NCBI GenBank assembly: GCA_027217645.1
Contig: GCA_027217645.1_4344.1
Reading direction: 5' to 3' (one strand)
DNA: 41,360 nt
From: a phage
In this document: piece after piece, positions 1 to 41,360 of the stretch
How the letters are laid out: each line of letters starts with the position of its first letter
How positions within the stretch are numbered: the stretch's first letter is position 1
Program-made: the position numbers and the translations under genes
The notes under the pieces: generated by a model
Databases searched by the model: none
What the model saw: the letters and a program-made list of their open reading frames with translations, nothing else
What the model was told of the DNA's origin: nothing

Positions 1-30
1 AAAAAAAATCCCGGCTGGGTCAGGGCCGGG
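1..30 (-). terminator. Rho-independent terminator closing the minus-strand lysis operon
   Basis: Seen in sequence: CCCGGC/GCCGGG stem (10-15, 25-30) followed on the minus strand by a run of 8 U (plus 1-8), just downstream of the endolysin stop at 97. Confidence 0.55.
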
Positions 31-96
31 ATAAAACTGGAGAGCAGAGGGATGGAACAGGAGGTGATTTAAGTATCGTCGGATTAGTCTCAGGTG

Positions 97-585
97 TCAA
101 CCTTTCACCGCACGCCCGATTGCCTCAGCCTCCTGCCACGGTTTACCGTCGAACAATGCCAGACGTCCTGCGGTACGGCGACGCAGGCCAAGTAACGGTT
201 TGCCGTTCTGGTTGATGAACAGCGCCAGCTTAGCCCGCAGCGTCGTAATATCACCCGAACGCAGCGCCTTACCGGTTCCGGTAGTAGCTGCTATCACACC
301 AGCACCTGCGTTATAGACCAGGTCGCACACAGCGTCGAACTGTGCCTGTGTCAGCGAATGGTGTGCTGCTGCGTCAACAGCAGCTACAGCCTTAGCCATA
401 TCGCGATTCAGTAACAGCAAGCCCTGTCCTGGTGTGATGGTCTTACCTGGTGTTACGTCTGGCCCGTAGTGACCATAACCAATAGTCAGGTACTTCTCGT
501 TCGGCGTAGCGCTATACGCAGTTCCGCGGAATCCCTCGAACGCGGCACAGAAATGCAATCCATTATCTGAAATATTTCGAGACAC
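97..585 (-). CDS. Endolysin, T4-lysozyme-like (glycoside hydrolase family 24) fold
   Basis: ORF track 162 aa; N-terminal FCAAFEGFRGTAY...YLTIGYGHYG pattern typical of phage lysozymes; GTG start with GGAGGA RBS; sits after two small membrane-protein genes. Confidence 0.85.
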   Translation of the reverse strand: MSRNISDNGLHFCAAFEGFRGTAYSATPNEKYLTIGYGHYGPDVTPGKTITPGQGLLLLNRDMAKAVAAVDAAAHHSLTQAQFDAVCDLVYNAGAGVIAATTGTGKALRSGDITTLRAKLALFINQNGKPLLGLRRRTAGRLALFDGKPWQEAEAIGRAVKG

Positions 586-835
586 GCTTATGTCCTCCGT
601 ATGCCAGCCACGCCTGGCGAATCTGGCGCAGCGCGACTAATGTGATTAATGTCTCAGGCAGCGTAGGCGACATGCTGCCCTGTAACAGGTGAATACATCC
701 GGCGGCACAGACGATAGCAGTCAGGATATAGAGAACACGCCCGAACAGCCCGTCGTCCACGCGTTCATTATACACGTTGAACAGGGACGAAGCGCCCATT
801 GCCAGCATTACGACAAACCAGAATAGCTCAGTCAT
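563..835 (-). CDS. Small membrane protein, holin or antiholin candidate
   Basis: Track ORF 563..916 trimmed to the internal ATG at 835 (MTELFWFVVMLAMG...), which has an AGGAGG RBS and overlaps the stop of the upstream gene; two hydrophobic helices; position between holin and endolysin. Confidence 0.45.
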   Translation of the reverse strand: MTELFWFVVMLAMGASSLFNVYNERVDDGLFGRVLYILTAIVCAAGCIHLLQGSMSPTLPETLITLVALRQIRQAWLAYGGHKRVSKYFR

Positions 836-1136
836 GTGGTCCTCCTGGGCGGGCAATATCGCCGCCCGATACGATGCCAGAAAGGCGGGAATAGATAGGC
901 ATCCAGAGAATGGCAATGATGAATCCGAGGCCAGCTATCTCACGCTCACCGGTAATACCGAACCATTGAGCGGCAAGAGGTGCACCGAAAATAGCACACG
1001 CGAAGCCGGTGAGAAGAAATACCAGTCCGTCAATCGGCCCGGATATAGACTTTTTATGTTGCCTTAGTCCGATTACCCCACCAGCTAGTGCGGCGGCGAG
1101 AAGCCACCCCGTCACTGTTTCAGTAAATTTATCCAA
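828..1136 (-). CDS. Holin candidate with three predicted transmembrane helices
   Basis: Track ORF 102 aa; three hydrophobic stretches (WLLAAALAGGVIGL, LVFLLTGFACAIFGAPLAAQWF, IAGLGFIIAILWMPI); TTG start 6 nt after GGAGGA; first gene of the lysis cassette. Confidence 0.5.
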   Translation of the reverse strand: MDKFTETVTGWLLAAALAGGVIGLRQHKKSISGPIDGLVFLLTGFACAIFGAPLAAQWFGITGEREIAGLGFIIAILWMPIYSRLSGIVSGGDIARPGGPHD

Positions 1137-1142
1137 GATGAA

Positions 1143-1180
1143 TCCTCCAGGTGCGTATTAAGTATGCAGTAACTGGAGGA
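1143..1180 (-). promoter_or_regulatory. RNA hairpin that sequesters the holin Shine-Dalgarno sequence
   Basis: Seen in sequence: plus 1143-1150 TCCTCCAG and 1173-1180 CTGGAGGA are perfect inverted repeats; on the minus-strand mRNA the SD (CUGGAGGA, 6 nt before the TTG start at 1136) pairs with an upstream anti-SD across a 22 nt loop. Confidence 0.5.
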
Positions 1181-1211
1181 TACCACGGGTAGGAATTATC
1201 CTAATAGTTGT

Positions 1212-1505
1212 TTATTTATGTCTCCAGATGTATTGGCGTCTCTGCGGTTTCGTCGGAATATCATCGTATCCCAACGATTTCCAGTAATTAAATAGCCGAT
1301 TAGCGATTGCTGCGCGTTCCTGTGTTTTAAACTCACCGAGATTCACAGCCTTCCCGTTATGGAATCCACAGGCGCGGACCGCTTTGCGTCTGGCCTGAAT
1401 CTCGGGGTACAGTGCATTACGGCGGCGCTTGTGTATACGCGTATTCGCTCTCGGCGACAGCGGCGCAAGGCCGCTTCGTTTCAGGATGTCAGTTGCTAAC
1501 GACAT
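1212..1505 (-). CDS. Hypothetical basic protein (weak AP2-like DNA-binding resemblance)
   Basis: Track ORF 97 aa; start overlaps upstream stop (TAATG); segment GFHNGKAVNLGEFKTQERAAIA loosely resembles AP2-type domains; not confirmed. Confidence 0.45.
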   Translation of the reverse strand: MSLATDILKRSGLAPLSPRANTRIHKRRRNALYPEIQARRKAVRACGFHNGKAVNLGEFKTQERAAIANRLFNYWKSLGYDDIPTKPQRRQYIWRHK

Positions 1506-1708
1506 TATTTCTCCTGTTTACCAAGTCGCTTAGGTGAGCAGATAGCGCGTACCTCCGAATCGTTGGGCTTGTCACCCTGAAACAGAAAGTGCGCGTTCTC
1601 TGCGGCGCGTGCCGCTGACTGGCACGCCTCCATCGAATAAAACGTTTCTGATGCCGCTAGTTGCATCTGGCCAGCAGTTAGCACCCAGATAAATAAGATG
1701 CTGGTCAT
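1505..1708 (-). CDS. Small secreted/periplasmic protein with N-terminal signal peptide
   Basis: Track ORF 1505..1732 trimmed to the ATG at 1708, which overlaps the upstream stop as ATGA; N-terminus MTSILFIWVLTAGQMQLAAS looks like a signal peptide. Confidence 0.45.
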   Translation of the reverse strand: MTSILFIWVLTAGQMQLAASETFYSMEACQSAARAAENAHFLFQGDKPNDSEVRAICSPKRLGKQEK

Positions 1709-2253
1709 GTCGTCTCTCCACATCTGCGGCACACAAAATAATCCTCGTCGGCATCAAGAACCCAATCATGATCACATTCCTGAGTATCGTTTTTCGGTTT
1801 ATATTCCTTGTCGTCCCACTCACGTTTACCACATTTAGAGCAAAGCTCGCTACCAGGAACGTTGTTCGGATTGCCTTCGCTGAGAAACAACCCAGGCATA
1901 ATAATCCAAGAGTGCTCGCATTCCTGGGTATCTTCTTTACGGCAACCAGATTGCTCCGGCGGTACAGGCGTCTGGGTGCACCGACAATTTACCGTTGGCC
2001 CGGGCGCATGTTCGCCAACCACGTAGCTCTGGCCCCTAGAAATGTACCCACCCTTACGCACAAGTTTGTAAGCCTCTACATCCCCGGTGGCGGTAGCCAG
2101 CGCCATATGTAACTCCTTAATCTGCACCGAAGCATCACGTAACTGATTCTTAAGTGACTGCACCTCATGAGCCAGGTCTTCGCTCCGGCTGTTATTTACC
2201 TGCTGCCGTAGCTGGTCGATCAGGTACTCGAATATTTCGTTTTTGTTACTCAT
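1705..2253 (-). CDS. Hypothetical protein: N-terminal coiled coil plus two C-terminal Cys/His motifs
   Basis: Track ORF 1705..2274, start placed at the ATG at 2253 (AAAGGGG RBS); C-terminal half contains repeated QECEHSW...CSKCG and QECDHDW...CRRCG motifs suggestive of two zinc-binding knuckles. Confidence 0.55.
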   Translation of the reverse strand: MSNKNEIFEYLIDQLRQQVNNSRSEDLAHEVQSLKNQLRDASVQIKELHMALATATGDVEAYKLVRKGGYISRGQSYVVGEHAPGPTVNCRCTQTPVPPEQSGCRKEDTQECEHSWIIMPGLFLSEGNPNNVPGSELCSKCGKREWDDKEYKPKNDTQECDHDWVLDADEDYFVCRRCGETT

Positions 2254-2383
2254 CAGCTTCACCCCTTTTCTCATCCACCCCGACTAGCAGCGATTTAGTG
2301 TCGCCGTCACACACCGAAGTGCTACTAATTATTTCGTAAGCGTCTACCAGTTCGCCTAAAGTCCAGCTACCGTACCAGCCCAT
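2246..2383 (-). CDS. Small hypothetical protein (45 aa), not in the ORF track
   Basis: Hand translation MGWYGSWTLGELVDAYEII...; ATG preceded by GAGAGGAGA; first ORF downstream of the promoter at 2414-2442; stop overlaps the next start. Confidence 0.3.
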   Translation of the reverse strand: MGWYGSWTLGELVDAYEIISSTSVCDGDTKSLLVGVDEKRGEADE

Positions 2384-2413
2384 CTCTGTCTCTCCTCTCG
2401 TTTGTGTAAATGA

Positions 2414-2442
2414 ATAGTAGCCTATTCTATCTTAGTGTGCAA
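2414..2442 (-). promoter_or_regulatory. Sigma70-like promoter, TTGCAC-N17-TACTAT class
   Basis: Seen in sequence: minus-strand -35 TTGCAC (2437-2442), 17 nt spacer, -10 TACTAT (2414-2419); spacer/-10 contains the palindromic box AATAGTAGCCTATT (2413-2426). Confidence 0.5.
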
Positions 2443-2449
2443 GTAAATT

Positions 2450-2623
2450 TTATTGGTGTGTTATAGAGTCGATGAACGCCAGTAACTCCCTTTCCGCTTC
2501 TGCCTCTCTTTCTTCAAGCGACCAGGTAGCGGATTCCTCTGTCGCCGTTGCTAAATCGGTTTTCGCATCAACCATCGTGTCGATTAACGTGATTAGTCGT
2601 TCAGCCTGTTCTTTAGTAATCAT
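2450..2623 (-). CDS. Small hypothetical acidic protein (57 aa), not in the ORF track
   Basis: Hand translation MITKEQAERLITLIDTMVDAKTDL...; AGGAG RBS 9 nt upstream; same strand as all neighbouring genes, unlike the overlapping plus-strand track ORF 2472..2684. Confidence 0.3.
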   Translation of the reverse strand: MITKEQAERLITLIDTMVDAKTDLATATEESATWSLEEREAEAERELLAFIDSITHQ

Positions 2624-2757
2624 TGTTGCATCTCCTGCAATAGTCGCTTCGATTGTTGCGTTTGATGAAAGTGTCGCCTTTTGACGACACTAAGTTAAAG
2701 TTGTACGCTGCTGTGTAGCAGCGTAAGTCACTCAGTAAAATCCCAAACTATTGAACA

Positions 2758-2958
2758 TCACACTTCTGGCGGCTCGGGTAACGGCATCCAGTGCGTCACG
2801 TACTTATCGTAGTGATTCCAGAAAGGCTTTCTCCCGTCATCAGGAACTATGTAATAATCGTGCTGAACTGCGTTATTTAACGTTTCATACACCAGGAACT
2901 CTTTATCCGTATACCCATTACCCGGCAGCATCTCACTACACTTAATCCACTCACCCAT
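2758..2958 (-). CDS. DUF551-like phage protein
   Basis: Track ORF 66 aa; W...LP...WMPLPEPP pattern recalled as characteristic of the DUF551 family; translationally coupled to the upstream small ORF. Confidence 0.55.
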   Translation of the reverse strand: MGEWIKCSEMLPGNGYTDKEFLVYETLNNAVQHDYYIVPDDGRKPFWNHYDKYVTHWMPLPEPPEV

Positions 2959-3106
2959 ACCTCACACCTCTTTCAATCAAGGATTGCACACCAGCTTTCC
3001 ACGCCCGCCACGCGAGACGCGTCTTAACGTTCAGGTACTCTTTCTTTGAACCCTTGTTAACCGGCAGACCCTCGACCACAGCCCACCGTTCAAATGCTTC
3101 TCTCAT
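2951..3106 (-). CDS. Small hypothetical protein (51 aa), not in the ORF track
   Basis: Hand translation MREAFERWAVVEGLPVNKG...; ATGA overlap with the upstream gene stop (3103-3106) and stop overlapping the DUF551 gene start. Confidence 0.3.
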   Translation of the reverse strand: MREAFERWAVVEGLPVNKGSKKEYLNVKTRLAWRAWKAGVQSLIERGVRYG

Positions 3107-3282
3107 ACCAGAACCTCACATTCATCCCGATACACGAACAATAACGACCCTTTGTACTCAATCATAAAACCATAATGGTTGATGCTGAACGCCGGAAAAA
3201 CATCACCTACCGAGATACCGAAATCTATAAGCCTGCGGTCAGTTATACGGATAAGCCTGCGGTCAGTTATACGGATTCGCAT
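3103..3282 (-). CDS. Hypothetical protein containing an exact 8-residue tandem duplication
   Basis: Track ORF 3103..3291 trimmed to the ATG at 3282 (TAATG overlap with upstream stop); protein repeats IRITDRRL twice, encoded by the 24 bp tandem repeat. Confidence 0.4.
   Translation of the reverse strand: MRIRITDRRLIRITDRRLIDFGISVGDVFPAFSINHYGFMIEYKGSLLFVYRDECEVLV
3227..3274. repeat. Perfect 24 bp tandem duplication (2 copies)
   Basis: Seen in sequence: ATAAGCCTGCGGTCAGTTATACGG at 3227-3250 and again at 3251-3274. Confidence 0.9.
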
Positions 3283-3485
3283 TAACGGCAACCTCCCTCA
3301 GCGTCGTCGGCACAAGCATCATGATTCGATGCCGTTCGTATTGCTCGTAAGCTATTTAACATTCGCTCGCTGGTAGATGTAATAACCGTTATACCGTCCG
3401 CCAGATGCACCTCGTAGCGTTCAGCTACGAAATATATTTCCTCGAAATCATGATGTTTCAGTTCTTCAAATAATTCTTCCATCAC
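3282..3485 (-). CDS. Hypothetical acidic protein
   Basis: Track ORF 67 aa; overlaps neighbours at both ends in a chain of coupled small early genes. Confidence 0.45.
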   Translation of the reverse strand: MMEELFEELKHHDFEEIYFVAERYEVHLADGITVITSTSERMLNSLRAIRTASNHDACADDAEGGCR

Positions 3486-3679
3486 TTCACCCTCCCCCCT
3501 TTAAATTTAAAATTGTTGCCGATGAGTTTTAAGTTCTCCTCCGCTACGTATATTTGTGAATTTACTCCTCTCACATTTTGCACGGTAACTACGTACTTTC
3601 CTGGAAATAAAGCAGATTTTAATTCAATTATGCCGTGTTTATCGTCGGAGTATTTAACCAACTGACCACGTTTAAACAT
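3482..3679 (-). CDS. Hypothetical protein, first gene of the leftward early operon
   Basis: Track ORF 3482..3688 with start moved to the ATG at 3679 (GAGTGAGGG RBS); about 35 nt downstream of the promoter at 3714-3742. Confidence 0.5.
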   Translation of the reverse strand: MFKRGQLVKYSDDKHGIIELKSALFPGKYVVTVQNVRGVNSQIYVAEENLKLIGNNFKFKGGRVK

Positions 3680-3713
3680 AACCCTCACTCCTCTGTCTCG
3701 TTTCGATAAGTGA

Positions 3714-3742
3714 ATAGTACCCTATTATGTTGGGGTGTGCAA
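3714..3742 (-). promoter_or_regulatory. Sigma70-like promoter, TTGCAC-N17-TACTAT class, for the leftward early operon
   Basis: Seen in sequence: minus-strand -35 TTGCAC (3737-3742), 17 nt spacer, -10 TACTAT (3714-3719); contains box AATAGTACCCTATT (3713-3726); near-identical to the promoter at 25940-25968. Confidence 0.55.
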
Positions 3743-3961
3743 GAGATTAGTTACGTTGCCGTTGTGATTCTTTAGTTTAATGGGATAGCGAGCGAAACGA
3801 AACGAACGTGGTGCCGAAGGCACCAAGAGTGAGTGAGTGAGCTTGCGGATATAACCTACGGCAAATCAGTAACTTAGATATTTAGGCTGGAATTACAATA
3901 GACTTTGGGCCTCCCAAACGCGCTAGCGAGCCTCACTCCACACGCTACACGTGCTCGTTTC

Positions 3962-4042
3962 GCCTGCCGCGCGCCGCGGTCGCTTGTTCATACTTCACAA
4001 GCTCAGGCTGAGCTTACCATATTTCTTAGTAAAAGTCAATAC
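3962..4042 (+). repeat. Copy A of an ~80 bp dispersed non-coding element (copy B at 34562-34643)
   Basis: Seen in sequence: 38 bp identical core CGCGCCGCGGTCGCTTGTTCATACTTCACAAGCTCAGG (3970-4007 and 34569-34606) with diverged flanks; contains hairpin GCTTGT-N9-ACAAGC. Confidence 0.8.
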
Positions 4043-4086
4043 CAGTAGCATCTTTTGCATCTTAGTAACTTTGTGTGGTGTTTTGG

Positions 4087-4115
4087 TTGCTTTTACATTC
4101 CCGCTATCCTATACT
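4087..4115 (+). promoter_or_regulatory. Candidate sigma70-like promoter for the rightward operon
   Basis: Seen in sequence: TTGCTT (4087-4092), 17 nt spacer, TATACT (4110-4115), about 30 nt upstream of the ATG at 4147. Confidence 0.4.
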
Positions 4116-4146
4116 TGGCTTCACCAAACAAACAGGAGATTTAAAA

Positions 4147-4329
4147 ATGCAACATTACATGACCCAGAATGAAGTAGCCGAGCGTATCGGGGTGACACGT
4201 CAGACAATTAATAACTGGTTGCGCAGTGGTAAATTCCCGGATTGTTGTATTAAGGTTATGGGCCGCCGTTTGCCTGGAACATTTGACCGTAATAAAGTTG
4301 AAGAGTGGATTAAGGAGAACGTGAAATGA
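4147..4329 (+). CDS. AlpA/excisionase-like helix-turn-helix DNA-binding protein
   Basis: Track ORF 4075..4329 with start at the ATG at 4147 (AGGAG RBS); MTQNEVAERIGVTRQTINNWLRSGKFP matches the AlpA-family HTH pattern. Confidence 0.6.
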   Translation: MQHYMTQNEVAERIGVTRQTINNWLRSGKFPDCCIKVMGRRLPGTFDRNKVEEWIKENVK

Positions 4330-4559
4330 TTGGGCGTATGGGTTGTTACTTCCGTGAAGACGGCAGCATTAAATATTATTTCAAGATTGCGTCAAATATA
4401 ACCGACGATGGGTGTTATGTAGAACTTTTCCCTTATAACTTTTGTGGACCCACTAAAATAGTTAAATTCTCTATAGAGGATATTCTTGATTGCAGTTTCT
4501 ACCAGAGCGAAGGAGAGTGGATTAATGCAGCACGTAGGCAAAAGAAACCCCAACGTTAG
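4326..4559 (+). CDS. Hypothetical protein, visibly AT-richer than neighbours
   Basis: Track ORF 77 aa; ATGA overlap with the upstream gene; no recognisable motif. Confidence 0.4.
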   Translation: MIGRMGCYFREDGSIKYYFKIASNITDDGCYVELFPYNFCGPTKIVKFSIEDILDCSFYQSEGEWINAARRQKKPQR

Positions 4560-4609
4560 GACGTCGGGGCTAAAGTACAAATCATCAAAGTAAGCACAAG
4601 GATTATACA

Positions 4610-4738
4610 ATGACGAAGTTAATAGTTCCACAGCTACGCCGCCAGAAACACGGCGCTGATTTCTTCGCACCGGTAAAGATGAACCGCGCAATGCGCCGTA
4701 TGCAGGAAGCCTTAGAACGTGCGGAGAAAAAGAAATGA
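4610..4738 (+). CDS. Small basic hypothetical protein (42 aa), not in the ORF track
   Basis: Hand translation MTKLIVPQLRRQKHGADFFAPVK...; AAGGA RBS; stop overlaps the primase/helicase ATG at 4735 as ATGA. Confidence 0.35.
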   Translation: MTKLIVPQLRRQKHGADFFAPVKMNRAMRRMQEALERAEKKK

Positions 4739-6996
4739 ATATTGTTTTTGCAACGCTGCGTAACACATTCGATAAAAACCCGGTAGCCCGTGAAATGCCA
4801 CTGGAGCAGTTTGTAGAGTATGTCTGCGATACATCGAAGCGTCTGTCCGTAGACCCGTCATGGACTAAGGAAGAGTACGACGCCGCCAAGATTAAGCAGA
4901 AGGCTATCGCACCGGTTGGCGGTCGCCGTAAAAACGCGATTCTGGAAGACAGTGTGGTTAAGTTCGACTTTGACCATCTCAACCGCACTCAGTACCGCGA
5001 CCTGACGCGCAAATTCAAGAACGCGCCGTTCTTCAACATTCTGCACACAACGGCGTCGCACCAGCACGCGTGTAAAAACGGGGATTACGCATTCCGCGTT
5101 CTGGTTCCGGCTCGCACGCCGTTTAACTCTAACGATGCGTGGATGGTGCAACGTGCTATTTGTGCAGAGTTAGAAATAGACGAAGCATTGCGCGACCACT
5201 GCACAGAAGACGGCAACCGCCTTATCTACCTGCCGCATAAAGAGTCGAAGATAACGGTTACAGAAGGGCGTGTTATCCGTGCCGAGCGGTACATCAAGAA
5301 AGCCGAAGAGATGGGGTTGCGTAAACGTGAAGCTAAGACGCTTGCTGCCGATGAGCACGGGCTTAACGCAGATATAGCGCATTTCTGCGAAGCGGAGCTT
5401 GGCCTTGACGCGTTATCTTCCGGGCGTGGGTATGAAGTGCCATGCCCCAACGAGCATCTGCACACGGGCAAAGGCTCCACCAGCATCATGCTTGATGGTA
5501 AAGAAGTGCGCTTCGTGTGCCAGCATACGAACAACGGCGCTTGTACGGAGCTTAACCGCCGGCAACATTTGGCCCTGCGTATGTGCGGCCTTCCGGACGA
5601 GCTTAATGTAGACAAGCAACCTATCAGTATTAACAGCATTCGCGCGGCTCTTCCTGATTTACCGGACGAAGAGATTGAGGAATTGCACCGCACAGAGAAC
5701 GAGGAGTCTGTAACTTGCACGCTGGAAGACCTTGAAGACGAGCCGGAATTTGAAAAAGAACCTGCTTACTCCGTCGTAGACGGCCTTATGCAGACTAACG
5801 AATCATTCTACATTTGCGCAAAATCGCATACCGGTAAGTCAACATTTAGTATGGCGATTGACGCCGCTATAGCCGCTGAAAAAAGATATGCGTTCGGCGG
5901 GGCAGAGGTCGCAGAAGGGCATGCATTTATTTTCGCGGGTGAAGGTGCGCAGTCATTCGAGCGGCATAAAAAGTCTTTGCAAATCGCCCTCGGTGACAGC
6001 CTTGACCGCTTGCACATTATCGATTGTGTTGCGGATGGGTGTAACTTACTCGATGAGGCGTGGCGTCGCCAGGCGGTGAGAATGATGCGCCGTGTTGCCG
6101 GTGAAGAGAAAATTGTAAAGGTTACGTTTGATACCCTGCAAACTTGCATACCAGGCTTCGACGAGAACGACAACAGATCGATGAAAGAAGCGACGCAGGC
6201 GCTTAACGAAATAGCTTTGACGCTTAACGCCGCGGTAGGCGCTATGGTGCACCCTACGAAAAACATCGACGAAACCGTACCGTCTGAGAACGGTATGATG
6301 CCGAAGGGTGGGAGCGACTTTCACAACTCCATCGATAACGGGATGTTCCTGCATAAACCAGACAACGACAATAACTTAGAGATAAACCTGTATCACATAA
6401 AGAACCGAAACGGAGAACGGCAGAAAGCCAGAGGATTCGTAATACAGAAGATTCAGATAGCGGAGCCACCGGAAAAGAAAGAACCAACCCACAACTTCAT
6501 GGGGCTTCCAGAAGGGTATAGTAGTGATGATGTCCGCGATTTTGATGCAGGAAATCCGCACATCGATGTCTTTGTTAACTTTAACGCCTTCTCTGTCTTC
6601 GTGAAGAAAGTAGAAGGTATGACCGACGAACAGAAGGAAGCCGTTAAAGAAAAGGTAGGCCAGTTCGAGAAACTGGACACCAAAGAGGCTACGGTTATTT
6701 ACGCATTAGGTAAATTGCAGGAGCAGGGCGACGACAAGCGAGGGTTTTCTATGTCAGCTATCGTCAAAGCAGCGAAAGAAGATAGTTACGGTGTACCGAT
6801 TAACGCTAATAATGACCTTCGAAAAAAACTGGAAGAGATGCACGAGGCGGGGGTTATCGTCTCTGGGCTGGATAACAACAACAGGCCTATCCCTAAGCAA
6901 TACCGGTTGCCGTGGGGCATAAACGATAACAAGATTCCGAAGACGATATACGAACCGAATGAACTGTTAACAGTGGCAGAGGAGGATTTAGAATAG
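4735..6996 (+). CDS. DNA primase/helicase-like replication protein (zinc-binding motif plus P-loop ATPase domain)
   Basis: Track ORF 753 aa; Cys/His cluster CPNEHLHTGKG...RFVCQHTNNGAC; Walker A-like AKSHTGKST; domain family not resolved. Confidence 0.65.
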   Translation: MNIVFATLRNTFDKNPVAREMPLEQFVEYVCDTSKRLSVDPSWTKEEYDAAKIKQKAIAPVGGRRKNAILEDSVVKFDFDHLNRTQYRDLTRKFKNAPFFNILHTTASHQHACKNGDYAFRVLVPARTPFNSNDAWMVQRAICAELEIDEALRDHCTEDGNRLIYLPHKESKITVTEGRVIRAERYIKKAEEMGLRKREAKTLAADEHGLNADIAHFCEAELGLDALSSGRGYEVPCPNEHLHTGKGSTSIMLDGKEVRFVCQHTNNGACTELNRRQHLALRMCGLPDELNVDKQPISINSIRAALPDLPDEEIEELHRTENEESVTCTLEDLEDEPEFEKEPAYSVVDGLMQTNESFYICAKSHTGKSTFSMAIDAAIAAEKRYAFGGAEVAEGHAFIFAGEGAQSFERHKKSLQIALGDSLDRLHIIDCVADGCNLLDEAWRRQAVRMMRRVAGEEKIVKVTFDTLQTCIPGFDENDNRSMKEATQALNEIALTLNAAVGAMVHPTKNIDETVPSENGMMPKGGSDFHNSIDNGMFLHKPDNDNNLEINLYHIKNRNGERQKARGFVIQKIQIAEPPEKKEPTHNFMGLPEGYSSDDVRDFDAGNPHIDVFVNFNAFSVFVKKVEGMTDEQKEAVKEKVGQFEKLDTKEATVIYALGKLQEQGDDKRGFSMSAIVKAAKEDSYGVPINANNDLRKKLEEMHEAGVIVSGLDNNNRPIPKQYRLPWGINDNKIPKTIYEPNELLTVAEEDLE

Positions 6997-7024
6997 GCAA
7001 AAAGAAAGGGGCGTTAAGCCCCTT
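6996..7024 (-). terminator. Rho-independent terminator for the XRE regulator gene
   Basis: Seen in sequence: AAGGGGC/GCCCCTT stem (7006-7012, 7018-7024) followed on the minus strand by UCUUUUUG; the hairpin overlaps the regulator stop codon. Confidence 0.55.
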
Positions 7025-7229
7025 CACCGAACACCAGCCACTTGGCGTCTACCTCTAGCACTTCCGCCAGTTTAAACAGCGTTGCTGGGCGGACGTACCG
7101 CGTTACCCCGAGTGCAAGCTGGTTAATCGCGCCCTGGGAAACACCGGACAGGACAGCCAGACGGCGTTGGGAAATGCCGAGTTCTTTACGGCGCTGTTCT
7201 ACACGGATGCCTAGTTCAGATGGTTGCAT
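7014..7229 (-). CDS. XRE-family (Cro/CI-type) helix-turn-helix transcriptional regulator
   Basis: Track ORF 71 aa; LGISQRRLAVLSGVSQGAINQL is a textbook XRE HTH; AAGGAG RBS; transcribed divergently from the promoter region carrying two palindromic boxes. Confidence 0.75.
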   Translation of the reverse strand: MQPSELGIRVEQRRKELGISQRRLAVLSGVSQGAINQLALGVTRYVRPATLFKLAEVLEVDAKWLVFGEGA

Positions 7230-7293
7230 GTCAATTACTCCTTAGCCAGTTGATATGTGAATAGTACCATATTAATTATTTTAGAAAAGCCCC

Positions 7294-7322
7294 TTGACAA
7301 GTGAATAGTTCGCTATTATAGT
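7294..7322 (+). promoter_or_regulatory. Strong sigma70-like promoter, TTGACA-N17-TATAGT class, with embedded palindromic box
   Basis: Seen in sequence: TTGACA (7294-7299), 17 nt spacer, TATAGT (7317-7322); box AATAGTTCGCTATT (7304-7317); second imperfect box AATAGTACCATATT at 7260-7273; drives the gene at 7354. Confidence 0.6.
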
Positions 7323-7353
7323 TAGCCCATACCAAACGAGAGGAGAGAAACAA

Positions 7354-7875
7354 ATGTTAGAGAAATTCTTGGTATTACTGGAACGTTTCGTAGTCGCCCA
7401 CGAACTGATTGCTGCAAACAGTGTGAAACAACCGACTAGCAAATCTGTAGGTGAATTGACTGTTGACGTCGCGGTAACTGGGGTAGAGACAGTTAAAAAG
7501 GAACTGGCTAAAGCACTTGAAGAAGTCGAGAAGGCGAAAGAAATCCCGGTTGAAGGTGAAGACATCGTCGACACTAAACCAGCAGAAGAAGAGAAGCCGA
7601 AGCGCAAGCCGCGTAAGGACAAAGTAGAGGAACCAACGCCAGAGCCGGAAGAAGAGAAAGAAGAAGTCGATTACCAGTCTCTGCGCGACCAGATTCAGGC
7701 TATCGACGATGCGATTAACGAAGGCCCAAGCGATGCCGCGTGCGACGATTCTGACGAACTGCTGGAAGAGTTTACCGGTAAGAAGATGAAGATTGCAGCG
7801 ATTAAAGACGAAGACCTGGCTGAGTATCTGGAGCGCCTGACAGCAATCAAGAACAAGTATTTCGAAGAAGAATAA
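7354..7875 (+). CDS. Highly acidic early protein of unknown function
   Basis: Track ORF 173 aa; strong RBS GAGGAGAG; long Glu/Asp-rich stretches with one basic patch (KPKRKPRKDK); first gene after a consensus-like promoter. Confidence 0.6.
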   Translation: MLEKFLVLLERFVVAHELIAANSVKQPTSKSVGELTVDVAVTGVETVKKELAKALEEVEKAKEIPVEGEDIVDTKPAEEEKPKRKPRKDKVEEPTPEPEEEKEEVDYQSLRDQIQAIDDAINEGPSDAACDDSDELLEEFTGKKMKIAAIKDEDLAEYLERLTAIKNKYFEEE

Positions 7876-7880
7876 CTATC

Positions 7881-7903
7881 CCGCGGCCTTCGGGCCGCTT
7901 TAA
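7881..7903 (+). terminator. Candidate weak terminator/attenuator hairpin
   Basis: Seen in sequence: GCGGCC-TTCG-GGCCGC stem-loop followed by only a short T run. Confidence 0.35.
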
Positions 7904-7918
7904 CTGAGGGTCGGAATT

Positions 7919-8191
7919 ATGATTTACCAACTCTACCGCGCCGTAGACAGGAGGGATAGCACAGAGGCGCTATGGCTGTTACGTGCGCCGTCTGGCTCGC
8001 ACCAGATGGAAGATATGGCGTACTTAGGCAAAGTGCCACGGCCTAAAGACATAGGCCGCCACGTGTCACATATTAAGCGCACGACTTTCGCCAAACCGGA
8101 CTTTTACGTCTTCGAGTCGATGTACGGGTGGGCCATGCATTGCGACCACAAGACACGGCATTTAATCGACCAGTGGGAGAGCAGGGTATGA
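7919..8191 (+). CDS. Hypothetical protein
   Basis: Track ORF 90 aa; stop overlaps the next gene start as ATGA. Confidence 0.45.
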   Translation: MIYQLYRAVDRRDSTEALWLLRAPSGSHQMEDMAYLGKVPRPKDIGRHVSHIKRTTFAKPDFYVFESMYGWAMHCDHKTRHLIDQWESRV

Positions 8192-8535
8192 CTTATAAAT
8201 GGTGGCTTAATCTGCGTAGCGGCGACAACGTTTACACGGTCGGCGACCGCAGAAAGAACAGCGGTGTAGCTGTTGTACTACAAAACGGCAAAAAGTACAT
8301 CCACATTGCACATGAAGCCCGGGCGCTCAGAGTGAATAAATCGTCTGGCAGGCTTGATGATTACCCGAAAACATTAATATACAAAAGTGAAAAGCATCAC
8401 ATGGAAGCTGTTGATGCAAGACGCCAGTTCGCAGTAATGCTGCGACAGTTAAGTGACTTACATCGCGATGATTCTTTCATCCCCACAGAAGAACAGCTAC
8501 AGGCATTAAACTTGTATTTGGAGAGTTTACGATGA
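8188..8535 (+). CDS. Hypothetical protein
   Basis: Track ORF 8128..8535 with start moved to the ATG at 8188, which is coupled to the upstream stop; stop overlaps the nuclease start. Confidence 0.45.
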   Translation: MTYKWWLNLRSGDNVYTVGDRRKNSGVAVVLQNGKKYIHIAHEARALRVNKSSGRLDDYPKTLIYKSEKHHMEAVDARRQFAVMLRQLSDLHRDDSFIPTEEQLQALNLYLESLR

Positions 8536-9782
8536 TTCTTAAAGAACGCGGCGGCAATAATGATGTGCACGCCTTACTGTCGCCGTCAGGGGCTAAAAAG
8601 TGGCTAAGCTGCGCCGCATCGCTGGCCTGTGAAAAAGATATTCCTAACACATCTGGTAAAGCCGCCGTTACAGGGACCGCGTGTCACACCATAGCCGAGG
8701 TCCATTTAAATCAGTACATCAAAGGCACTGCGTTGCCGTTAGAGCGTGAAGTCGGTGCTTACGTGCTGGATGAAGGTAAAGGCCAGATTAAGGCGCTAAT
8801 CAGCCCGATGAAAGGCGCGGTACTGATTACGGCTGACATGATTGAGCAGGTGCGCAAGTACACCGACTACTGCAAAGCGATTATAGATGTAGCGACTTAC
8901 GCTAAGCTGGAAATGCGCGTCAATCTTACTGAGGTGTTGCACCCAGGCTACGAAGGCGTTGAAACGTTCGGAACTGCTGACCTTGTTGCTGTACAGGAAC
9001 TGGCAAACACCGACGAGCACATGCTCATTATTGGTGACCTGAAAACAGGACGGCATCGCGTCGAAGCGAAAGAAAACAAGCAGCTTATGCTTTACGCTCT
9101 CGGTGTTTATCGCCGACTCAAGAGACGTTATAACATCACAGTAGTGCGCCTGGTCATCTTCCAGCCGTACGCGGGGGGTGCGTCGGAGTGGGATATCTCG
9201 GTCGAAGGTCTGGAACTGTTCGCTAAGTTCGCACAGAAACGGGCACTGTTAGCGCTTGATGCTTATTTCCGTGGAAAGAAGAACCTGAAAGCGTCGGACT
9301 TTAAACCGTCGGTCGATGGTTGCCAGTGGTGCCGGTTCTCTGAACAGTGTGCCGCGCGTACAAAGACGGTTAATTCTGTACTGGCGGAAGAACTTGAAGA
9401 CGACTTTGTGCTGGAACTGACGACGGAGCAACTCGTAGTTGAGTATGAGAAGTTGCCGCTGTTGCGCCAGCACATCGACAAGGTTGAGAAAGCGATGACC
9501 GCCGCATTGCATTCCGGTAAGAAAGTGCCAGGGTACAAACTGGTAGAAGGCCGCCAGGGTAATCGTGCGTGGAAAGATGCCGATGCGATTGAAGTGTCAC
9601 ACGGCGACATTCTCAAAAAAGAGGTATTGATGACACCTACGGAGGCAGCAAAAGTTCTTTCGGCGGATGAGATGGCAGCGCTTGAGCCGTTTATTACCCG
9701 TAAGCCAGGCGCACCATGTGTCGCAACGGCAGACGACAAACGTCCTGAGTGGAATCAGGTTAGTGAAGAAGATTCGGAATAA
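8532..9782 (+). CDS. PD-(D/E)XK nuclease, Cas4/RecB-like (DUF2800-type), with C-terminal Cys cluster
   Basis: Track ORF 416 aa; GTADLVAV...IGDLKTGRH...KQLMLYALG resembles the PD-(D/E)XK core; CQWCRFSEQC suggests an Fe-S or zinc site; precedes the SSB-like and polymerase genes as in the known DUF2800-DUF2815-PolA module. Confidence 0.7.
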   Translation: MILKERGGNNDVHALLSPSGAKKWLSCAASLACEKDIPNTSGKAAVTGTACHTIAEVHLNQYIKGTALPLEREVGAYVLDEGKGQIKALISPMKGAVLITADMIEQVRKYTDYCKAIIDVATYAKLEMRVNLTEVLHPGYEGVETFGTADLVAVQELANTDEHMLIIGDLKTGRHRVEAKENKQLMLYALGVYRRLKRRYNITVVRLVIFQPYAGGASEWDISVEGLELFAKFAQKRALLALDAYFRGKKNLKASDFKPSVDGCQWCRFSEQCAARTKTVNSVLAEELEDDFVLELTTEQLVVEYEKLPLLRQHIDKVEKAMTAALHSGKKVPGYKLVEGRQGNRAWKDADAIEVSHGDILKKEVLMTPTEAAKVLSADEMAALEPFITRKPGAPCVATADDKRPEWNQVSEEDSE

Positions 9783-9786
9783 AGTG

Positions 9787-9815
9787 TTGACACCTGAATA
9801 GTTAGCTATTATAGT
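9787..9815 (+). promoter_or_regulatory. Sigma70-like promoter, TTGACA-N17-TATAGT class, with palindromic box
   Basis: Seen in sequence: TTGACA (9787-9792), 17 nt spacer, TATAGT (9810-9815); box AATAGTTAGCTATT (9797-9810); upstream of the SSB-like gene. Confidence 0.55.
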
Positions 9816-9868
9816 TCTAATCACTGGCCGGGCAGTTCCCGGAGTAAACTGAAAAGCGAGAAATCACG

Positions 9869-10495
9869 ATGGGTATTAAACTGAATCTGCGTAAAGTAAA
9901 CACTGCATGGGTTAACGTATTCGAACGCGAAAAAGACCGTGAAAACGATGATGGCTCAATCACTAAAGGCCAGTACAGCGCGACTATCATCCTGCCGTCT
10001 GACCACGCACAAATCGACGCGCTCTACGACACCGTTTACGCTGTGGTTGAAGAAGCGTTGGGCGCAGCTGCCGCTGAGAAGTGGATGAAGTCCAACTACG
10101 GCGAAGGTAAGCACATGGATAAATGTGCGATTAAAGACATTGCCGAGCGCGACAATCCGTTTGAAGACTTCCCGGAAGGCTTCTACTTCAAGGCGAAGGC
10201 ACAGAAACAGCCACTGATTGTAACCTCTAAAAAAGGCGAGACTCAGGTAGAACAGGACTTCAATGTAGACGGCGAACAGATTGAAGGTGAACAGGTTTAC
10301 AGCGGCTGCGTCGCTAACGTAAGCGTTGAAATCTGGTTCAGTCAGAAATATAAAGTCCTCGGCGTTAACCTGCTGGCGATTAAATACATTGGCGAAGGCA
10401 AAGCGTTTGGCGGTTCTAAAGTCGCTGCCAGCGTAAATGACCTGGAAGACGACGAAGAAGATGAAGCACCGCGCCGCGAGCGTCGTCGTCGCTAA
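9869..10495 (+). CDS. Phage single-strand DNA-binding-like protein (DUF2815-type)
   Basis: Track ORF 208 aa; position between the DUF2800-type nuclease and the polymerase; acidic C-terminal tail; assignment from gene order and general pattern. Confidence 0.55.
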   Translation: MGIKLNLRKVNTAWVNVFEREKDRENDDGSITKGQYSATIILPSDHAQIDALYDTVYAVVEEALGAAAAEKWMKSNYGEGKHMDKCAIKDIAERDNPFEDFPEGFYFKAKAQKQPLIVTSKKGETQVEQDFNVDGEQIEGEQVYSGCVANVSVEIWFSQKYKVLGVNLLAIKYIGEGKAFGGSKVAASVNDLEDDEEDEAPRRERRRR

Positions 10496-10514
10496 TATCT
10501 GAATCAATTTAACT

Positions 10515-10540
10515 AAGGCCCTTCATTGGGCCTTTTTACT
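10515..10540 (+). terminator. Rho-independent terminator/attenuator between the SSB-like and polymerase genes
   Basis: Seen in sequence: AGGCCC-TTCATT-GGGCCT hairpin followed by TTTTT. Confidence 0.55.
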
Positions 10541-10554
10541 AAGGGTCAAAAATA

Positions 10555-12735
10555 ATGAGTTACCTGTTCTTAGACTTTGAAACATTCTCCGAAGCCGATT
10601 TGAAGAAAGTCGGCTCCTACGCTTACGCCGAACATCCAACCACCGAAGTTCTAATCTGCACATATGCTTTTGACGACGAGCCTGTGCAGGTATGGGATTG
10701 CACCAACGGCAGCGACATGCCGGGGGATTTGCACCGCGCGTTACGCCGTCTGGTGAAACCAAATAGTCGCATTAAGATGGTATGGCACAACGGCTCAATG
10801 TTCGACAGGCTCATCATGAAACACTGCTGGGGCTTTGATATTCCCGTAAGCAACACCATTGATACGATGATTTGGGCGTTTCGTCACGCGCTGCCGGGTT
10901 CACTTGATGCGCTGTGTGAAGTGCTTGGCGTGTCTGCTGACAATGCAAAAGATAAACGCGGCAAGGCGCTGATTCAGCGTTTCTCTAAACCGACACCGAA
11001 GAATTACAAAATCCGCCGCTACACCGCAGAAACACACCCGGACGAGTGGGCGCTGTTCATCAAGTACGCCGTGAGCGACATCACTGCGATGCGTGAAGTC
11101 TTCCATAAGCTGCCGCGTTGGGGTAACTCTGAGTTCGAAGACCGTGTACTGGAACTGGACCAGTTAATCAACGACCGCGGGTTTAAGGTTGACGTTGCAC
11201 TGGCGGAAGCCGCTATTGAAGCCGTGGAGAAACACAAAGCGCAGTTACAGGAGGAAGCCCAACGCAAATACGGCGGCTCGCTTACTGGTAAGGACTTTCT
11301 GCCGATTCTTCGTGAACTCGCCCCTGCACACCGCATACACAACGCACAGAAGTCGACGCTTAACGACCTGCTGGCGGACGATGATTTACCGGACGACGCA
11401 CGCACAATTATCGAAATGCGCCTCGGGGCCGCGTCCACCGCGTCAACGAAATATAACCCGCTGCTGTTGGGCCGCTCGTCTGACGACCGACGCCGTGGTT
11501 GCATACAATATGGTGGAGCTAAGCGTACGTTACGGTTTGCAGGTAAAGGCTTCCAGCCGCAGAACCTCGCGCGCGGGTACTATCACGATGATGAACTGGA
11601 TAAAGGAATTTCTGCGTTACTTAAGGGCCGCGCTCATCGTCGATTTGACGTAGCCAAGCTAACGGCATCTACCGTTCGTAGCTGCATCATACCGGAAACT
11701 GGACATAAGTTTGTCGTTGCCGATTACTCTAACGTCGAAGGCCGCGGGCTTGCGTGGCTGGCGGGGGAAGAAACCGCGCTAGATACGTTCCGTGCCGGAC
11801 TGGATATTTACTGCGTAACCGCGGGTAAGATGTTCGGTATGGAGCCGGATTACATTAAGAAAGAACGTAAAGATTTGCGCCAGATTGGTAAGGCCTGCGA
11901 ACTTGGGCTTGGCTATGCGGGCGGTGTCGGCGCATTCGTACAGTTCGCCAAGAACCTTGGCCTTGACCTGGTTGATATGGCAAAAACAATGGATGGGACT
12001 TTCCCCGACCACATCTGGGCCGCTACCGCACGTGGATATGAGTGGGCGCGTATTCAGGAAACCAAGCGACCACCACGTCCAGGTGAAAAGGATGACCGAC
12101 CATCATATATTCTTGATAAGAAAGTGTGGCGTACCTGTGACGCTATCAAGCGCATGTGGCGCGAGTCTCACCCGGAAACAGTAGCTTTCTGGCGGGATAT
12201 TGAAGACGCAGCTATGGCAGCTATCCGCAATCCGGGCAAAGAGTTCACCGCAGGGCCGCGGGGAGTTAAGTTTTCGCGCAACGTAGAAACGGACAACAAC
12301 GGCAACAAAGTCGCCGGTTGGTGGCTGCGGATGACGTTGCCGTCGGGCCGCGTTATGTCTTATCCGGGTGTTGGGCTAAGCGTGTCGAAAGAGACAGACG
12401 AAGACGGGAAGGTGTCTACCAACGTGCGCATCAAGTACCAGGGCGAAAACCAGTTAACACGGCAGTGGGGCTTCCAGTACACATATTCCGGTAAACTCGT
12501 GGAAAACTGCACTCAGGCGCTGTGCCGTGATTTGTTGGCTAATGCACTGCTGAACGTCGAAGCAAACGGCTACCCGATTGTGCTTCATGTTCACGATGAG
12601 ATTATCTGCGAGACACCAGATTTACCAGAATACAATGTCGCAGAACTGGAACGATTGATGTGCGAATTACCAGAGTGGGCCGAGGGGTTCCCTCTTGTAG
12701 CAGAAGGCGCGGAGATGAAGCGTTATGCCAAGTAA
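10555..12735 (+). CDS. Family A DNA polymerase with 3'-5' exonuclease domain
   Basis: Track ORF 726 aa; N-terminal exonuclease motif LFLDFETFS; polymerase motif A-like VVADYSNVEGR and motif C-like HVHDEIICE. Confidence 0.9.
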   Translation: MSYLFLDFETFSEADLKKVGSYAYAEHPTTEVLICTYAFDDEPVQVWDCTNGSDMPGDLHRALRRLVKPNSRIKMVWHNGSMFDRLIMKHCWGFDIPVSNTIDTMIWAFRHALPGSLDALCEVLGVSADNAKDKRGKALIQRFSKPTPKNYKIRRYTAETHPDEWALFIKYAVSDITAMREVFHKLPRWGNSEFEDRVLELDQLINDRGFKVDVALAEAAIEAVEKHKAQLQEEAQRKYGGSLTGKDFLPILRELAPAHRIHNAQKSTLNDLLADDDLPDDARTIIEMRLGAASTASTKYNPLLLGRSSDDRRRGCIQYGGAKRTLRFAGKGFQPQNLARGYYHDDELDKGISALLKGRAHRRFDVAKLTASTVRSCIIPETGHKFVVADYSNVEGRGLAWLAGEETALDTFRAGLDIYCVTAGKMFGMEPDYIKKERKDLRQIGKACELGLGYAGGVGAFVQFAKNLGLDLVDMAKTMDGTFPDHIWAATARGYEWARIQETKRPPRPGEKDDRPSYILDKKVWRTCDAIKRMWRESHPETVAFWRDIEDAAMAAIRNPGKEFTAGPRGVKFSRNVETDNNGNKVAGWWLRMTLPSGRVMSYPGVGLSVSKETDEDGKVSTNVRIKYQGENQLTRQWGFQYTYSGKLVENCTQALCRDLLANALLNVEANGYPIVLHVHDEIICETPDLPEYNVAELERLMCELPEWAEGFPLVAEGAEMKRYAK

Positions 12736-12856
12736 ACTGATTATCGCGGTACTGGCGGGATTTGCTGCCGGTGTCTACTGTCACGAGGGTCAATACGGCA
12801 TGATGGTTGCCATATTGGGCATGTTCATCGCAATTTATCTGTGGGTGCTGGAATGA
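12725..12856 (+). CDS. Micro-protein (43 aa), hydrophobic, probable single-pass membrane peptide
   Basis: Hand translation MPSKLIIAVLAGFAAGVYCHEGQYGMMVAILGMFIAIYLWVLE; ATG lies just upstream of the polymerase stop; stop overlaps the next ATG as ATGA. Confidence 0.35.
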   Translation: MPSKLIIAVLAGFAAGVYCHEGQYGMMVAILGMFIAIYLWVLE

Positions 12857-12942
12857 AAATTTACTGGTTTTATGAAGAAGACTGTCGAATCTGCCCGCGC
12901 TGTGGTATTGAACATACGAAACGTGAGGGGTGCGTATTATGA
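12853..12942 (+). CDS. Micro-protein (29 aa) with CxxC...CxxC zinc-ribbon-like spacing
   Basis: Hand translation MKIYWFYEEDCRICPRCGIEHTKREGCVL; ATGA overlaps at both ends. Confidence 0.3.
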   Translation: MKIYWFYEEDCRICPRCGIEHTKREGCVL

Positions 12943-13091
12943 CAATGTTTGTATTTTGGACGATAGTAACCATGCTCGCGCTGTTACTCGGTGCGGGAAT
13001 AGCCGCGATGTTCTGTTACGGCCTGTTCTTTAAGTTTGTCGGTGTCGCCGTTCTAGGAGGGGCTTTCCTTACTTGGGATCTACGCTCATGA
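12939..13091 (+). CDS. Micro-protein (50 aa), hydrophobic membrane peptide
   Basis: Hand translation MTMFVFWTIVTMLALLLGAGIAAMFCYGLFFKFVGVAVLGGAFLTWDLRS; stop TGA overlaps the VRR-NUC ATG at 13088. Confidence 0.35.
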   Translation: MTMFVFWTIVTMLALLLGAGIAAMFCYGLFFKFVGVAVLGGAFLTWDLRS

Positions 13092-13372
13092 CTAAAGAGG
13101 GCCGCGTACAGAAATACGCAAAAGACCGATTCGAGGCCCTTGGCGGCCTCGTTCGCAAACTCTCCTACGAGGGGCGTTCCGGCGCCCCAGACCTGCTGGT
13201 AATTCTCCCCGGCGGCATAGTCTGGTTCGTCGAGGTTAAGAAAGACGAGAACACGAAGCCAGACCCGCACCAGCTACGGGAACATGAGCGGATGCGTAAA
13301 CGTGGTGCGAATGTTTTTGTCGTTGGTTCGTTTAAACAGGTTGACGACCTAATAGCTAGCTATTATAGTTAG
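13088..13372 (+). CDS. VRR-NUC domain nuclease (PD-(D/E)XK superfamily)
   Basis: Track ORF 13073..13372, start placed at the ATG at 13088 coupled to the upstream micro-ORF; GAPDLLVILPGGIVWFVEVKK fits the VRR-NUC catalytic core. Confidence 0.7.
   Translation: MTKEGRVQKYAKDRFEALGGLVRKLSYEGRSGAPDLLVILPGGIVWFVEVKKDENTKPDPHQLREHERMRKRGANVFVVGSFKQVDDLIASYYS
13341..13369 (+). promoter_or_regulatory. Sigma70-like promoter, TTGACG-N17-TATAGT, embedded in the 3' end of the VRR-NUC gene
   Basis: Seen in sequence: TTGACG (13341-13346), 17 nt spacer, TATAGT (13364-13369); contains the perfect palindrome AATAGCTAGCTATT (13351-13364), which also encodes the last residues of VRR-NUC. Confidence 0.5.
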
Positions 13373-13402
13373 TCCTACACCAACAATATAAGGAATTGAG
13401 AA

Positions 13403-13594
13403 ATGAAACACGAATATGACCGCAAACCAGCACGTGACATCGTACCGGGTGACATGATTTTCAACGTTAAGACACGTCAACCTGTTGCCGTTGATACGGT
13501 GTTCGTCGAGTCGAACGGTAAACTGGTTATCGAAGATGTAACGGGTAACGTTACGGCGTTCGGGCGTAAAGAGCTGGTGCTGGTGGCGAAATGA
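13403..13594 (+). CDS. Hypothetical protein
   Basis: Track ORF 63 aa; AAGGA RBS; stop overlaps the methyltransferase ATG as ATGA. Confidence 0.45.
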   Translation: MKHEYDRKPARDIVPGDMIFNVKTRQPVAVDTVFVESNGKLVIEDVTGNVTAFGRKELVLVAK

Positions 13595-14415
13595 ACTATT
13601 ACAATGAATGGGATAAAGGCGCAGCCGCGTGGCTGCGTGAGTTGATAAAACAGGGTCACATACCTTTTGGAGTTGTAGATGAAAGAAGCATTACCGAAGT
13701 TAAGCCAGAAGACCTTGACGGGTTCACCCAGTGTCATTTTTTCGCGGGTATCGGCGGCTGGCCTCTCGCGCTCAGACTTGCGGGAGTTTCGGAGGATACG
13801 CCTCTCTGGACGGGAAGCCCGCCTTGCCAACCGTTTAGCACGGCAGGAAAACAACTCGGACAGTTCGACCCGAGACACCTCGCGCCGGTCTTCCTCGACC
13901 TCATCAGCGAGTGCCGCCCTCCAGTCATCTTTGGGGAGCAGGTTGCGGCAGCAATTGCAAAATCGTGGATGTGCGATTTACAAGCTCACCTGGAAGGAGA
14001 AGACTACGCCGTCGGGTTTGCTGTACTCCCAGCTTGTAGCGTCGGCGCACCGCACAAAAGAGAACGACTCTTCTTTGGCGCGCACGAACTGGCCTACACC
14101 GACAGCGAACGACTTCAGAGGGAGCGGAGAGACAGTGATTCGCACGGACGGGAGGGACAGAACATTCGACAGGCTGGACTACTCAACAGAGCAGGGATTG
14201 AAAGCGAGTCAACCAACCCGCACCACGGCTTCTGGTCAGATGCTGACTGGCTCGGATGCCGTGATGGAAAGTTCCGGCCGGTTGAACCCGGCGCATTCCC
14301 GCTGGCTAATGGGATACCCGCAAGAGTGGGACGATTGCGCGGTTACGGCAATGCCATCGTCCCGCAAGTAGCCGCCGAATTTATAAAGGCGTTTATGGGG
14401 GCCGTAAATGAGTAA
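13591..14415 (+). CDS. DNA (cytosine-5)-methyltransferase
   Basis: Track ORF 274 aa; motif I FAGIGG, motif IV PCQPFS, degenerate motif VI GEQV, motif VIII-like HKRERLFF, C-terminal motif [14 protein letters not shown]; stop overlaps the helicase start. The +1 frame of the same DNA also carries methyltransferase-like motifs (see findings). Confidence 0.7.
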
Positions 14416-15832
14416 GTTTCAAAGGCGCGAATACCAGAAGCTCATGACCTCGTTCATGTTGCAGCACCATCGCTGTAATATTTGGGCGAGCATGGGCGCC
14501 GGGAAGACTGGCAGCGTCCTGTGGGCTTTAAACCGCCTGTTCCGCAACGGGCAACTTACGGACGACGACCGCGTGTTAATTCTCGCCCCGTTGCGCGTTG
14601 CGTCCGGTACGTGGCCCGCAGAACAAGAGAAATGGCAATTCCCTTGTCTGCGTGTCATCGATGCAACCGGTTCTGAGAAGCGCCGCATCGCGGCACTGGA
14701 GTCTGATGCTAACGTGGTGTGCACTAACTACGAAGTTATTGAGTGGCTGATTGACTACTACGGCAAAGACGACTGGCCTTTTACGGTTATCGTTGCTGAT
14801 GAGAGCACGAAGCTGAAATCATTCCGCAGCCGTTCAGGTGGGAGCAAGCGGGCTAAGGCGCTAAGCAAAGTGGCGTTCGGTAAGGTTAAGCGCTTCATTA
14901 ACCTTACAGGCACACCATCGCCTAACGGCCTCAAGGACCTGTGGGGTCAGAACTGGTTTATCGACGCCGGCGAGCGCCTCGGTTCATCGTACACAGCATT
15001 CACCGACCGCTGGTTTAACTCGGTACAGAAAGGTAAGTCAGCGATGGCGCGTGAGTATCATGCGCGCCCGGGTGCGGATAATGAGATTCATCAGAAGATG
15101 AAAGACATCAGTCTCACGATTGACGCCGCCGAGTGGTTCGGATGTGAAGCGCCGATTATTGTACCGGTTGAAATCGACCTGCCGAAGAAGGCGCGCCAGG
15201 CGTACATTGATATGGAGGAGAAGCTATTCGCGGAACTGGAGAGCGGAGAAGTTGAAGCGGCTAATGCGGCAGCGAAGACGTCGAAGTGCCTACAGATTGC
15301 ATCCGGTGCCGTGTATGTGTCAGGGCCAGACGGTGAAGCAACGAAAGACTGGGAGAAAGTGCACGACACGAAACTGGATGCGCTCGAGTCCATTGTTGAG
15401 GAGTTACAGGGGGCGCCGTTACTGGTCGCCTATCAGTTCAAGCACGAACTGGAGCGCATCCTCAAGCGCTTCCCGCAGGCGCAGGCTTTTGCAAAAGGCG
15501 CGAAGGGCAATAAGCAGATGGAAGCGTGGAACCGTGGCGAAATCGAAATCCTATGCGTGCACCCCGCGTCAGCCGGCCATGGTTTGAATTTACAGGACGG
15601 CGGACATCATCTGGCGTTTATTTCGCAAGGCTGGAACCTTGAGCACTATTTGCAGGTTGTCGAGCGTATAGGCCCGGTGCGCCAGAAGCAGGCGGGCCAC
15701 GAGCGACCAGTGTTCCTCTATCACATCGTTGCTAAAGACACGCTGGACGAGGTTGTTGCCTCGCGTACTGACGAGAAGAAATCGGTCCAGGAAGAGTTGC
15801 TTAATTACATGAAGAGACGAGGTAAGAAATGA
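14408..15832 (+). CDS. SNF2-family (DEAD/DEAH-like) helicase
   Basis: Track ORF 474 aa; Walker A MGAGKTG, DEAH-like VIVADESTKL, helicase C-terminal region HPASAGHGLNLQ. Confidence 0.8.
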   Translation: MSKFQRREYQKLMTSFMLQHHRCNIWASMGAGKTGSVLWALNRLFRNGQLTDDDRVLILAPLRVASGTWPAEQEKWQFPCLRVIDATGSEKRRIAALESDANVVCTNYEVIEWLIDYYGKDDWPFTVIVADESTKLKSFRSRSGGSKRAKALSKVAFGKVKRFINLTGTPSPNGLKDLWGQNWFIDAGERLGSSYTAFTDRWFNSVQKGKSAMAREYHARPGADNEIHQKMKDISLTIDAAEWFGCEAPIIVPVEIDLPKKARQAYIDMEEKLFAELESGEVEAANAAAKTSKCLQIASGAVYVSGPDGEATKDWEKVHDTKLDALESIVEELQGAPLLVAYQFKHELERILKRFPQAQAFAKGAKGNKQMEAWNRGEIEILCVHPASAGHGLNLQDGGHHLAFISQGWNLEHYLQVVERIGPVRQKQAGHERPVFLYHIVAKDTLDEVVASRTDEKKSVQEELLNYMKRRGKK

Positions 15833-15966
15833 ACATCATAGCCCCGATTCCGGCATTGCAAAAACGTATCAAGGAACTTGAGGAGGAGGTTCTACGACTA
15901 CGGCAGCAAAGAGACGCCGCTAATGCGCAACTGGCGTTTGTACTGGAGAAGTTATCAGAAGAGTAG
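15829..15966 (+). CDS. Small coiled-coil protein (45 aa), not in the ORF track
   Basis: Hand translation MNIIAPIPALQKRIKELEEEVLRLRQQRDAANAQLAF...; ATG overlaps the helicase stop; ends just before the terminator. Confidence 0.3.
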   Translation: MNIIAPIPALQKRIKELEEEVLRLRQQRDAANAQLAFVLEKLSEE

Positions 15967-15968
15967 AG

Positions 15969-15999
15969 AAAAGGCCCCGTTTGGGGCCTTAGTTTTATG
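15969..15999. terminator. Bidirectional rho-independent terminator between convergent operons
   Basis: Seen in sequence: GGCCCC-GTTT-GGGGCC hairpin flanked by A run on one side and T run on the other; the 31 bp AAAAGGCCCCGTTTGGGGCCTTAGTTTTATG is identical to 28397-28427; tail-fibre stop codon lies in the T tract. Confidence 0.7.
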
Positions 16000-17944
16000 G
16001 CCTAAGATATCTTATTGCGATCTGGCCTGTGAGGGTGACAGGGGAGGTGTTGTTGTTCCTGATATAAACATTAACACTCCCAGATGCGCCTGAGGGACGC
16101 ACAACATCTATAGTGCAACCATTCACCCCTGTTGACGAGTCAGCCATCAGGAAATCCTGATATTGCACGCCAGGCAGGGTTACAGTGCCAATCAATGCAA
16201 CCGCACCAGCGGCAATCGTAACAGAATTGTAATCCACATACACAGGCGAGGACACGCCGTTATGGAACACCGCACCCGCGGTCAAGCCACCAATTACCGC
16301 ACTTGGCGTTCTGTCGATTCTGCTGGTACTGTCTGTCGACATGCTGTAATTGAAAGATGACCCAGCCACAGCCGGTAGCCCGCTGGCCGAAACATTGACG
16401 ATACTTCCGCTCTTGGCGTTAAATAAATACGTATTCGCGCCCGAGCTTTTCACATTGGCGGCATCCGCAGAGAGGGCTACTCCCTTTATGTCTGCCGTGG
16501 AGTTTATAATCTCAAATAGATATGCTTCTCCGGTAGTTAACGTATTAAGCCAGGACGGAATTGACATGCCGTTAAGCACAAACCCAACGCAGTTTTCAAT
16601 AACAAAATCCCCACGTCCTGAAACGTCAATTTTACTGGCTTCATGCTGCATCCCATTAATTGTGACGCCTGGGCATCCTTTGAAGTAAATAGGTTTAATG
16701 TTGCCGATGATGCTTGTGCCGTCGTAGGCGCAGTTCTCAAAGGTGGCGCATTGACTATCTTGCATATCCCACGAGCCGTAGCAGTCCAGTGCGTAACAAG
16801 AACTGTATTTTACGGTAGTTCCGTACTGCTTTTTAAACCCAACATAGCAGTCCCATGCCCAGCAGTTCCTGTACTCCATTAAATATGTAGACGTTACATC
16901 ATAGAAGCCCCAATAAGCACCACGGACAATGACGTTTTCTACTATAAATTTGGTCGCGCCATTAGCAAGCGGATCAATAGACGTGTCGGACGTACCGAAG
17001 TTAACCCCTTTTGCATTTCCAGTGGTTATAGTTGGTTTCCCTGCTTGATAATTAATCCAAAAGTTACGGATAATACCTCCTGGCTGATACCCAGTAGGAG
17101 CATGCTCAAATGCTGCATGGTCGCCTGTACACTGGATGATAGTACCGTAGGAGCCATTTGGATAAGTTCCGGCGCCTTCGATGGTCTGAGTACCAAAGAT
17201 AAGAGGTGCATTGATTATTATTGTGCCTACCGGGAAGACTACATGTTGTAGTGTTGCCAGCGCTTTGTTAGCGGCATCGGTGTCATCCGTGCTCCCGTTT
17301 GCCGTAACTCCGAACCAGCGGGCGTCGACAGGCCCTGTATAACTGCGCTTCCAGCGACGGCCGGACGCATCGACCAGCACAGTTCCGTCATTGTCTGGGG
17401 TTGTCGTATCGGATGAATCTGCGAAGAAATACCCAGAAGCATTATCAAAAATAGAGCTTCTACCGTAGCAGTTAATGCGGTCCGCCGGGCCTGTATATGC
17501 GCGGATATCGGCGTAGTTTGCTGCGCCGATATTATATATACCATCCAATCCAGACAAATCGTCCCTCAAATATGGGTCAGTCCGTGGTTTCCAGTTAGCG
17601 TTTCCTACTGGGTTAAACGATGCGGGGGCAACAACCGGCAACGTACCCGCATACGAGTACCACGTCTTGCTTACAGGGTCATACACTACTTTGTCGCGGT
17701 CATTAACTGTTAATGTACCACCGGTGGAAAAGTCCCACGATACGGGAGAAAAACCAGCATCACGCAACACGGCAGGTAACGTCTTCTGGGTCTGTCCAGT
17801 AACCTGATTTGTCGCGTAATCGATATCAGAGCCACCAGCAACGCCGCCGGATTTACCAGTGATAACCTCGGCTTCAAAAATTTGGTGTTTCTTGGCGGTC
17901 TGTAAATCCGCCAGGCTTAAAACGTCACCGCATCCGCTTGACAT
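15995..17944 (-). CDS. Tail fibre or tailspike (receptor-binding protein)
   Basis: Track ORF 649 aa; last gene of the tail module after the J-like protein; Gly/Asn/Ser/Thr-rich as in beta-helical fibres; AAGAGGA RBS. Fold and any enzymatic activity not established. Confidence 0.6.
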   Translation of the reverse strand: MSSGCGDVLSLADLQTAKKHQIFEAEVITGKSGGVAGGSDIDYATNQVTGQTQKTLPAVLRDAGFSPVSWDFSTGGTLTVNDRDKVVYDPVSKTWYSYAGTLPVVAPASFNPVGNANWKPRTDPYLRDDLSGLDGIYNIGAANYADIRAYTGPADRINCYGRSSIFDNASGYFFADSSDTTTPDNDGTVLVDASGRRWKRSYTGPVDARWFGVTANGSTDDTDAANKALATLQHVVFPVGTIIINAPLIFGTQTIEGAGTYPNGSYGTIIQCTGDHAAFEHAPTGYQPGGIIRNFWINYQAGKPTITTGNAKGVNFGTSDTSIDPLANGATKFIVENVIVRGAYWGFYDVTSTYLMEYRNCWAWDCYVGFKKQYGTTVKYSSCYALDCYGSWDMQDSQCATFENCAYDGTSIIGNIKPIYFKGCPGVTINGMQHEASKIDVSGRGDFVIENCVGFVLNGMSIPSWLNTLTTGEAYLFEIINSTADIKGVALSADAANVKSSGANTYLFNAKSGSIVNVSASGLPAVAGSSFNYSMSTDSTSRIDRTPSAVIGGLTAGAVFHNGVSSPVYVDYNSVTIAAGAVALIGTVTLPGVQYQDFLMADSSTGVNGCTIDVVRPSGASGSVNVYIRNNNTSPVTLTGQIAIRYLRP

Positions 17945-17956
17945 ATAGAGTCCTCT

Positions 17957-20512
17957 TTAATTAAAACCATTGCTGAATCCGTCGGAGAAACCGCTGCCGT
18001 ATGGCGCGACGCCGTCGTATTTATAGAATCCGTCGTCATAGTTGTAGCCAGTAATCTTGACCGTGCGGTCGTCGCCAGGGTCGATTGAAGAAACAACTAT
18101 CTTCTGGGCATTATGCCTTGCTTCGTTGCCGAATGAAAACTCAGTTTTTAGTGCGCTATTCCCCGTGTAGATTGCCTCCTCCGGCGCGGAGAGCATAATC
18201 ACTTCGCGGTCGTGTCTTCCTTTGATGACAGAGATACTCTGCACTGAGCCATCGCGCTTCTTAAGAATGATGGAGTGGTCGTCGCCAGGAGTAAACGTAA
18301 CAGGCTGGGATAGCGTAAGTGTAAGCCCGTTAACGGCAACAACATAGCCGTCCTGTGGCGCGATACGTGAACCTTTAACTACGCTGATTACCCCACCGGG
18401 CGTAGCGAGCGCACCTTCTTCCGTAGCTTCGAACTCTACAACAACTTTACTTAACGCATTGCGCTGATAGCGACGCCACGCCAGCCAATATGCCTGTTGG
18501 TAGTTACGCACGCCCTTTGATTCGTATTCCTCCGTATTTGCACCCAGTTCTTCCGGGATGTAAATCGTTTCCTGTACGTTAGTATCCGGGTCGATGTATG
18601 AGAACGACAGGCTATCGTAGGTTGTCGAATCGTTGAACGTGCGGGTCCATTTCTCGGTACCGGTAGTTTTGCTGCGGTGGGTGAACACCATTTCAGGCCC
18701 CGCGACAGGACGGTCGAATCGCAGCATAATATCCGCACCTTTACGGTACGCAGTACAGAACACGGCTTCAGCTATGGCCTGAACAATGTCCTGCATCGTC
18801 GTGTCGTAGTCGTCGAACGTGTAGCAGAATTGCCCGGCTAATTCGCTGCCAAAATAAGATTCAATCTCTTCCTGCACAGCAAGTAACTTGTCCATGTTTG
18901 CCGTTGTCAGCTCCAGATTACCAACCGCCGGGTCACGCGCCAGTCTGATTAGCGACTGCACCGCCTGTGTATTAGGCGTCATTACTGTATCGAATACCCC
19001 ATTGCCGAGGTATTTGTAACACATCTCGGTCGCAATCATGCGCAGTTCTGGGTTGTCGATACTGGCGGCACGCGGCGTCTGTTTACGTGCGCAATGCACG
19101 GTAGTTCGGTTGCCGTAGTGTGGGGTTGTGTCCAGCGACTGCCCGTACAGGTTGATGAAGGTTATCTCGTCGCTTACTGTACCGTTGTAGTCCTTATCAA
19201 AATTCGTTATACGGCGCATACGGGCGCGGAAACGCGATGCAGTAGGCAATTGCCCGTAGATAGACGTACCGACGTAACCCGTGCTATTACCGGTAATTGT
19301 AGCCTGTACTGTGTAAATATCGCTCAATGGGTTGCGCCGAGAGTCAATCATCTGGTACTGGAGTTCTACCGTTACGCTGGTGCGATTATAGCCACCGTCG
19401 TATTTGTAGAGGCCGTTCTGCCCGGCAACGTTAGCAAGTACTCGGTCAACTTCTCCGCGCACCATGTAATACCAGTCGGTAAGGGATACGTCATAGGTGT
19501 TGCTCGGGCCCATAAACGTATCTGAACGCTCTGTTAACGTGTACGTCTGCCCGCTGGTCAACGCCGCCCAGTTAGACGCACCGTTTACCGCTAATCTTAC
19601 TTCGAAGTCGTCAACGTATAAAACCGCAAACGAGCCGTTCAGGTTAGTGACATCAGCAACGTCAAAGTTGCTCAGCACCGCGACATCACCAACACTAAGA
19701 AACTCAGAAAAAGCAGAGACGCCTGACGGATCATAGATGTAGCCAGTGTTTGAAATACGTTTAGCTGTGCCGTCGGCGCTTGGGTTAGCTCCGATGTCGT
19801 TTGGCGCTTTCAGCACAATACCGTCAACGTCGTCGTTGGAGTATGTCACATAGAGTTTCTGGTCAATGACGTCGCCGATTTGTAGTTGCGGAGATGCGGT
19901 GTTGTTCGGTGACGTATACGGCGCATATACGGCAACAGATGAACCTGTGATGTCGCTTATCAGGGTGTCGCCTTCCGTTACGCCATCAGCCTCAATATGC
20001 AGATGCCCACGCCCCGCGTCATAATACGAATACTCCAGCAAAGCACCCGTGGAGTTGAACGCTTTATACGTCTGCATCAGGTCATTAGGGATTGTCTGCA
20101 CAGTCCCGCAGATGTCATAGGAGCGCTCGTAAGGGCGTGGTTTGTTTGAGCGGTCTGCGAGGCTGTTATTTGGTGATGTTGTCTGGTTGTTAGTCGCCGT
20201 GTAGTTGGCGTTGGCGGCCGTGTTCAGGCCAAACAACTTGGCGATTGGCTTAAGGATAAAACCAAACACCTTACTAACCGCACCGAGCGCCCCGCTACCC
20301 GCACCCTCAATAATGTGGTACACAGCGTCTTCATCTTTAAGCGCGTCGAAGTCGTCCGTTACGTCTGTATCATCGCCAATCTCACCGAGGTAGACGCGCA
20401 CCGGCACGCCGTCAGGGATACGACTAACGACAAACTCCATCGGCATCCCGACGTGTTTTGTACGGCCGAAAGCGCCATCAGCGTTTCGCGTGTAGTGCAG
20501 AATTATCGCCAA
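17957..20512 (-). CDS. Tail tip / host specificity protein (lambda J-like)
   Basis: Track ORF 851 aa; size and position after the NlpC/P60-like K-like gene and before the fibre; TTG start per track. Confidence 0.5.
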   Translation of the reverse strand: MAIILHYTRNADGAFGRTKHVGMPMEFVVSRIPDGVPVRVYLGEIGDDTDVTDDFDALKDEDAVYHIIEGAGSGALGAVSKVFGFILKPIAKLFGLNTAANANYTATNNQTTSPNNSLADRSNKPRPYERSYDICGTVQTIPNDLMQTYKAFNSTGALLEYSYYDAGRGHLHIEADGVTEGDTLISDITGSSVAVYAPYTSPNNTASPQLQIGDVIDQKLYVTYSNDDVDGIVLKAPNDIGANPSADGTAKRISNTGYIYDPSGVSAFSEFLSVGDVAVLSNFDVADVTNLNGSFAVLYVDDFEVRLAVNGASNWAALTSGQTYTLTERSDTFMGPSNTYDVSLTDWYYMVRGEVDRVLANVAGQNGLYKYDGGYNRTSVTVELQYQMIDSRRNPLSDIYTVQATITGNSTGYVGTSIYGQLPTASRFRARMRRITNFDKDYNGTVSDEITFINLYGQSLDTTPHYGNRTTVHCARKQTPRAASIDNPELRMIATEMCYKYLGNGVFDTVMTPNTQAVQSLIRLARDPAVGNLELTTANMDKLLAVQEEIESYFGSELAGQFCYTFDDYDTTMQDIVQAIAEAVFCTAYRKGADIMLRFDRPVAGPEMVFTHRSKTTGTEKWTRTFNDSTTYDSLSFSYIDPDTNVQETIYIPEELGANTEEYESKGVRNYQQAYWLAWRRYQRNALSKVVVEFEATEEGALATPGGVISVVKGSRIAPQDGYVVAVNGLTLTLSQPVTFTPGDDHSIILKKRDGSVQSISVIKGRHDREVIMLSAPEEAIYTGNSALKTEFSFGNEARHNAQKIVVSSIDPGDDRTVKITGYNYDDGFYKYDGVAPYGSGFSDGFSNGFN

Positions 20513-20868
20513 AATTCAATCTCCGTGTACGTGTCTCTGAGGTCCGCCAGCCTGTCCAGCCGTACCTGACGTGAAGCAAGTTCGCAATGGCTAACCATCC
20601 CGTCGAAGTAAACTCCCGCGTGCCACACAATACGACCGCCACGGCGATACCCCATAAGCACCGCACAGAAGTTTTCAGGCTTATCAATTTTCGTAAGCCC
20701 CTTCGTGTTGCGGTGGCCTTCGTCAAACGCGTCGTTAATTGCCGTTGGGCTTGTAACGTCGAACGCCGGGGTTTCTAACCCGGCATCCGCGCGGACAATG
20801 CGCACATGGTGCCAGCAATTACGTTTGCGAAAGTCGTAAGGTATTCCCGTGTAGTCGTTAATATTCAT
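20503..20868 (-). CDS. Tail assembly protein with NlpC/P60-like fold (lambda K-like)
   Basis: Track ORF 121 aa; conserved Cys and His (NCWHHV...HAGVYF...SHCE); ATGA overlap with upstream gene. Confidence 0.55.
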   Translation of the reverse strand: MNINDYTGIPYDFRKRNCWHHVRIVRADAGLETPAFDVTSPTAINDAFDEGHRNTKGLTKIDKPENFCAVLMGYRRGGRIVWHAGVYFDGMVSHCELASRQVRLDRLADLRDTYTEIEFWR

Positions 20869-21380
20869 GTGGTCAACAGGCCGCGCAATAACGGTATCTC
20901 TTTAGGTGTCATCAGTATACCAGTGCTCCGTTGGTTCAGCATAGGTGTACCGACATCTGCGGAGAACTCGCCTTTCTCCTGGTTGATAGCCTGTAACTCG
21001 TACACGACCGGGCCGTCCGCCGGATAAGACAGGTCGGTACTGACATAACGGCGGAAGACGAATTTCGGCAACTCGGTGTTACTCATCGGGATTTTATCCA
21101 TCTCATCATCCAGTTGATTGAGAATATCCGGTAGAGTAAACGTGGTAGTCTGGTCCATATCACTGTTGTTAGCAGCCCCCGACGCTTCCATCGGGGTGGG
21201 TTCGAATGTGATAGTTTCGCCGGTTTCCAGTGTCGCCGTAAGTTCCTGCAGCCCGCGCACAAGATAGTACGTCTTCGACAGCAACGGGTGGCTGATTTGC
21301 AACGTTACGTAGTCCATCTCGCCGTCTGGATTTGATGCCAACTTACGGCGATAGGCAGCTTCTACTGATTCCTGACTCAT
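20865..21380 (-). CDS. Minor tail protein (lambda L-like position)
   Basis: Track ORF 171 aa; assigned by gene order between the distal tail protein and the K-like gene. Confidence 0.45.
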   Translation of the reverse strand: MSQESVEAAYRRKLASNPDGEMDYVTLQISHPLLSKTYYLVRGLQELTATLETGETITFEPTPMEASGAANNSDMDQTTTFTLPDILNQLDDEMDKIPMSNTELPKFVFRRYVSTDLSYPADGPVVYELQAINQEKGEFSADVGTPMLNQRSTGILMTPKEIPLLRGLLTT

Positions 21381-21383
21381 AAA

Positions 21384-22784
21384 TTAACCGTCCACATTAA
21401 AATCAATACGGGTGATGTATTTACTACCCCACGCAGAATCCGCCTGTGGGATGGTGGCGTAACCGTCAACAGCCTGAACGTCTACCACAGAGCCGTCGGA
21501 GTAGGTAATGCCGATGCTTGTTGCGCCGTTCATTACTACTTTTGCCGATGCCGCGGGGCGTGTTACAGGAGACGCCGCCGTAATTATTGGTGATGTTGTA
21601 TTTTGGTTTACCTCTACAGTAGCCGCGGATAATTTAATCCCTGAAACGCCATCCCCCGTAAATGACCCGGTAACTCCGTCTGAATATATCCATGCGTCCA
21701 TCCGTATGCTCATTGTTTTATCTTCTGTCGCGTTGACCGTCTCCGATATTCGGAACCACCCTCCGCCTACGTCGGTTACATCTGTACCGCCTGGGCCGGA
21801 ATAAATGCTACCATCCCGCAAATCTACAACTGCTGAGCCTAATACTGTAGGAAGTTCTCGCACGTGCATCCGTATGAAATTGTATCCGTTTGCTTTTGCG
21901 AAGAAACTAAAAGTCACCTTGTCGCCAACACCGACGCTAACATCTACAGTCTGGTTTATTAGGTGGTTACCGCTTGTGGCGGTAGCAGTTACGTCGTACG
22001 TGCCCGCGGCTGTTAAAACACCTGTTTCAGATACTGATACCCTAACCAAACCTTTGTTCCAGTTTGACGAAGAGAAATTGCTTGAATATAGGAATCTGTT
22101 AGTTACTGATACCTCTGGCGGCACACGCCCGACAGCAACCCCGTCAATAAACGTAAGAGGCCATTCATTGACGACGGACTGCACAAGATTACCGTTGTGG
22201 TTGATGTAATAAACCTGCGGCCCCTCATAAACAATGCGGCTATCAAGCGTAGATGCCAGCATGTTAATCGGCGGATATCCGGCAGGACCTTCATCGCTCC
22301 AGATGCGAGGGAACGTCGTCTCATAGTTCGCGTATATTTTCAGGAAACTACCCAGACAATCCCCGTAACAGCCGTACAAATCTGGCAGATTGTTAATCAG
22401 GCACTGGTTCTCAAGGTCCTGGAACGGCGATTTCTCGGCGGTTGCCGTGAAGGTGATTGTCCAGTTAATCCCGTCTTCGGTGGACTCGGCGATAGTGGAC
22501 GTAATGGTTACCTGATAATCTTCGATGCCCATGCCGAAGTCGTGCGCCATCCAGAAACTTGACGCACCGCCGTCTACTTTTTCGAGGAACGACAGAAACG
22601 CCTGTCGCCCCATTGCGGATGTAATCAGGGTTACGCTAACAGGGAACACGTCGTAATACGTGTCACGGCCCTGACGCACCCCGCCACCGGCTAAATCTAC
22701 ACTCCAGACGTTGTTACGTCTGGTCATTGAGTAGCCTTTCGATACAATTGGCTTAAGGCTACGTGGGAAATATAAGTCGCTCAT
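21384..22784 (-). CDS. Minor/distal tail protein
   Basis: Track ORF 466 aa; immediately downstream of the tape measure gene with TAATG overlap. Confidence 0.5.
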   Translation of the reverse strand: MSDLYFPRSLKPIVSKGYSMTRRNNVWSVDLAGGGVRQGRDTYYDVFPVSVTLITSAMGRQAFLSFLEKVDGGASSFWMAHDFGMGIEDYQVTITSTIAESTEDGINWTITFTATAEKSPFQDLENQCLINNLPDLYGCYGDCLGSFLKIYANYETTFPRIWSDEGPAGYPPINMLASTLDSRIVYEGPQVYYINHNGNLVQSVVNEWPLTFIDGVAVGRVPPEVSVTNRFLYSSNFSSSNWNKGLVRVSVSETGVLTAAGTYDVTATATSGNHLINQTVDVSVGVGDKVTFSFFAKANGYNFIRMHVRELPTVLGSAVVDLRDGSIYSGPGGTDVTDVGGGWFRISETVNATEDKTMSIRMDAWIYSDGVTGSFTGDGVSGIKLSAATVEVNQNTTSPIITAASPVTRPAASAKVVMNGATSIGITYSDGSVVDVQAVDGYATIPQADSAWGSKYITRIDFNVDG

Positions 22785-25057
22785 TATTTAAACCCCGGCG
22801 CATTTCTTGTGGCTTTGCGGGCCTTGCTAATCTTGCTGTTGCTATTCTGCAAAGAGGCAGCCACCTGCTCCTCGATGATGATTCGCAAACGGCCTTCGTC
22901 ATCTTGCTCAGTGGATACGTTGCCGATTTGAGAACTCGTGTTGTTTACGATAGTAACATTAGACGGGCCGGAAGAAGACCCGTTTTGCCCCATAATTTCT
23001 TTCATCTGCTGTGCTGTGCGAACACGAGATGCGCCAGCCGGCATAATAACTTCTGGTTTACCGCGTTCAGCGATAGTAGAAGCCTGCCCGGCGGATAACT
23101 GCCCACCCTGTTCACGTGCGGACCGGATAGCGGAAATCTGCGCCATACCTGCACCAACGGCAGCGGCAGCGGCTACAGGGGCTAGGAAGGGGCCAACAAC
23201 GGGGATAGCAGCCGTTGACTTGTACGCTTCAATGGCTGCGGTGTATGTGGCGATAGTGGCCTGCACAATAGCGAATGCCTTGTACGCGCCAGAAGCCTCA
23301 CCCAACGCAGACCCGATGTTTGAGGCCATGTTACCAAAGGCCGTTGCCGTTGCATCGGCACGTTTGGTTGCGTATTGCTCGTTGATGGCGTTAAGAGCGG
23401 CCTGATACTGCTTCTCGCTAATCAGCCCCTGTTCACGGTATTTATCAGCTACCGCCAGTTTCTGCTGTTCCTGGATGTCGAGAAGCTCAAGCTCAGTAGC
23501 GTTCTGACCCATAATCTGAGCCATGAAGTCGTCACCTTTCTGCTGCTTTTCCTGGGCTTCTTTCTGGCGTTTATCCAGTTCATCTTGCCGTTTTTGCCCG
23601 GCTTCGAGGACGATAGCTGTTTTAGCCTGTTCGTATTCTTTCAGCGACAGCGCGCCCTGGCTGTAGAACTCTTTTGCCTTAGCCAGTTTCTGCTGTTCCT
23701 GCGCGTCGATAGCCTTTAACTCATCGTTGTTCTGGCGAGCCAAAGTGTCGAGGTAATCCTGCGCCTGATTCCGCAATTGTTCTGCTTTCTTGGCGGCGGC
23801 TTTTGCCGCTTTATCGTCGGTGTTTCCTGCCCCGCCAGTTCCGCCCTTTTTATTAACAAGACTGGCTAAGTCAATTTCTTGCTTCTTGCGCTCGTCGTAC
23901 TGCTTGCGCTGTTCCTCAATTTCTTTCTTACGCTGCTTAGACCTGTTGGTAATGGCCTGTGATTCTGCCTCTGCGCGTTTTATGCTAGCGGCGTACGCGG
24001 CGTCGGCCTCTGCGGTCAGGTTTTTAAATGTTAGCGCCGCCGTTTTGCTCGGGTCAAACACGTCGGCAAGGGTCTGCCCTAACGCTACAGCGTAATCGTC
24101 GATGCGCTGGAACCACGCAATAACCTCGTGAAATGTCTGCTGGATGTCCGGCAACCACTCACGGATGGCATCCGGTATAGTCCCCAGCGAGTCAGACATA
24201 TCAACGGATTTGTCCTCGGTATCGAATGCCAGGTCATTCAAGGCGTCGGAAATAAACTTGAATGACTCATTGAACAGCGCCACCCAATCCTGGAGCGTGG
24301 CGGCTATCTCATTAGACGCGATGGCGTCGGTAAGCGCCGTGATAGCGTCTTCCGCTGTGGCCGCTTGCTCACCTACGGCGTCGCCAAAACCAGACTGCGC
24401 CACCGCAAGAACAAGACCGTCGAAGGAGTCCGCCAGGCTAGATAACTGACCATCTAAGGTCTTCGAGCGCGTCTCCATCGCTCCGGCGAAATCAGTGTTA
24501 CCGATATTTAGCAGGTATTTCTGAATCTCTTCGGAGTTCTTTTTAACCGTGGTCGTTACGCCACGGAACGTAAACGAAACTGTATCCGCCTGTTGGGAAG
24601 ACTTGATACCGAACTCTTTTAAGCGCTCAAATTCAAATGTACTGGCGTCGGCAACTGCCTCAATCATTTGGTTAAGGTCTTTGCCCATAGCTGCGGCGGT
24701 GTTGCCGTAGGATATTAACGCCTCTTTGCTGGGGTTAAGACCTAGCGCCACGAGCTTGGTAAACCCCTCTACCGCCTGATTGAGGCCATACGGAGTTTCT
24801 TTTGCGAACTGTTGCAGGACGCTGAATGCCTTAGCAGCGTTCTCGGCGCTCCCGGTCATTGTGATGAGGCCGGAGTTCAGCTTATCGAAGTTGCGCTGGG
24901 AGTCCACCAGCGCACTGAACACCTGTTTGGCAGTTTCCAGACTGACAACGGCAGCGGCGGCGGCCCCCGCGGCTTTGGTAAGCCCGTTCAGTTGTGATGT
25001 GGTTTTATCGACGCCGGTCGATGATACTCGTACGATCAAGCTAGCGGTATCAGCCAT
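22784..25057 (-). CDS. Tail tape measure protein
   Basis: Track ORF 22784..25072 with start at the ATG at 25057; long Ala/Gln/Glu/Lys-rich coiled-coil protein downstream of the G/T chaperone pair. Confidence 0.85.
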   Translation of the reverse strand: MADTASLIVRVSSTGVDKTTSQLNGLTKAAGAAAAAVVSLETAKQVFSALVDSQRNFDKLNSGLITMTGSAENAAKAFSVLQQFAKETPYGLNQAVEGFTKLVALGLNPSKEALISYGNTAAAMGKDLNQMIEAVADASTFEFERLKEFGIKSSQQADTVSFTFRGVTTTVKKNSEEIQKYLLNIGNTDFAGAMETRSKTLDGQLSSLADSFDGLVLAVAQSGFGDAVGEQAATAEDAITALTDAIASNEIAATLQDWVALFNESFKFISDALNDLAFDTEDKSVDMSDSLGTIPDAIREWLPDIQQTFHEVIAWFQRIDDYAVALGQTLADVFDPSKTAALTFKNLTAEADAAYAASIKRAEAESQAITNRSKQRKKEIEEQRKQYDERKKQEIDLASLVNKKGGTGGAGNTDDKAAKAAAKKAEQLRNQAQDYLDTLARQNNDELKAIDAQEQQKLAKAKEFYSQGALSLKEYEQAKTAIVLEAGQKRQDELDKRQKEAQEKQQKGDDFMAQIMGQNATELELLDIQEQQKLAVADKYREQGLISEKQYQAALNAINEQYATKRADATATAFGNMASNIGSALGEASGAYKAFAIVQATIATYTAAIEAYKSTAAIPVVGPFLAPVAAAAAVGAGMAQISAIRSAREQGGQLSAGQASTIAERGKPEVIMPAGASRVRTAQQMKEIMGQNGSSSGPSNVTIVNNTSSQIGNVSTEQDDEGRLRIIIEEQVAASLQNSNSKISKARKATRNAPGFK

Positions 25058-25382
25058 GATTTCTACCTTCAAAGATTGCTTCTAAGCCCATGATAATGTC
25101 TATCTCGAACAGGCTAAGCTGTTTTTGCGTAACATCGAGATAGGCTTTCAGGTCTTGCCACGTAACGGATTCTCTTGCGAACAATACTACAGCGTCCTCG
25201 CGCACGTGTCGCGTAAACTTAATGTCGCAGTACGTCTCGAAGGTGGATATAAAAAGGGGCGGGCATTCTGGCCCACCCCGTCGCGCTGCACGTTTTTTCT
25301 TATCGATTACACCCATCGCGATAAGCGCCTGTTCGTGTCCGTCGGCTATAGAATCAAACTCTCTGATTTTATGCTTATCCAC
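25050..25382 (-). CDS. Tail assembly chaperone T-like extension, probably made as a G-T fusion by -1 frameshift
   Basis: Track ORF 110 aa in the -1 frame relative to the G-like ORF; this frame is open from the TGA at about 25437 through the end of G; stop overlaps the tape measure start. Confidence 0.4.
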   Translation of the reverse strand: MDKHKIREFDSIADGHEQALIAMGVIDKKKRAARRGGPECPPLFISTFETYCDIKFTRHVREDAVVLFARESVTWQDLKAYLDVTQKQLSLFEIDIIMGLEAIFEGRNHG

Positions 25383-25414
25383 AAACTCATAGGTGGCGAA
25401 CCTGTACAGCGCGT

Positions 25415-25831
25415 CTACTTTTCCTGTAATGCTTTGCGCTCAGCGTTATGGAACGCTGCTACCTGTGTGCCTAATGCCTTGAACTGGTCCAGCAATTTGT
25501 TAAATGCTTCTTTAGAGAAAGGCTCATCAAAGCTCCAGCCGTTTACGACTTCTGCCGCGAGTTGCCGGTTGAGGCCTTCCGCCAGTTCGTTAATAGCCAG
25601 GTTATATTCAGTATAGTCGCCGGATTCTTTGGCGGCTTTTTCCAGTTCTTCGAAACGCGCCAACCCGCGACGGTACGCAATAATGAAAGCACGCCCCGCT
25701 TTAACGGCGACATCCGCATCGGGACTTACAACGTTAAGCCATTCACCGGAGTCTTCGCCGTTTGGCAGCAGAATGGGCATCTTCTTGCCTACCAGTGCTT
25801 TCTCTTCGAAATAAAAATCAGAAAGTTTCAT
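25415..25831 (-). CDS. Tail assembly chaperone (lambda G-like)
   Basis: Track ORF 138 aa; AAGGA RBS; position between the major tail region and tape measure; followed by a -1 frame ORF. Confidence 0.55.
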   Translation of the reverse strand: MKLSDFYFEEKALVGKKMPILLPNGEDSGEWLNVVSPDADVAVKAGRAFIIAYRRGLARFEELEKAAKESGDYTEYNLAINELAEGLNRQLAAEVVNGWSFDEPFSKEAFNKLLDQFKALGTQVAAFHNAERKALQEK

Positions 25832-25939
25832 TCTTTAATCCTTTGGTTAAGAGGTTACAGGTTAACGATAAATGCGCCAGACGGGAACCACCCGCTTTTC
25901 GTGTGCGACACTAGGCGCAAACTTATTCTATCACATTAC

Positions 25940-25968
25940 TTGCACACCCCAATATAATAGGGTACTAT
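25940..25968 (+). promoter_or_regulatory. Sigma70-like promoter, TTGCAC-N17-TACTAT class, driving the plus-strand cassette
   Basis: Seen in sequence: TTGCAC (25940-25945), 17 nt spacer, TACTAT (25963-25968); box AATAGGGTACTATT (25956-25969); near-identical to the minus-strand promoter at 3714-3742. Confidence 0.55.
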
Positions 25969-25998
25969 TCACTTACACCAACAATGAAGGGGTTTAAA

Positions 25999-26190
25999 AT
26001 GTCCAGTTTACCAGTTTCCTTAATTCTGTTTGCACTGCTCGCTTATTTCGCGCCTTTCCTGGTTGCGTACTTCCGTAACCATAAAGCGAAGTTAGCGATA
26101 TTCATGGCTAATCTGTTTCTTGGTTGGGTTCTGCTGCCGTGGGTATTTATCTTAATCTGGGCGTGCAACTCGAATGTCAAAGAGAAGTGA
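25999..26190 (+). CDS. Small two-helix membrane protein (superinfection-immunity-like or holin-like)
   Basis: Track ORF 25984..26190 with start at the ATG at 25999 (GAAGGGG RBS); two hydrophobic helices around a basic loop (YFRNHKAK). Confidence 0.5.
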   Translation: MSSLPVSLILFALLAYFAPFLVAYFRNHKAKLAIFMANLFLGWVLLPWVFILIWACNSNVKEK

Positions 26191-26227
26191 GCTAGTATAG
26201 GACAAATCCTAAACACGAGGAATAAGC

Positions 26228-27358
26228 ATGGCCAGGAAGAAAATAACCGACGAACAGTTACAGGAAGAATTGAACGCCGGTATGAAGAATATCGACATCG
26301 CCCGTAAATACGGCATCTCCGACCGCGTTATTCGTATCCGTAAAGCGAAGCTGGCTAAGAAAGGTGTAGGCCACGGGCGTGACGTTAGTTACCTTGTACC
26401 GGACGGCTACAAGATTAAAGGAACGTCATCACTGGTGGATGAGTTTGGCAACACCAAGTTGCAATGGGTTAAGACCGACACCGATGCCGAACGTCAGGTT
26501 GAATTGATGAAAGCCGTAATCGAAGGCATGAAGTCGGAGATTACACCAGTTGCACCTGTTAAAGCCGTTCGCGCCAAACGAGACGACAAGCTACTCAACC
26601 TTTACACTGTGTCTGATTTCCATCTCGGTATGCTGGCCTGGGCTGACGAGAGCGGCGACGACTGGGACATGAAGATTGCGGAAGACCTGTTCTCCCGCTG
26701 GTTCGACGCAGCGTTCCAGAAAGCACCGGATGCCGGAACAGGAGTTATTAATCTGCTGGGCGACCTTGCGCATTTCGATAGTCTGGACGCCGTTACACCT
26801 GCCAGTGGTCATGTTCTTGACGCTGACACCCGCTATCAGAAACTTGTACGCTACATGATTCGTATGGTCCGCCGTGTCATTGATATGGCTCTCGTTAAAC
26901 ATAAAAATGTTCGCTTGCTTATCGTGCAAGGTAACCACGACGAAAGCGGAATGATTTGGTTAGCTGAGATGTTTAGTACGCTGTACGACAATGAGCCGCG
27001 TGTGTTCGTCGATACGTCGCCGGATGTTTACAAGATGGTGCAACACGGCAAAACGACGCTGTTCTTCCATCATGGGCATAAAGCACGATTCGACGCTATC
27101 GAACCGGTTATGATCGCCAAGTTCCGCAAAGCGTTCGGCGAGAGTGTTTACAGCTACGCCCACGTGGGTCACCTGCACCACCAAAAGATTGTAGAAAGCC
27201 GTAACATGATTGTTGAGCAACACCGCACTCTCGCGGCTAAAGATGCATATGCCTCCCGCGGTGGGTGGATGTCGGGCCGCAGTGCAAACGTAATTACTTA
27301 TAGCGCCGAATATGGCGAGGTCGCACGTTTAACTATTTCACCGGAGATGCTTGGATGA
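26228..27358 (+). CDS. Calcineurin-like metallophosphoesterase with N-terminal HTH domain
   Basis: Track ORF 376 aa; N-terminal HTH-like DIARKYGISDRVIRIRKAKL; phosphoesterase motifs SDFHLG, GDLAHFD, GNHDE, GHLHH. Confidence 0.65.
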   Translation: MARKKITDEQLQEELNAGMKNIDIARKYGISDRVIRIRKAKLAKKGVGHGRDVSYLVPDGYKIKGTSSLVDEFGNTKLQWVKTDTDAERQVELMKAVIEGMKSEITPVAPVKAVRAKRDDKLLNLYTVSDFHLGMLAWADESGDDWDMKIAEDLFSRWFDAAFQKAPDAGTGVINLLGDLAHFDSLDAVTPASGHVLDADTRYQKLVRYMIRMVRRVIDMALVKHKNVRLLIVQGNHDESGMIWLAEMFSTLYDNEPRVFVDTSPDVYKMVQHGKTTLFFHHGHKARFDAIEPVMIAKFRKAFGESVYSYAHVGHLHHQKIVESRNMIVEQHRTLAAKDAYASRGGWMSGRSANVITYSAEYGEVARLTISPEMLG

Positions 27359-27840
27359 AAGATATTGTGATTTTCGATTTAGACGGGACATTGGCAGATG
27401 GTACTCATCGTTTACACCTGCTGCCGAAAGATAACTACGGCGAAACCTGGGCGTGGAAACCATTTAACATGGCGTGCAAAGACGATGCACCCATTAAAGA
27501 TAACATCGAACTGTGTAACGCCCTTAATCGTCGCTATGCCGTTATTATCTTAACAGGCCGTAGTGATGACGCGGAAAAAGAAACCAGAATGTGGTTGCAG
27601 CGCCACCGCGTCGAATTTTATCAGTTAATCATGCGCAGCAAACACGACAACAGAAAAGACATCGTAATTAAAGAAGAGGTGTTGCGTGCTATTGGGCCGG
27701 AGAGAATCTTGTGTGCATTCGACGACTCTCCAGCGGTAATAAAGCATTTCCGCGAACTCGGCATAACCACTCACGCAGTTACTGAATACGACTGTAACGG
27801 GAACTCTACACACTTAAAACCACATGGGAGTGATAAATAA
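27355..27840 (+). CDS. HAD-superfamily phosphatase (nucleotidase or polynucleotide-phosphatase-like)
   Basis: Track ORF 161 aa; N-terminal FDLDGTL catalytic motif; ATGA overlap with upstream gene. Confidence 0.6.
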   Translation: MKDIVIFDLDGTLADGTHRLHLLPKDNYGETWAWKPFNMACKDDAPIKDNIELCNALNRRYAVIILTGRSDDAEKETRMWLQRHRVEFYQLIMRSKHDNRKDIVIKEEVLRAIGPERILCAFDDSPAVIKHFRELGITTHAVTEYDCNGNSTHLKPHGSDK

Positions 27841-28394
27841 TGGCTAAGGTAATTATTCTTAATGGTCCTGCGGGCTGCGGGAAAGACACACTTGCTAGGG
27901 TGCTGGTAGAAATGGGCTTTGCGAAGGGTGTCGCCAGTTTCAAGAATCCGATGTTCAATATTGCTATGGCTGCGTTAGGCCAGGATGCTTACCGCGAGTT
28001 TCTCGACGGCTACGACGACCGGGCGCGGAAAGAAAAGCCAGAGGGTTTCCTTAACGGGTTGTCTCGGCGTCAGTTCATGATTGCCATTTCCGAGCAATTC
28101 ATTAAACCGGTATTCGGTGATGATTATTTCGGTAAGTATCTTGCCGGAAACTTGCCCGACGGCGACGAAGTTTTTGTGGTGTCTGATGGCGGGTTCGCCA
28201 GCGAAGTAGCCCCTATCGTTGCCGCGGGGCATGATGTGAGAATCGTCCGCTTGCACAGAGACGGCCATACGTTTGAAGGGGACAGCCGCGGTTACCTGTA
28301 CGATATTAATGGTGTAAAAGATTATGACACCTACATCATACCGGGTTACGTTAAATCGAACGCTATAGGCATTGCTTTAAGATTAGGTTTGTAA
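27840..28394 (+). CDS. Deoxynucleoside monophosphate kinase-like P-loop kinase
   Basis: Track ORF 184 aa; Walker A GPAGCGKDT with the GKDT signature seen in T4/T5-type dNMP kinases. Confidence 0.6.
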   Translation: MAKVIILNGPAGCGKDTLARVLVEMGFAKGVASFKNPMFNIAMAALGQDAYREFLDGYDDRARKEKPEGFLNGLSRRQFMIAISEQFIKPVFGDDYFGKYLAGNLPDGDEVFVVSDGGFASEVAPIVAAGHDVRIVRLHRDGHTFEGDSRGYLYDINGVKDYDTYIIPGYVKSNAIGIALRLGL

Positions 28395-28396
28395 GA

Positions 28397-28427
28397 AAAA
28401 GGCCCCGTTTGGGGCCTTAGTTTTATG
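28397..28427. terminator. Bidirectional rho-independent terminator (identical to 15969-15999)
   Basis: Seen in sequence: same 31 bp hairpin plus flanking A/T runs; the major tail gene stop codon lies in the T tract. Confidence 0.7.
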
Positions 28428-29595
28428 CGTATGTGATACGCTGAATAACAATAGACGACTGGTACTGGTTGCCAGTAGCCTGACCTTCAATAGACTGAGT
28501 GATTGACTCAGGTCCTCCAATCTCAGGTGTAACCGCCGTAAGTTCTGCACGTTTCAAACTGAAAGACATAGCCCCGTTTACCCCAGCCAGAATAGAGTTA
28601 ATCTCCACCTGCTGCTCGTTGATAAACTTCTGAATCATCGCCATGTCGTACAGCTTACCGGAGATGGAGAAGGTGTTAGCTGCTCGGCTACGCTCCACAA
28701 ACGCTACGTTAGTGTTGCCGAGTTCGAACTGTGCGGACGCGCTGTTGTCGTTGGTGATGGTCAGGCTGTCGCAACGCAACGGCGTAGAACCGTCGAACAC
28801 AGAAACATCTACCGAGGAGAATGGCTCGTCACCAAACGTAACAGAGGAGAAATCAGAACCATACGGCTGCGTGGTGAGAATCTCCTGACTGCGACCGATG
28901 AACGGGAAGCTGCCAGTTACCATAGCGTTAACAGCCTGTTCGATGGTAAAACCAGAAACTTCCACGCCTTTGGTTAGTGTGTACGCGTCAGTCCCGCCGC
29001 ACTGGCCTTTGTACCAGGTAAGGATAGAGAACGTCTTACACGTGTTACCGGTTTCCAGCGTGTCGCCGGTTTTAGCCTTACTAGTTTTTGTCTCGGTGGT
29101 CAGGGTGTGTTGGATGCCCGCACCGGTAACAACCGTAGCCGTTACTGCAGTAACAATAAATGGTTTTGCGTTATCGCCTGTTAAATCGGTAAATGCAATC
29201 AGGTCGCCTACCTCAACTCCGTCAGTGATAAAACTGCCGGTAGCGCGTGTGAACGTCTTGCCCGCGGGTGCGACGGTAATCGACAGACTGGACAGGGAAA
29301 CACCGGATTGCCACGTAGAGCCTAAAGCACCAGCCAGCCAGTCATCCTGGCTTTTCGAGCTAAGCTCGATCGCGTATTCACCGCTAACCTGTTTGTTACC
29401 GGTGCGGATGGATGTAGTTTCACGGCTGCCGTCCAGTTCGTTGGAGGTCAGCGTGTCGCGGGTGATAGCAGGAACACCGCCAGTGTTACGCAATGGCGAC
29501 CAGACCGGGTTAGTCGGTGTTACGCCAGGGGTAGTTTCTGCCACATAGAATTGCGCAGTATTCGCGCCCTTAAAAGGAGTTGTAGCCATATTCAC
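28423..29595 (-). CDS. Major tail (tube) protein candidate
   Basis: Track ORF 390 aa; last and largest gene of the tail-shaft block, ending at a terminator. Confidence 0.5.
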   Translation of the reverse strand: MNMATTPFKGANTAQFYVAETTPGVTPTNPVWSPLRNTGGVPAITRDTLTSNELDGSRETTSIRTGNKQVSGEYAIELSSKSQDDWLAGALGSTWQSGVSLSSLSITVAPAGKTFTRATGSFITDGVEVGDLIAFTDLTGDNAKPFIVTAVTATVVTGAGIQHTLTTETKTSKAKTGDTLETGNTCKTFSILTWYKGQCGGTDAYTLTKGVEVSGFTIEQAVNAMVTGSFPFIGRSQEILTTQPYGSDFSSVTFGDEPFSSVDVSVFDGSTPLRCDSLTITNDNSASAQFELGNTNVAFVERSRAANTFSISGKLYDMAMIQKFINEQQVEINSILAGVNGAMSFSLKRAELTAVTPEIGGPESITQSIEGQATGNQYQSSIVIQRITYA

Positions 29596-30008
29596 AGCCT
29601 CTTGGTGAATGCAATAAAGTTAATTGACAATGGTCGTTTGGCCCATCCGTTTTCTACAATCAGCGGCCCCAGGCTAACCGATTGAACCTCGGCGCAGATG
29701 TCGTTACGAGAAAATGACTTACCTGCTTTGAATGCCGTGTTAAGTAAGTCTGCCATTTTATTGATTGGCGCGCTACCTTTCACCGATGCGTAGTTAATGT
29801 CGACCTGATAAACACCCGCGCGTTGTTCCGTGAAGAACAAATCTGCTTGCTCGGTATCCGCCAGTAACATGTAACTTGCCAGATATGGCGTATCGGTTGA
29901 CGTCGGCGCGTCGATGTTTTCAAGCGCGACCTTGATGCCGTTGGCGGTTCCGAAGGCTACCAGCGGAACATCGAACGCTTTTGTTAAGTCCTCAAAGTAG
30001 CCCATCAT
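29592..30008 (-). CDS. Tail completion / tail terminator-like protein
   Basis: Track ORF 138 aa; ATGA coupling on both sides; assigned by position. Confidence 0.4.
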   Translation of the reverse strand: MMGYFEDLTKAFDVPLVAFGTANGIKVALENIDAPTSTDTPYLASYMLLADTEQADLFFTEQRAGVYQVDINYASVKGSAPINKMADLLNTAFKAGKSFSRNDICAEVQSVSLGPLIVENGWAKRPLSINFIAFTKRL

Positions 30009-30400
30009 TTCACCTTGTTGGCTTCTTCGTTAATGAGTTGCTGGAAGCGAGACACATTAGTCCTGACAACCCCGGCTGGCGCCTGTTGCGACCAACCATA
30101 CTCCAGCCGTTGCGCATACGGCAGATTATTTGTCAGCGTGAACTCATGCCAGTCAGCGGCTTTCAGCACGAAACTCGTAGCGTTTCCGGTTGCTGTGTTT
30201 CCTGATTTATCCGTAGCGTCCGTAATCCCGGAAGCAGGGGTACCGCCAGATGCCATCCAGTTCATACGAAAGCGGCCCGTGTCTACCGGACTCGCCTTTA
30301 TAATAGCGGAAAACAGCTTGATAGACACCTGACGCATCACCTTCTCAGGGTTCTTCTTCGCCTTTTCCACGAACTTAGAGACATCGAGCGCGAAACTCAT
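30005..30400 (-). CDS. HK97 gp10-like head-tail joining protein
   Basis: Track ORF 131 aa; FTLTNNLPYAQRLEYGWSQQAPAG resembles the conserved core of the HK97 gp10 family. Confidence 0.55.
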   Translation of the reverse strand: MSFALDVSKFVEKAKKNPEKVMRQVSIKLFSAIIKASPVDTGRFRMNWMASGGTPASGITDATDKSGNTATGNATSFVLKAADWHEFTLTNNLPYAQRLEYGWSQQAPAGVVRTNVSRFQQLINEEANKVK

Positions 30401-30756
30401 TTTCTCACCTGAATAAAGTACGCCACGACGTCATCGTTAACCATCTTCTTCTCAATAGCTACGATGGACCATTGCTCGCCGCCGAATTGCACCTTGTCTT
30501 CCATCTTCGGAACGACGCTGTAATCGGCTTTAACAATCATGTCGCCAGCCTGAATCGTCGTACCGTTTACCAGTCCCGCGTTTACCGGAACCGGAACGGC
30601 CTTCAACGGCAACACTTCATCCGCAGACCAGACGTACTCACCGAGAACTTCATCCCATACTTTTGAACCAGCGCGAATCAGAGATACCGTGCTACCGAAT
30701 TTGGTTAGCAGGCGCGTACCCACGCCTTGCATACGTTTACTGAAAGCGGTGCTCAT
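30397..30756 (-). CDS. Head-tail joining protein candidate
   Basis: Track ORF 30397..30837 trimmed to the ATG at 30756 with AGAGGTG RBS. Confidence 0.4.
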   Translation of the reverse strand: MSTAFSKRMQGVGTRLLTKFGSTVSLIRAGSKVWDEVLGEYVWSADEVLPLKAVPVPVNAGLVNGTTIQAGDMIVKADYSVVPKMEDKVQFGGEQWSIVAIEKKMVNDDVVAYFIQVRK

Positions 30757-30850
30757 TTTAGCACCTCTTGCAGCGTCAAAAGAACACCGTAACTGTGCAA
30801 GACTACCGCGGTAAGAAAACCAAAAACTACACCACATGTGAACTTATTCA

Positions 30851-31465
30851 TCAAGCGGCCTCCAGTCTCGAAATAACCAGTAGCGCGGACGGTGCTGTGC
30901 CCCATGCTGTTACGGTAGCGGCTTGTGGGTACACGCCGCCGAAGTTGCTTCCGGCACCATCCCGCATAATCTGAACGGCAAACGTCTGGCCTGCTGCGGG
31001 GTTAATAACGACGCGGGATTCAATCGGGATGGTCACGTCCGCGCTTACCAGCTTAGTTGCTGCGGGAGAGCCGTACTGAGCACCGTTTACTAAAATACGT
31101 GATAGCAGGATTGATGTCCCACTAGCGCCAGTACGCCCCGCCTGTAACTTGATGCGAACGGCGTAGTTACCCGCGGTGTTGAATGTAACAAGCCCTGCGG
31201 CATTAATCATTACCGGGTTAGACGCGCCTCCCTGGGCAGCACCGAAAGTTATTTGCAATGCTATGTCCACTGCGGATGGTGCTTGTATTACAGTGGACGC
31301 GGCACGGAGAACTTCAACCTCTTTCACCCCGGGAGTGGCATAGATAGGCGAATCTGCCATCTGCGTCATTACTTCGTGTAACTTCTCGGGTGTGATAAGC
31401 CCGGTGGTGTTATCGGGAAGGTTAGCGCCGATAAGGGCAAACATCTCTGTTTTGGTCTTTGCCAT
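30851..31465 (-). CDS. Hypothetical virion protein
   Basis: Track ORF 204 aa; Ala/Gly/Thr-rich, beta-rich appearance; between connector and joining genes. Confidence 0.4.
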   Translation of the reverse strand: MAKTKTEMFALIGANLPDNTTGLITPEKLHEVMTQMADSPIYATPGVKEVEVLRAASTVIQAPSAVDIALQITFGAAQGGASNPVMINAAGLVTFNTAGNYAVRIKLQAGRTGASGTSILLSRILVNGAQYGSPAATKLVSADVTIPIESRVVINPAAGQTFAVQIMRDGAGSNFGGVYPQAATVTAWGTAPSALLVISRLEAA

Positions 31466-31467
31466 TT

Positions 31468-31980
31468 TTAACCCCGGTACACGTTAAACGAGAAGCCATT
31501 GTTAAGACCACCACACAGTAACGGGCGTAATGCGTCGTCCGCAGCGGTAATAGCGGTTGTGGCGCCACTGTTGCCGTTGTTGAAGTATGTCACTGTCACA
31601 GCACCCTCAACACGCTCAGTCTGCACGGAACGCCCATCTGAGTTAGCCCGAACATCAGTACCCGCACCATACGTAACCGCAGCGATTACTTGTGCCCGGA
31701 TTAACTGCGACGGGATAACATTATCCGCTACGGTGAAGCCGTTTAGTGTTGTTCCTGTACGTGGGTACGCCAGAGACTGTTCAGCGGATACGCGACGCCC
31801 GCACATCTGAGGTTCTGCAAGCCCAACATAAGTAGCACCGTTGCGCAGGGCCACCTCTGCGGCAGTATCGTCTGCCGGCAACACAAGACCGTAATTAGCC
31901 GCTAACGCGCGGGCGTCGGCCAGACTAACGTAACTGTCGGCATCAGGTACTATCGACCCATCTTCCACGATTAGCGGCAT
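31468..31980 (-). CDS. Head-tail connector/adaptor protein (DnaT-like ssDNA-binding-domain family)
   Basis: Track ORF 170 aa; N-terminus MPLIVEDGSIVPDADSYVSLADA resembles the phage adaptor family annotated as DnaT-like; position after the capsid gene. Confidence 0.45.
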   Translation of the reverse strand: MPLIVEDGSIVPDADSYVSLADARALAANYGLVLPADDTAAEVALRNGATYVGLAEPQMCGRRVSAEQSLAYPRTGTTLNGFTVADNVIPSQLIRAQVIAAVTYGAGTDVRANSDGRSVQTERVEGAVTVTYFNNGNSGATTAITAADDALRPLLCGGLNNGFSFNVYRG

Positions 31981-31983
31981 AAA

Positions 31984-32151
31984 TTATTCCTCTGATTTCG
32001 CCCGGCGCTGGCGGCGTGGTGTCTCTTCTTTAGCCGATTCTACCACGGTGCCTTCTGGTGCGAAACGAGCATCTACCACACGGAACCCCTGACGGTTATA
32101 CTCGCGCTTCTGCTCGATGGTAATTGGCATTGGTACGTATTTAATTTCCAC
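31984..32151 (-). CDS. Small hypothetical protein (55 aa), not in the ORF track
   Basis: Hand translation from GTG at 32151 (AGGAG RBS): MEIKYVPMPITIEQKREYNRQGF...; between the post-capsid terminator and the connector gene. Confidence 0.3.
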   Translation of the reverse strand: MEIKYVPMPITIEQKREYNRQGFRVVDARFAPEGTVVESAKEETPRRQRRAKSEE

Positions 32152-32167
32152 TTTAATTTCTCCTAGT

Positions 32168-32196
32168 AAAAAGGGGCCGAAGCCCCTTTGTTTTTA
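32168..32196 (-). terminator. Rho-independent terminator downstream of the major capsid gene
   Basis: Seen in sequence: GGGGC-CGAA-GCCCC hairpin with T runs on both sides. Confidence 0.6.
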
Positions 32197-32208
32197 CTAC
32201 TAACCGTG

Positions 32209-33177
32209 TTACAGGTCTGCGTCGGCGATTGCCAGAGTACCGAGGGTGTGCTTGTTCTCGGCAACAGCTTTGTCCCAGTTAGTCGCGGTGAACAGTTCTG
32301 CGTCCAGCGGAGATTTACCGCCGTTGGTAACGTCCCAGCTGTAGCCTTTCAGTTTCAGGCCGAAGCTGTAGTCCGCCTGCCAGGTGGTCTGGATGCGGGT
32401 GTTACCGTTGCTGGTGTCAATGTTGCTGATAATGTCAGAAGCATTATCAACGATGATGCCGTTCGCAACTACGGACAGGACCTTAGTCTTGTTCGGAGTA
32501 CCGGCCTCGTACAGCGCAGGAATGTCAGAGATTACGTAACGCTTGCCGAGAACATCGACAACCATAACGTTACCGGCAACGAACAGCTGGTTTGCGTTAG
32601 TCAGCGCTTTATCTACCAGCGTGTGATAAGCAGCACCAGTCATGATGTCGGTAATCAGCAGCTGAGACTGGTCGCCGAATTTAGCGTGGCTGTTGTTCAG
32701 CACGTTCAGGGACAGACCTACGGTTGCAGATACGTCGTTAACCAGTGCGACCTGACCAGATACCGCAGCAACAGCTGCGCCAACAGCGGTGTTGAGCTGG
32801 TCCGCTAACAGTGCGTCAGAGAAGCCTTCGGAAATAGCACGAATCGCGCTTGCCGGGTCTTCGTTAAGCCAAGTCATTTGCGCAGGCTCGAACAGTACCG
32901 GTCCGAAGCCGCCAGCGACTTTAACGCCTACATGCTCGCCCTGAGTCAGCGCGGTAGCTGCCTGAGACGCGATAGCGGCGTAACGGTCAACGCGGCGTTT
33001 AGCGGAGGCAATCTGGTTAAAGAAAGACTCACGGGAGAAATCACCGCGCCATGAGGCAGTAGACAGTACAATTGCGCCACCGGAGGCCGCGTTAAACTGG
33101 TCAGTTTTCTGACCAAGCAGTTCGATAGTGGTACCGACGATATCGTCGTTATAAACCTTCATATCTGACAGAGCCAT
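32209..33177 (-). CDS. Major capsid protein
   Basis: Track ORF 322 aa; follows the scaffold gene and precedes a strong terminator, the canonical scaffold-capsid arrangement. Confidence 0.75.
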   Translation of the reverse strand: MALSDMKVYNDDIVGTTIELLGQKTDQFNAASGGAIVLSTASWRGDFSRESFFNQIASAKRRVDRYAAIASQAATALTQGEHVGVKVAGGFGPVLFEPAQMTWLNEDPASAIRAISEGFSDALLADQLNTAVGAAVAAVSGQVALVNDVSATVGLSLNVLNNSHAKFGDQSQLLITDIMTGAAYHTLVDKALTNANQLFVAGNVMVVDVLGKRYVISDIPALYEAGTPNKTKVLSVVANGIIVDNASDIISNIDTSNGNTRIQTTWQADYSFGLKLKGYSWDVTNGGKSPLDAELFTATNWDKAVAENKHTLGTLAIADADL

Positions 33178-33183
33178 AATCTC

Positions 33184-33810
33184 TTATCCTCGTTTGCCGT
33201 ATTTGGCGTTAAGTTTTTGTTGAATTACGTCCGTACCACCGGCCCCGCCAGTAGAATTTTTGTTACCGGAAGCCCCGCCGCCGGTCGCTGCATCTGCTTT
33301 AATCAGATGTGAGAATGCTTTGTGCTCACGCAGATACTTTTTAAATTGCTCTGCGTCGGTGGTGATGACATTACCGTCCGCACCTGTGAACTTGGTCACA
33401 ACGTCATCGCCGTCGAATTCGGTCTTGACCATCATAGCGATGATATCCGCTGCGCTCTCATCAATCAACATTCCAGACAACTGGCTGATAACTGATTTAC
33501 GTTCTGCGCCGAGGATACGCTCAGCCATTTTGCTAATCTTACCGTCCTTCTCGGCGAGAACTGGCTCATACTGACTGCGTAACGTTTTCTCGAATGCCTC
33601 AAGTTCGCCGTTCTGTTTTGCGCGTTCCTGTTCGGCTTTCAGCTTCGCATCTGCGGCTTCTTTCGCAGCAGCGGCAGCAGCTTTCTTTTCAGACAAGAGC
33701 TTCTCGTTGTTAGCTTTAAGACCGGATACCAGCGCGTCAACTTCTTCTTTGGTAAACGTGGTCTTAGTCTCTTGTTGTTCGATAGTTTCGTCTTTCACTT
33801 CTTCGCTCAT
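33184..33810 (-). CDS. Scaffolding protein
   Basis: Track ORF 33184..33861 trimmed to the ATG at 33810 (AGGGGA RBS); acidic N-terminus, Ala/Lys/Glu-rich coiled coil. Confidence 0.6.
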   Translation of the reverse strand: MSEEVKDETIEQQETKTTFTKEEVDALVSGLKANNEKLLSEKKAAAAAAKEAADAKLKAEQERAKQNGELEAFEKTLRSQYEPVLAEKDGKISKMAERILGAERKSVISQLSGMLIDESAADIIAMMVKTEFDGDDVVTKFTGADGNVITTDAEQFKKYLREHKAFSHLIKADAATGGGASGNKNSTGGAGGTDVIQQKLNAKYGKRG

Positions 33811-33889
33811 CAGTATGTCCCCTGGACGTTGGAATCCGGGCCACCCGGATTTACATGTCAAGAATAAATTATTCCAACATACAAGGCAA

Positions 33890-34153
33890 CTATTCCAGAA
33901 TATTCCTCACGTAATCCTGCAACATGAACACTTTAAGTCTCAGTTGCCGTACACATTCTGCGTTCTGGACGTCAATAGCTAAATCCTCGTCCGCGTCGTT
34001 ACTTGGCAGTGCCAGTTTGCACGGCGGCTGCATCATCGTCGTATCCGGGGATGGAATTGGCGTTTGCGACGGCGCGGGACTTGAGCTGCACGCGCTCAGG
34101 GTCAAAAGTGCACACGCTGCGGCCAGGCGTTTTAATGTACTTAACGACTTCAC
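33890..34153 (-). CDS. Outer-membrane lipoprotein spanin (Rz1-like o-spanin)
   Basis: Track ORF 87 aa; lipobox LLTLSAC after a signal peptide; Pro-rich mature part; starts inside the Rz-like gene in another frame. Confidence 0.6.
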   Translation of the reverse strand: MKSLSTLKRLAAACALLTLSACSSSPAPSQTPIPSPDTTMMQPPCKLALPSNDADEDLAIDVQNAECVRQLRLKVFMLQDYVRNILE

Positions 34154-34385
34154 GGGTGATTACCTCTGATTTCGTCTTGCCTTCGTTATCAGCGGCGGCG
34201 GCCTTCGATTCATCCTGCTGCTGCCGTTGTGTTTTCTTAGCTAACTCAGCCTGTGCTTTCTGCTGTTGCTGCGAAACGAGATTCGCCCGGCCTCCGTTCC
34301 AGCCGCTGCGATACTGGTAGATGCCGTGTGCGTAAGCCAGGATGATGAAACATGCCCCCGCTACGACAGTTGCTTTAAGATTCAT
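33999..34385 (-). CDS. Inner-membrane spanin (Rz-like i-spanin)
   Basis: Track ORF 128 aa; N-terminal transmembrane anchor then Gln/Ala/Lys-rich coiled coil; AAGGGG RBS; overlaps the o-spanin gene. Confidence 0.6.
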   Translation of the reverse strand: MNLKATVVAGACFIILAYAHGIYQYRSGWNGGRANLVSQQQQKAQAELAKKTQRQQQDESKAAAADNEGKTKSEVITREVVKYIKTPGRSVCTFDPERVQLKSRAVANANSIPGYDDDAAAVQTGTAK

Positions 34386-34561
34386 GTTTCCCCTTTCTCG
34401 ATAAGTAAAGCCCCGCCTTAAAGCGGGGCGCTAGACCTTATCATTTAAACATAGAAACGGCGTAATCTCAGTAAACCAGTTACTTTTTACACAAGCAATA
34501 GAGTATGGCCCTTCCGAACGCGTCAGCGTAACTACACTCAGGACTTACGTCCCGCTCCGTT

Positions 34562-34643
34562 ACCTGCCCGCGCCGCGGTCGCTTGTTCATACTTCACAAG
34601 CTCAGGTGGAGCTTAGCACATTTTTGGTGAAAAGTCAACTATT
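34562..34643 (+). repeat. Copy B of the ~80 bp dispersed non-coding element (copy A at 3962-4042)
   Basis: Seen in sequence: identical 38 bp core at 34569-34606; the second hairpin differs from copy A by apparently compensatory substitutions. Confidence 0.8.
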
Positions 34644-34704
34644 CGAATAGTTTATTCCAACATTTACAATTGAGTGGAATAACTGGAATAATCACAGGCA
34701 CTAA

Positions 34705-34724
34705 AAAGCCCCTTTCGGGGCTTC
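34705..34724 (-). terminator. Rho-independent terminator
   Basis: Seen in sequence: AGCCCC-TTTC-GGGGCT hairpin followed on the minus strand by UUUUU; the same hairpin recurs at 36276-36291. Confidence 0.55.
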
Positions 34725-34727
34725 AGT

Positions 34728-35189
34728 TTATTCTGGCTTAGTAACCTTCGCTGCTTTACTTACGGCCTCTATACCATCGGCATCAGTGACTTTAACGAAG
34801 TATTCACCAACTGCGTTAACCGTCAGAGACAGAGCCTCTTCCGGGGCGTTTACCACTTCCTTCCCGTCTTTGTACCAGGTCAGCGCATATGGTGCTTTGC
34901 CCGCCTTAACTTCGACAGCGATATTTGCGCTGCCGTCTGCCAGTTCAGCGTCCTGCGGTTGTACGGAGAAATACACATCACCGGCATCCGCCAGGTACTG
35001 AATCTCATAAAGCATACCTGCCGCTGGCAGCGCAATACCGGTCTTGTCCGCAAACGGCATATCGTCCACTGGTGTTCCGAGTACACTTTCGTCTTCAATA
35101 AACACCACGTTCTCGCCAGAGCCAGACACGCGGGCGTACTGGACTACGCGGCGTGACGGTACGTCAGTTACTTTGAAAAAGCCCATCAT
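34728..35189 (-). CDS. Hypothetical virion-associated protein
   Basis: Track ORF 153 aa; strong AAGGGG RBS; start overlaps the head-morphogenesis stop; C-terminal half looks like a small beta domain. Confidence 0.4.
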   Translation of the reverse strand: MMGFFKVTDVPSRRVVQYARVSGSGENVVFIEDESVLGTPVDDMPFADKTGIALPAAGMLYEIQYLADAGDVYFSVQPQDAELADGSANIAVEVKAGKAPYALTWYKDGKEVVNAPEEALSLTVNAVGEYFVKVTDADGIEAVSKAAKVTKPE

Positions 35190-36265
35190 TATTCCCCTTT
35201 CAGATAATCAGCAACACGTTTATCGAGTTCCGCCATCTGCTTAAGCGTGAGCGGATTCCCGAAACCATCTACAGATATTACGCGAAACTCTTCCGGCGAT
35301 ATACCGCTGTTACGGAAAATCTTACCTCGCACCGGGCCGAGCGCCTGGTCCTGAAACCACGCCGGTTGTTGTTTAAGGAACTCGTAGTAAGTGGTGTCTA
35401 CGCTTACCTGAGTGCCACCTTCCGCGCCTTTAGCCGCGCGTTTTGCGCCTTTATCGAGGAAGTCGAACTCGGAACTGATTACCGGAGCCGTGCACGACCG
35501 GCAGTTCGGATGGGCAGGGGGCATCGGCCCCTTACCAATTTCCCACGTCATCCCGTCTCTGACCCTGCAAATCGTACTGGTGCGGCTGTCAAGCGTTGAC
35601 ACCCACTCGTACTTCTCTATGATGTCGTCGTTCTGGCGGTACGTCTCGTTACGGGCTTCGTTGGACACGTGAGACAGCGCGGTGCGGATGACGGTAGCGG
35701 CGTTACGCTCAGAGATGTCAGCCAGCCCACCGGCGCCTACTACATTCTTAACAATCTGCCGTGTTGTTTGACCTTGTACAAAGCCCATCTTAACGCCGGT
35801 TACAAGACGTGCTACTTCCGTTTCACCCCAACCTGACATCAGTTTAGTGAAATCAACTGGCTTGCCACTCAATGATAATGGCTGAAACTCAGCAGCGGCC
35901 CACACCTGTTCGGCGGTTGGCGTAACAAATTCCGCATCTACGTTGGCGGTCAGGGTCTTTACGTTCCACTCAGCTTCATACACCGCCAGTTCCTTGAGGT
36001 CTTCTGCCAGCTTTGTTTGCCAGTCACCAGTAAGTCCTGTCAGTACTTCTTCAAGGTCACGTAACAGTTTATTCAGTCGCGCAGTGCTGCGACCGTCGTC
36101 GCCGAATAGCAGCACCTGCCGTTTGATTTCGTCCCGCATCCCCTTAACGAACGGCGCGAGGTCTTTCACCTCACCGGATGCGGTGCGTTGCAGCCATATT
36201 TGGTGGCTGATTAGTGATGTAAGTAAGCTCATAGATAAACCCTGTGGCGCTAAAGTTAATAGCAT
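35189..36265 (-). CDS. Head morphogenesis / minor capsid protein (SPP1 gp7-like, Mu F-like)
   Basis: Track ORF 358 aa; directly downstream of portal; true start could be the internal ATG at 36232. Confidence 0.65.
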   Translation of the reverse strand: MLLTLAPQGLSMSLLTSLISHQIWLQRTASGEVKDLAPFVKGMRDEIKRQVLLFGDDGRSTARLNKLLRDLEEVLTGLTGDWQTKLAEDLKELAVYEAEWNVKTLTANVDAEFVTPTAEQVWAAAEFQPLSLSGKPVDFTKLMSGWGETEVARLVTGVKMGFVQGQTTRQIVKNVVGAGGLADISERNAATVIRTALSHVSNEARNETYRQNDDIIEKYEWVSTLDSRTSTICRVRDGMTWEIGKGPMPPAHPNCRSCTAPVISSEFDFLDKGAKRAAKGAEGGTQVSVDTTYYEFLKQQPAWFQDQALGPVRGKIFRNSGISPEEFRVISVDGFGNPLTLKQMAELDKRVADYLKGE

Positions 36266-36301
36266 ACTATAAGAAAGCCCCTTTCGGGGCTATATGTGAA
36301 C

Positions 36302-37795
36302 TTACTGCTGGGTGGGGTCTTTTTGCTGCGCCGACTGCGGAATCTCCCCAGCCACCTGAGCAACAGCACCTAATGGCAGAGGCGCATCCTCGATAGCGTT
36401 CTGAATGTCCTCGTCTGTCCAGTCAGTTACCCCCGCCTTACGCAACGCAGCATAGTAAGCGGTAGCCGGTAACAGGCCCGCGTTAATATCCGCCATCCAC
36501 TGAGCGCGGTCCTGGGCGGTCATTGGTTGCAGGAAGAACTCCATGTTCAGTTTGAACTCAATTTCAGTGCCGTCGCTAAGCCCAAGCATACCAGCAACCC
36601 ACTTCAGCGCATCGGTATACGCCATGCTTACGTTACGTGCGATTGTTGCCATGACGGACGTATCAGCGCCGCGTTGCAGGCGTGCCGATTCCGCGGTGAT
36701 TTGCTGCGTCGGGGTAATAAGCTGTGCACCAATCTGGATTGCCTGGTTCTCTTTATCCAACATGTTCTGCTTGGCTAGGTTGTTCTCACCGGCCTGGACC
36801 AGAAACGCATTGCCGCCGTAACCGATGTTATGGCCGGAACGTGACCCCATACGCACTCCGTGAGGGTTGGCTTCTTTCCATTGTCCCATGCTCATGTTCT
36901 CACCGGGGGCGATGAACAGAGTAGGCTGGCCTACGACGAAGCTGGACTCCTCATTGTCCGCGCTGTTGCGGAAGTGCCCGATATTAAGTTCAGCCAACGG
37001 CAGCAAAGGTGCATCGTCAGGGGTTGAGTCGTTATTCCCTGCACCAATGAATGTGAACGGAATCACCCCGACCGGAATATTACCGAGTTTCGGGAATATT
37101 TCGATATAGCCACCTTCCATCAGTGCACCTTTCTGGTTAAAGCGGTACAGACGCTGGCGATACTGGCCTTCGAAAATATCAAGGACGCGGTATTGCTCGC
37201 CGTAGTTGGGGCTGAACTCATCCGCGCCATCGGTGTACTCGTATTCCTCACGCAATACAACCATAACCACACGATTAACAGACCCGACGCGCTGGAGACG
37301 CCAGTTGATGATATTCTCTGCGGTGTAGAAAGCGATTGTTGGGTTTAGTAAACCCTCGTTTTGCTCTGCCATGGTAGCTACTTCTACCGCGGGGGCGTCA
37401 ACCAGCAAACCACCGCGACCAACAGCATCAATCTCATACAGAGTATCCTGTGCGTGCTGCCACAGGCCAACGCCCGACCCGTCACAGTTAGTGGTCAGGT
37501 ATTCCATCTGAGACGGAATAATCATCTCGGGGTCTTTGCGCATTACGCTGCCGACCATGCCTGAAAGCGTTCGCTTGGTGAAGTTGTAGCAAATTGCCCC
37601 CGCTTCGTATTCAGCCTGACGCTGGCGACCGTAAACCGGGTCCGGCTCGTTCTTACTGACGTCACGTAGATACGATGTCAGGTCGCCAGAAAGCGCATGT
37701 CGCACCTTCTGCCACTTAGGGAAATACTCTTCGTACTGGCGGTGGCGGGTTTTAACGTTCTGCCCTTGCCCTGCGTTAATGTTTGCGGAAACCAT
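36302..37795 (-). CDS. Portal protein
   Basis: Track ORF 497 aa; size and position immediately downstream of TerL. Confidence 0.75.
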   Translation of the reverse strand: MVSANINAGQGQNVKTRHRQYEEYFPKWQKVRHALSGDLTSYLRDVSKNEPDPVYGRQRQAEYEAGAICYNFTKRTLSGMVGSVMRKDPEMIIPSQMEYLTTNCDGSGVGLWQHAQDTLYEIDAVGRGGLLVDAPAVEVATMAEQNEGLLNPTIAFYTAENIINWRLQRVGSVNRVVMVVLREEYEYTDGADEFSPNYGEQYRVLDIFEGQYRQRLYRFNQKGALMEGGYIEIFPKLGNIPVGVIPFTFIGAGNNDSTPDDAPLLPLAELNIGHFRNSADNEESSFVVGQPTLFIAPGENMSMGQWKEANPHGVRMGSRSGHNIGYGGNAFLVQAGENNLAKQNMLDKENQAIQIGAQLITPTQQITAESARLQRGADTSVMATIARNVSMAYTDALKWVAGMLGLSDGTEIEFKLNMEFFLQPMTAQDRAQWMADINAGLLPATAYYAALRKAGVTDWTDEDIQNAIEDAPLPLGAVAQVAGEIPQSAQQKDPTQQ

Positions 37796-37806
37796 TTGTT
37801 GTCCTC

Positions 37807-39057
37807 TTAAAGTGCGAAAGTCACCGGGATGTTGATTACTGGTTTAACCACCGGCATCTCGTAAACTACAGGATAGCCGAGAGCATCCGCCATATGGTCA
37901 ATGATGCCGTCTTTAGCTGGCTCTCCGTTATCATCGTATGCCTGCTGCTCCAGCGTCTTCGCTATCTCGGGGCATAAGTGGTCATTAACCCACAGCTTAC
38001 CTTTTTCCAGTGCGGTATTCACGGCTAAAACACGGTCTTTAACCGGAGGGTTGGCGGATTTAGCGCGAACATCGAAACCGGCCTGCTGGAGTAACGCAAT
38101 ATCTGAGATTGACGCCGAGTTGGTCTTGCGGTTCTTGCCGCTGGCGTCCGGGTAAACGACTATGCGGTGGCCCTGCGACTTCCACTTCTCAGTAATTACA
38201 CGCACGGTGTCCGGCGTATCAAACAGACCTTTCAGTTCTGCCACCGCGTGCCAGCCGTCTTTACGTTGCACATACACGGCGCTGGCGTTCTTCGTAACGT
38301 TGAAGTCCTGCCCGATGTACAGTGTATCGCCCGGTTGAATTGTCTCTTTGCTGCGGTGCTTGCGACGGTCATACGCATAATACACGCTGCCGGATGTCAG
38401 GTTAACGAACTCACCGTTCAGGTACGCGTTAATCAGTTGCGCGGGGTAAGTCTCGGTCAGTGAGCTAATGTAGTCAGGCGGCAGGAATCGCGCGTTCTCG
38501 TGTGTAGAAGCCTGCACCATCGAGTAACTCGGCGTCGGGTTCTCTTTGAACTTGGCGTAGACGAACTTGAACCCTTCCGGTGTCGTGGTGACAGAGATGT
38601 GGTTAGTTACGCCGGGGATAACCAGACGCATACGGGCGACTATTTTGTTCCACGCCAGCTCAGCTTTCTCACGGCTCAATACATCAAGCTCATCCACGAC
38701 CGCAGCAGCGATTTTGAAGCCGACTATCGAGCCTGGGTTATCCATAGAACGGCAGATAACTGTACCGAGCACCGTCTTACCGCGAGTAACCACGACTTCT
38801 TTGTCGCCAGATTTAACCAGCACATCGAGGCCGAGCAGGTTAGCGGCTTCCTCAAATGTCGGGTAGAAGATGTCACGGATAGCCGGGTATGTCGGGCCGA
38901 AGTAACCCAGGCGCGTACCTGGATGCTTGAGCATAAACGTAAGCAGGTCAAGGCAGCCAACAAATGTCTTTCCGCTGCCGAAGCCGCCGACATAGGCTTT
39001 GTATTTGTTATCGCAATTCAGGAACAGTGCCTGCGGTGCGGATAGCTGAATACTCAT
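37807..39057 (-). CDS. Terminase large subunit
   Basis: Track ORF 416 aa; Walker A GGFGSGKT near N-terminus; start overlaps TerS stop. Confidence 0.85.
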   Translation of the reverse strand: MSIQLSAPQALFLNCDNKYKAYVGGFGSGKTFVGCLDLLTFMLKHPGTRLGYFGPTYPAIRDIFYPTFEEAANLLGLDVLVKSGDKEVVVTRGKTVLGTVICRSMDNPGSIVGFKIAAAVVDELDVLSREKAELAWNKIVARMRLVIPGVTNHISVTTTPEGFKFVYAKFKENPTPSYSMVQASTHENARFLPPDYISSLTETYPAQLINAYLNGEFVNLTSGSVYYAYDRRKHRSKETIQPGDTLYIGQDFNVTKNASAVYVQRKDGWHAVAELKGLFDTPDTVRVITEKWKSQGHRIVVYPDASGKNRKTNSASISDIALLQQAGFDVRAKSANPPVKDRVLAVNTALEKGKLWVNDHLCPEIAKTLEQQAYDDNGEPAKDGIIDHMADALGYPVVYEMPVVKPVINIPVTFAL

Positions 39058-39599
39058 TCCTCTACCTCACCCATATTCGTTGTTACAATTTTACCTACAG
39101 GCTCTGCAACACTAAAAATAATCTCAGTCGGTGCCGTTTCTTCGGTGGATTCGACTGGTTTCTCTTTACCGAGGCCCAGTTTAGCTGCGGCGAACGTAGC
39201 AGAGATGCCCGCGGCCCCTGTCTCAGTGAAATATGCCTCTTCCAGCGCCTGTGCTGTTTCATAGGCTTCTGCAAATGCGGGAATCTCACGCAGCCACAGC
39301 TTAATAATCGGGATAGTTACGCCGATGTGTGAGGCGAAGCGGGCCAGTGACGGCGGTTTATCCTGAATCAGCGGACGTTCGTCACCCTTGGACGTAGGCA
39401 CAAGTTCCCACGACGTACGGTCGAAGAACTCGATTAACGCGTCGCAATAGTCCGGGTCCCACAACGCGGCGGAATTACGGGACGATTGATAAAGGCTCTG
39501 TTTCCCACGCGGTCGTTTACGGCGACGGTTTGCGCTAACAGCTTCTTCATGTGCAGCTTGCACCACCTCTGGCGATGGCTGCTTAAGTTTCAGCTTCAT
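39054..39599 (-). CDS. Terminase small subunit candidate
   Basis: Track ORF 39054..39638 trimmed to the ATG at 39599 (AAGGGGA RBS); basic N-terminal region; immediately upstream of TerL. Confidence 0.5.
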   Translation of the reverse strand: MKLKLKQPSPEVVQAAHEEAVSANRRRKRPRGKQSLYQSSRNSAALWDPDYCDALIEFFDRTSWELVPTSKGDERPLIQDKPPSLARFASHIGVTIPIIKLWLREIPAFAEAYETAQALEEAYFTETGAAGISATFAAAKLGLGKEKPVESTEETAPTEIIFSVAEPVGKIVTTNMGEVEE

Positions 39600-39690
39600 A
39601 TAATCCCCTTGCATATGCGTCTGACCATCAGAGCGCACCAGACGCGCCCTACGCGTCTAAAGGGATTATATAGGGTGATTGGGCAGGATG

Positions 39691-39717
39691 TACAGAAAAG
39701 CCCTCGGTAGAGGGCTT
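39691..39717 (-). terminator. Candidate terminator between the small-gene cluster and the packaging genes
   Basis: Seen in sequence: AAGCCCTC-GGTA-GAGGGCTT hairpin (39698-39717) followed on the minus strand by UUUUCUGU. Confidence 0.45.
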
Positions 39718-39818
39718 GTATCAGTTGTATAGGCCGTGGCGTGGTGCTCTTTTACCGTCGCCGCCGTAATGGTCGTTAGCTACTGGAATGGCCCAGGTGT
39801 TAGGGATGATTAGTAGTC

Positions 39819-39977
39819 TCATTTGAAGAAACCATCCTTGACAAGCTGACGGTATAGTTTAGCTGCGTAACGCTCTGCCTGGCCTTTGCGCCGAAATATT
39901 TTCCCATTAACTGAATACTTATTTAACTCTGGCTCGTACCAAACTTGGTTGTCGATGAACTCCAGAATACTAATCAT
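39819..39977 (-). CDS. Small hypothetical protein (52 aa), not in the ORF track
   Basis: Hand translation MISILEFIDNQVWYEPELNKYS...; GAGGGGAG RBS; ATGA overlap with the upstream gene stop. Confidence 0.3.
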   Translation of the reverse strand: MISILEFIDNQVWYEPELNKYSVNGKIFRRKGQAERYAAKLYRQLVKDGFFK

Positions 39978-40210
39978 TCCCCACTCCCCTCTTTAGCAAT
40001 ACGTTGCTCTGTTTTAGTAATACCCCGGCGCGTGAATAACACCGGGCTTGTCTTAACGTGCGTCATCAGACGATTGTTATAAATTACGTGGCGCTCGCAA
40101 TCGACGTCTTTGCTGTACTTCGCAATCGTCATTTCGTTGATGCCGGTTTGTCGGCATGTCTCGGCCATCGTGCCAAATTCTTTAATCAGGTTCGGAATGC
40201 TGGTAATCAT
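39974..40210 (-). CDS. Small HTH-containing protein
   Basis: Track ORF 39974..40234 with start at the ATG at 40210, which overlaps the upstream stop; ETCRQTGINEMTIAKY looks like an HTH. Confidence 0.45.
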   Translation of the reverse strand: MITSIPNLIKEFGTMAETCRQTGINEMTIAKYSKDVDCERHVIYNNRLMTHVKTSPVLFTRRGITKTEQRIAKEGSGE

Positions 40211-40377
40211 CCTAAAAAATTCCTCGTTGTCCACATCGCATTCGGATATTTATTATCACGGTCCTGTACCACAGCAATCATGTTTCCGCGTTGCACCAGG
40301 CAGAAGTGCCGTTGTTGTTCACCGTTGTAGCGACGCCAGATTGCTTCTTCGATTGCCGTGTTAATGTCACTGAACAT
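40207..40377 (-). CDS. Small hypothetical protein (56 aa), not in the ORF track
   Basis: Hand translation MFSDINTAIEEAIWRRYNGEQQRHF...; starts 2 nt after the upstream stop; its stop overlaps the next ATG. Confidence 0.3.
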   Translation of the reverse strand: MFSDINTAIEEAIWRRYNGEQQRHFCLVQRGNMIAVVQDRDNKYPNAMWTTRNFLG

Positions 40378-40379
40378 AC

Positions 40380-40562
40380 TTACCCCACTATCTCATCGCC
40401 AAGCCACGCCGTTTCTCGTATATCGTCGACCACACAGGCGGCGTGCTCACGGCTAATTGCAAAAATGTAGAAGCTGAACTTCTTCCCGTCGGCGTCGATG
40501 TGGTTAACCGAGTATGGTTTCCACAGGACGCCATCGATAACTACGGGTTCAGGCGCTTTCAT
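40380..40562 (-). CDS. Hypothetical protein
   Basis: Track ORF 60 aa within the coupled small-gene chain. Confidence 0.4.
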   Translation of the reverse strand: MKAPEPVVIDGVLWKPYSVNHIDADGKKFSFYIFAISREHAACVVDDIRETAWLGDEIVG

Positions 40563-40797
40563 ACGCTTTACCGCATTTTAAGCATGTGACTCGATGCTCC
40601 CCATCAACTAAATGCAGGCGGTAATCATGCTCGCAGGCGTTCATCTTTTCCTCTTCTCCTCTCAACAACATGAGAAGAACCTTAAATGCGGCTAACTGGT
40701 ACTCACCGTTAATCGACAGTTGCCCGCCTAACGTCTGTTTCTCTGACTCGAGCACCATAATACGGCGTTCGAGTGATGCGATTGTGATTTTAGGCAT
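40549..40797 (-). CDS. Small protein with C-terminal zinc-ribbon-like motif
   Basis: Track ORF 40549..40806 with start at the ATG at 40797 (AAGGGTG RBS); C-terminal CEHDY...CLKCG. Confidence 0.4.
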   Translation of the reverse strand: MPKITIASLERRIMVLESEKQTLGGQLSINGEYQLAAFKVLLMLLRGEEEKMNACEHDYRLHLVDGEHRVTCLKCGKAYESA

Positions 40798-40975
40798 TGG
40801 TATCACCCTTGTTCAGGTTGAAGCGGTTAATCAGTTCACGGCGTGTCTCGTAAAGCGACTCAACCATCTGCTCAGCTACTGCGATTTTAGTATTCAGGAC
40901 GTGCATCACGTGACCGATGTCTACGCCGCCGTTAACAGCCTCTACCATCATCTTTTCGTATTCACGGTCAGTCAT
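40790..40975 (-). CDS. Hypothetical protein
   Basis: Track ORF 61 aa; start overlaps upstream stop. Confidence 0.4.
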   Translation of the reverse strand: MTDREYEKMMVEAVNGGVDIGHVMHVLNTKIAVAEQMVESLYETRRELINRFNLNKGDTNA

Positions 40976-41130
40976 TCTTTACGCTCTCCCCACATGCGAT
41001 TGAGATACTTGTTCTTGTCCGGCCCCGGGAAACTGTTGCGTTTCATCAGTTCCTCGCGTGTCGGGAACGGGGTGTGACTGACTTTACGGCCTACTCGTAA
41101 CGGCTGGCTTACTGGGCCTTGTTCGCTCAT
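40972..41130 (-). CDS. Small hypothetical protein (52 aa), not in the ORF track
   Basis: Hand translation MSEQGPVSQPLRVGRKVSHTPFPTREEL...; AGGAGAGAAG RBS; ATGA overlaps at both ends. Confidence 0.35.
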   Translation of the reverse strand: MSEQGPVSQPLRVGRKVSHTPFPTREELMKRNSFPGPDKNKYLNRMWGERKE

Positions 41131-41276
41131 TTCTTCTCTCCTGCATAAGCTGCTTTAAGTGTCTGCATCGCAGCGAACCAGAACGCGTCCGCTGGAATGC
41201 TGTTGCTCAGGTTACTAACGGCGATGCGTGCCATCAGTTGCGCGTCTTTGAATGCTTCGATATCTGTGATTTTCAT
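41127..41276 (-). CDS. Small hypothetical protein (49 aa), not in the ORF track
   Basis: Hand translation MKITDIEAFKDAQLMARIAVSNL...; GGAG RBS; first ORF after the promoter at 41310-41338. Confidence 0.35.
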   Translation of the reverse strand: MKITDIEAFKDAQLMARIAVSNLSNSIPADAFWFAAMQTLKAAYAGEKK

Positions 41277-41309
41277 CTTCTCCACTCCGTTCTCGTTGTC
41301 GATGGAGTA

Positions 41310-41338
41310 AATATAATAGGGTCTAAGGTAATAGTCAA
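41310..41338 (-). promoter_or_regulatory. Sigma70-like promoter, TTGACT-N17-TATATT, for the right-end minus-strand gene chain
   Basis: Seen in sequence: minus-strand -35 TTGACT (41333-41338), 17 nt spacer ending CCCTAT, -10 TATATT (41310-41315); related to the other promoters of the family. Confidence 0.5.
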
Positions 41339-41360
41339 CTAGTCATTACAGAAAACAGAT

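Follow-up and report, generated by a model that had tools for sequence, protein, structure and literature searches.

A predicted hairpin over the holin Shine-Dalgarno sequence of Kagunavirus and a candidate promoter in its 5' arm

As summarized in section 29 of PMC3014915, the long early transcripts of phage T4 genes e, soc, 49 and I-TevI sequester the ribosome-binding site in a hairpin; late promoters lying in the DNA of the hairpin's 5' strand yield transcripts that lack this strand and are translated. For gene e the masking effect is given there as approximately 100-fold (McPheeters et al. 1986, cited in PMC3014915). In phage lambda, the 'sdi' stem-loop of gene S (nucleotides -21 to -7) controls ribosome access to a G-rich Shine-Dalgarno sequence (SD; bioRxiv 10.1101/2025.05.14.654169), and the structure splits initiation between two starts, Met1 for the antiholin and Met3 for the holin. 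Here we describe a leader in E. coli phage DNA (the window, meaning the whole stretch of 41,360 nucleotides that was analysed) that recalls both systems. As in T4 gene e, the SD and start of a lysis gene are predicted to lie in a hairpin on transcripts arriving from upstream; the masked gene, however, encodes a holin-like membrane protein rather than an endolysin, the internal promoter would be a predicted host sigma70 extended -10 element rather than a late promoter (TATAAATA with gp55), and the two loci share no sequence homology. As in lambda, a stem-loop stands directly upstream of a holin gene and overlaps its SD, with a second hairpin just inside the coding region. Here, in contrast, the downstream hairpin (1126-1112) is not conserved, the gene has a single start, and the candidate antiholin or second holin is encoded separately; lambda sdi is the looser analogue, because the window's holin gene has no dual start.

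Holin production sets lysis time, and through it burst size and phage fitness. To our knowledge, early holin silencing in lytic siphoviruses that have neither a lambda-style Q nor a T4-style late sigma is largely unstudied. The 961 bases around the hairpin match 121 phage records at 80-98% identity, all of them Kagunavirus or near kin (K1G, K1H, K1ind1-3 and others; Guernseyvirinae), and by sequence the window belongs to Kagunavirus, a genus much used in collections for phage therapy. The features of the locus are as follows, in the order of transcription.

2414..2442, minus strand: predicted sigma70 promoter TTGCAC-N17-TACTAT, the nearest consensus-like promoter upstream of the holin
1505-1212, minus strand: hypothetical gene, 97 aa, first in order ahead of the leader
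1211-1137, minus strand: holin leader, 75 nt, between the 97-aa gene and the first holin-like gene
1190..1203, minus strand: small leader hairpin UAGGA-UAAU-UCCUA (from the fold; less conserved, with variable columns)
1177..1185, minus strand: extended -10-like box TGgTATCCT, overlapping the 5' arm (predicted, with a start near A1170)
1173..1181, minus strand: 5' arm AUCCUCCAG, the anti-SD strand (from sequence and folds)
1151..1172, minus strand: 22-nt loop UUACUGCAUACUUAAUACGCAC (from sequence)
1142..1150, minus strand: 3' arm CUGGAGGAU, which holds the SD GGAGGA (from sequence and SD accessibility)
828..1136, minus strand: first holin-like gene, 102 aa, TTG start at 1136-1134 (phrog_2359 'holin', E 9e-32)
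563..835, minus strand: second holin-like gene, 90 aa, ATG start (phrog_2508 holin)
97..585, minus strand: endolysin (phage lysozyme), GTG start (PF00959, E 1e-26)

The first holin-like protein has three predicted transmembrane domains (annotation of phage Shashou); the holin and antiholin labels of both membrane proteins come from annotation alone, and annotators disagree on them. The ATG of the second holin-like gene overlaps the stop codon of the first (ATGACTGA), and the endolysin start overlaps the end of the second by 23 nt (563-585). All three lysis genes carry GGAGGA-type SDs, and two of the three starts (TTG, ATG and GTG, respectively) are not ATG. Opening the translation initiation region of the second holin-like gene would take 12.9 kcal/mol, which places it with the most structured ones of the genome and suggests translational coupling. 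At its upstream end the leader begins exactly at a mosaic boundary, an 'AAAC' junction (1208-1214; loci L003-L035). Upstream of this junction genomes differ: some have the 97-aa hypothetical gene that the window has, others an unrelated gene for an HslV-like protease, and the leader is the same after either.

The initial annotation had placed the holin start at the TTG at 1136, and comparison with homologues bears this out. This TTG is the first ATG, GTG or TTG past an in-frame TAA (1160-1158), it is the annotated start in K1ind3, Golestan and Shashou, and it aligns with homologue N-termini (MDK, MSK, MHK, MDL and MDN) that begin on ATG, TTG or GTG; on this evidence TTG 1136 is the true holin start. 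A lambda S-type dual start is absent: homologues share the single MD(K) start, and the next in-frame start, a GTG at codon 8 (the N-terminus reads MDKFTETV), has no SD.

The same annotation had described an 8 bp stem with a 22-nt loop that encloses the SD of this gene, and all of its elements can be read directly on the minus strand: UCCUCCAG at 1180-1173 pairs with CUGGAGGA at 1150-1143 across a loop at 1172-1151, and GGAGGA (1148-1143) stands six nucleotides before the TTG (1136-1134), with UUCAUC (1142-1137) as the spacer. A ninth pair, A1181-U1142, makes the stem one of nine perfect base pairs rather than eight, and in relatives the first and last four nucleotides of the loop pair in addition. 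The SD helix is present in both the minimum free energy (MFE) and centroid structures (RNAfold). The 55-nt hairpin RNA folds at -15.9 kcal/mol (z = -2.6; three of 200 shuffles fold equally well), and the 116-nt leader RNA at -31.3 kcal/mol (z = -2.4; RNAfold). We compared SD accessibility over positions -60 to +35 of genes in the window, using rough gene calls (68 genes, 57 of them with a recognisable SD). The holin SD has a mean unpaired probability of 0.003, the lowest of the 57, and costs 12.1 kcal/mol to open, compared with a median of 3.3 (standard deviation 2.8); the sole higher cost belongs to a mis-assigned SD within a true terminator.

Stems of this length are not rare in themselves. 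With loops of 3-30 nt, the window holds nine k-mer matches for 9-bp perfect stems, against 5.5 +/- 2.8 expected from dinucleotide shuffles, and 33 for 8-mer stems, against 18.8 +/- 5.4. Because the 9-bp count is near the shuffled level, the hairpin alone is unremarkable; the features that exceed chance are its position and its conservation. A reading with no RNA function at all, in which the hairpin would be a chance feature, a DNA palindrome serving as a protein operator, or the mark of a recombination boundary, draws on this abundance of stems and on the leader's beginning exactly where the two alternative upstream genes are exchanged. We regard it as very improbable, given the evolutionary comparisons that follow.

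Three other explanations for the leader were considered. An RNA thermometer is ruled out by the nine perfect pairs, whose opening would still cost 9.5 kcal/mol at 45 C. An alternative anti-sequestor helix between AGGAUA (1202-1197) and UAUCCU (1182-1177) is feasible on paper and far weaker than the SD helix, and the upstream AGGAUA element is variable (G>A in many genomes). A leader peptide, or translational coupling to the upstream gene, also fails. The open reading frame from GTG1186 spans the hairpin (24 codons) with no usable SD; it is cut by a stop codon in LSPA1 (L019) and reads GTG-ATA-TAG in Dhillonvirus. The upstream genes end 31 nt (window type) or 14 nt (HslV-like type) ahead of the 5' arm, too far away to melt the stem. 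No Rfam covariance model matched the hairpin, and the hits over 900-1400 were limited to snoRNA-type chance matches (E above 3). Codons 4-9 of the holin gene can form another small hairpin, UUACUG-AAA-CAGUGA (1126-1112, minus strand); it is probably not under selection, since synonymous changes (ACA>ACT and ACT>ACC) break it in several relatives.

The leader is conserved beyond its surroundings. A 93-nt segment is 88-100% identical in all 121 Kagunavirus records (at least 95% in 112 of them), whereas 92 of the 121 show no more than 80-90% identity over the surrounding 961 nt. We estimated nucleotide diversity in 73 copies (60 distinct) from IMG/VR, metagenomes and GenBank, and obtained 0.011 for the 5' arm, 0.035 for the loop and 0 for the 3' arm plus spacer, compared with 0.10, 0.05 and 0.35 for first, second and third codon positions. 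Ascertainment accounts for part of the zero in the 3' arm, whose sequence was included in the pattern used to search metagenomes; the same limit applies to the observation that the arm, with its SD, is unchanged in all Kagunavirus copies seen, as part of these were found with that pattern. Over approximately 60 nt, the leader is about ten-fold less variable than synonymous sites, which argues against a sequence with no RNA function.

Among Kagunavirus relatives the 5' arm has been substituted in four backgrounds: A1174>G in Salmonella phage TU03 and again in EcoPhCCP1, C1176>U in phage Ivi, and C1175>U together with A1174>G in the divergent L094/L095 lineage. Every change is an A>G or C>U opposite U or G, turning a Watson-Crick pair into G.U. 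These changes are tolerated only in the minus-strand (sense) RNA, since a DNA palindrome, or pairing of the opposite strand, would turn them into C.A mismatches; this rules out a DNA palindrome or operator. (If transitions alone are considered, six of the nine possible 5'-arm changes are wobble-compatible.) Pairing also extends into the loop. The flanking U1172.C1151 mismatch of the window is G-C in L011, Ivi and CCP1, U-A in LSPA1 and TU03, and U.G in L094; further inward, these same relatives have A-U or G.U in place of the A.C mismatch of the window, and L094 has U.G instead of the loop-closing C-G. The extended stems of the relatives reach 11-13 bp.

For Kagunavirus and L094, to which the pairing counts are confined (stems across lineages were compared by hand), 91.5% of cells in 10 distinct variants are paired; sliding the partner column by 1-3 positions lowers this share to 20-45%. 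Of 500 column shuffles, 18 reach the covariation score of these variants, 0.150, and eight further pair types occur. These statistics are modest because the sequences are so similar. A one-column displacement of the 5' arm in the MAFFT alignment of Kagunavirus and Dhillonvirus leaders kept RNAalifold from returning a structure. L094 has an entirely different loop, yet keeps both the stem and the TTG start. It and L095 are metagenomic Kagunavirus-like contigs of about 41.3 kb whose first holin is 76% identical to that of the window; they have no second holin-like gene, the lysozyme gene following directly after the first holin.

Folding, the rank within the genome and the pattern of substitutions thus support a sense-strand RNA hairpin that is predicted to sequester the holin SD. 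The initial annotation had gone on to propose a structure that delays or throttles holin synthesis. Its SD-masking part is supported by folding, by genome rank and by the wobble and compensatory changes, and a throttle acting constantly is one of two live readings of what the mask does, taken up below with the promoter evidence.

We traced homologous holins by tblastn and profile searches into five further siphovirus groups, and in all five the 3' arm of a hairpin holds the sole SD-like G-run directly before the start.

Dhillonvirus: GUCCCAGUGAG-CUAAAA-CUUACUGGGAC, then U6, then AUG
KW1E_UTAR, KLB22 and two metagenomic relatives: stems UCCCCGGA/UUCGGGGA, GCCCCGGUAA/UUAUCGGGGU and AACCCCG/CGGGGUU
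Eiauvirus eiAU: GGCCCUGUA/UACGGGGCC, then UUUUCUU
Scapp and a relative: GGCCCC, a loop of 18-19 nt, GGGGCU, then UUG
P0037/P0038 group: a loop of 18-19 nt and a GTG start

The stems of the six lineages differ and yet persist, with compensated changes (the Dhillonvirus member L113, for example, has an inserted C-G pair), and this persistence is again difficult to reconcile with a feature devoid of RNA function. Each hairpin of the KW1E group is followed by a U-rich tract (U8, U7CU or U4AUU). In L110, the MFE structure pairs the SD elsewhere. Two Scapp-like members with a divergent upstream gene (L107 and L108), from which no transcription can enter the holin, have no such mask and start with ATG; when folded, L108 has a largely open SD and L107 one that is open only in part. 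No hairpin was found before the holins of Jilinvirus ep3 and Pseudomonas phage PPpW-3, which follow a 'late transcriptional activator' gene, and no comparable hairpin before that of Pectobacterium phage Arno18, so that the arrangement is not universal for this holin family. Further scans with the Scapp and KW1E holins added almost nothing. In eiAU-183 (L101, NC_023555.1), the RefSeq holin coding sequence starts at an internal ATG (locus position 622); we place the start 18 codons upstream, at locus position 568, on the basis of homology (MDLWQK...) and the geometry of hairpin and U-tract. In Scapp-like and P0037/P0038 phages (L103 at 291-314, L114, L109 and L110) a canonical terminator lies 25-60 nt upstream of the mask, and in Scapp and L114 this terminator is itself preceded by TACTAT; terminator, promoter-like box and mask in one leader look like a layered fail-safe.

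The U-tracts raise the alternative that the hairpin is mainly a terminator or attenuator against RNA polymerase arriving from upstream, its overlap with the SD being incidental. In Dhillonvirus, the KW1E-like phages and Eiauvirus the counterparts are short-loop hairpins followed by U6-U8, and the Dhillonvirus record WF5505 annotates its own copy as a putative terminator. We scored the hairpins by energy per nucleotide plus a weighted U-tail (d'Aubenton-Carafa et al. 1990), with a formula that is approximate, as are the following values: +19 for Dhillonvirus, +28 for KW1E and +15 for eiAU, all terminator-type with an ATG start, compared with -42 to -55 for the window, -38 for LSPA1, -18 for L094 and -63 for Scapp, all mask-only with a TTG start, and approximately +15 for the canonical terminators of the window's own phage group. 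(L109, mask-only and without a score, has a GTG start.) The positive-scoring terminators end 6-8 nt ahead of the holin ATG. They and the Kagunavirus hairpin are alike in position before the lysis cassette, but the Kagunavirus version has a 22-nt loop and the tail UUCAUCUU, with no U-tract. In addition, the 13 terminators that ARNold reports in phage Golestan exclude the Kagunavirus hairpin, our terminator scan of the window found none at this site, and in the mask-only lineages the hairpin occurs together with an SD at proper spacing and with TTG or GTG as the start. The hairpin of the window is not a canonical terminator, and we give the reading of it as chiefly a terminator little credence.

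A simple -35/-10/TG matrix (with approximate frequencies), applied to all positions of 95-nt leaders, ranks TGgTATCCT, in the DNA of the 5' arm, as the top sigma70-like site in the leader of the window. A site adjoining the hairpin is the best one in 10 of 12 leaders and in five of six lineages, a lineage count to be discounted in that the Kagunavirus and Dhillonvirus leaders are homologous and together count as less than two; in eiAU it is the second-best. Measured from the final paired base of the 5' arm, the predicted start (7 nt past the -10 box) lies at -3 to +1 nt. With a target of nine positions in about 89, the chance of such a placement is approximately 0.1 per lineage, and its recurrence in five of six lineages is unlikely to be an accident. 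The boxes themselves are as follows.

Kagunavirus and L094: TG(g/c)TATCCT
Dhillonvirus and L113: TGaTATAGT
eiAU: TGtTACCAT
Scapp: TAATCT
L109: TATAAT
L110: TATACT

KW1E has the near-consensus sigma70 promoter TTGACC-N17-TACTAT directly before the hairpin, with the -10 box ending where the 5' arm begins; in its relatives the stem covaries and TTGACC-17-TACTAT or TTGATG-18-TACTAT is preserved. TG and TATCCT do not vary within Kagunavirus, and they are separated by G or C (by A in Dhillonvirus), the pattern that a TGn motif would show if the predicted promoter is real. None of the five wobble substitutions touches the -10 hexamer; they are confined to the four stem bases that lie beyond it. The Kagunavirus TATCCT matches the consensus at four of six positions and has a poor -35 region, and a scan of the window for consensus promoters made no call at TGgTATCCT; TG and TATCCT could also be conserved as part or extension of the helix rather than as a promoter.

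Opening GGAGGA at 37 C is predicted to cost 10.7 kcal/mol in the long leader RNA, against 2.5 kcal/mol in RNA beginning at A1170, which has no significant structure (z +0.14); for the long RNA, the equilibrium probability of an open SD is about 3e-8. We lean towards a mask of the T4 gene e type, closed on read-through mRNA and open on mRNA from the predicted nested promoter. An mRNA entering from upstream genes would carry both arms, so that the SD would be closed and the holin left untranslated, insulating the lysis gene from earlier transcription. The weak extended -10 promoter (1185-1177) would sit in the DNA that encodes the 5' arm; RNA starting at about A1170 would lack this arm, be essentially unstructured, expose the strong GGAGGA and serve as the productive holin mRNA, with the weak TTG start tempering translation of the open form. 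Promoter activity, the start site, upstream read-through and the effects on translation and lysis timing are what we infer from predicted sites and folds. Our literature search found no mapping of transcription start sites for Kagunavirus, Dhillonvirus or Jerseyvirus, and a Kagunavirus RNA-seq study calls the lysozyme gene only 'middle', with neither per-gene nor 5'-end data for the holin (PMC12645636).

The initial annotation's alternative is that both arms are present on every holin mRNA and that no nested promoter exists. Initiation would then drop by a fixed factor, GGAGGA and an A/U-rich loop acting as a standby site would let through a slow leak by which the lysis clock is set, and the rate would be lowered further by the TTG start. 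The hairpin is stable and conserved, as such a constant throttle would have it, and the predicted -10 box is weak and was missed by the consensus scan. On the RBS-Calculator scale (empirical beta of about 0.45) a difference of 8.2 kcal/mol is only an approximately 40-fold drop, which would leave some expression. That the loop is so strongly conserved within Kagunavirus, a fact for which the masking model has no account, would also fit a standby site or another RNA-level role better than it fits a mask. However, an open-SD probability near 3e-8 is very low for a gene that has to be expressed, a throttle leaves the recurrent -10 box exactly at the 5' arm unaccounted for in five of six lineages, and the hairpin takes the form of a canonical terminator next to the start in three lineages, where the holin gene would be reached by little or no mRNA unless there were an internal promoter. 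We consider a constant throttle unlikely on balance, and comparisons among these sequences favour the transcript-dependent mask over it.

The transcript-dependent mask also calls for transcription from upstream. The motif TAATAGnnnACTATTCAC occurs nine times in the window, against 0.7 expected by chance: seven copies on the minus strand (2410-2427, 3710-3727, 7257-7274, 7301-7318, 9794-9811, 34627-34644 and 36255-36272) and two on the plus strand (25955-25972 and 41329-41346). The copies at 2410, 3710 and 25955 read in context as TTGCAC-N17-TACTAT, good host sigma70-type promoters. We know of no RNA polymerase encoded by Kagunavirus-type phages. The same motif was reported by PHIRE as a 'phage promoter' in Golestan and fBC-Eco01. 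The predicted promoter at 2414..2442 is a likely source of read-through transcripts, and a minus-strand scan from 2442-2414 to 1137 found no terminator-like site. Golestan has its holin at 40866, preceded by a last copy of this motif at 39128, and the next predicted terminator is at 44183. An imperfect palindrome, AATAG..CTATT, is embedded in the TTGCAC-N17-TACTAT promoters and could also be an operator.

Taken across lineages, these observations may describe one composite module ahead of the phrog_2359 holin in at least six siphovirus lineages: a hairpin that blocks expression from upstream, either by terminating transcription or by masking the SD, with a lysis promoter in its 5' arm, evolution having switched between the two modes. 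We advance this only tentatively, from sequence comparison. That the start codon follows the mode, ATG with terminators and TTG or GTG with masks, is an equally provisional part of this module reading. If the module is real, it would be a general, host-polymerase-based means of insulating lysis genes, like T4 gene e but of independent origin. The predicted hairpin adds to the known SD-masking leaders of phage lysis genes, with a plausible twist like that of T4 gene e common to several siphovirus genera. The terminators directly before the holins of Dhillonvirus and related phages probably contain a lysis promoter and the ribosome-binding site, judging from their sequences, which annotators should bear in mind. 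Should the model hold, Kagunavirus and its relatives would time holin synthesis by promoter choice, with a 40-nt element discriminating between transcripts; so compact and easily mutated an element would offer a handle for engineering lysis timing and a clean system for studying transcript-dependent translation. Elsewhere in the window, a small minus-strand open reading frame (3103-3291) contains a perfect 24-nt tandem duplication (2.1 copies, 3227-3276) that gives rise to the repeated peptide RITDRRLI-RITDRRLI.

Follow-up and report, generated by a model that had tools for sequence, protein, structure and literature searches.

Phage 434 and the restriction-modification systems provide the closest described counterparts of the regulatory element analysed here. 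In 434, the operators recognized by Cro and the repressor (ACAA-N6-TTGT) are 14-bp dyads with conserved outer half-sites and a free centre, overlapping core elements of divergent promoters beside the regulator gene, and the first residue of the recognition helix, a glutamine, pairs with the outer adenine. The controller (C) proteins of restriction-modification systems are small XRE-family dimers with palindromic boxes on their own promoters. The DNA studied (GCA_027217645.1_4344.1; 41,360 nt, the whole stretch being referred to as the window) comes from a virulent E. coli phage of the genus Kagunavirus (Guernseyvirinae), ∼94% identical to phage fTaEco01. It shows a likeness to 434 on several of these points: a 14-bp palindrome, AATAG-N4-CTATT, has conserved outer half-sites around a free centre and, as far as can be read from the letters, overlaps core elements of the divergent promoters that flank a gene for a 71-residue XRE protein, a length equal to that of the 434 Cro chain (1zug).

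The element has been seen before under another name. In the Kagunaviruses fBC-Eco01 (PMC9825357) and VB_EcoS-Golestan (PMC7203180) the sites reported by the program PHIRE as 'phage promoters' represent the same sequence element, found at orthologous positions; the supplementary tables of both papers list seven copies for each genome. The fBC-Eco01 consensus reads tgAATAGTa-ccTATTat-T, and its authors describe asymmetric 20-mers used by a phage RNA polymerase, mentioning neither dyad symmetry nor a repressor (PMC9825357), while the Golestan paper only calls the sites conserved, phage-specific promoters (PMC7203180). In the only Kagunavirus transcriptome, that of vB_Eco_K1B4, a helix-turn-helix gene (not matched to the XRE gene) is expressed early, as judged from coarse time points and gene-level classes. 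A literature search on phage MB78, Jersey-like phages and Jerseyvirus repressors found nothing relevant.

A sequence-only reading of the window had listed seven boxes, the coordinates and sequences of which all proved correct on re-checking, and had proposed a motif search of this and related genomes. That search bore out the enrichment: six exact copies were found in the window where 0.04 were expected, a number reached by none of 100 dinucleotide shuffles, and five in the Jerseyvirus SETP3, where 0.03 were expected. Allowing one mismatch, the window contained 11 copies against 0.9 expected. When all 5-mer/gap/5-mer combinations were counted without bias, the box was the top non-terminator motif of the window; it also ranked top in the de novo gapped-motif count for SETP3. 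All exact copies lie on sigma-70-like promoters, 14–58 nt 5′ of start codons. The distance from the end of the box to the start codon, previously put at 30–60 nt, was 29–58 nt, the exception being the copy at 25956 (14 or 29 nt depending on the ATG chosen). A known RNA element was ruled out as the identity of the box, since an Rfam search of the window gave no match and, from the hexamer positions, the boxes lie 5′ of any inferred transcription start. The leader of the polymerase operon and a duplicated non-coding element folded no better than shuffled sequence.

The promoters fall into two main classes. Class 1 is represented by three plus-strand promoters in which the box fills a 17-nt spacer, as described earlier, and ends at the first T of the -10. 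The promoter at 7294–7322 (TTGACA-N17-TATAGT, exact box at 7304–7317) is divergent from the XRE gene and drives 7354–9782, a region encoding proteins without assignment and a DUF2800/PD-(D/E)XK nuclease. That at 9787–9815 (TTGACA-N17-TATAGT, exact box at 9797–9810) drives the genes for a Gp2.5-like SSB, DNA polymerase A and a VRR-NUC protein. The third, at 13341–13369 (TTGACG-N17-TATAGT), contains an exact and fully palindromic box at 13351–13364 which lies within the last codons of the VRR-NUC ORF (13073–13372) rather than in an intergenic region, and drives 13403–15832 (C5 methylase, SNF2 helicase). In a sigma-70 consensus scan these three scored 11, 11 and 10 of 12, respectively, at 17-nt spacing, placing them among the best matches of the first 20 kb.

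In class 2 (TTGCAC-N17-TACTAT) the -10 lies inside the box. Two members are on the minus strand: the exact box at 2413–2426 (AATAGTAGCCTATT; -35 at 2437–2442, -10 at 2414–2419) belongs to the promoter of a small-gene operon that starts at 2383 and heads towards the lysis genes, and that at 3713–3726 (AATAGTACCCTATT, also exact; -35 at 3737–3742, -10 at 3714–3719) to the promoter of a second small-gene operon starting at ∼3688. The plus-strand member at 25940–25969 (exact box at 25956–25969) drives a cassette encoding Imm, a metallophosphoesterase, a polynucleotide kinase-like protein and a dNMP kinase. The class 2 pattern assigned earlier to the XRE gene's own minus-strand promoter holds there in part: the box at 7260–7273 (AATAGTACCATATT, one mismatch) covers a TACTAT -10 (7261–7266), but CTTTTC stands in place of TTGCAC. 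This box, 44 bp from that at 7304 in the region between the XRE gene and the divergent operon, is a candidate for a weaker, autoregulatory operator. With 7 of 12, the class 2 hexamers score low, and 9 nt upstream there is an alternative -10 (TATAAT, CATAAT or TAGAAT), but both TTGCAC and TACTAT are conserved across genera, which favours them over the alternative.

Degenerate boxes overlap the -35 of two further promoters, upstream of the structural and lysis operons. The variant reported at 41310–41338 proved to be a true minus-strand promoter of sigma-70-like type (TTGACT-N17-TATATT, 10 of 12); its -35 (41333–41338) is inside a one-mismatch box at 41330–41343 (ACTAG-TTGA-CTATT on that strand). 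The whole element (41310–41343), which is conserved in both Kagunavirus and Jerseyvirus, precedes the operon of small, terminase and structural genes. The weakest member, whose membership is uncertain, is a promoter-like site at 34610–34643 on the minus strand (TTGACT-N17-TAAGCT at 34638–34610), with its -35 inside a one-mismatch box at 34630–34643. The proposal that the boxes govern the early programme was too narrow: practically every non-structural operon (replication, nucleotide metabolism, small accessory genes and XRE) has a box-carrying promoter, and degenerate copies lie upstream of the structural and lysis operons. A fixed position of the box within the promoter, also claimed earlier, could not be maintained: there are two registers in the window and more in relatives. 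Besides the class 1 register (box ending at the first T of the -10) and that of class 2 (-10 inside the box), the -10 may begin at box position 11 (SETP3 15245, AH01/L077 and TS6), or the box may lie over the -35 (41330). Such variation relative to the -10 is more in line with an operator module that stands by itself than with a promoter element.

Comparison of 50 Kagunavirus and Jerseyvirus genomes showed hardly any change in the half-sites, but free variation in the central 4 bp and in the linker to the -35. In three promoter clusters common to 33–34 Kagunavirus and 11–12 Jerseyvirus genomes, half-site columns varied by 0.3–1.6%, as against 20–29% for the central 4 bp (9–10 different tetramers per promoter) and 9.5–28% for the 10 nt flanking the box on each side. 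Since the half-sites overlap -10-like sequence (CTATTAT, TACTATT), part of the conservation of the right half is explained by promoter function alone. The selectively kept half-sites include the left half of class 1, located in the spacer at about -25 to -21 (placed from the hexamer positions), where sigma-70 is not known to read any bases. An anchor-based check, free of motif ascertainment, found a box with no or one mismatch in 46 of the 46 genomes holding the anchor. Every Kagunavirus or Jerseyvirus locus contained 2–6 exact boxes within 10 kb of the XRE gene, compared to 0–1 in loci with other XRE types; whole-genome counts of one-mismatch dyads were too noisy in GC-rich relatives to be of use. 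The box is a genuine, selected, dyad-symmetric element within promoters.

The adjacent XRE protein (7014–7229, minus strand), put forward earlier as the obvious regulator, is a reasonable candidate: it matches HTH_3 of Pfam (E = 2.9e-12), its best sequence matches in the PDB are 434 Cro (E = 1.6e-6) and 434 repressor, and two boxes, on divergent promoters, flank its gene. The AlphaFold model (pLDDT 79) has the five-helix HTH_3 fold of the 434 proteins, the top PDB matches in Foldseek being 1pra and 2cro (434 repressor/Cro; TM 0.74–0.81). Homologues with 45% identity occur in lambdoid phages, in the cro position beside cI and cII, and adjoin ACAA-N6-TTGT dyads, likewise of 14 bp.

Other lineages provide information on how the protein and the box vary together. 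Kagunavirus and Jerseyvirus have the AATAG box type only. Pantoea phage AH01 contains five exact copies of AATAC-N4-GTATT and none of the AATAG form, L077 has four copies of the former (0.22 expected), and in both the recognition helix of XRE, TQGGIGH, is distinct from that of Kagunavirus; a relative with a different helix thus carries a symmetrically altered box. TS6-type phages show a looser AWTAN-N4-NTAWT (10 matches against ∼2 expected), and no more than a loose palindrome is seen at the orthologous sites of the TS6 and L053 groups. TAAGA-N4-TCTTA, considered as an operator for L053–L055, was ruled out, its sites lying in apparent coding sequence with no promoter context. Phages of the VLCpiS11a type keep an XRE homologue and have no such dyad (one degenerate match, 1.0 expected). 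In four lineages a dyad of the lineage's type, usually with 1–2 mismatches, lies on the XRE gene's own -10, with a second on the divergent promoter. The first residue of the recognition helix is glutamine in all lineages, and the AATAG, AATAC and AWTAN boxes alike have A as their outer base. The covariation is, however, suggestive rather than clean, since the Kagunavirus and Jerseyvirus proteins are 49–51% identical and differ at four of six recognition-helix positions (QGAINQ versus QSLITH) while the box is identical. XRE relatives at 74–93% identity all have the same helix and so provide no information on this point.

The explanation we favour, with moderate confidence, is that the boxes are operators of a phage-encoded dimeric HTH repressor, most probably the 434-Cro-like XRE protein. 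The whole genome would be transcribed by the host sigma-70 RNA polymerase, no phage polymerase being encoded. XRE would accumulate from its own weak promoter and, as a dimer, bind the 14-bp dyads, each monomer reading one AATAG half-site and leaving the central 4 bp unread. Because each of these sites falls within a core promoter (spacer, -10 or -35), an occupied dyad would shut RNA polymerase out by occlusion, damping the near-consensus promoters of the replication genes and those of the small-gene operons and the accessory cassette; the imperfect box on the XRE promoter would provide negative autoregulation at higher XRE concentration.

Could the dyad arise with no dedicated regulator? It might be a by-product of opposed -10-like elements in interdigitated bidirectional promoters, spread by duplication of a promoter-leader cassette. 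The extended Jerseyvirus box, TATAATAG-N4-CTATTATA, does form a -10-like hexamer on each strand; at SETP3 15245, between divergent genes, the box has a -35-like hexamer on either side at a distance of 7 nt; the site at 25956 may, from its sequence, also hold a leftward TTGGTG-N16-TATTAT promoter; and the leader/RBS common to the boxed promoters, CAAACGAGAGGAGAG, suggests cassette duplication. Yet the boxes at 9797 and 13351 are in operons read in one direction and lack a -35 on the opposite side, and still their left half-site is unchanged throughout both genera, amid spacer bases that vary. Shared descent by itself would not hold the half-sites constant while the centre turns over to give 9–10 variants per promoter, nor is the symmetric G-to-C/C-to-G switch of AH01 required by -10 function. 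We therefore regard a by-product as improbable. Far less credible is a phage-specific promoter class, the published label and also an alternative of the sequence-only reading, whether served by a phage RNA polymerase or by a host polymerase redirected by a phage factor. The same 20-mers were indeed flagged by PHIRE as 'phage promoters' in fBC-Eco01 and VB_EcoS-Golestan, and class 2 hexamers are poor sigma-70 matches, but PHIRE finds only repeated 20-mers and its output is silent on which polymerase is used. The idea fails because no RNA polymerase gene was found among the scanned ORFs of at least 376 aa (all with another or no assignment) or in the annotation of fTaEco01, and because class 1 boxes lie between near-consensus TTGACA and TATAGT hexamers 17 nt apart. 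The promoters of single-subunit polymerases are, moreover, asymmetric and fixed, whereas this element is dyad-symmetric and lies on or between sigma-70 hexamers in several registers.

If the boxes are operators, their binder could still be a protein other than XRE, since evidence for a dimeric site does not itself identify the protein. Among phage products, fTaEco01 is annotated with other HTH proteins, namely a MerR/excisionase-like protein (encoded upstream of the helicase-primase gene) and a NinH-like protein; an unannotated small protein or a host factor might also be proposed. The box common to Kagunavirus and Jerseyvirus despite their divergent XRE helices is in keeping with such a binder, as is the XRE homologue without a box in VLCpiS11a. 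We nonetheless think another binder unlikely: no protein here apart from XRE has the classical dimeric fold of the Cro/CI type, in several lineages two boxes, on divergent promoters, flank the XRE gene, and the AATAG to AATAC switch coincides with a distinct XRE helix. A host factor would leave the lineage-specific variants unexplained, the phages concerned having related enterobacterial hosts; no E. coli regulator is known to have an AATAG-N4-CTATT consensus, and none of the ARG, Fur, OxyR, TrpR and CRP-type consensus sequences is known to fit the box in both spacing and half-site.

Occlusion by a Cro-type protein is textbook, so it brings no conceptual novelty, and the box finding alone settles no open question. 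However, the label 'phage-polymerase promoter' in the literature is wrong, and hundreds of Kagunavirus and Jerseyvirus records could be given consistent promoter and operator annotation. If confirmed, the XRE-operator scheme would offer a simple, testable model for the order of transcription in a small virulent siphophage that encodes neither an RNA polymerase nor a sigma factor. Phages of both genera are widely isolated for therapy and biocontrol, and a defined operator-repressor pair plus a natural, orthogonal AATAC variant (Pantoea phage AH01) would provide portable, tunable parts; Kagunaviruses have been called attractive models for synthetic biology in the BASEL paper. More tentatively, a virulent phage dependent on host RNA polymerase only may have its master timer in a Cro-like XRE that lacks any partner for lysogeny. 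The order of shut-off would then be set by operators graded in quality and position: perfect ones within the spacer or -10 at replication and accessory genes, an imperfect one on the XRE promoter and degenerate ones over the -35 of structural and lysis promoters. Within Guernseyvirinae the operator code would have split into specificity classes (AATAG, AATAC, AWTAN), much as temperate lambdoid phages fall into immunity types.

Set against known systems, the class 1 promoters differ from the MotA-type middle promoters of T4, in which an activator box replaces the -35; here the consensus TTGACA is retained and the box lies downstream of it. The resemblance to C proteins includes matches to C.AhdI and C.BclI in the fold search with XRE, and one boxed promoter drives a DNA methyltransferase gene, but XRE is less similar to them than to 434 Cro, no restriction endonuclease accompanies it, and the boxes extend to promoters other than the regulator's own. 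The likeness to 434 is the closer one, with differences in specificity and layout. The half-site is AATAG and the recognition helix SQGAINQ, where 434 has KQQSIQL. The OR1–3 tripartite array, cI partner, integrase and lysogeny module of 434 have no counterpart: the window and the annotated relative yielded neither cI nor an integrase or excision module, and only two sites adjoin the XRE gene. Instead, the putative operators occur singly, in several registers, at ∼9 promoters spread around the genome of a virulent phage.

The coordinates and sequences that an earlier, sequence-only reading had given for the 14-bp dyad AATAG-N4-CTATT (hereafter the box) were all right when checked against the window. 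Six exact copies are present in the 41,360-bp window (starting at 2413, 3713, 7304, 9797, 13351 and 25956) against 0.04 expected, and none of 100 dinucleotide-preserving shuffles attained six; chance is far exceeded and the box is a genuine repeated element, as had been claimed. Allowing up to one mismatch rendered 11 copies (0.9 expected), those at 7260 and 41330 among them. When every 5-mer/gap/5-mer combination was counted de novo on both strands, palindromy not being presupposed, the top non-terminator motif was the box together with its one-base shifts. In the interval from the portal-like gene to the following head gene, a one-mismatch box (AATAGCATACTATA, 36258-36271) adjoins a terminator hairpin (36276-36291); a convincing -35 was not found for it, and its counterpart in phage Golestan was also picked out by PHIRE (PMC7203180). 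At 34637-34652, directly adjoining a one-mismatch box at 34630, a perfect 16-bp everted palindrome (AACTATTC followed by GAATAGTT) contains both box half-sites, tail-to-tail.

The proposed class 1 promoters, with the box in the spacer, were found at 7294-7322 and 9787-9815 (TTGACA-N17-TATAGT, 11/12 bases of the sigma-70 consensus) and at 13341-13369 (TTGACG-N17-TATAGT, 10/12); in a consensus scan, the three rank among the best sigma-70 matches of the first 20 kb. Here, the box begins 4 nt past the -35 and its final T opens the -10. The proposed class 2, TTGCAC-N17-TACTAT, held for the copies at 2413 and 3713 (minus strand) and 25956 (plus strand), which read TTGCAC-N10-AATAGG(G/C)TACTATT-CA, the -10 TACTAT lying within the box 17 nt from TTGCAC; it did not hold at 7260, where TACTAT is present but the hexamer at the -35 distance is CTTTTC. 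Class 2 hexamers are weak (7/12 of the consensus), and a second -10-like hexamer (TATAAT, CATAAT or TAGAAT) lies 9 nt upstream; at 25930-25958 the consensus scan returned ATCACA-N17-TATAAT. Since a cross-genus comparison showed TTGCAC to be kept 17 nt from TACTAT, with no conservation at the equivalent upstream distance from the alternative hexamer, the original class 2 assignment is the better one. The distance of 30-60 nt from box to gene start was nearly so (29-58 nt from the box end), except at 25956, where it is 14 nt with the first ATG; the 13351 copy, rather than being intergenic, lies within the final codons of the VRR-NUC ORF. Common to the boxed promoters, too, is a module of leader and ribosome-binding site (ACACCAAACGAGAGGAGAG or ACACCAACAATATAAGGA; at 2384-2412, 3689-3712, 7318-7353 and 13365-13402), so that the repeated unit is a promoter-leader cassette of ~60-70 bp, more than the box alone.

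The window is a Kagunavirus (Guernseyvirinae), a virulent K1-type E. coli siphophage; in the first 25 kb, vB_EcoS_fTaEco01 shows ~94% identity to it across 88% of the length. The boxed units are the gene of a 71-aa XRE protein (7014-7229, minus strand); genes of unknown function, the last encoding a DUF2800/PD-(D/E)XK nuclease; a Gp2.5-like SSB, DNA polymerase A and VRR-NUC; a methylase and SNF2 helicase; two leftward clusters of small unknown genes, one heading towards the holin and endolysin genes; and a cassette of Imm, metallophosphoesterase, kinase-like and dNMP kinase genes. The boxes had been assigned to the early programme, which proved too narrow, as boxed promoters drive essentially all non-structural operons. 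No box was found on the candidate promoter (4087-4115, TTGCTT-N17-TATACT) of the HTH and helicase-primase operon, apparently the sole non-structural operon outside the regulon. The leader at 9816-9868, upstream of the SSB gene, contains CACTGGCCGGGCAG..CCCGG, which is kept in the Kagunavirus, Jerseyvirus, TS6 and L053 groups; its predicted hairpin is short and of no unusual stability, and the leader is possibly a translational operator. The genome's two largest non-coding gaps are occupied by copies of a ~190-nt element (3860-4039 and 34450-34638, minus strand), each opening with TTGACT-N17-TAAGCT (4039-4011 and 34638-34610), followed by 55 nearly identical nt (CCTGAGCTTGTGAAGTATGAACAAGCGACCGCGGCGCG..GGCAGG) and then by looser similarity (72% overall). 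Rfam has no match for the element, and shuffled sequence folds at least as well; possible identities are a small RNA, a long leader and an origin-related repeat.

To analyse conservation, 80 IMG/VR loci of up to 20 kb were retrieved through XRE protein alignment. Exact boxes numbered 2-6 in every locus whose XRE was of Kagunavirus type (36 loci) or Jerseyvirus type (11 loci), and 0 or 1 in loci with other XRE types; the Jerseyvirus SETP3 has five (0.03 expected). All box-bearing 74-mers from 50 genomes of the two genera were then clustered, and three promoter clusters were common to both. In these, half-site columns varied by 0.3-1.6%, compared with 20-29% for the central four bases (9 or 10 different tetramers per promoter) and 9.5-28% for the ten bases on each side. 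The search in related genomes thus bore out both enrichment and near-invariance of the half-sites across two genera. Overlap with the -10 accounts for some of the constancy of the right half; most weight falls on the left half of class 1, which lies at roughly -25 to -21, a stretch whose bases sigma-70 does not read. As an ascertainment check, the polymerase-operon promoter was located through its conserved leader alone, and the box was present in 46 of 46 anchor genomes (41 with no mismatch, 5 with one). Judged by this conservation, the dyad itself is under selection.

The box had been thought to hold a fixed position, but there are two registers in the window and further arrangements in relatives. 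In SETP3 (15245), Pantoea phage AH01, the related locus L077 and TS6-type phages, it begins 7 nt past the -35, with the -10 from box position 11. At the cassette promoter adjoining the tail-chaperone gene, Kagunavirus shows the class 2 register and SETP3 the 7-nt one, and the box is unchanged despite the shift. The related variant noticed at 41310-41338 is indeed a conserved promoter (TTGACT-N17-TATATT, running from 41338 to 41310 on the minus strand) that precedes the operon of small genes, terminase and structural genes; its -35 falls inside a one-mismatch box (ACTAG-TTGA-CTATT), whose left half-site, located 5' of the -35, is conserved in 26 genomes of Kagunavirus and 11 of Jerseyvirus. A module that slides over the core promoter with its sequence unchanged is more in keeping with a binding site than with an element recognised by a polymerase.

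Perfect AWTAN-N4-NTAWT palindromes, counted per genome, were of the AATAG type in the window (6), fTaEco01 (6) and SETP3 (5), and of the AATAC type in AH01 (5, with no AATAG); TS6, VLCpiS11a and the lambdoid RothD had none. AATAC-N4-GTATT lies in promoter context in AH01 and L077 (in the latter, 4 copies versus 0.22 expected). The G-to-C change with its matching C-to-G is what would be expected of a homodimer operator after a change in specificity. AH01, whose perfect boxes are all AATAC/GTATT, also has hybrid boxes (AATAC-N4-CTATT, at 3357 and 36212) with one half-site per specificity class. TS6-type phages show looser AWTAN-N4-NTAWT matches (10 versus ~2 expected) and TATTA-N6-TAATA (7 versus 1.0). 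In VLCpiS11a, a Klebsiella phage of Guernseyvirinae, promoters share the word ATGTTGGTTGCAAT with a palindromic TTGCAA -35 (1881-2028, 4743-4800, 18998-19040, 28837-28880 and 34790-34840), and a 12-bp palindrome, ATACTATAGTAT, lies upstream of the XRE gene; no AWTAN-N4-NTAWT dyad was counted in phages of this type.

The box has appeared in print before, as a repeated 'phage promoter'. Seven 'phage RNAP promoters' were listed in fBC-Eco01 (consensus tgAATAGTa-ccTATTat-T, e.g. TGAATAGTACCCTATTATAT; PMC9825357) and seven PHIRE 'conserved promoter sequences' in VB_EcoS-Golestan (e.g. TAATAGGGTACTATTCATTA; PMC7203180). The fBC-Eco01 text makes no mention of dyad symmetry or a repressor; the papers listing the motif discuss neither its dyad nature nor that it is likely to serve a 434-Cro-like repressor as operator. 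Recognition by a phage RNA polymerase is unsupported: the scanned large ORFs of the window were assigned otherwise (helicase-primase, DNA polymerase A, tail protein, tape measure, tailspike, SNF2 helicase, nuclease, portal-like) or not at all, and fTaEco01, a fully annotated relative, lacks an RNA polymerase gene. With this gene absent and class 1 hexamers near the sigma-70 consensus, the phage-specific promoter class offered as an alternative in the sequence-only reading was set aside. Some copies may instead have originated as interdigitated bidirectional promoters, given that the extended Jerseyvirus box (TATAATAG-N4-CTATTATA) presents a -10-like hexamer on either strand and the box at SETP3 15245 is flanked by a -35 on each side; however, such an origin leaves unexplained both the invariant left half in unidirectional operons and the AATAC switch in AH01. 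The box is very probably the site of a sequence-specific dimeric protein. The finding is useful mainly for correct annotation, for the regulatory logic of a much-used therapeutic phage group and, through boxes paired with their putative repressors, as a source of orthogonal repressor-operator parts.

For the protein that binds the box we lean, with some reserve, towards XRE, which would act as a promoter-occluding repressor. In four lineages, a dyad of the lineage's type lies on the -10 of the XRE gene, usually with 1-2 mismatches, and a second on the divergent promoter, a layout that would be expected for autoregulation. Recognition helices read SQGAINQ in Kagunavirus, SQSLITH in Jerseyvirus, TQGGIGH in AH01/L077, TQSAISH in TS6 and KQQTIQQ in the lambdoid homologues. 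Since Kagunavirus and Jerseyvirus share an identical box with helices differing at 4/6 positions, and VLCpiS11a keeps XRE without the box, helix-box covariation is suggestive only. XRE is an HTH_3 protein whose best relative of known structure is 434 Cro (E = 1.6e-6), with the 434 repressor likewise among the best; its AlphaFold model (five helices, pLDDT 79) resembles these same two proteins most closely (TM 0.74-0.81, 34-40% identity). Lambdoid homologues, 45% identical, are encoded in the place of cro, with cI on one side and cII on the other, and adjoin ACAAACAAGTTTGT and ACAAATAACCTTGT, 14-bp ACAA-N6-TTGT dyads of the 434 type, which suggests that dyads of 14 bp, in the geometry of the box, are what the XRE family recognises.

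Follow-up and report, generated by a model that had tools for sequence, protein, structure and literature searches.

A predicted promoter and structured leader RNA occurring twice at operon starts in a Kagunavirus genome: a possible cis-acting cassette

The question raised by this locus is what a non-coding element found twice in one phage genome, each time at the start of an operon, might do there. The window, by which is meant the whole stretch of 41,360 bp that was analysed, is the complete genome of a Kagunavirus (Guernseyvirinae), a K1G-like virulent siphovirus of E. coli, and sequence comparison places it closest to fTaEco01/03, Shashou and RP180. Few therapeutic coliphages and Salmonella phages are isolated as often as the K1G-like and Jersey-like Guernseyvirinae, yet almost nothing on their transcriptional control was found in the literature searched. 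Reports on transcription in Guernseyvirinae, Kagunavirus and Jerseyvirus offered no more than promoter predictions and one coarse time course by RNA-seq that had no non-coding analysis, and no description of the leader RNA considered here was found in that literature.

An earlier note on this DNA had described an element of about 80 bp on the plus strand, with an identical core, a hairpin within it and a second hairpin preserved by apparently compensatory changes, one copy lying ahead of a rightward operon at 4147. The 38-bp core CGCGCCGCGGTCGCTTGTTCATACTTCACAAGCTCAGG is indeed identical at 3970-4007 (copy A) and 34569-34606 (copy B), the hairpin GCTTGT-N9-ACAAGC is real and present in both, and both copies are intergenic and stand at operon starts. 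The repeat itself extends over 70 nt with 87% identity (3970-4039 and 34569-34638), and a fainter similarity runs for ~100 nt past it towards lower coordinates. The 21-mer of the hairpin occurs exactly twice in the window, where shuffled sequences lead one to expect 0, and a covariance model of the leader (R1) likewise recognises exactly two copies, B with 133.6 bits (E = 1.5e-29) and A with 87.2 bits (E = 2e-18), and no third copy in the window.

The second hairpin had to be abandoned. Its AAGCTC/GAGCTT arms are common to both copies, the differences supposed to be compensatory (CT vs TG) are on one side only and alter the loop alone, and the two extra pairs claimed for copy A would leave a loop of 1 nt. 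Nor is pairing kept in 40 homologues, the comparison that the earlier note had itself proposed, where CA, AG, GT, GA or CT stands opposite an invariant CT. What had been read as a hairpin is the predicted -10 hexamer TAAGCT(C) facing the first transcribed bases, and the ~35 bp taken for a less conserved half of the element corresponds to a predicted sigma70 promoter with its -35, variable spacer, TG and -10.

Each copy has on the minus strand the arrangement TTGACT-N14-TGn-TAAGCT, a predicted sigma70 promoter with an extended -10, and the pattern TTGACT-N14-TGN-TAAGCT is found in the window only at 4011-4039 and 34610-34638, both times on the minus strand. The predicted +1 is the G at 4004 in copy A and the G at 34603 in copy B. 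Among the 40 homologues, which were chosen by an unrelated 21-mer, the TG and the -10 are invariant, the -35 is invariant in all but one and the 17-nt spacer is variable. A point against the promoter is the -10 hexamer, in which only 3 of 6 positions agree with the consensus and which depends on the TG extension. In the GenBank record of fBC-Eco01 the homologous 29 nt carry, on this strand, an independent annotation as a predicted host promoter, and the record also has an ARNold-predicted terminator just ahead of the spanin gene, in a place homologous to the copy-B terminator-like hairpin. FSL SP-031, VSiP, AH01 and GRNsp27 have a divergent gene upstream, and the promoter of their spanin-capsid operon must therefore come from this region. 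The promoter regions also hold candidate sites for proteins. Upstream of copy B there are a perfect palindrome CTATTCGAATAG (34639-34650) and TTATTCC/GGAATAA repeats, GGAATAA repeats likewise precede the J1- and J2-type promoters of relatives (described below), and the inverted repeat AAGCTC-N5-GAGCTT covers -10 to +6.

A transcript started at either promoter would begin with a structured leader (Table 1). Hairpin P1, beginning at about +3, is joined by a 2-nt linker, GA, to a long hairpin of ~65 nt, after which comes a conserved tail CGGAAGGGCC...CUAUUG. The long hairpin of copy B is built from P2a (CCG/CGG), P2b (GGCGCG/CGCGUU), P3 (CAG-GUAAC/GUUAC-G-CUG) and the apical P4 (CGGGAC-GUAA-GUCCUG). 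In copy A, P2 and P4 covary with other leader types, and the middle helix of the A1/A2 types is in a different register. Both leaders continue with a less structured stretch of ~70 nt and a terminator-like hairpin, ~180-205 nt past the predicted +1, and then come the minus-strand genes. The terminator-like hairpin of copy A has a 7-bp stem and a 3-nt loop (hairpin at 3825-3809), and that of copy B (hairpin at 34429-34410) has the compensatory stem variants CCCAGC/GCUGGG and CCCUGC/GCAGGG.

Table 1. Positions of the promoter and leader elements and of neighbouring genes and signals in the window (strand "." where neither strand is assigned)
Feature	Position	Strand	Basis or remark
Endolysin gene	585-97	-	in copy-A operon
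Holin gene	916-563	-	in copy-A operon
Operator-like motif GAATAGTnnnCTATTA	3705..3727	.	repeat family D2
Copy A terminator-like hairpin, UGGUGCC-UUC-GGCACCA with interrupted U tract	3799..3825	-	-11.2 kcal/mol
Copy A distal leader, with (CUCA)n microsatellite at 3826-3845	3826..3895	-	part-homologous to copy-B distal leader
Copy A structured 5' leader RNA, 109 nt	3896..4004	-	R1 match; minimum-free-energy fold
Copy A long irregular hairpin (P2a/P2b, middle helix, apical P4 CACG-UGUAG-CGUG)	3913..3979	-
Copy A hairpin P1, GCUUGU-GAAGUAUGA-ACAAGC	3982..4002	-	begins at about +3
Copy A extended -10, TGG TAAGCT	4011..4019	-	TG and TAAGCT invariant
Copy A -35, TTGACT	4034..4039	-	pattern match; homologue conservation
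Bidirectional terminator	28418-28399		end of copy-B stretch
Copy B intrinsic-terminator-like hairpin, GCCCCGCU-UUAA-GGCGGGGC followed by UUUACUUAUC	34400..34429	-	-17.2 kcal/mol
Copy B distal leader	34430..34495	-
Copy B structured 5' leader RNA, 108 nt	34496..34603	-	R1 match; covariation counts
Copy B long hairpin (P2-P4)	34514..34578	-
Copy B hairpin P1	34581..34601	-	pairing in alignment
Copy B extended -10, TGC TAAGCT	34610..34618	-	TG and TAAGCT invariant
Copy B -35, TTGACT	34633..34638	-	pattern match; homologue conservation
Candidate protein-binding sites upstream of copy-B promoter	34639..34692	.	palindrome and repeats
Terminator closing terS-to-Ig-like block	34705..34724	-	-15.5 kcal/mol; just ahead of copy-B promoter
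Internal minus-strand terminator	36291-36276	-	inside array

The fold was examined for covariation with a 29-pair structure across 18 distinct leader variants (513 cells), the structure being derived from the same sequences, and pairs are formed in 92.8% of the cells; shifting the 3' partners by 1-3 columns lowers this to 28-40%. Both sides have changed in five of the pairs, namely 32-89 (CG/UA), 43-78 (UA/AU/GC), 54-66 (GC/CG), 55-65 (GU/GC/UA) and 56-64 (AU/GC/UG). The covariation score was reached by 0 of 500 shuffles, a control that overstates significance because the sequences are closely related. P1 is paired in 100% of its cells, with sole changes that give U.G wobbles; in the divergent variant L157 it is kept via such wobbles, and GUAAC/GUUAC is replaced by GGAAC/GUUCC. 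The middle helix P3 (paired at 82.6%) is not common to the A1/A2 types. Stable tetraloops (GUAA, UCCG, UACG, CUCG) can stand in for one another at the apex, which is therefore structural rather than sequence-specific. Folding energies were unexceptional for the composition (z = -0.94 and -1.69).

The same alignment bears on the strand. Its G.U cells number 62 and its A.C cells 12, which favours the minus strand, and 83.0% of the cells pair if the plus strand is read, as opposed to 92.8% on the minus. The functional strand is the minus strand, since the G.U asymmetry, the pairing, the promoter orientation and the downstream genes all agree, and it is the leftward operons of this strand that the element belongs to, rather than the rightward one at 4147. 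Of the earlier suggestion of a structured regulatory RNA, what stands is that a conserved covarying structure lies at operon starts; the strand, the hairpin and the interval were wrong, the true covarying helices being at 3913-3979 and 34514-34578, mostly outside the interval first described.

The genes that follow can be read in one direction round the genome. The K1G record is deposited as circular, and the minus-strand genes of the window therefore form one co-directional array, which runs leftward from ~4000 to 1, goes on from 41360 and ends at ~28400, a distance of ~17 kb. Copies A and B both feed this array, which contains several intrinsic terminators, one of them on the minus strand after the capsid gene. 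Past copy A come the operator-like motif, small genes without known function, holin and endolysin, and beyond the wrap-around more small genes and then the terminase, portal and head-morphogenesis genes. The operator-like motif lies between the terminator of leader A and the first leftward gene (3688), and its consensus agrees with that of the PHIRE motif reported in PMC9825357. Copy B is situated between the terminator at 34724-34705, which ends the terS-to-Ig-like block, and the spanin operon, and it heads the i- and o-spanin, scaffold and major capsid genes and further genes up to the tail tube. The ribosome-binding site of i-spanin is directly downstream of the copy-B terminator-like hairpin, ~10-15 nt from the terminator tail.

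The distribution of the two copies is unequal. The copy-B region was found in 183 phage records, from Escherichia and Salmonella phages, 179 of them at 95% identity or more, and copy A in only ~43 of 181 records. Between the window and the Salmonella Jerseyvirus ER10 the 342 nt of copy-B non-coding DNA are 95.9% identical, whereas the genes that flank it (spanin, Ig-like, head-morphogenesis, portal and tail-region) are 68-86% identical and the capsid gene is not alignable by blastn. Conservation is near-total across the whole copy-B intergenic region, unstructured parts included, which suggests extra constraints, for instance protein sites on the DNA, or recent exchange. The bacterial genome collection gave a single match, a mis-binned 6-kb MAG contig, and the element appears on these matches to be restricted to phages.

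A history can be sketched from this distribution. At the early-left locus of K1G the element was not found; there is another promoter and leader there, yet the same distal leader and downstream hairpin, and the leader is therefore dispensable at that locus. One contig (L009) carries an "A3-type" leader at the B locus. These two arrangements point to copying of the cassette from the late to the early-left locus and to exchange of sequence between the loci. Copy B would be the ancestral late promoter and leader of the Guernseyvirinae, and copy A a later copy of the cassette that would have replaced the early-left promoter and leader in a subset of Kagunavirus. The copied cassette spans about -35 to +150 and the terminators are outside it; copies A and B have terminators that share no homology, and K1G has the hairpin of the A locus without the element.

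Different leaders occupy the same place in other Guernseyvirinae, J1 (24 records) and J2 (13) in Cornellvirus, phiEap-2, Hafnia TS33 and Pantoea AH01. They too have a 5' hairpin, which is joined by a long one capped by a stable tetraloop (GUAA, UCCG, UACG), and compensatory changes are seen within J1 and J2 at 7 and 2 pairs respectively. Their promoters, of which that of J2 reads TGGACT-N14-TGA-TAACCT, resemble that of the element, and J2 gives a weak syntenic match to model R1 of 12.5 bits. The hairpin before the spanin gene of the J1/J2-type phages lacks a U tract, and the order of leader and then terminator is therefore not universal. More distant relatives lack both the spanin insertion and the intergenic region.

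A number of identities were tried and rejected. A search against the families of Rfam 15 gave nothing at gathering thresholds, the best scores in E-value mode being 11-17 bits against thresholds of at least 35, and neither tRNA nor tmRNA was detected in the element. A protein gene is not supported, since the ORF that starts in the P1 loop gives 9-41 aa and frameshifts between variants; this is the ORF annotated in Shashou and fBC-Eco01, and several GenBank records wrongly show part of the copy-B region as a small protein. As for a pseudoknot, the loop of P1 (AGUAUG) could pair over 6 bp with the 3' tail (CAUACU) in copy B, but no such complementarity exists in copy A or L157, and the fifth position of the tail varies without a change in the loop. 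On inspection, riboswitch-like alternative pairing between leader and terminator amounted to a GC-rich partial complementarity in B and none in A. For a nut site the only boxA-like string, ACUCUAUU, varies (AGUC, AUUC, AGGC, AAUC, ACUA), and no N-like protein was found. For a qut site, conservation is lowest in the promoter spacer, a -10-like pause element is not maintained (AAGTAT at +10 to +15 becomes AAGTGT in L044 and AGTTAT in L157) and no Q protein was found. Scans with PHROGs of 20 small or regulatory ORFs, and the annotations of Shashou and K1G, contained no N, Q or other antiterminator family. Scans with degenerate motifs returned chance matches for the most part.

On the sequence comparisons, then, the feature is real and selected, and as an RNA motif it is new, although its general kind is known; each copy probably comprises a minus-strand promoter and a selected structured leader RNA. 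The reading preferred for the whole is that of a portable promoter-leader cassette that acts in cis on its own transcript, to which a probability of roughly 0.45 is given. The nascent leader would fold and act on the RNA polymerase that made it, and transcription from both promoters would pass the terminator just downstream and then later ones. That the job of the leader is processive antitermination of the put kind is a tentative proposal only. It is favoured because the element travels with a promoter and not with any gene, because the leader precedes terminators that the essential capsid genes must pass, because it has two adjacent hairpins at its 5' end as in putL, and because no antiterminator protein is evident; counted against it are the J-type hairpin without a U tract, the early-left locus of K1G without the leader and the lack of homology to put. 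A little more doubtful again is the view that the leader represents, in the Guernseyvirinae, a second and evolutionarily independent class of protein-free processive antiterminator RNA working on the RNA polymerase of E. coli and Salmonella.

Other readings of the same leader have to be set beside this one. RNase III sites are known in the early and late mRNAs of T7 and in the lambda N leader, and the ompA leader blocks 5'-end-dependent decay. The long hairpin might similarly be an RNase III site, or P1 might protect the 5' end of a late mRNA, and a role in processing or stability of this kind, although rather unlikely, would suit the position of P1 ~2 nt from the predicted 5' end, the ~23 bp stacked in the second hairpin with internal loops, the interchangeable apical tetraloops and a pre-spanin hairpin that is kept by compensatory changes even where there is no U tract. 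It would not account for how strictly the loop of P1 and the 3' tail are conserved, and the first hairpin of J1, ~25 nt from the predicted start, would make a poor 5' protector. Conservation of sequence beyond structural need would be explained if a phage or host protein bound the leader and co-regulated the two operons that carry lysis genes, by antitermination (N/nut-like or other), attenuation or repression. Purine-rich unpaired stretches do flank the apical hairpin in all leader types (GGAG/GAGUGUA, GGAGUGAG and the GGA bulge of J1), and the phage has many small early proteins without known function. The small proteins and annotations include, however, none of the antiterminator families, there is no boxA, the candidate CUCUAUU varying at key positions, and a Q-binding element would have to lie in the promoter spacer, where conservation is lowest; a protein partner is quite unlikely.

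The terminator-like hairpin ~180-205 nt past the predicted +1 of both copies would fit genes for trans-acting sRNAs of ~200 nt, each with its own promoter and terminator and with incidental read-through, as with lambda 6S or StxS. Short terminated late-promoter transcripts acting as sRNAs have a precedent (PMC7547250). This explanation is nonetheless very improbable, as copies A and B have unrelated terminators, which are not in the duplicated unit, K1G has the A-locus hairpin without the element, the J-type phages have no U tract and several phages have no co-directional upstream operon; moreover there is no space for another promoter before the spanin ribosome-binding site, and the essential capsid genes therefore depend on read-through. 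Slightly less probable still is that the promoter alone matters and the leader is a passenger conserved through recent recombination. These are mosaic phages with visible exchange of the cassette between loci and many of the sequences are near-identical, but distinct leader types retain their helices via double changes, the G.U asymmetry is present and across two genera the non-coding region has kept its sequence far better than its flanks have. The lowest probability goes to a plus-strand RNA or an element acting at the level of DNA, be it a protein site or a replication or packaging signal. The inverted repeat AAGCTC-N5-GAGCTT could be an operator, and the operator-like promoter motif (3703-3737) points rightward, through copy A; pairing is, however, poorer when the plus strand is read, copy B lacks any gene or promoter context on that strand, the compensatory changes speak for RNA, and no iteron or AT-rich origin features were noticed on reading both regions. 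The replication or packaging signal or plain DNA-binding site of the earlier note is unsupported as a main function.

The promoter-leader cassette acting in cis, if that is what the element is, would be of wider interest. A stretch of 342 nt of non-coding DNA at copy B outdoes the surrounding capsid and portal genes in conservation. Were the leader to reprogram RNA polymerase, the put mechanism would be represented in nature by a second case, and synthetic biology would gain a compact part combining promoter and read-through, and an antiterminator cassette of this kind would render long late operons insensitive to internal terminators. Were it instead an element of processing or stability, it would still show where the principal late promoter lies and where the structural mRNA starts, which is useful for phage engineering.

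Comparable systems are known from several settings. The EAR element of the Bacillus eps operon and the conAn and Tn916 systems have cis-acting antiterminator RNAs of operons or mobile elements (PMC8191782 and PMC11658703). Like the present element these RNAs are structured 5' leaders of long operons that have terminators within; they differ in coming from Gram-positive hosts and in being unrelated in sequence, with some needing a protein partner. With the RNase III hairpins of T7 and 5' hairpins of the ompA type it shares a long irregular leader hairpin and a hairpin a few nt from the 5' end, but unlike them it is tied to a promoter and duplicated with it. The lambda PR'/6S/tR' region with Q, and StxS in Stx phages, have the same order of a host-type late promoter, a leader of ~200 nt, a terminator and then lysis and morphogenesis genes, whereas here no Q homologue was found, the spacer that would hold the Q-binding element is the least conserved part and no pause element is conserved. 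Lambda N in turn requires a boxA (CGCUCUUA-like), a boxB hairpin and the N protein. The put RNA works without such factors, suppressing pausing and termination via the beta' zinc-binding domain. In HK022 put is a protein-independent, promoter-proximal nascent coliphage RNA of ~70 nt with two stem-loops joined by 1-2 nt, which occurs twice per genome at the head of terminator-containing operons, putL lying immediately past its promoter (PMC9378689). No similarity of sequence or structure to put was found, model R1 having no match in the HK022 genome at E <= 10; the hairpins here are of 21 nt and ~65 nt, where put has two stems of ~35 nt, and the two copies are co-directional in a virulent siphovirus, where those of put are divergent in a temperate lambdoid phage. 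The architecture is nevertheless that of put in two respects, in that both copies place the leader between a sigma70 promoter and a downstream terminator-like hairpin and that two hairpins stand side by side, here joined by GA.

Judged by nucleotide identity, the non-coding region holding copy B (34386-34727), one of the two minus-strand cassettes of promoter and structured leader, is the most conserved segment in its neighbourhood. Over its whole length it shares 95.9% identity with Salmonella Jerseyvirus ER10, whereas the genes beside it show 68-86% identity to that phage and the capsid gene cannot be aligned by blastn. TTATTCC/GGAATAA repeats lie near the palindrome that adjoins the promoter, and in other Guernseyvirinae similar GGAATAA repeats precede the J1- and J2-type promoters, which stand at the place of copy B. 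Palindrome and repeats together (34639-34692) make a candidate site for an activator or a repressor of the late promoter.

Further features of the genome
Feature	Position	Strand	Remarks
Perfect 12-bp palindrome CTATTCGAATAG	within 34639-34692		abuts copy-B -35
Repeat family TGAATAGTnnnCTATTAT	2405-2427, 3703-3737, 7252-7274, 7294-7328, 9787-9821, 13341-13375	+	
(CUCA)n tetranucleotide repeat	3826-3845	-	copy-A distal leader, directly before terminator-like hairpin
~36-aa 'hypothetical protein' of public records	34480-34590	-	in leader; CPT_Shashou_007 and CPT_Shashou_056 of Shashou, gene 09 of fBC-Eco01
Two identical 31-nt bidirectional terminators AAAAGGCCCCGTTTGGGGCCTTAGTTTTATG	15969-15999, 28397-28427		head-on operon junctions

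The genes for lysis stand in two groups: holin and endolysin (97-916) belong to the operon headed by copy A, and the spanins (33890-34385) come first after copy B, ~6-7 kb downstream of holin and endolysin within one array. In the related contig L102 (1700-1870, minus strand) the same promoter type, TTGACTTTT-N14-TAAGCTC, adjoins a spanin gene in the opposite orientation and is followed by a different GC-rich leader. The IMG/VR contig L144 (9600-9653) ends in Nextera adapter (CTGTCTCTTATACACATCT...) directly after the copy-A promoter, an artefact of assembly that stands in the public record. A perfect 24-nt tandem duplication (ATAAGCCTGCGGTCAGTTATACGG x2) was also seen at 3227-3274, within a small early-left ORF.

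A small protein gene inside the leader was considered, as annotated in related phages, and the entries are probably false gene calls because the reading frame is not conserved, its products ranging from 9 to 41 aa. Relatives differ in the number of CUCA units in the copy-A distal leader, from about 3 to 7. The 17-mer CAATGACTTACGGCAAC of the distal J-type leaders recurs in three unrelated viral contigs (L296, L297 and L303), where 2-3 additional flanking bases match and one match adjoins a tRNA gene; this recurrence may be due to chance.

Three copies of the TGAATAGTnnnCTATTAT repeat each take up the spacer of a good sigma70 promoter (TTGACA-N17-TATAGT) belonging to the rightward replication operon, and the copy at 3703-3737 is oriented so that it points rightward and through copy A. 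The repeat is probably an operator for one of the two HTH proteins (4147-4329, plus strand; 7014-7229, minus strand). Although no phage RNA polymerase is listed in the annotations examined, the family shares its consensus with the PHIRE 'phage promoter' motif that has been published for fBC-Eco01 (PMC9825357).

Follow-up and report, generated by a model that had tools for sequence, protein, structure and literature searches.

The locus analyzed here raises the question of what a small repressor-like gene does in a phage genome that shows no integrase or other lysogeny genes. The DNA under study (the window, 41,360 nucleotides) belongs to a Kagunavirus of E. coli, i.e., a K1-type siphophage of the Guernseyvirinae. 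Its initial annotation had described a minus-strand gene for a 71-aa XRE-type helix-turn-helix (HTH) protein, two operator-like boxes in the adjacent spacer, and a near-consensus promoter enclosing the second box, and had proposed a divergent switch region of the cro/cI type. The sequence elements themselves were all recovered in this work: the open reading frame with its own ribosome-binding site and terminator, the 124-bp spacer, the two boxes 44 bp apart, and the promoter TTGACA-N17-TATAGT. The statement on lysogeny genes also held, as no integrase was found in domain scans of the window or in the collinear annotated genome fTaEco01, and the latter contains no CI-like gene. The proposed switch was retained in part: the protein is Cro-like and the operator anatomy is of the 434 type, whereas the boxes are not a local pair (they are two members of a genome-wide family of seven sites), and the locus would be a node of a dispersed seven-operator regulon rather than a local switch.

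The regulator gene and its product

The gene, its signals, and the HTH_17 gene referred to below are as follows:

7014..7229, minus strand: 434-Cro-like HTH_3 (XRE-family) regulator gene, 71 aa (ORF list, Pfam, phmmer, BLASTP, AlphaFold2, Foldseek)
7243..7238, minus strand: ribosome-binding site AAGGAG of the regulator, 8 nt 5' of the ATG (direct sequence reading)
7005..7025, minus strand: intrinsic terminator of the regulator, hairpin GAAGGGGC-TTAAC-GCCCCTTT followed by a T-run (no T-run follows on the plus strand)
4147-4329: gene of an HTH_17 (Xis/Cox-like) protein, 60 aa, early

Residues 11–65 of the regulator match the Pfam family HTH_3 (PF01381) with 46.9 bits and an E-value of 2.9e-12 (the curated cut-off of this family is 23 bits). 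The structure prediction and the homology search suggested by the initial annotation both led to Cro of phage 434, which was the best PDB sequence match (phmmer, 1zug/2cro/3cro, E 1.6e-6; 40% identity over 63 aa in BLASTP). The AlphaFold2 model (pLDDT 78) has five helices, at residues 5–17, 21–28, 32–39, 48–57, and 62–66, and its top Foldseek match was 2cro, with a TM score of 0.72–0.78. Restriction-modification C proteins were also present among the fold matches, and HipB and HigA were weaker PDB matches than 434 Cro.

The gene is monocistronic, and its neighbors encode a primase-helicase and an acidic protein. It had been regarded as the only minus-strand gene within a single 12-kb replication operon. 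It is indeed the lone opposite-strand gene from the HTH_17 gene to the SNF2 helicase gene, as seen in the collinear relative fTaEco01, but this region is composed of at least four promoter-headed units and is not one operon.

Three other identities of the protein were considered and rejected. A lysogeny repressor of the CI type is contradicted by the 71-aa, HTH-only architecture without a C-terminal dimerization/S24 domain and by the lack of a detected integrase. An antitoxin of the HipB/HigA type would be expected beside a co-transcribed toxin, and there is none, the gene being monocistronic and in the same context in all relatives examined. Finally, a restriction-modification controller is not consistent with the absence of a restriction endonuclease or with the position of the C5-methylase gene, which has a promoter of its own and lies at a distance of 6 kb.

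The size (a single domain of about 70 aa), the five-helix fold, and the sequence homology are those of a 434-type Cro. The dyads described below resemble the operators of such a protein in their sequence anatomy as well, being 14 bp long, conserved in their outer bases and variable at the center, and lying over the regulator's own and the divergent promoter. A divergent cI and a shared tripartite OR are missing; in their place, there are two operators and the acidic-protein gene.

Promoter-embedded dyads in the window

The spacer between the regulator and acidic-protein genes (7230–7353, 124 bp) carries the boxes at 7260–7273 (AATAGTACCATATT) and 7304–7317 (AATAGTTCGCTATT), whose starts are 44 bp apart. 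The features of this region are:

7260..7273, unstranded: putative operator O1 (the first box), imperfect dyad with 9 of 10 half-site bases
7261..7269, minus strand: candidate regulator promoter, extended -10 TGgTACTAT, wholly within O1 and without a usable -35
7294..7322, plus strand: promoter P4, TTGACA-17-TATAGT, 11 of 12 matches, heading the unit from the acidic protein to a Cas4-like nuclease
7304..7317, unstranded: putative operator O2 (the second box), perfect dyad AATAG-TTCG-CTATT
7354..7875, plus strand: 173-aa acidic protein, first gene of the P4 unit, no Pfam match (PHROG 3127, function unknown)

O2 occupies the spacer of P4 and overlaps the -10 hexamer by a single base, the last of the dyad and the first of the hexamer. 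Read on the minus strand, O1 is AATAT-GGTA-CTATT, and we propose that the extended -10 inside it serves as the regulator's own promoter. Its TG is preserved where the following base changes (GGTA to GCTA) in other Kagunavirus genomes, and Jerseyvirus genomes have TTGCAC/TTGCGT-17-TACTAT at the corresponding position.

The 14-bp dyad AATAG-N4-CTATT occurs in six exact copies in the window, where 0.04 would be expected, and 11 times when up to one mismatch is allowed (0.9 expected), which excludes chance. In an unbiased repeat scan of the window, this family ranked first. The six exact copies together with O1 (one mismatch) give seven sites, all located in sigma-70 promoter cores, and their position weight matrix (PWM) scores are 25–35 bits, compared with at most 16 bits in shuffled sequence. 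Besides P4, the following promoters are concerned:

9787..9815, plus strand: promoter P5, TTGACA-17-TATAGT, perfect operator at 9797–9810, heading the unit of a ssDNA-binding protein and DNA polymerase
13341..13369, plus strand: promoter P6, TTGACG-17-TATAGT, perfect operator at 13351–13364, heading the unit of the C5-methylase and SNF2 helicase
3713..3742, minus strand: promoter P1, TTGCAC-17-TACTAT, perfect operator at 3713–3726 over the -10, heading a leftward small-gene operon
2413..2442, minus strand: promoter P2, TTGCAC-17-TACTAT, perfect operator at 2413–2426 over the -10, second leftward small-gene unit, running into the lysis genes
25940..25969, plus strand: promoter P7, TTGCAC-17-TACTAT, perfect operator at 25956–25969 over the -10, heading imm, metallophosphoesterase, PNK-type phosphatase, and kinase genes
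41315..41343, minus strand: promoter P8, TTGACT-17-TATATT, upstream of the block with the small genes and the terminase
41330–41343: near-operator ACTAG-TTGA-CTATT, 9 of 10 bases, over the -35 of P8

Every copy is framed by -35 and -10 hexamers of the sigma-70 type with 17-bp spacing, and the three best sigma-70 matches between 1 and 20 kb (at 7294, 9787, and 13341) all contain the dyad in the spacer. The dyad is found in two registers relative to the -35, which indicates a separate module rather than a polymerase contact. The near-operator at P8 may represent a weak site; most Kagunavirus loci share its mismatch, and the PWM score of the site is only at the noise level within a single genome.

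Near 25946, a candidate leftward promoter for the tail operon would place the box at about -42, as in a site for a divergent activator; this idea was discarded on account of the promoter's 15-bp spacer and poor -35. The Rfam scan of the whole window gave no match.

Conservation of the sites and comparison with known regulators

The half-sites are kept at 173 sites representing six orthologous promoter positions (24–31 Kagunavirus genomes); they are intact, e.g., in 31 of 31 genomes at O2 and in 27 of 27 at P1. Variation affects the central 4 bp, which have 5–7 forms at every position but O1; at O2, six different 4-mers were counted among the 31 genomes. The center of O1 is nearly fixed, with two forms, this site being AATAT-G[G/C]TA-CTATT in all 31 genomes. 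Conservation of the half-sites extends to a lineage whose regulator is 75% identical and has an unchanged recognition helix, and in Jerseyvirus SE2 the box is present at the same seven positions. Cornellvirus-like genomes carry a relaxed dyad, AWTA-N6-TAWT, in promoter spacers (9–10 copies versus about 2 expected), while scans for perfect dyads and strict repeats in two of them, VSiA and TS6, gave nothing. The helical phasing of the two boxes, which lie 44–45 bp, about 55 bp, or 63 bp apart depending on the genus, showed no consistent phase.

Homologs of the regulator occupy the same slot throughout the Guernseyvirinae or the Cro slot in lambdoid phages, and not toxin-antitoxin modules, the unrelated context that the initial annotation had envisaged. 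In the lambdoid phages, three operators laid out in the same way accompany the homologs, each 14 bp long and reading ACAA-N6-TTGT or ACAG-N6-CTGT. The pairing of recognition helices and half-sites is coarse (QQ[ST] with ACA[AG]; SQ[GS] and TQS with A[AT]TA), and a search for homologous proteins yielded only close relatives, all with an identical recognition helix. The regulators of Kagunavirus and Jerseyvirus, about 50% identical, both go with AATAG/CTATT although their recognition helices differ (QGAINQ and QSLITH, respectively); the covariation is therefore not decisive, and we did not retain it as proof of the binder.

The closest known counterpart is 434 Cro, likewise a 71-aa protein with five helices. 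Its operators OR1–OR3 (ACAA-N6-TTGT) and the dyads described here are 14 bp long, with conserved outer bases, a free center, and A at position 1. In both proteins, Gln opens the recognition helix, and in 434 this residue contacts adenine 1; in both systems, operators lie over promoters, that of the regulator included. The differences concern the half-site (AATAG), the helix residues following Gln (G-A..N-Q versus Q-S..Q-L in 434), and a two-residue insertion in the loop between helices 3 and 4. Moreover, unlike in phage 434, there is no opposing cI, tripartite OR, or integrase, and the seven operators are not clustered at OL and OR but extend over 24 kb. The nearest relatives outside the Guernseyvirinae are the lambdoid Cro-slot homologs (39–45% identity, 45% for that of Klebsiella phage GZ7) and the prophage repressor DicA (40%); the former differ in lying between cI and cII of temperate phages and in having QQ[ST] helices and ACAA/ACAG half-sites.

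Similarities of organization can be found in other systems. The C1 repressor of phage P1 acts at many dispersed operators, which are asymmetric and 17 bp long, and supports true plasmid lysogeny with antirepressor circuits. One small repressor would likewise serve many scattered promoters here rather than one switch region, but there is no sequence kinship with C1, and the plasmid-lysogeny and antirepressor apparatus of P1 was not seen. The C proteins, e.g., C.AhdI, share the small XRE fold and act as delay timers through graded-affinity operators at their own promoter; the single operon that they control, beside a restriction gene, is first activated and then repressed, whereas here the sites are dispersed and no restriction endonuclease is present. 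Phages of the P2/186 type combine a small non-inducible repressor, C (or CI), with a Xis/Cox-like HTH protein, Cox/Apl, and both kinds of protein are found in the phage analyzed here. The likeness is tentative. The two genes are 2.9 kb apart, do not face each other, and are not accompanied by an integrase. Similarity of the HTH_17 protein to Cox was noticed by the authors describing phage SGP-C (PMC8790156).

Proposed circuit and competing explanations

We propose, with a probability of roughly 0.55 and on the basis of the sequence, that the gene encodes a CI-less, autoregulated repressor of the 434-Cro type, which damps early and middle transcription through the seven operators during lytic growth. 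A dimer of the regulator would most likely bind the dyad AATAG-N4-CTATT, and occupancy of the operators would exclude RNA polymerase. The replication and recombination units would be controlled at the near-consensus rightward promoters P4, P5, and P6, where the dyad lies in the spacer and reaches the -10, and the small leftward genes and the imm/nucleotide-metabolism unit at P1, P2, and P7, where the dyad lies over the -10. At the regulator's own promoter, the imperfect O1 overlies the extended -10, and its occupancy may result in autoregulation. As O1 (9 of 10 half-site bases) would be the weakest operator, the perfect ones are expected to be filled first, and synthesis of the regulator itself to be limited last, the net effect being that early and middle transcription would be turned down with a delay and under autoregulation. 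Lacking a perfect operator, the late terminase and structural block would escape this control, as would the region preceding the HTH_17-primase operon. It is plausible that the protein is a timing repressor rather than a lysogeny repressor, as suggested by the initial annotation.

In the literature searched, no binding or expression experiment on any member of this group of regulators was found. In the sole RNA-seq study of a Kagunavirus (K1B4), the orthologous gene 004 was placed in a broad "middle" class and the polymerase, methylase, and imm genes in the "late" class, which is unlike an early shut-off; for timing, the sampling of that study (5–120 min, with a latent period of 30 min) is coarse.

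It may be added that the lysis genes lie downstream of the operator-bearing P2, an arrangement left unexplained by a simple early-off, late-on model.

The same binding and repression might instead maintain a non-integrated carrier or pseudolysogenic state with superinfection immunity, without integrase or CI, which we consider rather unlikely. A stable "off" state could in principle be held by a repressor that regulates itself through a weaker operator than the six at its target promoters, and for Jerseyvirus SGP-C turbid bull's-eye plaques and immune, possibly episomal "lysogens" were reported by authors who point to the regulator gene, although their evidence is indirect (PMC8790156). Furthermore, CP088689.1, a record filed as a circular plasmid from a clinical isolate of E. 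coli, is a complete 44-kb Kagunavirus genome whose regulator and boxes are intact. On the other hand, no integrated or plasmid copy was matched in 5,426 complete E. coli genomes, and PLSDB yielded a single Kagunavirus record, which could represent a phage carried along in culture, and none for Jerseyvirus. Other papers on Jerseyvirus phages describe clear plaques and no mitomycin induction, the 71-aa regulator has no oligomerization or cleavage domain, and neither the domain scans performed here nor the collinear annotation of fTaEco01 revealed partition or plasmid-maintenance genes. That a Cro-only global circuit, i.e., a 71-aa repressor with seven promoter-embedded operators, the weakest on its own promoter, could hold such an immune state without CI, integrase, and partition genes seems distinctly doubtful.

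Other explanations concern the identity of the binder, or whether there is one. The dyads might be bound by the HTH_17 protein or a host factor, with the XRE protein regulating only itself or something else. The HTH_17 protein is 80% identical between Kagunavirus and Jerseyvirus, which matches their common box; it is confined to exactly these two genera, the strict box occurs only where it does, no annotated gene other than its own is "early" in the K1B4 RNA-seq, and its promoter region has no dyad. However, small HTH_17 proteins of the Xis/Cox/AlpA type typically bind direct repeats rather than 14-bp palindromes, while the layout of the dyad is that of the operators beside the lambdoid homologs of the XRE protein, whose own promoter is flanked by two dyads. 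Cornellvirus-like genomes, moreover, retain promoter-embedded dyads and the XRE gene, while no HTH_17 homolog was found in them, and the half-sites of SE2 and VSiA differ (AATAG and ATTAG) though both phages infect Salmonella, which argues against a shared host factor. Overall, a different binder appears quite improbable. We regard as very improbable that the repeat is a promoter cassette that was duplicated and then maintained by descent and polymerase contacts, with no dedicated binder. The sites do share flanks (gTG on one side, an ATAGT or TTGCACACCCCAA block on the other), and each dyad partly overlaps the -10, but at least one half-site of every site lies in the promoter spacer, free of base-specific needs of sigma-70, and is nevertheless invariant, while the center and the 4–5 nt beside the -35 vary. 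The register relative to the -35 also differs among sites, and only one of the seven copies departs from perfect symmetry. Finally, a PHIRE consensus from phage fBC-Eco01, tgAATAGTa-ccTATTat-T, was stated to be a promoter of a phage RNA polymerase (PMC9825357), and seven such "phage promoters" were listed both there and in the Golestan paper. This view is effectively refuted: no RNA polymerase gene is annotated in the collinear genome fTaEco01, and all copies are framed by sigma-70 hexamers at 17 bp. The ORFs longer than 600 aa encode the primase-helicase, DNA polymerase, and tailspike, as scanned here, and a tail protein and the tape measure protein, as assigned by collinearity with fTaEco01 only.

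In relatives, the gene had already been annotated as Cro or repressor and the motif published as "phage promoters"; the link between gene and motif appears to be the only new part. Therapy and biocontrol make use of the Guernseyvirinae, which are widely treated as strictly lytic; among the agents most often proposed against E. coli K1, urinary tract infection strains, and Salmonella are Kagunavirus and Jerseyvirus phages, and Kagunavirus genomes serve as engineering chassis. Genomes of both genera have been repeatedly flagged for a "repressor", and one Jerseyvirus relative, SGP-C, was called temperate on that basis (PMC8790156). If the regulator controls the seven promoters, the "phage promoter" motif, earlier ascribed to a non-existent phage RNA polymerase (PMC9825357), would be explained. 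It would also provide a testable model of temporal control for the Guernseyvirinae, show what bears on the question of carrier-state safety, and offer a compact repressor-operator pair, ready-made inside near-consensus sigma-70 promoters.

The regulator and its gene neighborhood

The window represents a Kagunavirus (Guernseyvirinae), with 94% identity to vB_EcoS_fTaEco01, a phage of E. coli K1, and 92% to RP180 and Golestan, and it runs collinear with the 41.3-kb map of fTaEco01. That map carries no integrase, CI-like gene or RNA polymerase, and Pfam scans of the less obvious ORFs of the window agree, in line with the lack of an integrase stated in the initial annotation. A lone minus-strand gene had been described there within a single 12-kb plus-strand operon; it is indeed the sole opposite-strand gene between the HTH_17 gene, which encodes a 60-aa Xis/Cox-like protein, and the SNF2 helicase gene, but the stretch consists of several transcription units. 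The ribosome-binding site, terminator, 124-bp spacer and two boxes ascribed to this locus were all found:

7014..7229, minus strand: regulator gene, 71-aa XRE-type protein matching HTH_3 (E 2.9e-12)
7243..7238: its ribosome-binding site, AAGGAG
7025..7005, minus strand: its intrinsic terminator
7260-7273: box 1 (O1), AATAGTACCATATT
7304-7317: box 2 (O2), AATAGTTCGCTATT
7354..7875: gene of an acidic 173-aa protein, the next gene after the spacer, with no Pfam match

In relatives, the regulator gene is labeled "Cro", "transcriptional repressor" or "DicA". Homology search and structure prediction, both proposed earlier for this protein, give phage 434 Cro (also 71 aa) as its best solved relative (phmmer E 1.6e-6, residues 6-68 against 4-64 of 434 Cro; 40% identity in BLASTP, with a two-residue insertion in the post-helix-3 loop), followed by the 434 repressor DNA-binding domain. 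The AlphaFold2 model has five helices (pLDDT 78), and Foldseek places 2cro on top (E 8e-4, TM 0.72-0.78). The recognition helix reads S-Q-G-A-I-N-Q, versus K-Q-Q-S-I-Q-L in 434 Cro, and its first Gln, which in the 434 crystal structures contacts the adenine at operator position 1, is invariant across all homologs aligned.

The use of tblastn indicated the regulator in 538 phage records, including about 115 of Kagunavirus (90-96% identity), about 350 of Jerseyvirus (about 50%) and Cornellvirus-like phages (39-41%). Beyond the subfamily, the matches are lambdoid temperate phages (35-45%), and in Klebsiella phage GZ7 the homolog occupies precisely the Cro slot, with cI on one side and cII on the other. 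Membership in toxin-antitoxin pairs, named earlier as an observation that would speak against a regulatory role, was not found. In the Cornellvirus-like phages VSiA (L003, 34354-37005) and TS6 (L004, 1205-4095), the XRE gene is located directly upstream of the primase-helicase gene and co-oriented with it, i.e., in the position held by the HTH_17 gene in Kagunavirus and Jerseyvirus.

A dyad family in promoter cores

Each box is a dyad of the form AATAG-N4-CTATT, a symmetry missed in the initial annotation. Exact copies number 6 in the window (0.04 expected), and 11 are present with up to one mismatch (0.9 expected). In a motif-blind scan for degenerate 18-mers the dyad family ranked first, with seven copies (2413, 3713, 7260, 7304, 9797, 13351 and 25956), and a PWM built from them scored 25-35 bits at the sites against a maximum of 16 bits in 20 shuffles. 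Of the proposed cro/cI-type divergent switch, the Cro-like protein beside the boxes stands, but no CI-like gene was found and the boxes belong to a genome-wide family.

All seven copies lie within promoter cores. Box 2, as previously claimed, is in the spacer of a near-consensus promoter (TTGACA-17-TATAGT, 7294..7322, 11/12 consensus positions). In class A the arrangement is TTGAC(A/G)-N4-dyad-ATAGT, and its three members top the sigma-70 matches of the first 20 kb; in class B it is TTGCAC-N10-dyad, the -10 element, TACTAT, being the right half of the dyad itself.

Sigma-70-type promoters of the window and their target units
P4, 7294, class A: acidic-protein to Cas4-like nuclease unit
P5, 9787, class A: ssDNA-binding protein and DNA polymerase unit
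P6, 13341, class A: methylase and SNF2-helicase unit
P1, 3742..3714, minus strand, class B: with P2, small leftward genes leading to the lysis cassette
P2, 2442..2414, minus strand, class B: as P1
P7, 25940..25968, plus strand, class B: imm, metallophosphoesterase, PNK-type phosphatase and kinase unit
P8, 41343..41315, TTGACT-17-TATATT: ahead of the small-gene and terminase block; near-dyad only (9/10), over the -35 element

As the registers of the dyad relative to the -35 element differ, the dyad is a module of its own and not a polymerase contact. On the minus strand box 1 reads AATAT-GGTA-CTATT, and since its one "mismatch" gives an extended -10 element, TG-G-TACTAT (with no usable -35), the promoter of the regulator itself most likely lies under box 1. 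The 460 bp preceding the HTH_17-primase operon (3727-4146) are free of dyads. Another near-dyad, AATAGTTGTTTATT (9/10; 1203-1216), falls within the spacer of a weak promoter-like site (1224..1195, minus strand) immediately before the holin genes; being present in few relatives only (L007, L029), it may be due to chance.

Several other repeats were noted. The leader AAACGAGAGGAGAG is identical at 2390-2403 (minus strand) and 7334-7347 (plus strand), after P2 and P4, respectively, and before the start codon; a close variant follows P1, and P6 and P7 have a different leader in common, CACCAACAAT; such sharing suggests that promoter-plus-leader cassettes were duplicated. A 70-nt direct repeat (87% identical; CGCGCCGCGGTCGCTTGTTCATACTTCACAAGCTCAGG...AAAAGTCAA) lies within long non-coding stretches at 3970-4039, ahead of the HTH_17-primase operon, and 34569-34638, between a spanin-like gene and the head/tail genes; weaker similarity apparently extends about 70 nt further upstream. 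The repeat gave no Rfam match and may be an ncRNA, an origin or an element related to packaging. Identical 31-nt bidirectional terminators (15969-15999 and 28397-28427; AAAAGGCCCCGTTTGGGGCCTTAGTTTTATG) stand at both meetings of convergent operons, and a third, similar one at 34703-34733. A strong intrinsic terminator (CCCGGC...GCCGGG followed by T8; 1-35, minus strand) comes right after the endolysin gene, and on the circular map P8 follows it.

Conservation of the dyad and its candidate binders

The comparative set comprised 80 IMG/VR loci, four further contigs and four complete genomes, all with homologs. Across 24-31 Kagunavirus genomes, 173 sites at six orthologous promoter positions have almost invariant half-sites (intact at O2 in 31/31 and at P1 in 27/27 genomes; one or two single-base exceptions each at P5 and P6), the four central bases occur in five to seven versions at all but one of the six positions, and the few bases separating dyad and -35 differ in sequence and also in length. 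At O1 only two centers occur (GGTA, GCTA), the site being AATAT-G[G/C]TA-CTATT in 31/31 genomes; the TG is therefore retained despite the change of the following base. A divergent lineage, whose regulator is only 75% identical, with changed N- and C-termini and an identical recognition helix, has the same sites. In Jerseyvirus SE2 the dyad family occupies the same seven positions, with three copies perfect and four degenerate in one half. Cornellvirus-like genomes show no enrichment of perfect dyads; a relaxed dyad, AWTA-N6-TAWT, occurs there in 9-10 copies, compared with about 2 expected and at most 6-7 in 100 shuffles, again between -35 and -10 elements and most commonly with the half-site ATTAG. 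Lambdoid Cro-slot homologs have three upstream 14-bp dyads laid out as in the window: ACAA-N6-TTGT where the helix is KQQT, ACAG-N6-CTGT where it is RQQS or KQQS. Judged by sequence, the 14-bp frame with conserved outer bases and free center is the signature of a 434-type operator.

Four points lead us to infer that the XRE protein binds the dyad: operators of exactly this geometry serve its closest relatives, whether or not their structures are solved; its own promoter has a dyad on either side; the recognition helix stays fixed across Kagunavirus as the remainder of the protein drifts; and no other small DNA-binding protein is common to the three dyad-bearing genera. The counter-argument is that the HTH_17 protein (4147-4329) may be the binder: Kagunavirus and Jerseyvirus share it at 80% identity, and it is confined to these genera, the very clades that have the strict AATAG box, whereas their XRE proteins are only about 50% identical and differ at four helix positions after the Gln. 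However, Cornellvirus-like genomes keep the dyad architecture and no HTH_17 was detected in them (tblastn; Pfam on ten small ORFs), and proteins of this type typically bind direct repeats rather than palindromes, which also counts against it. A host factor is unlikely, since SE2 and VSiA, both infecting Salmonella, differ in half-site. The motif itself was published for fBC-Eco01 as phage RNA polymerase promoters (PHIRE consensus tgAATAGTa-ccTATTat-T; PMC9825357), and seven PHIRE promoters were listed for Golestan; this reading fails, because the collinear map has no such polymerase gene and sigma-70 hexamers frame each copy.

Proposed mechanism and relevance

An XRE dimer on any operator would block the spacer and the -10 element and thus repress. 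Six of the seven operators are perfect and the regulator's own is not; most simply, target promoters would be filled first and self-repression would come last, the outcome being a delayed, self-limiting turn-down of the replication, nucleotide-metabolism and small-gene operons. In the one available Kagunavirus RNA-seq data set (sampling at 5-120 min, latent period 30 min), the regulator ortholog (gene 004, 216 bp) was classed as "middle", the HTH_17 gene (008) as "early", and the polymerase, methylase and imm genes as "late". Since the hairpin after the primase gene has a T-run on the minus strand only, rightward early transcription may cross the regulator gene in the antisense direction and so postpone its expression. 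A terminator-like hairpin at 7162-7179 (plus strand), inside and antisense to this gene, might stop read-through from the primase gene.

Alternatively, the circuit could keep the phage genome switched off in a carrier state. Jerseyvirus SGP-C was reported to form turbid plaques and immune "lysogens" that are possibly episomal (PMC8790156), and a whole 44,086-bp Kagunavirus genome, with regulator and operators intact, was deposited as circular plasmid pC16EC0033-2 (CP088689.1; L091) of a clinical E. coli blood isolate, which is either a carrier state or a phage carried along in culture. Against this, no copies were found in 5,426 complete E. coli genomes, other Jerseyviruses were reported as clear-plaque and non-inducible, and no maintenance genes are evident.

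The mechanism proposed for the XRE protein is classical, i.e., a Cro-type repressor on dyad operators overlapping promoters, although Cro systems have a cI partner at a tripartite OR, which this regulator does not; phage P1 C1, with many scattered operators, resembles it solely in logic. Earlier publications already contain the annotation of the gene and the repeated motif; the papers searched did not contain the gene-motif link, the operator reading or the extended -10 account of box 1. These points concern Guernseyvirinae phages that are candidates for therapy and biocontrol and have repeatedly been flagged for a "repressor".

Follow-up and report, generated by a model that had tools for sequence, protein, structure and literature searches.

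Three micro-ORFs (ORF1, ORF2 and ORF3) lie between a DNA polymerase gene and a VRR-NUC nuclease gene in the window, the 41,360-nucleotide stretch of phage DNA analysed here, and on comparative evidence they are genuine protein-coding genes; that they are both coding and translated is considered very probable. The reading as a whole, which joins genuine coding genes to coupled translation, evolution by cassettes and products of deduced character, is held with good confidence. The window is from a Kagunavirus (Guernseyvirinae) with 99% identity to known E. coli phages, and the locus is organised in the ordinary, densely packed way of phage genes. The chain begins upstream with a Family A DNA polymerase of 726 aa (10555..12735, plus strand), taken from the ORF list and annotated as DNA polymerase I in relatives, with its stop codon at 12733-12735. 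ORF1 (12725..12856, plus strand; 43 aa, MPSKLIIAVLAGFAAGVYCHEGQYGMMVAILGMFIAIYLWVLE), ORF2 (12853..12942, plus strand; 29 aa, MKIYWFYEEDCRICPRCGIEHTKREGCVL) and ORF3 (12939..13091, plus strand; 50 aa, MTMFVFWTIVTMLALLLGAGIAAMFCYGLFFKFVGVAVLGGAFLTWDLRS) have full-length matches to phrog_10404 (E 4.5e-32), phrog_38225 (E 2.5e-22) and phrog_14925 (E 4.3e-33), respectively; they are followed by the 94-aa VRR-NUC nuclease (13088..13372, plus strand), identified by its match to PDB 4QBN. ATGA start/stop overlaps are found at 12853-12856, 12939-12942 and 13088-13091. The coordinates of the three ORFs and their ATGA joins in a preliminary description of this DNA were re-read from the sequence and are correct, as is the overlap of the ORF3 end with the VRR-NUC ATG at 13088; its unbroken coupling from polymerase to nuclease applies to the three ATGA junctions, but the polymerase/ORF1 junction is a -11 overlap, with the ORF1 ATG inside the polymerase 3' end. 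A sigma-70-like promoter match (TTGACA-17-TATAGT, 11/12; 9787..9815, plus strand), found by consensus scan only, is the likely start of a unit containing an SSB-like gene, the polymerase, ORF1-3 and VRR-NUC; the same scan gave no stronger promoter-like or terminator-like site from there to 13341. The polymerase, ORF1-3 and VRR-NUC form one co-directional block and are most likely carried on one mRNA.

Translation of ORF1-3, as proposed in the preliminary description, is supported at the level of coding: selection is purifying in the right frame and in no other, indels leave the frame intact, and the junctions are conserved. In the annotated frames dN/dS is 0.18 for ORF1, 0.05-0.07 for ORF2 and 0.16 for ORF3, while reading those bases in either of the other frames gives 0.85-2.9 (1.2 and 2.3 for ORF1); control values from the same genomes are 0.12-0.13 for VRR-NUC and 0.09 for the last 100 codons of the polymerase, all of these figures pooling non-independent pairs. 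Variable columns are mostly at codon position 3, and deletions of 15, 9 and 6 nt in ORF3 stay in frame, appearing among its clusters as losses of 5, 3 and 2 residues. The polymerase/ORF1 spacing is -11 in 43 of 45 measurable loci; the -4 spacing of the ATGA-coupled arrangement was checked in related genomes and is kept at ORF1/ORF2 (45/49 loci), ORF2/ORF3 (19/21) and ORF3/VRR-NUC (26/26 ORF3-bearing loci), as well as from ORF2 to a 64-aa ORF found in some relatives (11/12) and from that ORF to ORF3 (7/8). The chain ORF1-ORF2-ORF3-VRR-NUC has four members, a length that 200 shuffles of the window never reached; the shuffled windows gave chains of three at most, in 25 of 200. ATGA is the most frequent junction type in genomes of this kind (18 ATGA pairs among 68 CDS in the annotated relative ULINTec2); by themselves the overlaps therefore say little for anything unusual. 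Literature searches returned no paper discussing ORF1-3, nor any study of the subfamily by ribosome profiling or by proteomics beyond the virion; the only Kagunavirus RNA-seq paper found annotates just 57 genes.

Translation through the chain would proceed from one overlap to the next. ORF1 would start 11 nt before the polymerase stop with its own GGAG, an SD-like element 10 nt upstream of its ATG and inside polymerase codons (12711..12714, plus strand); this element is kept across junction contexts, and the equivalent position is annotated as an RBS in phage Snoke. ORF2 would start at the ORF1 stop codon (ATGA), preceded by no more than a weak GGGTG element. ORF3 would start at the ORF2 stop, downstream of the SD-like element GAGGGGTG (12925..12932, plus strand), which is supplied by the last ORF2 codons 6-10 nt upstream of the ORF3 ATG; in relatives, the same element precedes any gene after ORF2, be it ORF3, the 64-aa ORF or VRR-NUC. 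Each of ORF1-ORF3 is preceded by an SD-like element, so that their junctions may not need coupling. ORF3/VRR-NUC is the only junction of the chain without a usable SD: as the preliminary description had it, the ATG at 13088 has no well-spaced SD, the only strong one being GGAGG at 13056-13060, 27 nt upstream. In ORF3-bearing genomes nuclease synthesis thus most likely relies on ribosomes that finish ORF3 and then re-initiate at the VRR-NUC start on the ORF3 stop, and a need for coupling at VRR-NUC is, from the sequence, somewhat favoured. According to a review (PMC12548453), no coupling geometry is more efficient or more common than the tight -4 spacing. The locus has the same geometry as generic NTGA (-4) coupling, which acts by termination-reinitiation or RNA unfolding, and the lack of an SD at VRR-NUC is as expected for a gene that depends on coupling; ORF1-ORF3, however, also carry SD-like elements. 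No inhibitory RNA structure was detected around 13088, the fold of 13035-13115 having z = -0.2 against shuffles. A TTG at 13073, considered as the true VRR-NUC start behind GGAGG, was rejected because it is not conserved, being CTG in several relatives.

The conserved core of the chain is ORF2, which in the sequences compared is invariant across the subfamily; it occurs in 62/62 Guernseyvirinae loci examined and in about 445 phage records. A search of a large protein database with its 44-aa in-frame extension gave no more than 14 clusters, every one of them from this phage group. The peptide has Cys at 11, 14, 17 and 27 and His at 21, forming one CxxCxxC cluster and a lone C-terminal Cys; the CxxC...CxxC spacing described earlier is actually CxxCxxC...H...C, with no second CxxC. 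Among 31 distinct peptides C14 and C27 are present in all 31, C17 in 30, H21 in 29 and C11 in 25, the latter being replaced by R or F in the remaining 6; rare variants lack C17, H21 or C27, with C27 loss seen in rare metagenome variants. Four candidate ligands (C14, C17, H21 and C27) are conserved across the ORF2 family, and metal binding by ORF2, judged from this pattern, has roughly even chances. The spacing C-x2-C-x3-H-x5-C differs from the canonical C-x2-C-x4-H-x4-C of CCHC zinc knuckles while having an equal span; ORF2 also resembles the CPxCG knuckle of zinc ribbons in its CPRCG, followed by the conserved His and Cys, whereas a zinc ribbon has a second CxxC that ORF2 lacks. No zinc-ribbon or zinc-knuckle model matched significantly, and searches of Pfam, NCBIfam and the PDB gave nothing significant for ORF1, ORF2 or ORF3. 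For ORF2 the best Pfam match is the ZNF598 C2H2 model (E 0.22), and the best PDB matches, non-significant from E 0.4 upwards, are mostly to CxxC knuckles of zinc-binding proteins such as Cox5B, Nop10, RpoM and S27ae. An AlphaFold2 model from a shallow alignment (pLDDT 57.6) is too poor for geometry. ORF2 is pictured as a very small soluble protein in which the four candidate ligands probably hold a metal ion, and it would probably work with the co-translated replication and recombination proteins.

ORF1 is predicted from its sequence to be an accessory small membrane-type protein, with two hydrophobic stretches (approximately 14 and 17 residues) flanking a conserved polar YCHEGQYG loop; its GRAVY is 1.35, and 11-residue Kyte-Doolittle windows reach 2.8. 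ORF3 is predicted, through AlphaFold modeling, to be an accessory small membrane-type helical peptide formed by a single helix of 48 residues (residues 2-49, pLDDT 86); its GRAVY is 1.60, with 11-residue windows of 1.3-2.6 over residues 1-46, and it contains an invariant GAG and near-invariant GG motifs. The predicted ORF3 helix and the hydrophobic stretches of ORF1 are long enough to span a membrane, and the two ORFs are the most hydrophobic among the 154 ATG-ORFs of 25-60 codons in the window, which bears out the earlier description of two hydrophobic micro-ORFs. The earlier picture of two membrane micro-proteins with a zinc-ribbon peptide between them is upheld for the membrane-type ORF1 and ORF3 and for a soluble, Cys/His-rich ORF2, but not for the zinc ribbon. 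ORF3 homologs form 101 clusters, all at least 73% identical and mostly exactly 50 aa, with no distant homologs among them. BLASTP does not align ORF1 with ORF3, so the two were rejected as paralogs; a Pfam match of ORF1 to EMC6 (E 0.0012) is below the cutoff and reflects a generic TM resemblance. Unlike holins and other lysis-cassette proteins, ORF1 and ORF3 are not encoded beside lysis genes, and they have no match to the PHROG lysis category; in ULINTec2, which is 99% identical, a 'lysin' and a second 'putative lysin' are more than 11 kb and more than 8 kb distant from the locus, respectively. ORF1 and ORF3 probably enter the host inner membrane as small helical peptides, ORF3 either as a hairpin or as a single span, and would be dispensable host-interaction factors, not core replication parts.

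All records bearing ORF1, ORF2 or ORF3 belong to Guernseyvirinae. ORF1 is present in 51/62 loci and about 224 phage records, and ORF3 in 29/62 loci and about 121 records; sorted by host name, ORF1 is found in all 103 Escherichia-named ORF2 records and about a third of the Salmonella-named ones (106/324), and ORF3 in 61/103 and 50/324, respectively. Disruption of the ORFs in close relatives that retain VRR-NUC had been named beforehand as evidence against them; ORF1 and ORF3 are indeed absent from many such relatives, while ORF2 is always present. These absences are clean cassette differences, not decay, and ORF1 and ORF3 are considered dispensable accessory genes because they are cleanly missing from many relatives that keep VRR-NUC. 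ORF1, ORF3, the 64-aa ORF and an HNH endonuclease gene are interchangeable cassettes swapped at or beside start/stop junctions, and the short overlaps nearly always survive cassette gain, loss or replacement; in BPS11T2 and Kenya-K6 it is the HNH gene that starts at this -4 position behind ORF2, and in the simplest genomes ORF2 overlaps VRR-NUC directly by 14 nt (17 loci). The body of ORF1 corresponds to a 128-nt indel between 7-8-nt direct repeats, (C/A)TGATTAT(C), because of which the ORF1 N-terminus is joined in frame to the ORF2 body in many Jerseyviruses. The 68-73-aa 'fusion proteins' of metagenomes were rejected as signs of a -1 frameshift from ORF1 into the ORF2 frame; among them are an assembly artefact with poly-G (L175) and a duplication of the 4 nt GTAT (L176). 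The locus illustrates cleanly how micro-genes come, go and are exchanged precisely at start/stop overlaps, so that the downstream enzyme would still be translated.

Several other explanations of the locus can be weighed against genuine micro-genes. Chance frames, or a real gene in another frame or strand, are given a negligible probability: a 53-aa ORF (12872-13033) and a 123-aa minus-strand ORF (12602-12973) are both open in the window, but the alternative plus-strand frames show the high dN/dS given above, the 53-aa ORF is shortened in relatives (21 aa in STP03, 49 aa in Snoke), the minus-strand frame has internal stops in 38/46 distinct relatives, and the shuffles speak against chance frames; the alternative-frame and minus-strand genes are refuted by these comparative data. 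An RNA element was rejected on the lack of any Rfam match (E-value up to 1, 12300-13600) and a fold no stabler than shuffles. The ORF2 frame is open upstream of the ORF2 ATG in the window; a -1 frameshift from ORF1 into this frame was rejected, as no slippery heptamer was seen when the sequence was read, stops close the frame immediately upstream of the ATG in three loci (L003, L006 and L048), and its dN/dS is above 1. It is very unlikely that the ORFs act only as a relay, handing ribosomes on from the end of the polymerase gene to VRR-NUC, which lacks an SD, with functionless peptides as by-products. Such a role would suit the missing SD of VRR-NUC in ORF3-bearing genomes, the -4 geometry kept at all junctions and the retention of VRR-NUC where ORF1 and ORF3 are absent; however, amino-acid purifying selection is as strong as in the neighbouring enzymes, the ORF2 Cys/His, the ORF1 YCHEGQYG loop and the ORF3 GAG and GG are near-invariant, and without ORF3 the nuclease gene sits behind the SD of ORF2, so that no relay is needed.

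Two further explanations concern what the peptides do. VRR-NUC is the ortholog of saNUC from Salmonella phage SETP3 (PDB 4QBN; E 4.4e-54, residues 2-93), identical at all but a few of 92 aligned positions, while its match to the Pfam VRR_NUC model is only E 0.0016, below the cutoff; saNUC is relevant to the micro-ORFs only because ORF2 and ORF3 would be co-translated with VRR-NUC. saNUC is a dimeric Holliday-junction-resolvase-like enzyme (PMC4103454). ORF2 could be a dedicated metal-binding partner or specificity subunit of this resolvase or of the polymerase, produced together with it through coupled translation, a proposal to which a rather low probability is attached. It is favoured by the universality of ORF2 and its direct 14-nt VRR-NUC overlap, by coupled Cys-rich peptides beside VRR-NUC in distant pol-VRR-NUC phages (L074/L132, L085, L064/65 and L067; that of L074/L132 is a canonical C-x2-C-x4-H-x4-C), by a CxxC-x14-CxxC ribbon fused to VRR-NUC in L077/L080, and by the non-specific DNA binding and weak junction cutting of recombinant saNUC alone (PMC4103454). 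Against it, a Zn-like motif is not enriched beside VRR-NUC in a second clade (32 non-identical loci), homology of the distant peptides to ORF2 is not demonstrable; between ORF2 and VRR-NUC there can be ORF3, the 64-aa ORF or an HNH gene, and the authors of the saNUC study attribute its weakness to a low active fraction (PMC4103454). The fuller form of this proposal, equally doubtful, is that ORF2 would be a universal metal-binding micro-subunit in Guernseyvirinae replication and recombination that binds the resolvase (or polymerase) and gives it junction specificity or activity, the ATGA-bounded slot behind ORF2 serving as a plug-in site for membrane micro-proteins or homing endonucleases with nuclease expression undisturbed; if true, this would explain the near-inactivity and non-specificity of recombinant saNUC (4QBN) on its own, and ORF2 may then be the partner that this phage Holliday-junction resolvase, crystallised but poorly active, has been missing. 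For ORF1 and ORF3, it is possible, though not likely, that they are membrane-active effectors acquired as cassettes, which could for example exclude superinfecting phages, depolarise the membrane, set the time of lysis or inhibit a host defence or protease bound to the membrane. Their extreme hydrophobicity and patchy, independently varying presence agree with this, as does synonymous divergence below that of the flanking genes, which suggests recent exchange; small TM ORFs are also enriched just upstream of VRR-NUC in another clade (12/53 against 5/113 genes, Fisher p = 7e-4), but this count rests on crude gene calls and related lineages. PHROG, Pfam and NCBIfam searches gave no homology to a characterised holin, exclusion protein or toxin, and the lysis genes are elsewhere in the genome. 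Current understanding would change only if an ORF2-nuclease partnership or a host-directed role of the membrane peptides were shown.

Similar arrangements are known from other phages. Mu Com and P2 Ogr are small zinc-finger regulators of 62-72 aa with CxxC...CxxC sites; like ORF2 they are, from general knowledge, very small, Cys-rich and encoded immediately upstream of, and overlapping, a gene that they act with or on, but no similarity to ORF2 was detected. The gene VII and IX proteins of phage f1 are virion cap proteins of about 32-33 aa. As here, f1/M13 VII and IX form a run of very small hydrophobic proteins with overlapping -4 junctions; they have no sequence similarity to ORF1-3, which lie in a tailed-phage replication module where a structural role is unlikely. 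In the f1/M13 VII/IX pair the second gene needs translation of the first (PMC12548453).

ORF1-3 are already known, as hypothetical proteins: the three PHROG families and the hypothetical proteins of Kagunavirus and Jerseyvirus (for example ULINTec2 UCR81099-81101) are the same proteins with the same boundaries and overlaps. The records of ULINTec2, L223, phiWAO78-1, EcoPhCCP1 and many others annotate them, with identical boundaries, and they are missing from the older records K1G, K1H and K1ind; the fused form of ORF2 (33-36 aa) is unannotated in many Jerseyvirus records. The expectation that most annotation would miss these genes therefore holds for older records and fused ORF2, but not for PHROG or recent GenBank entries. 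The value of the locus is mostly for annotation, since a universal 29-aa gene is left out of many GenBank records in a subfamily used for therapy and biocontrol; at least one record, ULINTec2, moves the 'nuclease' label onto a membrane peptide, ORF3 being mislabelled there as 'putative nuclease'.

The family A DNA polymerase gene (10555-12735, plus strand, 726 aa) and the VRR-NUC nuclease gene (ATG at 13088, plus strand, 94 aa) flank three plus-strand micro-ORFs: ORF1 (12725-12856, 43 aa), whose ATG lies 11 nt inside the polymerase end, ORF2 (12853-12942, 29 aa) and ORF3 (12939-13091, 50 aa). ATGA overlaps join ORF1 to ORF2 and ORF2 to ORF3, and the ORF3 stop overlaps the VRR-NUC ATG; the coordinates and links listed in a preliminary description are exactly those of the sequence. 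Its claim that two of the three ORFs are strongly hydrophobic also holds, ORF1 (GRAVY 1.35) and ORF3 (1.60) being the top two among the 154 small ORFs of the window. The ATGA overlap is the commonest junction type in such genomes, with 18 pairs among 68 CDS of the annotated relative ULINTec2; none of 200 shuffles gave a four-member ATGA chain.

By megablast the region belongs to Kagunavirus (Guernseyvirinae), with 99.1% identity to Escherichia phage MirsaeidiM_Esher4, 98.8% to ULINTec2, and 290 related records from Escherichia and Salmonella phages. Full-length matches were obtained to phrog_10404 for ORF1 (E 4.5e-32), phrog_38225 for ORF2 (E 2.5e-22) and phrog_14925 for ORF3 (E 4.3e-33). The expectation that annotation would miss these ORFs is borne out for the older records K1G, K1H and K1ind1-3, and fails for ULINTec2, L223, phiWAO78-1, EcoPhCCP1 and others, where hypothetical proteins with identical boundaries are annotated. 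ORF1-3 are ordinary, lineage-restricted ORFan genes already in databases, with the tight coupling that is customary in phages; added here are the recognition of ORF2 as a universal and frequently unannotated core, the correction of its Cys/His pattern, the status of ORF1 and ORF3 as dispensable, swapped cassettes, and a predicted second role of the last ORF2 codons as a ribosome-binding site. The ULINTec2 record (MZ997838.1 26558-26991, equivalent to 12939-13372 of the window) has 'putative nuclease' as the label of ORF3 and 'hypothetical protein' as that of the true VRR-NUC gene, an off-by-one annotation slip.

Loci around the nuclease were collected from GenBank (14) and IMG/VR (79), and 61 of them plus the window make up a Guernseyvirinae set of 62. 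Pooled over distinct sequences by the Nei-Gojobori method, dN/dS in the annotated frame is 0.18 for ORF1, 0.07 for ORF2 and 0.16 for ORF3, versus 1.2 and 2.3, 2.9 and 1.7, and 0.85 and 1.7, respectively, for the same bases read in the other two frames; the controls gave 0.12 (VRR-NUC) and 0.09 (last 100 codons of the polymerase). Variable columns are concentrated at the third codon positions, all deletions in ORF3 preserve the frame (15, 9 and 6 nt), and of 101 database clusters roughly 90 have an ORF3 of exactly 50 aa. The rival accounts of these bases fare worse: relatives have a shortened version of the 53-aa ORF that is open in another frame, stop codons interrupt the 123-aa minus-strand ORF in 38 of 46 distinct relatives, and an RNA element in place of genes finds neither an Rfam match nor an unusual RNA fold. 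On this comparative evidence ORF1, ORF2 and ORF3 are protein-coding genes under purifying selection: the frame-specific dN/dS, the third-position variation and the frame-preserving indels agree while the rivals fail. The main proposal of the preliminary description, that these are translated small proteins, is thereby well supported at the level of sequence comparison. A literature search for evidence on translation of ORF1-3 turned up neither ribosome profiling nor suitable proteomics; the one Kagunavirus RNA-seq study annotated only 57 genes.

Across relatives the interval between polymerase and nuclease is modular. ORF2 is present in all 62 Guernseyvirinae loci and in about 445 phage records by tblastn, ORF1 in 51 loci and 224 records, and ORF3 in 29 loci and 121 records; all significant tblastn matches fall inside Guernseyvirinae. 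Among ORF2-bearing records, ORF1 accompanies 103/103 named for Escherichia and 106/324 named for Salmonella, and ORF3 61/103 and 50/324. Some relatives carry an unrelated hydrophobic peptide of 25 aa or a 165-aa HNH endonuclease in place of ORF3, and in relatives lacking ORF3 the VRR-NUC ATG takes the same place behind ORF2. An extra 64-aa ORF (phrog_25645; L013 2040-2234, L014 2040-2231 and L004 2239-2433) follows ORF2 in 12 loci and precedes ORF3 in at least 8 of these; it has a dN/dS of 0.05, a CAGCTHKG motif, ATGA junctions in 18 of 20 scored and a weak, sub-threshold match to the A2L zinc ribbon (E 0.0047). The offsets at the junctions hardly vary: -11 for polymerase to ORF1 (43/45 measured), and -4, the ATGA overlap, for ORF1 to ORF2 (45/49), ORF2 to ORF3 (19/21), ORF3 to VRR-NUC (26/26), ORF2 to the 64-aa ORF (11/12) and the 64-aa ORF to ORF3 (7/8). 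ORF2 is the universal core of the chain; ORF1 and ORF3 are cassettes that can be dispensed with and are exchanged where start and stop codons meet.

Synonymous divergence among 20 canonical loci falls sharply just past the polymerase within the same genomes, from 0.90 (polymerase C-terminus) to 0.26 (ORF1), 0.52 (ORF2), 0.33 (ORF3) and 0.49 (VRR-NUC); the low values of ORF1 and ORF3 suggest either recent horizontal spread of both cassettes or extra constraint on synonymous sites. HNH homing-endonuclease genes also occupy the cassette slots, again with short start/stop overlaps, after ORF2 (L006, L010, L048, L049, L175) or between polymerase and ORF1 (L038, L176), and the polymerase contains an intein in several relatives (BPS11T2, f3SE, SE2). 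Between polymerase and nuclease, the locus is a hot spot of mobile-element insertion.

In many Jerseyviruses the hydrophobic body of ORF1 is missing and its first seven codons are in frame with the ORF2 body, giving a fused product of 33-36 aa (MLSKLIIYYFREEDCRICPRCGIEHTKREGCI...); this form lies at about 1968-2093 in each of the relative loci L007, L009, L010, L011 and L012, has no equivalent in the window, and is unannotated in f3SE, SF4, SE2 and most such GenBank records. Fused and two-gene genomes differ by exactly 128 nt, with a direct repeat of 7-8 nt, (C/A)TGATTAT(C), at the bounds; the difference arose either by deletion or by insertion accompanied by a target-site-like duplication. 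Apparent ORF1-ORF2 fusion proteins of 68-73 aa in metagenomes have two sources. One is a run of ten G (L175, about 860-875), probably a sequencing or assembly artefact; the other is a tandem duplication of 4 nt, GTAT, within ORF1 on three contigs (L176, about 900-915), which may be a genuine natural ORF1 knockout, with ORF2, ORF3 and VRR-NUC intact.

ORF2 (MKIYWFYEEDCRICPRCGIEHTKREGCVL) is a soluble, charged peptide with Cys residues at positions 11, 14, 17 and 27, plus His at 21; the CxxC...CxxC spacing attributed to it is in fact a single CxxCxxC cluster followed by an isolated Cys. Among 31 distinct peptides C14 and C27 are kept in all, C17 in 30 and H21 in 29, whereas C11 is kept in 25, the others having R (five) or F (one); this leaves C-x2-C-x3-H-x5-C as the candidate ligand set, which has the span of a CCHC knuckle but a different spacing. 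Profile searches with ORF2 gave no significant match, its AlphaFold model is unusable, and its PDB matches, all short of significance (E 0.4-4.5), mainly involve CxxC knuckles in known zinc-binding proteins, among them Cox5B, Nop10, RpoM and S27ae; a metal-binding peptide is plausible. ORF3 is predicted by AlphaFold to be a single confident helix (residues 2-49, pLDDT 86), with an invariant GAG (18-20), an invariant G40 and a near-invariant G41. ORF1 has a highly conserved YCHEGQYG loop between two hydrophobic stretches, and sequence comparison detected no relationship between ORF1 and ORF3.

VRR-NUC matches PDB 4QBN (E 4.4e-54) and is nearly identical to it over residues 2-93; this structure is saNUC of Salmonella phage SETP3, from the same subfamily as the window phage, a dimeric Holliday-junction-resolvase-like enzyme with non-specific DNA binding and weak junction cutting in vitro (PMC4103454). 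The most interesting reading left, an improbable one, would make ORF2 a metal-binding partner for this resolvase. Distant polymerase-VRR-NUC phages carry other small genes in the same interval: two ATGA-linked TM micro-ORFs in L087, a Cys cluster and TM helix in one protein (L079/L095, L090/L100, L082, L146), in L074/L132 (3337-3486) a peptide with canonical C-x2-C-x4-H-x4-C spacing, coupled to VRR-NUC, a CxxC...C peptide likewise coupled in L085, and in L077/L080 (1498-1911) a VRR-NUC that itself carries a fused CxxC-x14-CxxC ribbon. A 'C..CN(Q)QGRxC' cluster recurs, with or without a TM helix, in small Cys-rich proteins adjoining VRR-NUC, a set of distant loci that also includes L103; those scanned (L079, L082, L085, L090) matched no Pfam or PHROG family. 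Among 32 non-identical loci of a second clade, small TM ORFs are commoner at the two positions upstream of VRR-NUC (12/53 versus 5/113 genes elsewhere; Fisher p = 7e-4) and a Zn-like motif by VRR-NUC is not enriched, results that are only suggestive because gene calls were crude and lineages related.

ORF1 is preceded by a Shine-Dalgarno-like GGAG (12711-12714, plus strand) 10 nt before its ATG, and ORF2 by a weak GGGTG (12843-12847) as its only such element. The element upstream of ORF3, GAGGGGTG (12925-12932, plus strand), is made of the ORF2 codons for R-E-G-C and serves ORF3, the 64-aa ORF or VRR-NUC, whichever comes after ORF2, and the HNH gene likewise begins at the -4 offset; the last ORF2 codons are thus predicted to be the ribosome-binding site of the next gene. 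The VRR-NUC ATG does lack a well-spaced Shine-Dalgarno, as had been proposed, the nearest GGAGG being 27 nt upstream. An in-frame TTG at 13073 was considered as a conserved start and rejected, since it is CTG in several relatives; with the GGAGG too distant and this TTG not conserved, it is at the ORF3-to-VRR-NUC junction that translation would most probably need termination-reinitiation. Consensus scans gave sigma-70-like promoter matches at 9787-9815 and 13341-13369 (TTGACG-17-TATAGT, within the last VRR-NUC codons), a strong intrinsic-like terminator hairpin at 15971-15990, and no strong promoter or terminator inside the chain; the arrangement would fit a single transcript for the SSB-like gene, polymerase, ORF1-3 and VRR-NUC. 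A conserved 63-aa gene (13403-13594, phrog_4879), ATGA-coupled to a cytosine methylase gene at 13591, begins shortly downstream of the second promoter match, which is a good one. The SNF2-type helicase gene (14408-15832) ends in an ATGA overlap with a 45-aa ORF (15829-15966); the hairpin comes directly after this ORF, facing the tailspike gene (15995-17944, minus strand), which is read convergently.

Follow-up and report, generated by a model that had tools for sequence, protein, structure and literature searches.

How can one phage gene carry the motifs of a cytosine-C5 DNA methyltransferase in two overlapping reading frames, and is the second frame read into a protein? The question arises from a window of 41,360 nucleotides (the whole stretch of DNA that was analysed, contig GCA_027217645.1_4344.1), which is a coliphage genome of the K1G-like Kagunavirus type. 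The initial annotation had described a C5-methyltransferase-like protein in frame 1 and, over the same DNA, a +1-frame (frame 2) open reading frame with two motif segments of such enzymes, and both were recovered where it had placed them (Table 1), as was the use of ata, aga and cga by frame 1 at the second frame-2 motif (14314-14334). As explanations it had considered compensating frameshifts in an ancestral gene, indels in the deposited sequence that would hide a protein read in frames 1, 2 and again 1, and the translation of the alternative frame into a second protein.

The locus and its annotation

The frame-1 gene, referred to here as alpha, begins with an ATG that overlaps the TGA of a small upstream open reading frame (13403-13594), and its stop codon overlaps the start of an SNF2-type helicase gene (14408). 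About 84% of it is overlapped by the second frame, whose product is referred to as beta. The neighbours are a DNA polymerase, a VRR-NUC nuclease, the small open reading frame and the SNF2-type helicase, and a partner restriction endonuclease is absent among them. Both reading frames are already annotated in some GenBank records, and the choice varies by record: some list alpha only, some beta only (Alfacinha3), some a beta fragment (Cy-LDV1) and some both. In K1G, K1H and fTaEco01 beta is labelled "Mte8-like protein / DNA methyltransferase"; the source of the "Mte8" label was sought and not found.

Table 1. Positions in the window of the two reading frames and of their conserved or candidate elements
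Feature	Position	Strand	Remarks
Alpha ORF	13591..14415	+	frame 1, 274 aa; putative catalytic large-domain subunit of a C5 cytosine methyltransferase
Beta ORF	13679..14371	+	+1 frame, 230 aa, entirely inside alpha; would be the subunit with target recognition and motif IX
Candidate internal ribosome-binding site GGAG (13669-13672), 6-nt spacer and beta ATG (13679-13681)	13669..13681	+	
Alpha motif I, FAGIGG (AdoMet binding)	13738..13755	+	A52, G53, G55 97-100% conserved; wobble saturated
Alpha motif IV, PPCQPFS, putative catalytic Cys79	13819..13839	+	C79, Q80, S83 invariant; aligned to M.HhaI PCQ
Beta N-module, aa 78-131, including LVASAHRT	13910..14071	+	dual-coded with alpha motifs VI-VIII; L81.99, L85.95, L89.96, G97 1.0, W105.95, P111.95, S122.99
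Alpha motif VI variant FGEQV (ENV-type)	13930..13944	+	G115, E116, Q117, V118 invariant; aligned to M.HhaI FMENV
Alpha motif VIII, including HKRERLFF	14044..14076	+	R157, R159 invariant; aligned to M.HhaI GIPQKRERIYM
Beta-only coding segment: WPTPTAND module (14090-14113) and variable recognition-domain-like region	14087..14227	+	W138.97, T140.96, P141.84
Alpha-dominated conserved block, aa 213-229	14227..14277	+	W215.97, C223.95, D225.99, R229 1.0; wobble fairly free (1.25-1.65)
Beta motif IX-like segment, aa 202-217	14282..14329	+	L202.99, P204 1.0, W209.99, L210 1.0, M211 1.0, G212.99, P214 1.0, W217 1.0
Alpha motif X, including GNAIVP	14341..14385	+	G253, N254, I256 invariant; wobble entropy back at 1.63 bits

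Selection on both reading frames

The 85 related loci examined, among them those of a low-GC T4-like phage, of N15 and of Rhodobacter phages, go down to 45% amino-acid identity. Every one of them has a +1 frame that stays open over 223-394 codons, whereas the +2 frame reaches 28-137 codons. When the frame-1 gene was shuffled, either among synonymous codons or in codon order, the longest +1 reading frame averaged 88-91 aa and not one of 5000 shuffles reached 230, whereas the 66 aa of the +2 frame are ordinary (2544 of 5000 shuffles reach that length). The same holds for the 45%-GC T4-like phage, in which none of 5000 shuffles attained the observed length of the +1 frame.

Alpha's own third codon positions are also constrained by frame 2. 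Measured at conserved four-fold codons, the wobble entropy of alpha is saturated over residues 1-103, which hold motifs I-IV (1.79 bits), is reduced to 1.03 bits over residues 104-164 under the beta N-module (p=4e-4), is nearly frozen at 0.33 bits over residues 230-246 under the motif IX-like segment of beta (p=1e-4), and amounts to 1.63 bits over residues 247-268, where it must be considered that these p-values overstate independence because the loci are phylogenetically related. Between these regions, residues 165-212 of alpha (14083-14226) form a non-conserved passenger linker, in which each of the three codon positions shows 1.4-1.9 bits and occupancy is poor. Read in the beta frame, the WPTP region is conserved at positions 1 and 2 and free at third positions (1.6-1.9 bits), which is a protein-coding signature of its own. 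Frame 1 is open across this beta-only region in 79 of 79 loci, against 18.5 expected, and it therefore keeps motif X joined to motifs I-VIII. Near-identical alpha proteins differ by exchanged middle segments, which would be the expected outcome if the other frame used this DNA for a recognition module that can be swapped; the K1ind and Golestan types are examples of close relatives whose cassettes differ.

The arrangement is widespread. In a tblastn search, 245 phage records matched the beta-frame segment and 250 the frame-1 C-terminus, and the overlapping matches in different frames include Rhodobacter, Burkholderia, Xanthomonas and Klebsiella phages, N15 and epsilon15. Conservation spans E. 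coli phages to Rhodobacter phages and cyanophages and extends over thousands of phage sequences. When both translations were aligned to homologues, similarity was thus found for frame 2 as well, and not a conserved frame 1 beside a second frame that resembles nothing. Comparison of the homologous loci demonstrates purifying selection on both frames, and the same comparison excludes that the +1 frame is a relic without function or an error of sequencing. That the alternative frame yields a second product is supported by the frame's openness in every locus, by its own conservation and by the frozen frame-1 wobble.

Alpha carries the catalytic motifs

Motifs I, IV, VI, VIII and X of the C5-methyltransferases are all found in the one alpha chain, and their key residues are invariant across 79 homologues. 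A motif II-like sequence, YYNEWDK, sits N-terminal to motif I. The Pfam profile PF00145 matches with 63 bits (cut-off 22), and this match covers only residues 73-168, corresponding to profile positions 65-164 of 324. Alpha also matches phrog_363 (E=4.5e-88) and, across motifs IV-VIII, M.HhaI (E=3e-8), and it scores 39.6 bits with TIGR00675 (dcm), which is below the cut-off of 100.65. No target-recognition domain and no motif IX could be found between motifs VIII and X of alpha, where residues 165-212 are unalignable, variable in length and devoid of profile coverage, so that a conserved region is absent from motif VIII up to the block near the C-terminus. This block is conserved in frame 1 as far as the Rhodobacter phages (68%, tblastn), and the beta residues that lie under it are mostly by-products. 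The AlphaFold2 model of alpha, built on a shallow alignment of 41 close relatives, has a mean pLDDT of 37.7 and is uninformative.

Beta carries recognition-like modules

The first approximately 75 residues of beta are rich in Arg and Ser, and the stretch that contains WPTPTAND follows from 14090. It is in beta that the conserved recognition-like modules sit, namely TWK..TP.G and the WPTP repeats; relatives possess between one and four or more W-x-T-P repeats, and the beta of the window has one. Further downstream, hhalign, run against the C-terminus of M.HhaI, placed the segment at 14282-14329 on M.HhaI RKLHPRECARVMGYPDSYK with a weak P=0.026, and phrog_116 gave a weak match at the corresponding place (E=0.056). 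Judged by its residue pattern and these weak scores, the segment may be a motif IX.

Beta matches phrog_1008 (E=5.7e-55). A protein search yielded 406 homologues, and among the 120 matches listed these were 83-249 aa long and carried no Pfam domain; an exhaustive search returned 23,403 clusters at E<=1e-3. Sequence searches of Pfam, NCBIfam and the PDB with beta, as a single sequence and as a 95-sequence profile, gave no match. In the AlphaFold2 model (mean pLDDT 58) only residues 76-125 are confident, where the N-module is predicted as a helix and a hairpin (pLDDT 78-89), and a Foldseek search of the PDB with this model gave no match at E<=1e-3. A single-chain relative that combines PF00145 with the beta region was not found, as none of the 8 long exhaustive-search matches that were scanned had PF00145 and one of them was a fusion of beta with Dam, and a plasmid search with beta matched only phage-plasmids and prophages.

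The beta ATG follows immediately after the last +1-frame stop codon (TAG, 13676-13678). In 67 of 79 loci an ATG is present either at this position or 6 codons downstream (-80 or -74 codons), 49 of them with a Shine-Dalgarno-like tetramer, and in the other 12 there is no ATG at either recurrent position. Two codons of alpha are also enriched in this stretch: R32 is encoded by AGG in 28 of 78 sequences, compared with about 5% at other Arg columns, and D36 by GAT in 46 of 57. Among 150 beta-type proteins listed, the majority start at profile position 1 or 7. An internal start of beta is plausible from these sequence features.

A proposed two-chain methyltransferase and its alternatives

Taken as an analysis of the whole locus, the most convincing explanation, and one that we consider probable, is that a single dual-coding gene gives rise to two polypeptides that form a heterodimeric C5 cytosine DNA methyltransferase. 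Ribosomes initiating at 13591 would produce alpha, in which the catalytic large domain that binds AdoMet (motifs I, IV, VI and VIII) would be followed by a non-conserved linker of about 48 residues, a short block that is conserved and the helix of motif X. Ribosomes initiating internally at the GGAG-N6-ATG (13679) would produce beta in the +1 frame, which would consist of a dispensable-looking N-terminal tail, the helix/hairpin module, one WPTP-type recognition module and the motif IX-like helix, and which would supply the small target-recognition domain that is absent from alpha. The DNA is shared in alternating blocks, in each of which one frame holds the functional residues and the other need only be kept open, and two blocks are constrained in both frames. 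The product may act as an orphan enzyme of the phage replication operon that protects phage DNA from host restriction by methylation. A start of beta at 13679, assembly of alpha with beta, their division of labour and this biological role are proposed by analogy with M.EcoHK31I, whose activity requires both nested products. Beta seems to supply the whole recognition domain and, as we infer, the specificity.

The rival readings fare differently against the same data. That the gene only looks two-framed, owing to indels introduced when this record was sequenced or assembled, was a first impression from a single sequence and nothing more. It is refuted by comparison, for the layout is identical in over 10 independent genomes of Kagunavirus (96-99% identity) and recurs in independently sequenced phages and in metagenomes, with hundreds of distant sequences among them, so that this reading can practically be dismissed. 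A single polypeptide made by programmed ribosomal frameshifts from frame 1 to 2 and back would restore the order of motifs I-VIII, recognition domain, IX and X; this composite resembles a normal C5 methyltransferase, and the gap between the frame-2 W (14329) and the frame-1 GNA (14347) is 17 nt, which is not a multiple of three. However, a -1 slippery heptamer at the 2-to-1 junction is found in 0 of 79 loci, and the sequence of the 1-to-2 junction is not conserved. The conservation of frame 2 begins at about 13910, some 180 nt before motif VIII ends, and because it overlaps motifs VI-VIII, that part could never be included in a frameshift product. Since the conserved frame-1 block at 14227-14277 separates one frame-2 motif from the other, such a product would take four shifts. 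Frame 1 is moreover open through the beta-only region, and frame 2 is open for 65-127 codons upstream of its conserved part, neither of which frameshifting requires. For the composite protein the coverage by PF00145 was not extended and the TIGR00675 score rose from 39.6 to 44.4 bits, profile scores which neither support nor exclude a fused product. Together these points speak against a reading in frames 1, 2 and 1 by frameshifting, and we regard such a product as very unlikely.

It is barely credible, too, that the motifs in frame 2 survive from an ancestral frame as a ghost devoid of function, or that they arise as a by-product of the constraint on frame 1. Some frame-2 conservation is demonstrably a by-product, as in AALQS over a 12-residue stretch of alpha and in SG..LTGS over W.D.DWL, but such an effect can neither freeze the frame-1 wobble at 0.33 bits, nor produce conservation in the phase of frame 2 where frame 1 is unalignable, nor hold a reading frame of 223-394 codons open in 85 of 85 loci. 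Compensating frameshifts in an ancestral gene may describe how the arrangement originated in evolution, but the part that is now out of frame is not dead, being conserved and selected in frame 2. An alternative that accepts translation and selection of beta, and which we hold to be unlikely, denies beta the role of recognition subunit of alpha, or gives it a further one: beta could be a DNA-binding or anti-defence protein in its own right, or serve another methyltransferase as a module. The lack of a Pfam or PDB match is in keeping with this, as is the case of the prophage L088, where a Dam-type N6-adenine methyltransferase domain (PF05869, E=4e-53) follows beta in the same reading frame; this Dam domain could, however, start at an internal ATG of its own. 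Against it stands that beta was found solely nested in C5 methyltransferase genes at every locus inspected, including the different ENV-type alpha of the Acidovorax phage Alfacinha3, that the region missing from alpha is exactly what the beta motifs would supply, and that the precedent of M.EcoHK31I favours a partnership of alpha and beta. Sequencing error, a frame-1 by-product and programmed frameshifting were all rejected on the grounds set out above.

Implications of the nested layout

If the gene encodes a heterodimeric methyltransferase as proposed, a layout that is known from one bacterial enzyme, M.EcoHK31I, seems here, from the sequences compared, to be conserved across phages. A description of nested phage methyltransferases was not found in the open-access literature, subscription journals lying outside the search. 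More broadly, and tentatively, as a view that we hold nearly but not quite as readily as its negation, the loci could represent a very large and largely unrecognised class of phage C5 methyltransferases, of more than 20,000 sequence clusters, in which the whole DNA-recognition domain is a separate, exchangeable +1-frame subunit and thus a kind of C5 specificity subunit. Exchange of the cassette or a change in the number of WPTP repeats would then retarget the enzyme while altering only the passenger linker of alpha, and M.EcoHK31I would be one domesticated member.

Annotation pipelines that penalise overlaps miss one of the two subunits, and predictions of specificity from alpha alone would therefore use the wrong chain. 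The expectation in the initial annotation that the second frame affects the predicted specificity is a fair one, given that frame 2 holds the recognition modules. Methods for finding overlapping genes could also be tested well on this natural case, since about 84% of the gene is read twice, the constraint alternates between the frames and its conservation extends from E. coli to phages of Rhodobacter and to cyanophages. Should beta be a recognition subunit that can be exchanged, the family would be a source of many naturally heterodimeric C5 methyltransferases for retargeting; M.EcoHK31I has reportedly already been used for split-enzyme targeted methylation. In K1-specific therapeutic phages the enzyme may affect the host range via the evasion of restriction.

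Comparison with known systems

The closest known system is M.EcoHK31I, a type II C5 methyltransferase of E. coli that recognizes YGGCCR (Lee, Kam & Shaw 1995, as described in PMC2836561 and PMC3404938). Its beta chain lies wholly within the alpha gene in another frame, alpha carries motifs I-VIII together with X, beta has motif IX, and both are needed for activity (PMC2836561, PMC3404938). Its beta uses internal starts and the N-terminal part of that chain is dispensable, whereas the recognition domain has been assigned to alpha and not to beta (PMC2836561, PMC3404938). Judged from this published description, the phage pair is alike in that beta is fully nested in a different frame and alpha possesses motifs I-VIII as well as X, and the N-terminal part of beta that is dispensable there is non-conserved here. 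It differs in that the recognition-like WPTP modules are found in the phage beta, where the phage alpha has an unconserved linker, and in that M.EcoHK31I belongs to a restriction-modification pair, whereas the phage enzyme is an orphan in a replication operon. The activity of M.EcoHK31I and its need for both subunits are known from experiment, whereas for the phage pair we infer them.

M.AquI (CYCGRG) is a natural C5 methyltransferase of two polypeptides that is split around the variable region (PMC3404938), and two polypeptides are likewise proposed for the phage enzyme. In M.AquI, however, the reading frames are consecutive and the small subunit comprises the distal variable region with motifs IX and X, whereas in the phages motif X resides on alpha and beta is nested. 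With the monomeric enzymes M.HhaI and Dcm (PF00145) the phage alpha shares the catalytic motifs, but unlike these it does not contain the small domain in the same chain. As an arrangement within a phage gene, the locus resembles the Rz/Rz1 spanins, in which a second protein is embedded out of frame and the products cooperate, as is proposed here for alpha and beta; it differs from them in its function, in an overlap that takes up about 84% of the host gene, and in a constraint that alternates between the two frames.

Gene organization

The window represents a K1G-like coliphage (genus Kagunavirus), and positions 13400-14600 are 96-99% identical to K1G, K1H, UTI-CM001, ULINTec2 and others. The initial annotation had described methyltransferase-like motifs in two overlapping frames, here termed alpha (frame 1) and the nested beta (frame 2, the +1 frame); all were located where it had placed them, and its remark on the ata, aga and cga codons of frame 1 is correct. 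In frame 1, the match to PF00145 (63 bits) is limited to motifs IV-VIII (aa 73-168), and structures of the monomeric enzyme M.HhaI match the same portion, while a Pfam search with frame 2 gave no match. In PHROGs, the frames belong to two distinct families, phrog_363 (frame 1) and phrog_1008 (frame 2).

The alpha gene belongs to a replication operon, where it is flanked by the genes of a VRR-NUC nuclease and of an SNF2-type helicase, and its start and stop codons overlap codons of the neighboring genes. The ATG of alpha shares bases with the TGA of an upstream 63-codon ORF (ATGA, 13591-13594), and the helicase ATG at 14408 lies 8 nt ahead of the point where the alpha stop codon ends (14408-14415), which suggests translational coupling along the operon. 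The upstream 99-aa ORF (13073-13372) is VRR-NUC-like with 19 bits, under the Pfam cut-off of 23.8, and is labelled Holliday junction resolvase in K1G. Alpha opens with YYNEWDK (13597-13614, aa 3-8; Y4 and N5 invariant, E6 92%, D8 97%), which resembles motif II of M.HhaI (YSNEWDK) but precedes motif I (FAGIGG, aa 50-55), and motif I is separated from PCQ by just about 25 residues. These sequence features hint that the AdoMet-binding region is permuted or shortened.

Coordinates of the nested ORFs, constraint by block, and two related phage genes
Feature	Position	Strand	Frame 1	Frame 2
alpha ORF	13591-14415	+	274 codons	
beta ORF	13679-14371	+		+1 frame, 230 codons, wholly within alpha ORF
Block	13591-13900		coding (motifs I, IV)	open, unconstrained; second positions vary
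Block	about 13900-14085		under constraint; motifs VI and VIII invariant	constrained; L81, L85, L89, G97, W105, P111, S122 at 95-100%
Block	14087-14227		not alignable, length varies, entropy 1.4-1.9 bits at every codon position	coding; W138, T140, P141 conserved
Block	14227-14277		dominant (W215, C223, D225, R229)	largely frame-1 by-product
Block	14282-14329		passenger, some constraint retained	dominant; LNPxHSRWLMGxPxEW near-invariant
Block	14330-14415		coding (motif X)	unconstrained
Rhodobacter phage RcRios			annotated gene, 433 codons	+1 ORF, 387 codons; four GWxTPxAxD modules and a further 16-residue motif
N15 gp58			336 codons	+1 ORF, 215 codons; same motifs as RcRios +1 ORF

Distribution and existing annotation

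Tblastn searches of a phage collection with the frame-2 segment and with the frame-1 C-terminus returned about 250 records per query, including Rhodobacter, Burkholderia, Xanthomonas, Pseudomonas, Klebsiella and Edwardsiella phages, cyanophages, N15 and epsilon15, and the matches overlap within a record in different frames. Scanning IMG/VR with the frame-1 alignment added 80 loci with 45-81% amino-acid identity, which form a set of 85 together with the window and four loci fetched earlier. The +1 frame has no stop over 223-394 codons, or 80-95% of the gene, in 85/85 loci; open stretches of the +2 frame span just 28-137 codons. When the window was shuffled by synonymous codons or codon order, none of 5000 shuffles gave a 230-codon +1 ORF (mean about 90), and the +1 ORF length of a 45%-GC T4-like phage was likewise reached in 0/5000. 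When a profile of frame-2 proteins was searched exhaustively, it matched 23,403 clusters (50% identity) at E<=1e-3 and 8,276 at E<=1e-30, and the frame-1 family search gave at least 8000 candidates. The same layout occurs in the distant cyanophage Cy-LDV1 and Acidovorax phage Alfacinha3, the latter with a catalytic frame of the classical ENV type.

Both ORFs are already annotated in the GenBank records of K1G, K1H, K1ind1-3 and fTaEco01, as "C-specific methylase" (frame 1) and "Mte8-like protein / DNA methyltransferase" (frame 2). Public annotation of such genes is inconsistent: the "methyltransferase" CDS of Alfacinha3 (L085 682-1848) is the +1-frame ORF, the annotation of Cy-LDV1 (L087 1207-1761) covers just 184 aa of the +1 ORF, and that of Aragogtheria (L086 999-1838) the catalytic frame alone. 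What is already known is both ORFs in some phage records, a PHROG family for each, and the gene trick itself, known since 1995 for one bacterial enzyme, M.EcoHK31I (PMC2836561; PMC3404938). In the open-access literature we found no recognition of these ORFs as a conserved nested two-subunit enzyme, of their presence in hundreds of phages and in tens of thousands of clusters from metagenomes, or of selective constraint alternating between the frames.

Selective constraint in the two frames

Entropy per codon position was calculated from 79 non-identical genes aligned in each frame; these loci are related, and the values from the entropy and shuffle tests serve as description, not as strict probabilities. 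In frame 1, the conserved four-fold codons of 13591-13900 have a wobble entropy of 1.79 bits (n=23), which drops to 1.03 bits (p=4e-4, descriptive) in about 13900-14085, falls to 0.33 bits (p=1e-4, descriptive) in 14282-14329 and returns to 1.63 bits in 14330-14415; in 14227-14277, the frame-1 wobble positions are rather free (1.25-1.65 bits). In 14087-14227, it is the third positions of frame 2 that are free (1.6-1.9 bits). Within 14282-14329, frame-1 residues E232, P237, L238 and R245 are conserved beyond what frame 2 alone demands, and N240, I242, P243 and A244 drift with the frame-2 wobble. Constraint alternates block by block, and we conclude that the frames time-share the DNA. Within the private block of one frame, the other stays open: frame 1 runs through the frame-2-only region in 79/79 loci, for which frame-2-synonymous shuffles predict about 18.5. 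Ahead of its first conserved residue, frame 2 has an open stretch of 65-127 codons in every locus but N15, where it measures 46 codons.

Access to the second frame

The +1-frame ATG at 13679 directly follows the last stop of that frame and is preceded, across a 6-nt spacer, by GGAG (13669-13672). Counted in codons from the first residue conserved in beta, an ATG at -80 (its position in the window) or -74 is present in 67/79 loci, accompanied by an SD-like tetramer in 49 of these. Arg32 is encoded by the rare AGG in 28/78 genes, versus about 5% at conserved Arg columns elsewhere, outside the overlap, and with Ser33 AGC/AGT this creates AGGAG; Asp36 is GAT in 46/57 genes and forms ATG with Val37. 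The frame-1 codons composing the -74 start thus look selected for that role. Most of the 150 proteins listed in the exhaustive search start at profile position 1 or 7, the two ATGs, which reflects the choice of gene callers and not an experiment. We think that frame 2 is probably entered through an internal SD and ATG. Frameshifting, which would give a single protein reading frame 1, then 2, then 1, is not supported: in the interval from the frame-2 W to the frame-1 GNA, a -1 slippery heptamer was found in 0/79 loci, the 1-to-2 junction has no conserved sequence across them, and the block pattern would demand four shifts. A frameshifted product would also drop the conserved frame-2 N-module overlapping motifs VI-VIII.

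Apparent cassettes, a fusion and an insertion

Six alpha homologues (P0133, P0197, P0198, P0212, P0222, P0229) are 86-92% identical to alpha over the aligned flanks and have unrelated sequence of 110-130 aa in the middle, in place of 14083-14226, where K1ind and Golestan-type phages have about 105 additional nt. This looks like cassette exchange of frame-2 recognition modules, and near-identical alphas with differing middles accord with recognition modules in beta. In a prophage adjoining an integrase (L088 2001-3494, Logan DRR294231 contig), the beta frame passes the motif IX-like segment without a stop and extends in frame into an N6-adenine methyltransferase domain of the Dam type (PF05869, E=4e-53). 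An intact alpha frame accompanies it, and the gene caller gave the beta-Dam ORF alone. In the 479-aa alpha homologue P0196, about 190 aa are inserted in frame within the segment overlapping the motif IX-like stretch of beta, with partially duplicated flanks (..RPVE..DGIP.. / ..FPLGKEIPARVG..), which could be an inserted element.

Proposed enzyme and comparison with M.EcoHK31I

Our analysis most likely describes a heterodimeric C5 methyltransferase, with two polypeptides produced from one gene. Alpha would provide the complete large domain (motifs I, IV, VI, VIII), followed by a passenger linker, the block of aa 213-229 and a helix with motif X. Beta would supply the missing small domain, consisting of a conserved helix/hairpin N-module, at least one WPTP-type recognition module and a motif IX-like helix. 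Both may assemble around DNA like the two domains of M.HhaI and methylate the phage DNA. We infer the translation of beta, the alpha-beta interaction and a target sequence. Structure prediction of beta was confident for aa 76-125 alone, and the N-terminal 70 residues are predicted to be disordered, which fits a passenger tail; prediction of alpha gave no usable model. By its pattern, 14282-14329 is tentatively assigned to motif IX, with weak matches to the M.HhaI C-terminus (hhalign, P=0.026, against a provisional M.HhaI sequence) and, at the expected profile position, to phrog_116 (E=0.056).

In the published descriptions of M.EcoHK31I, beta is nested in the alpha gene in a different frame, with motifs I-VIII and X on alpha and motif IX on beta, both being required; internal methionines of its beta also serve as starts, and the N-terminal part is deletable (PMC2836561; PMC3404938). 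The nested architecture of the phage gene resembles this experimentally established system. Unlike in M.EcoHK31I, the recognition modules of the phage enzyme appear to lie in beta.
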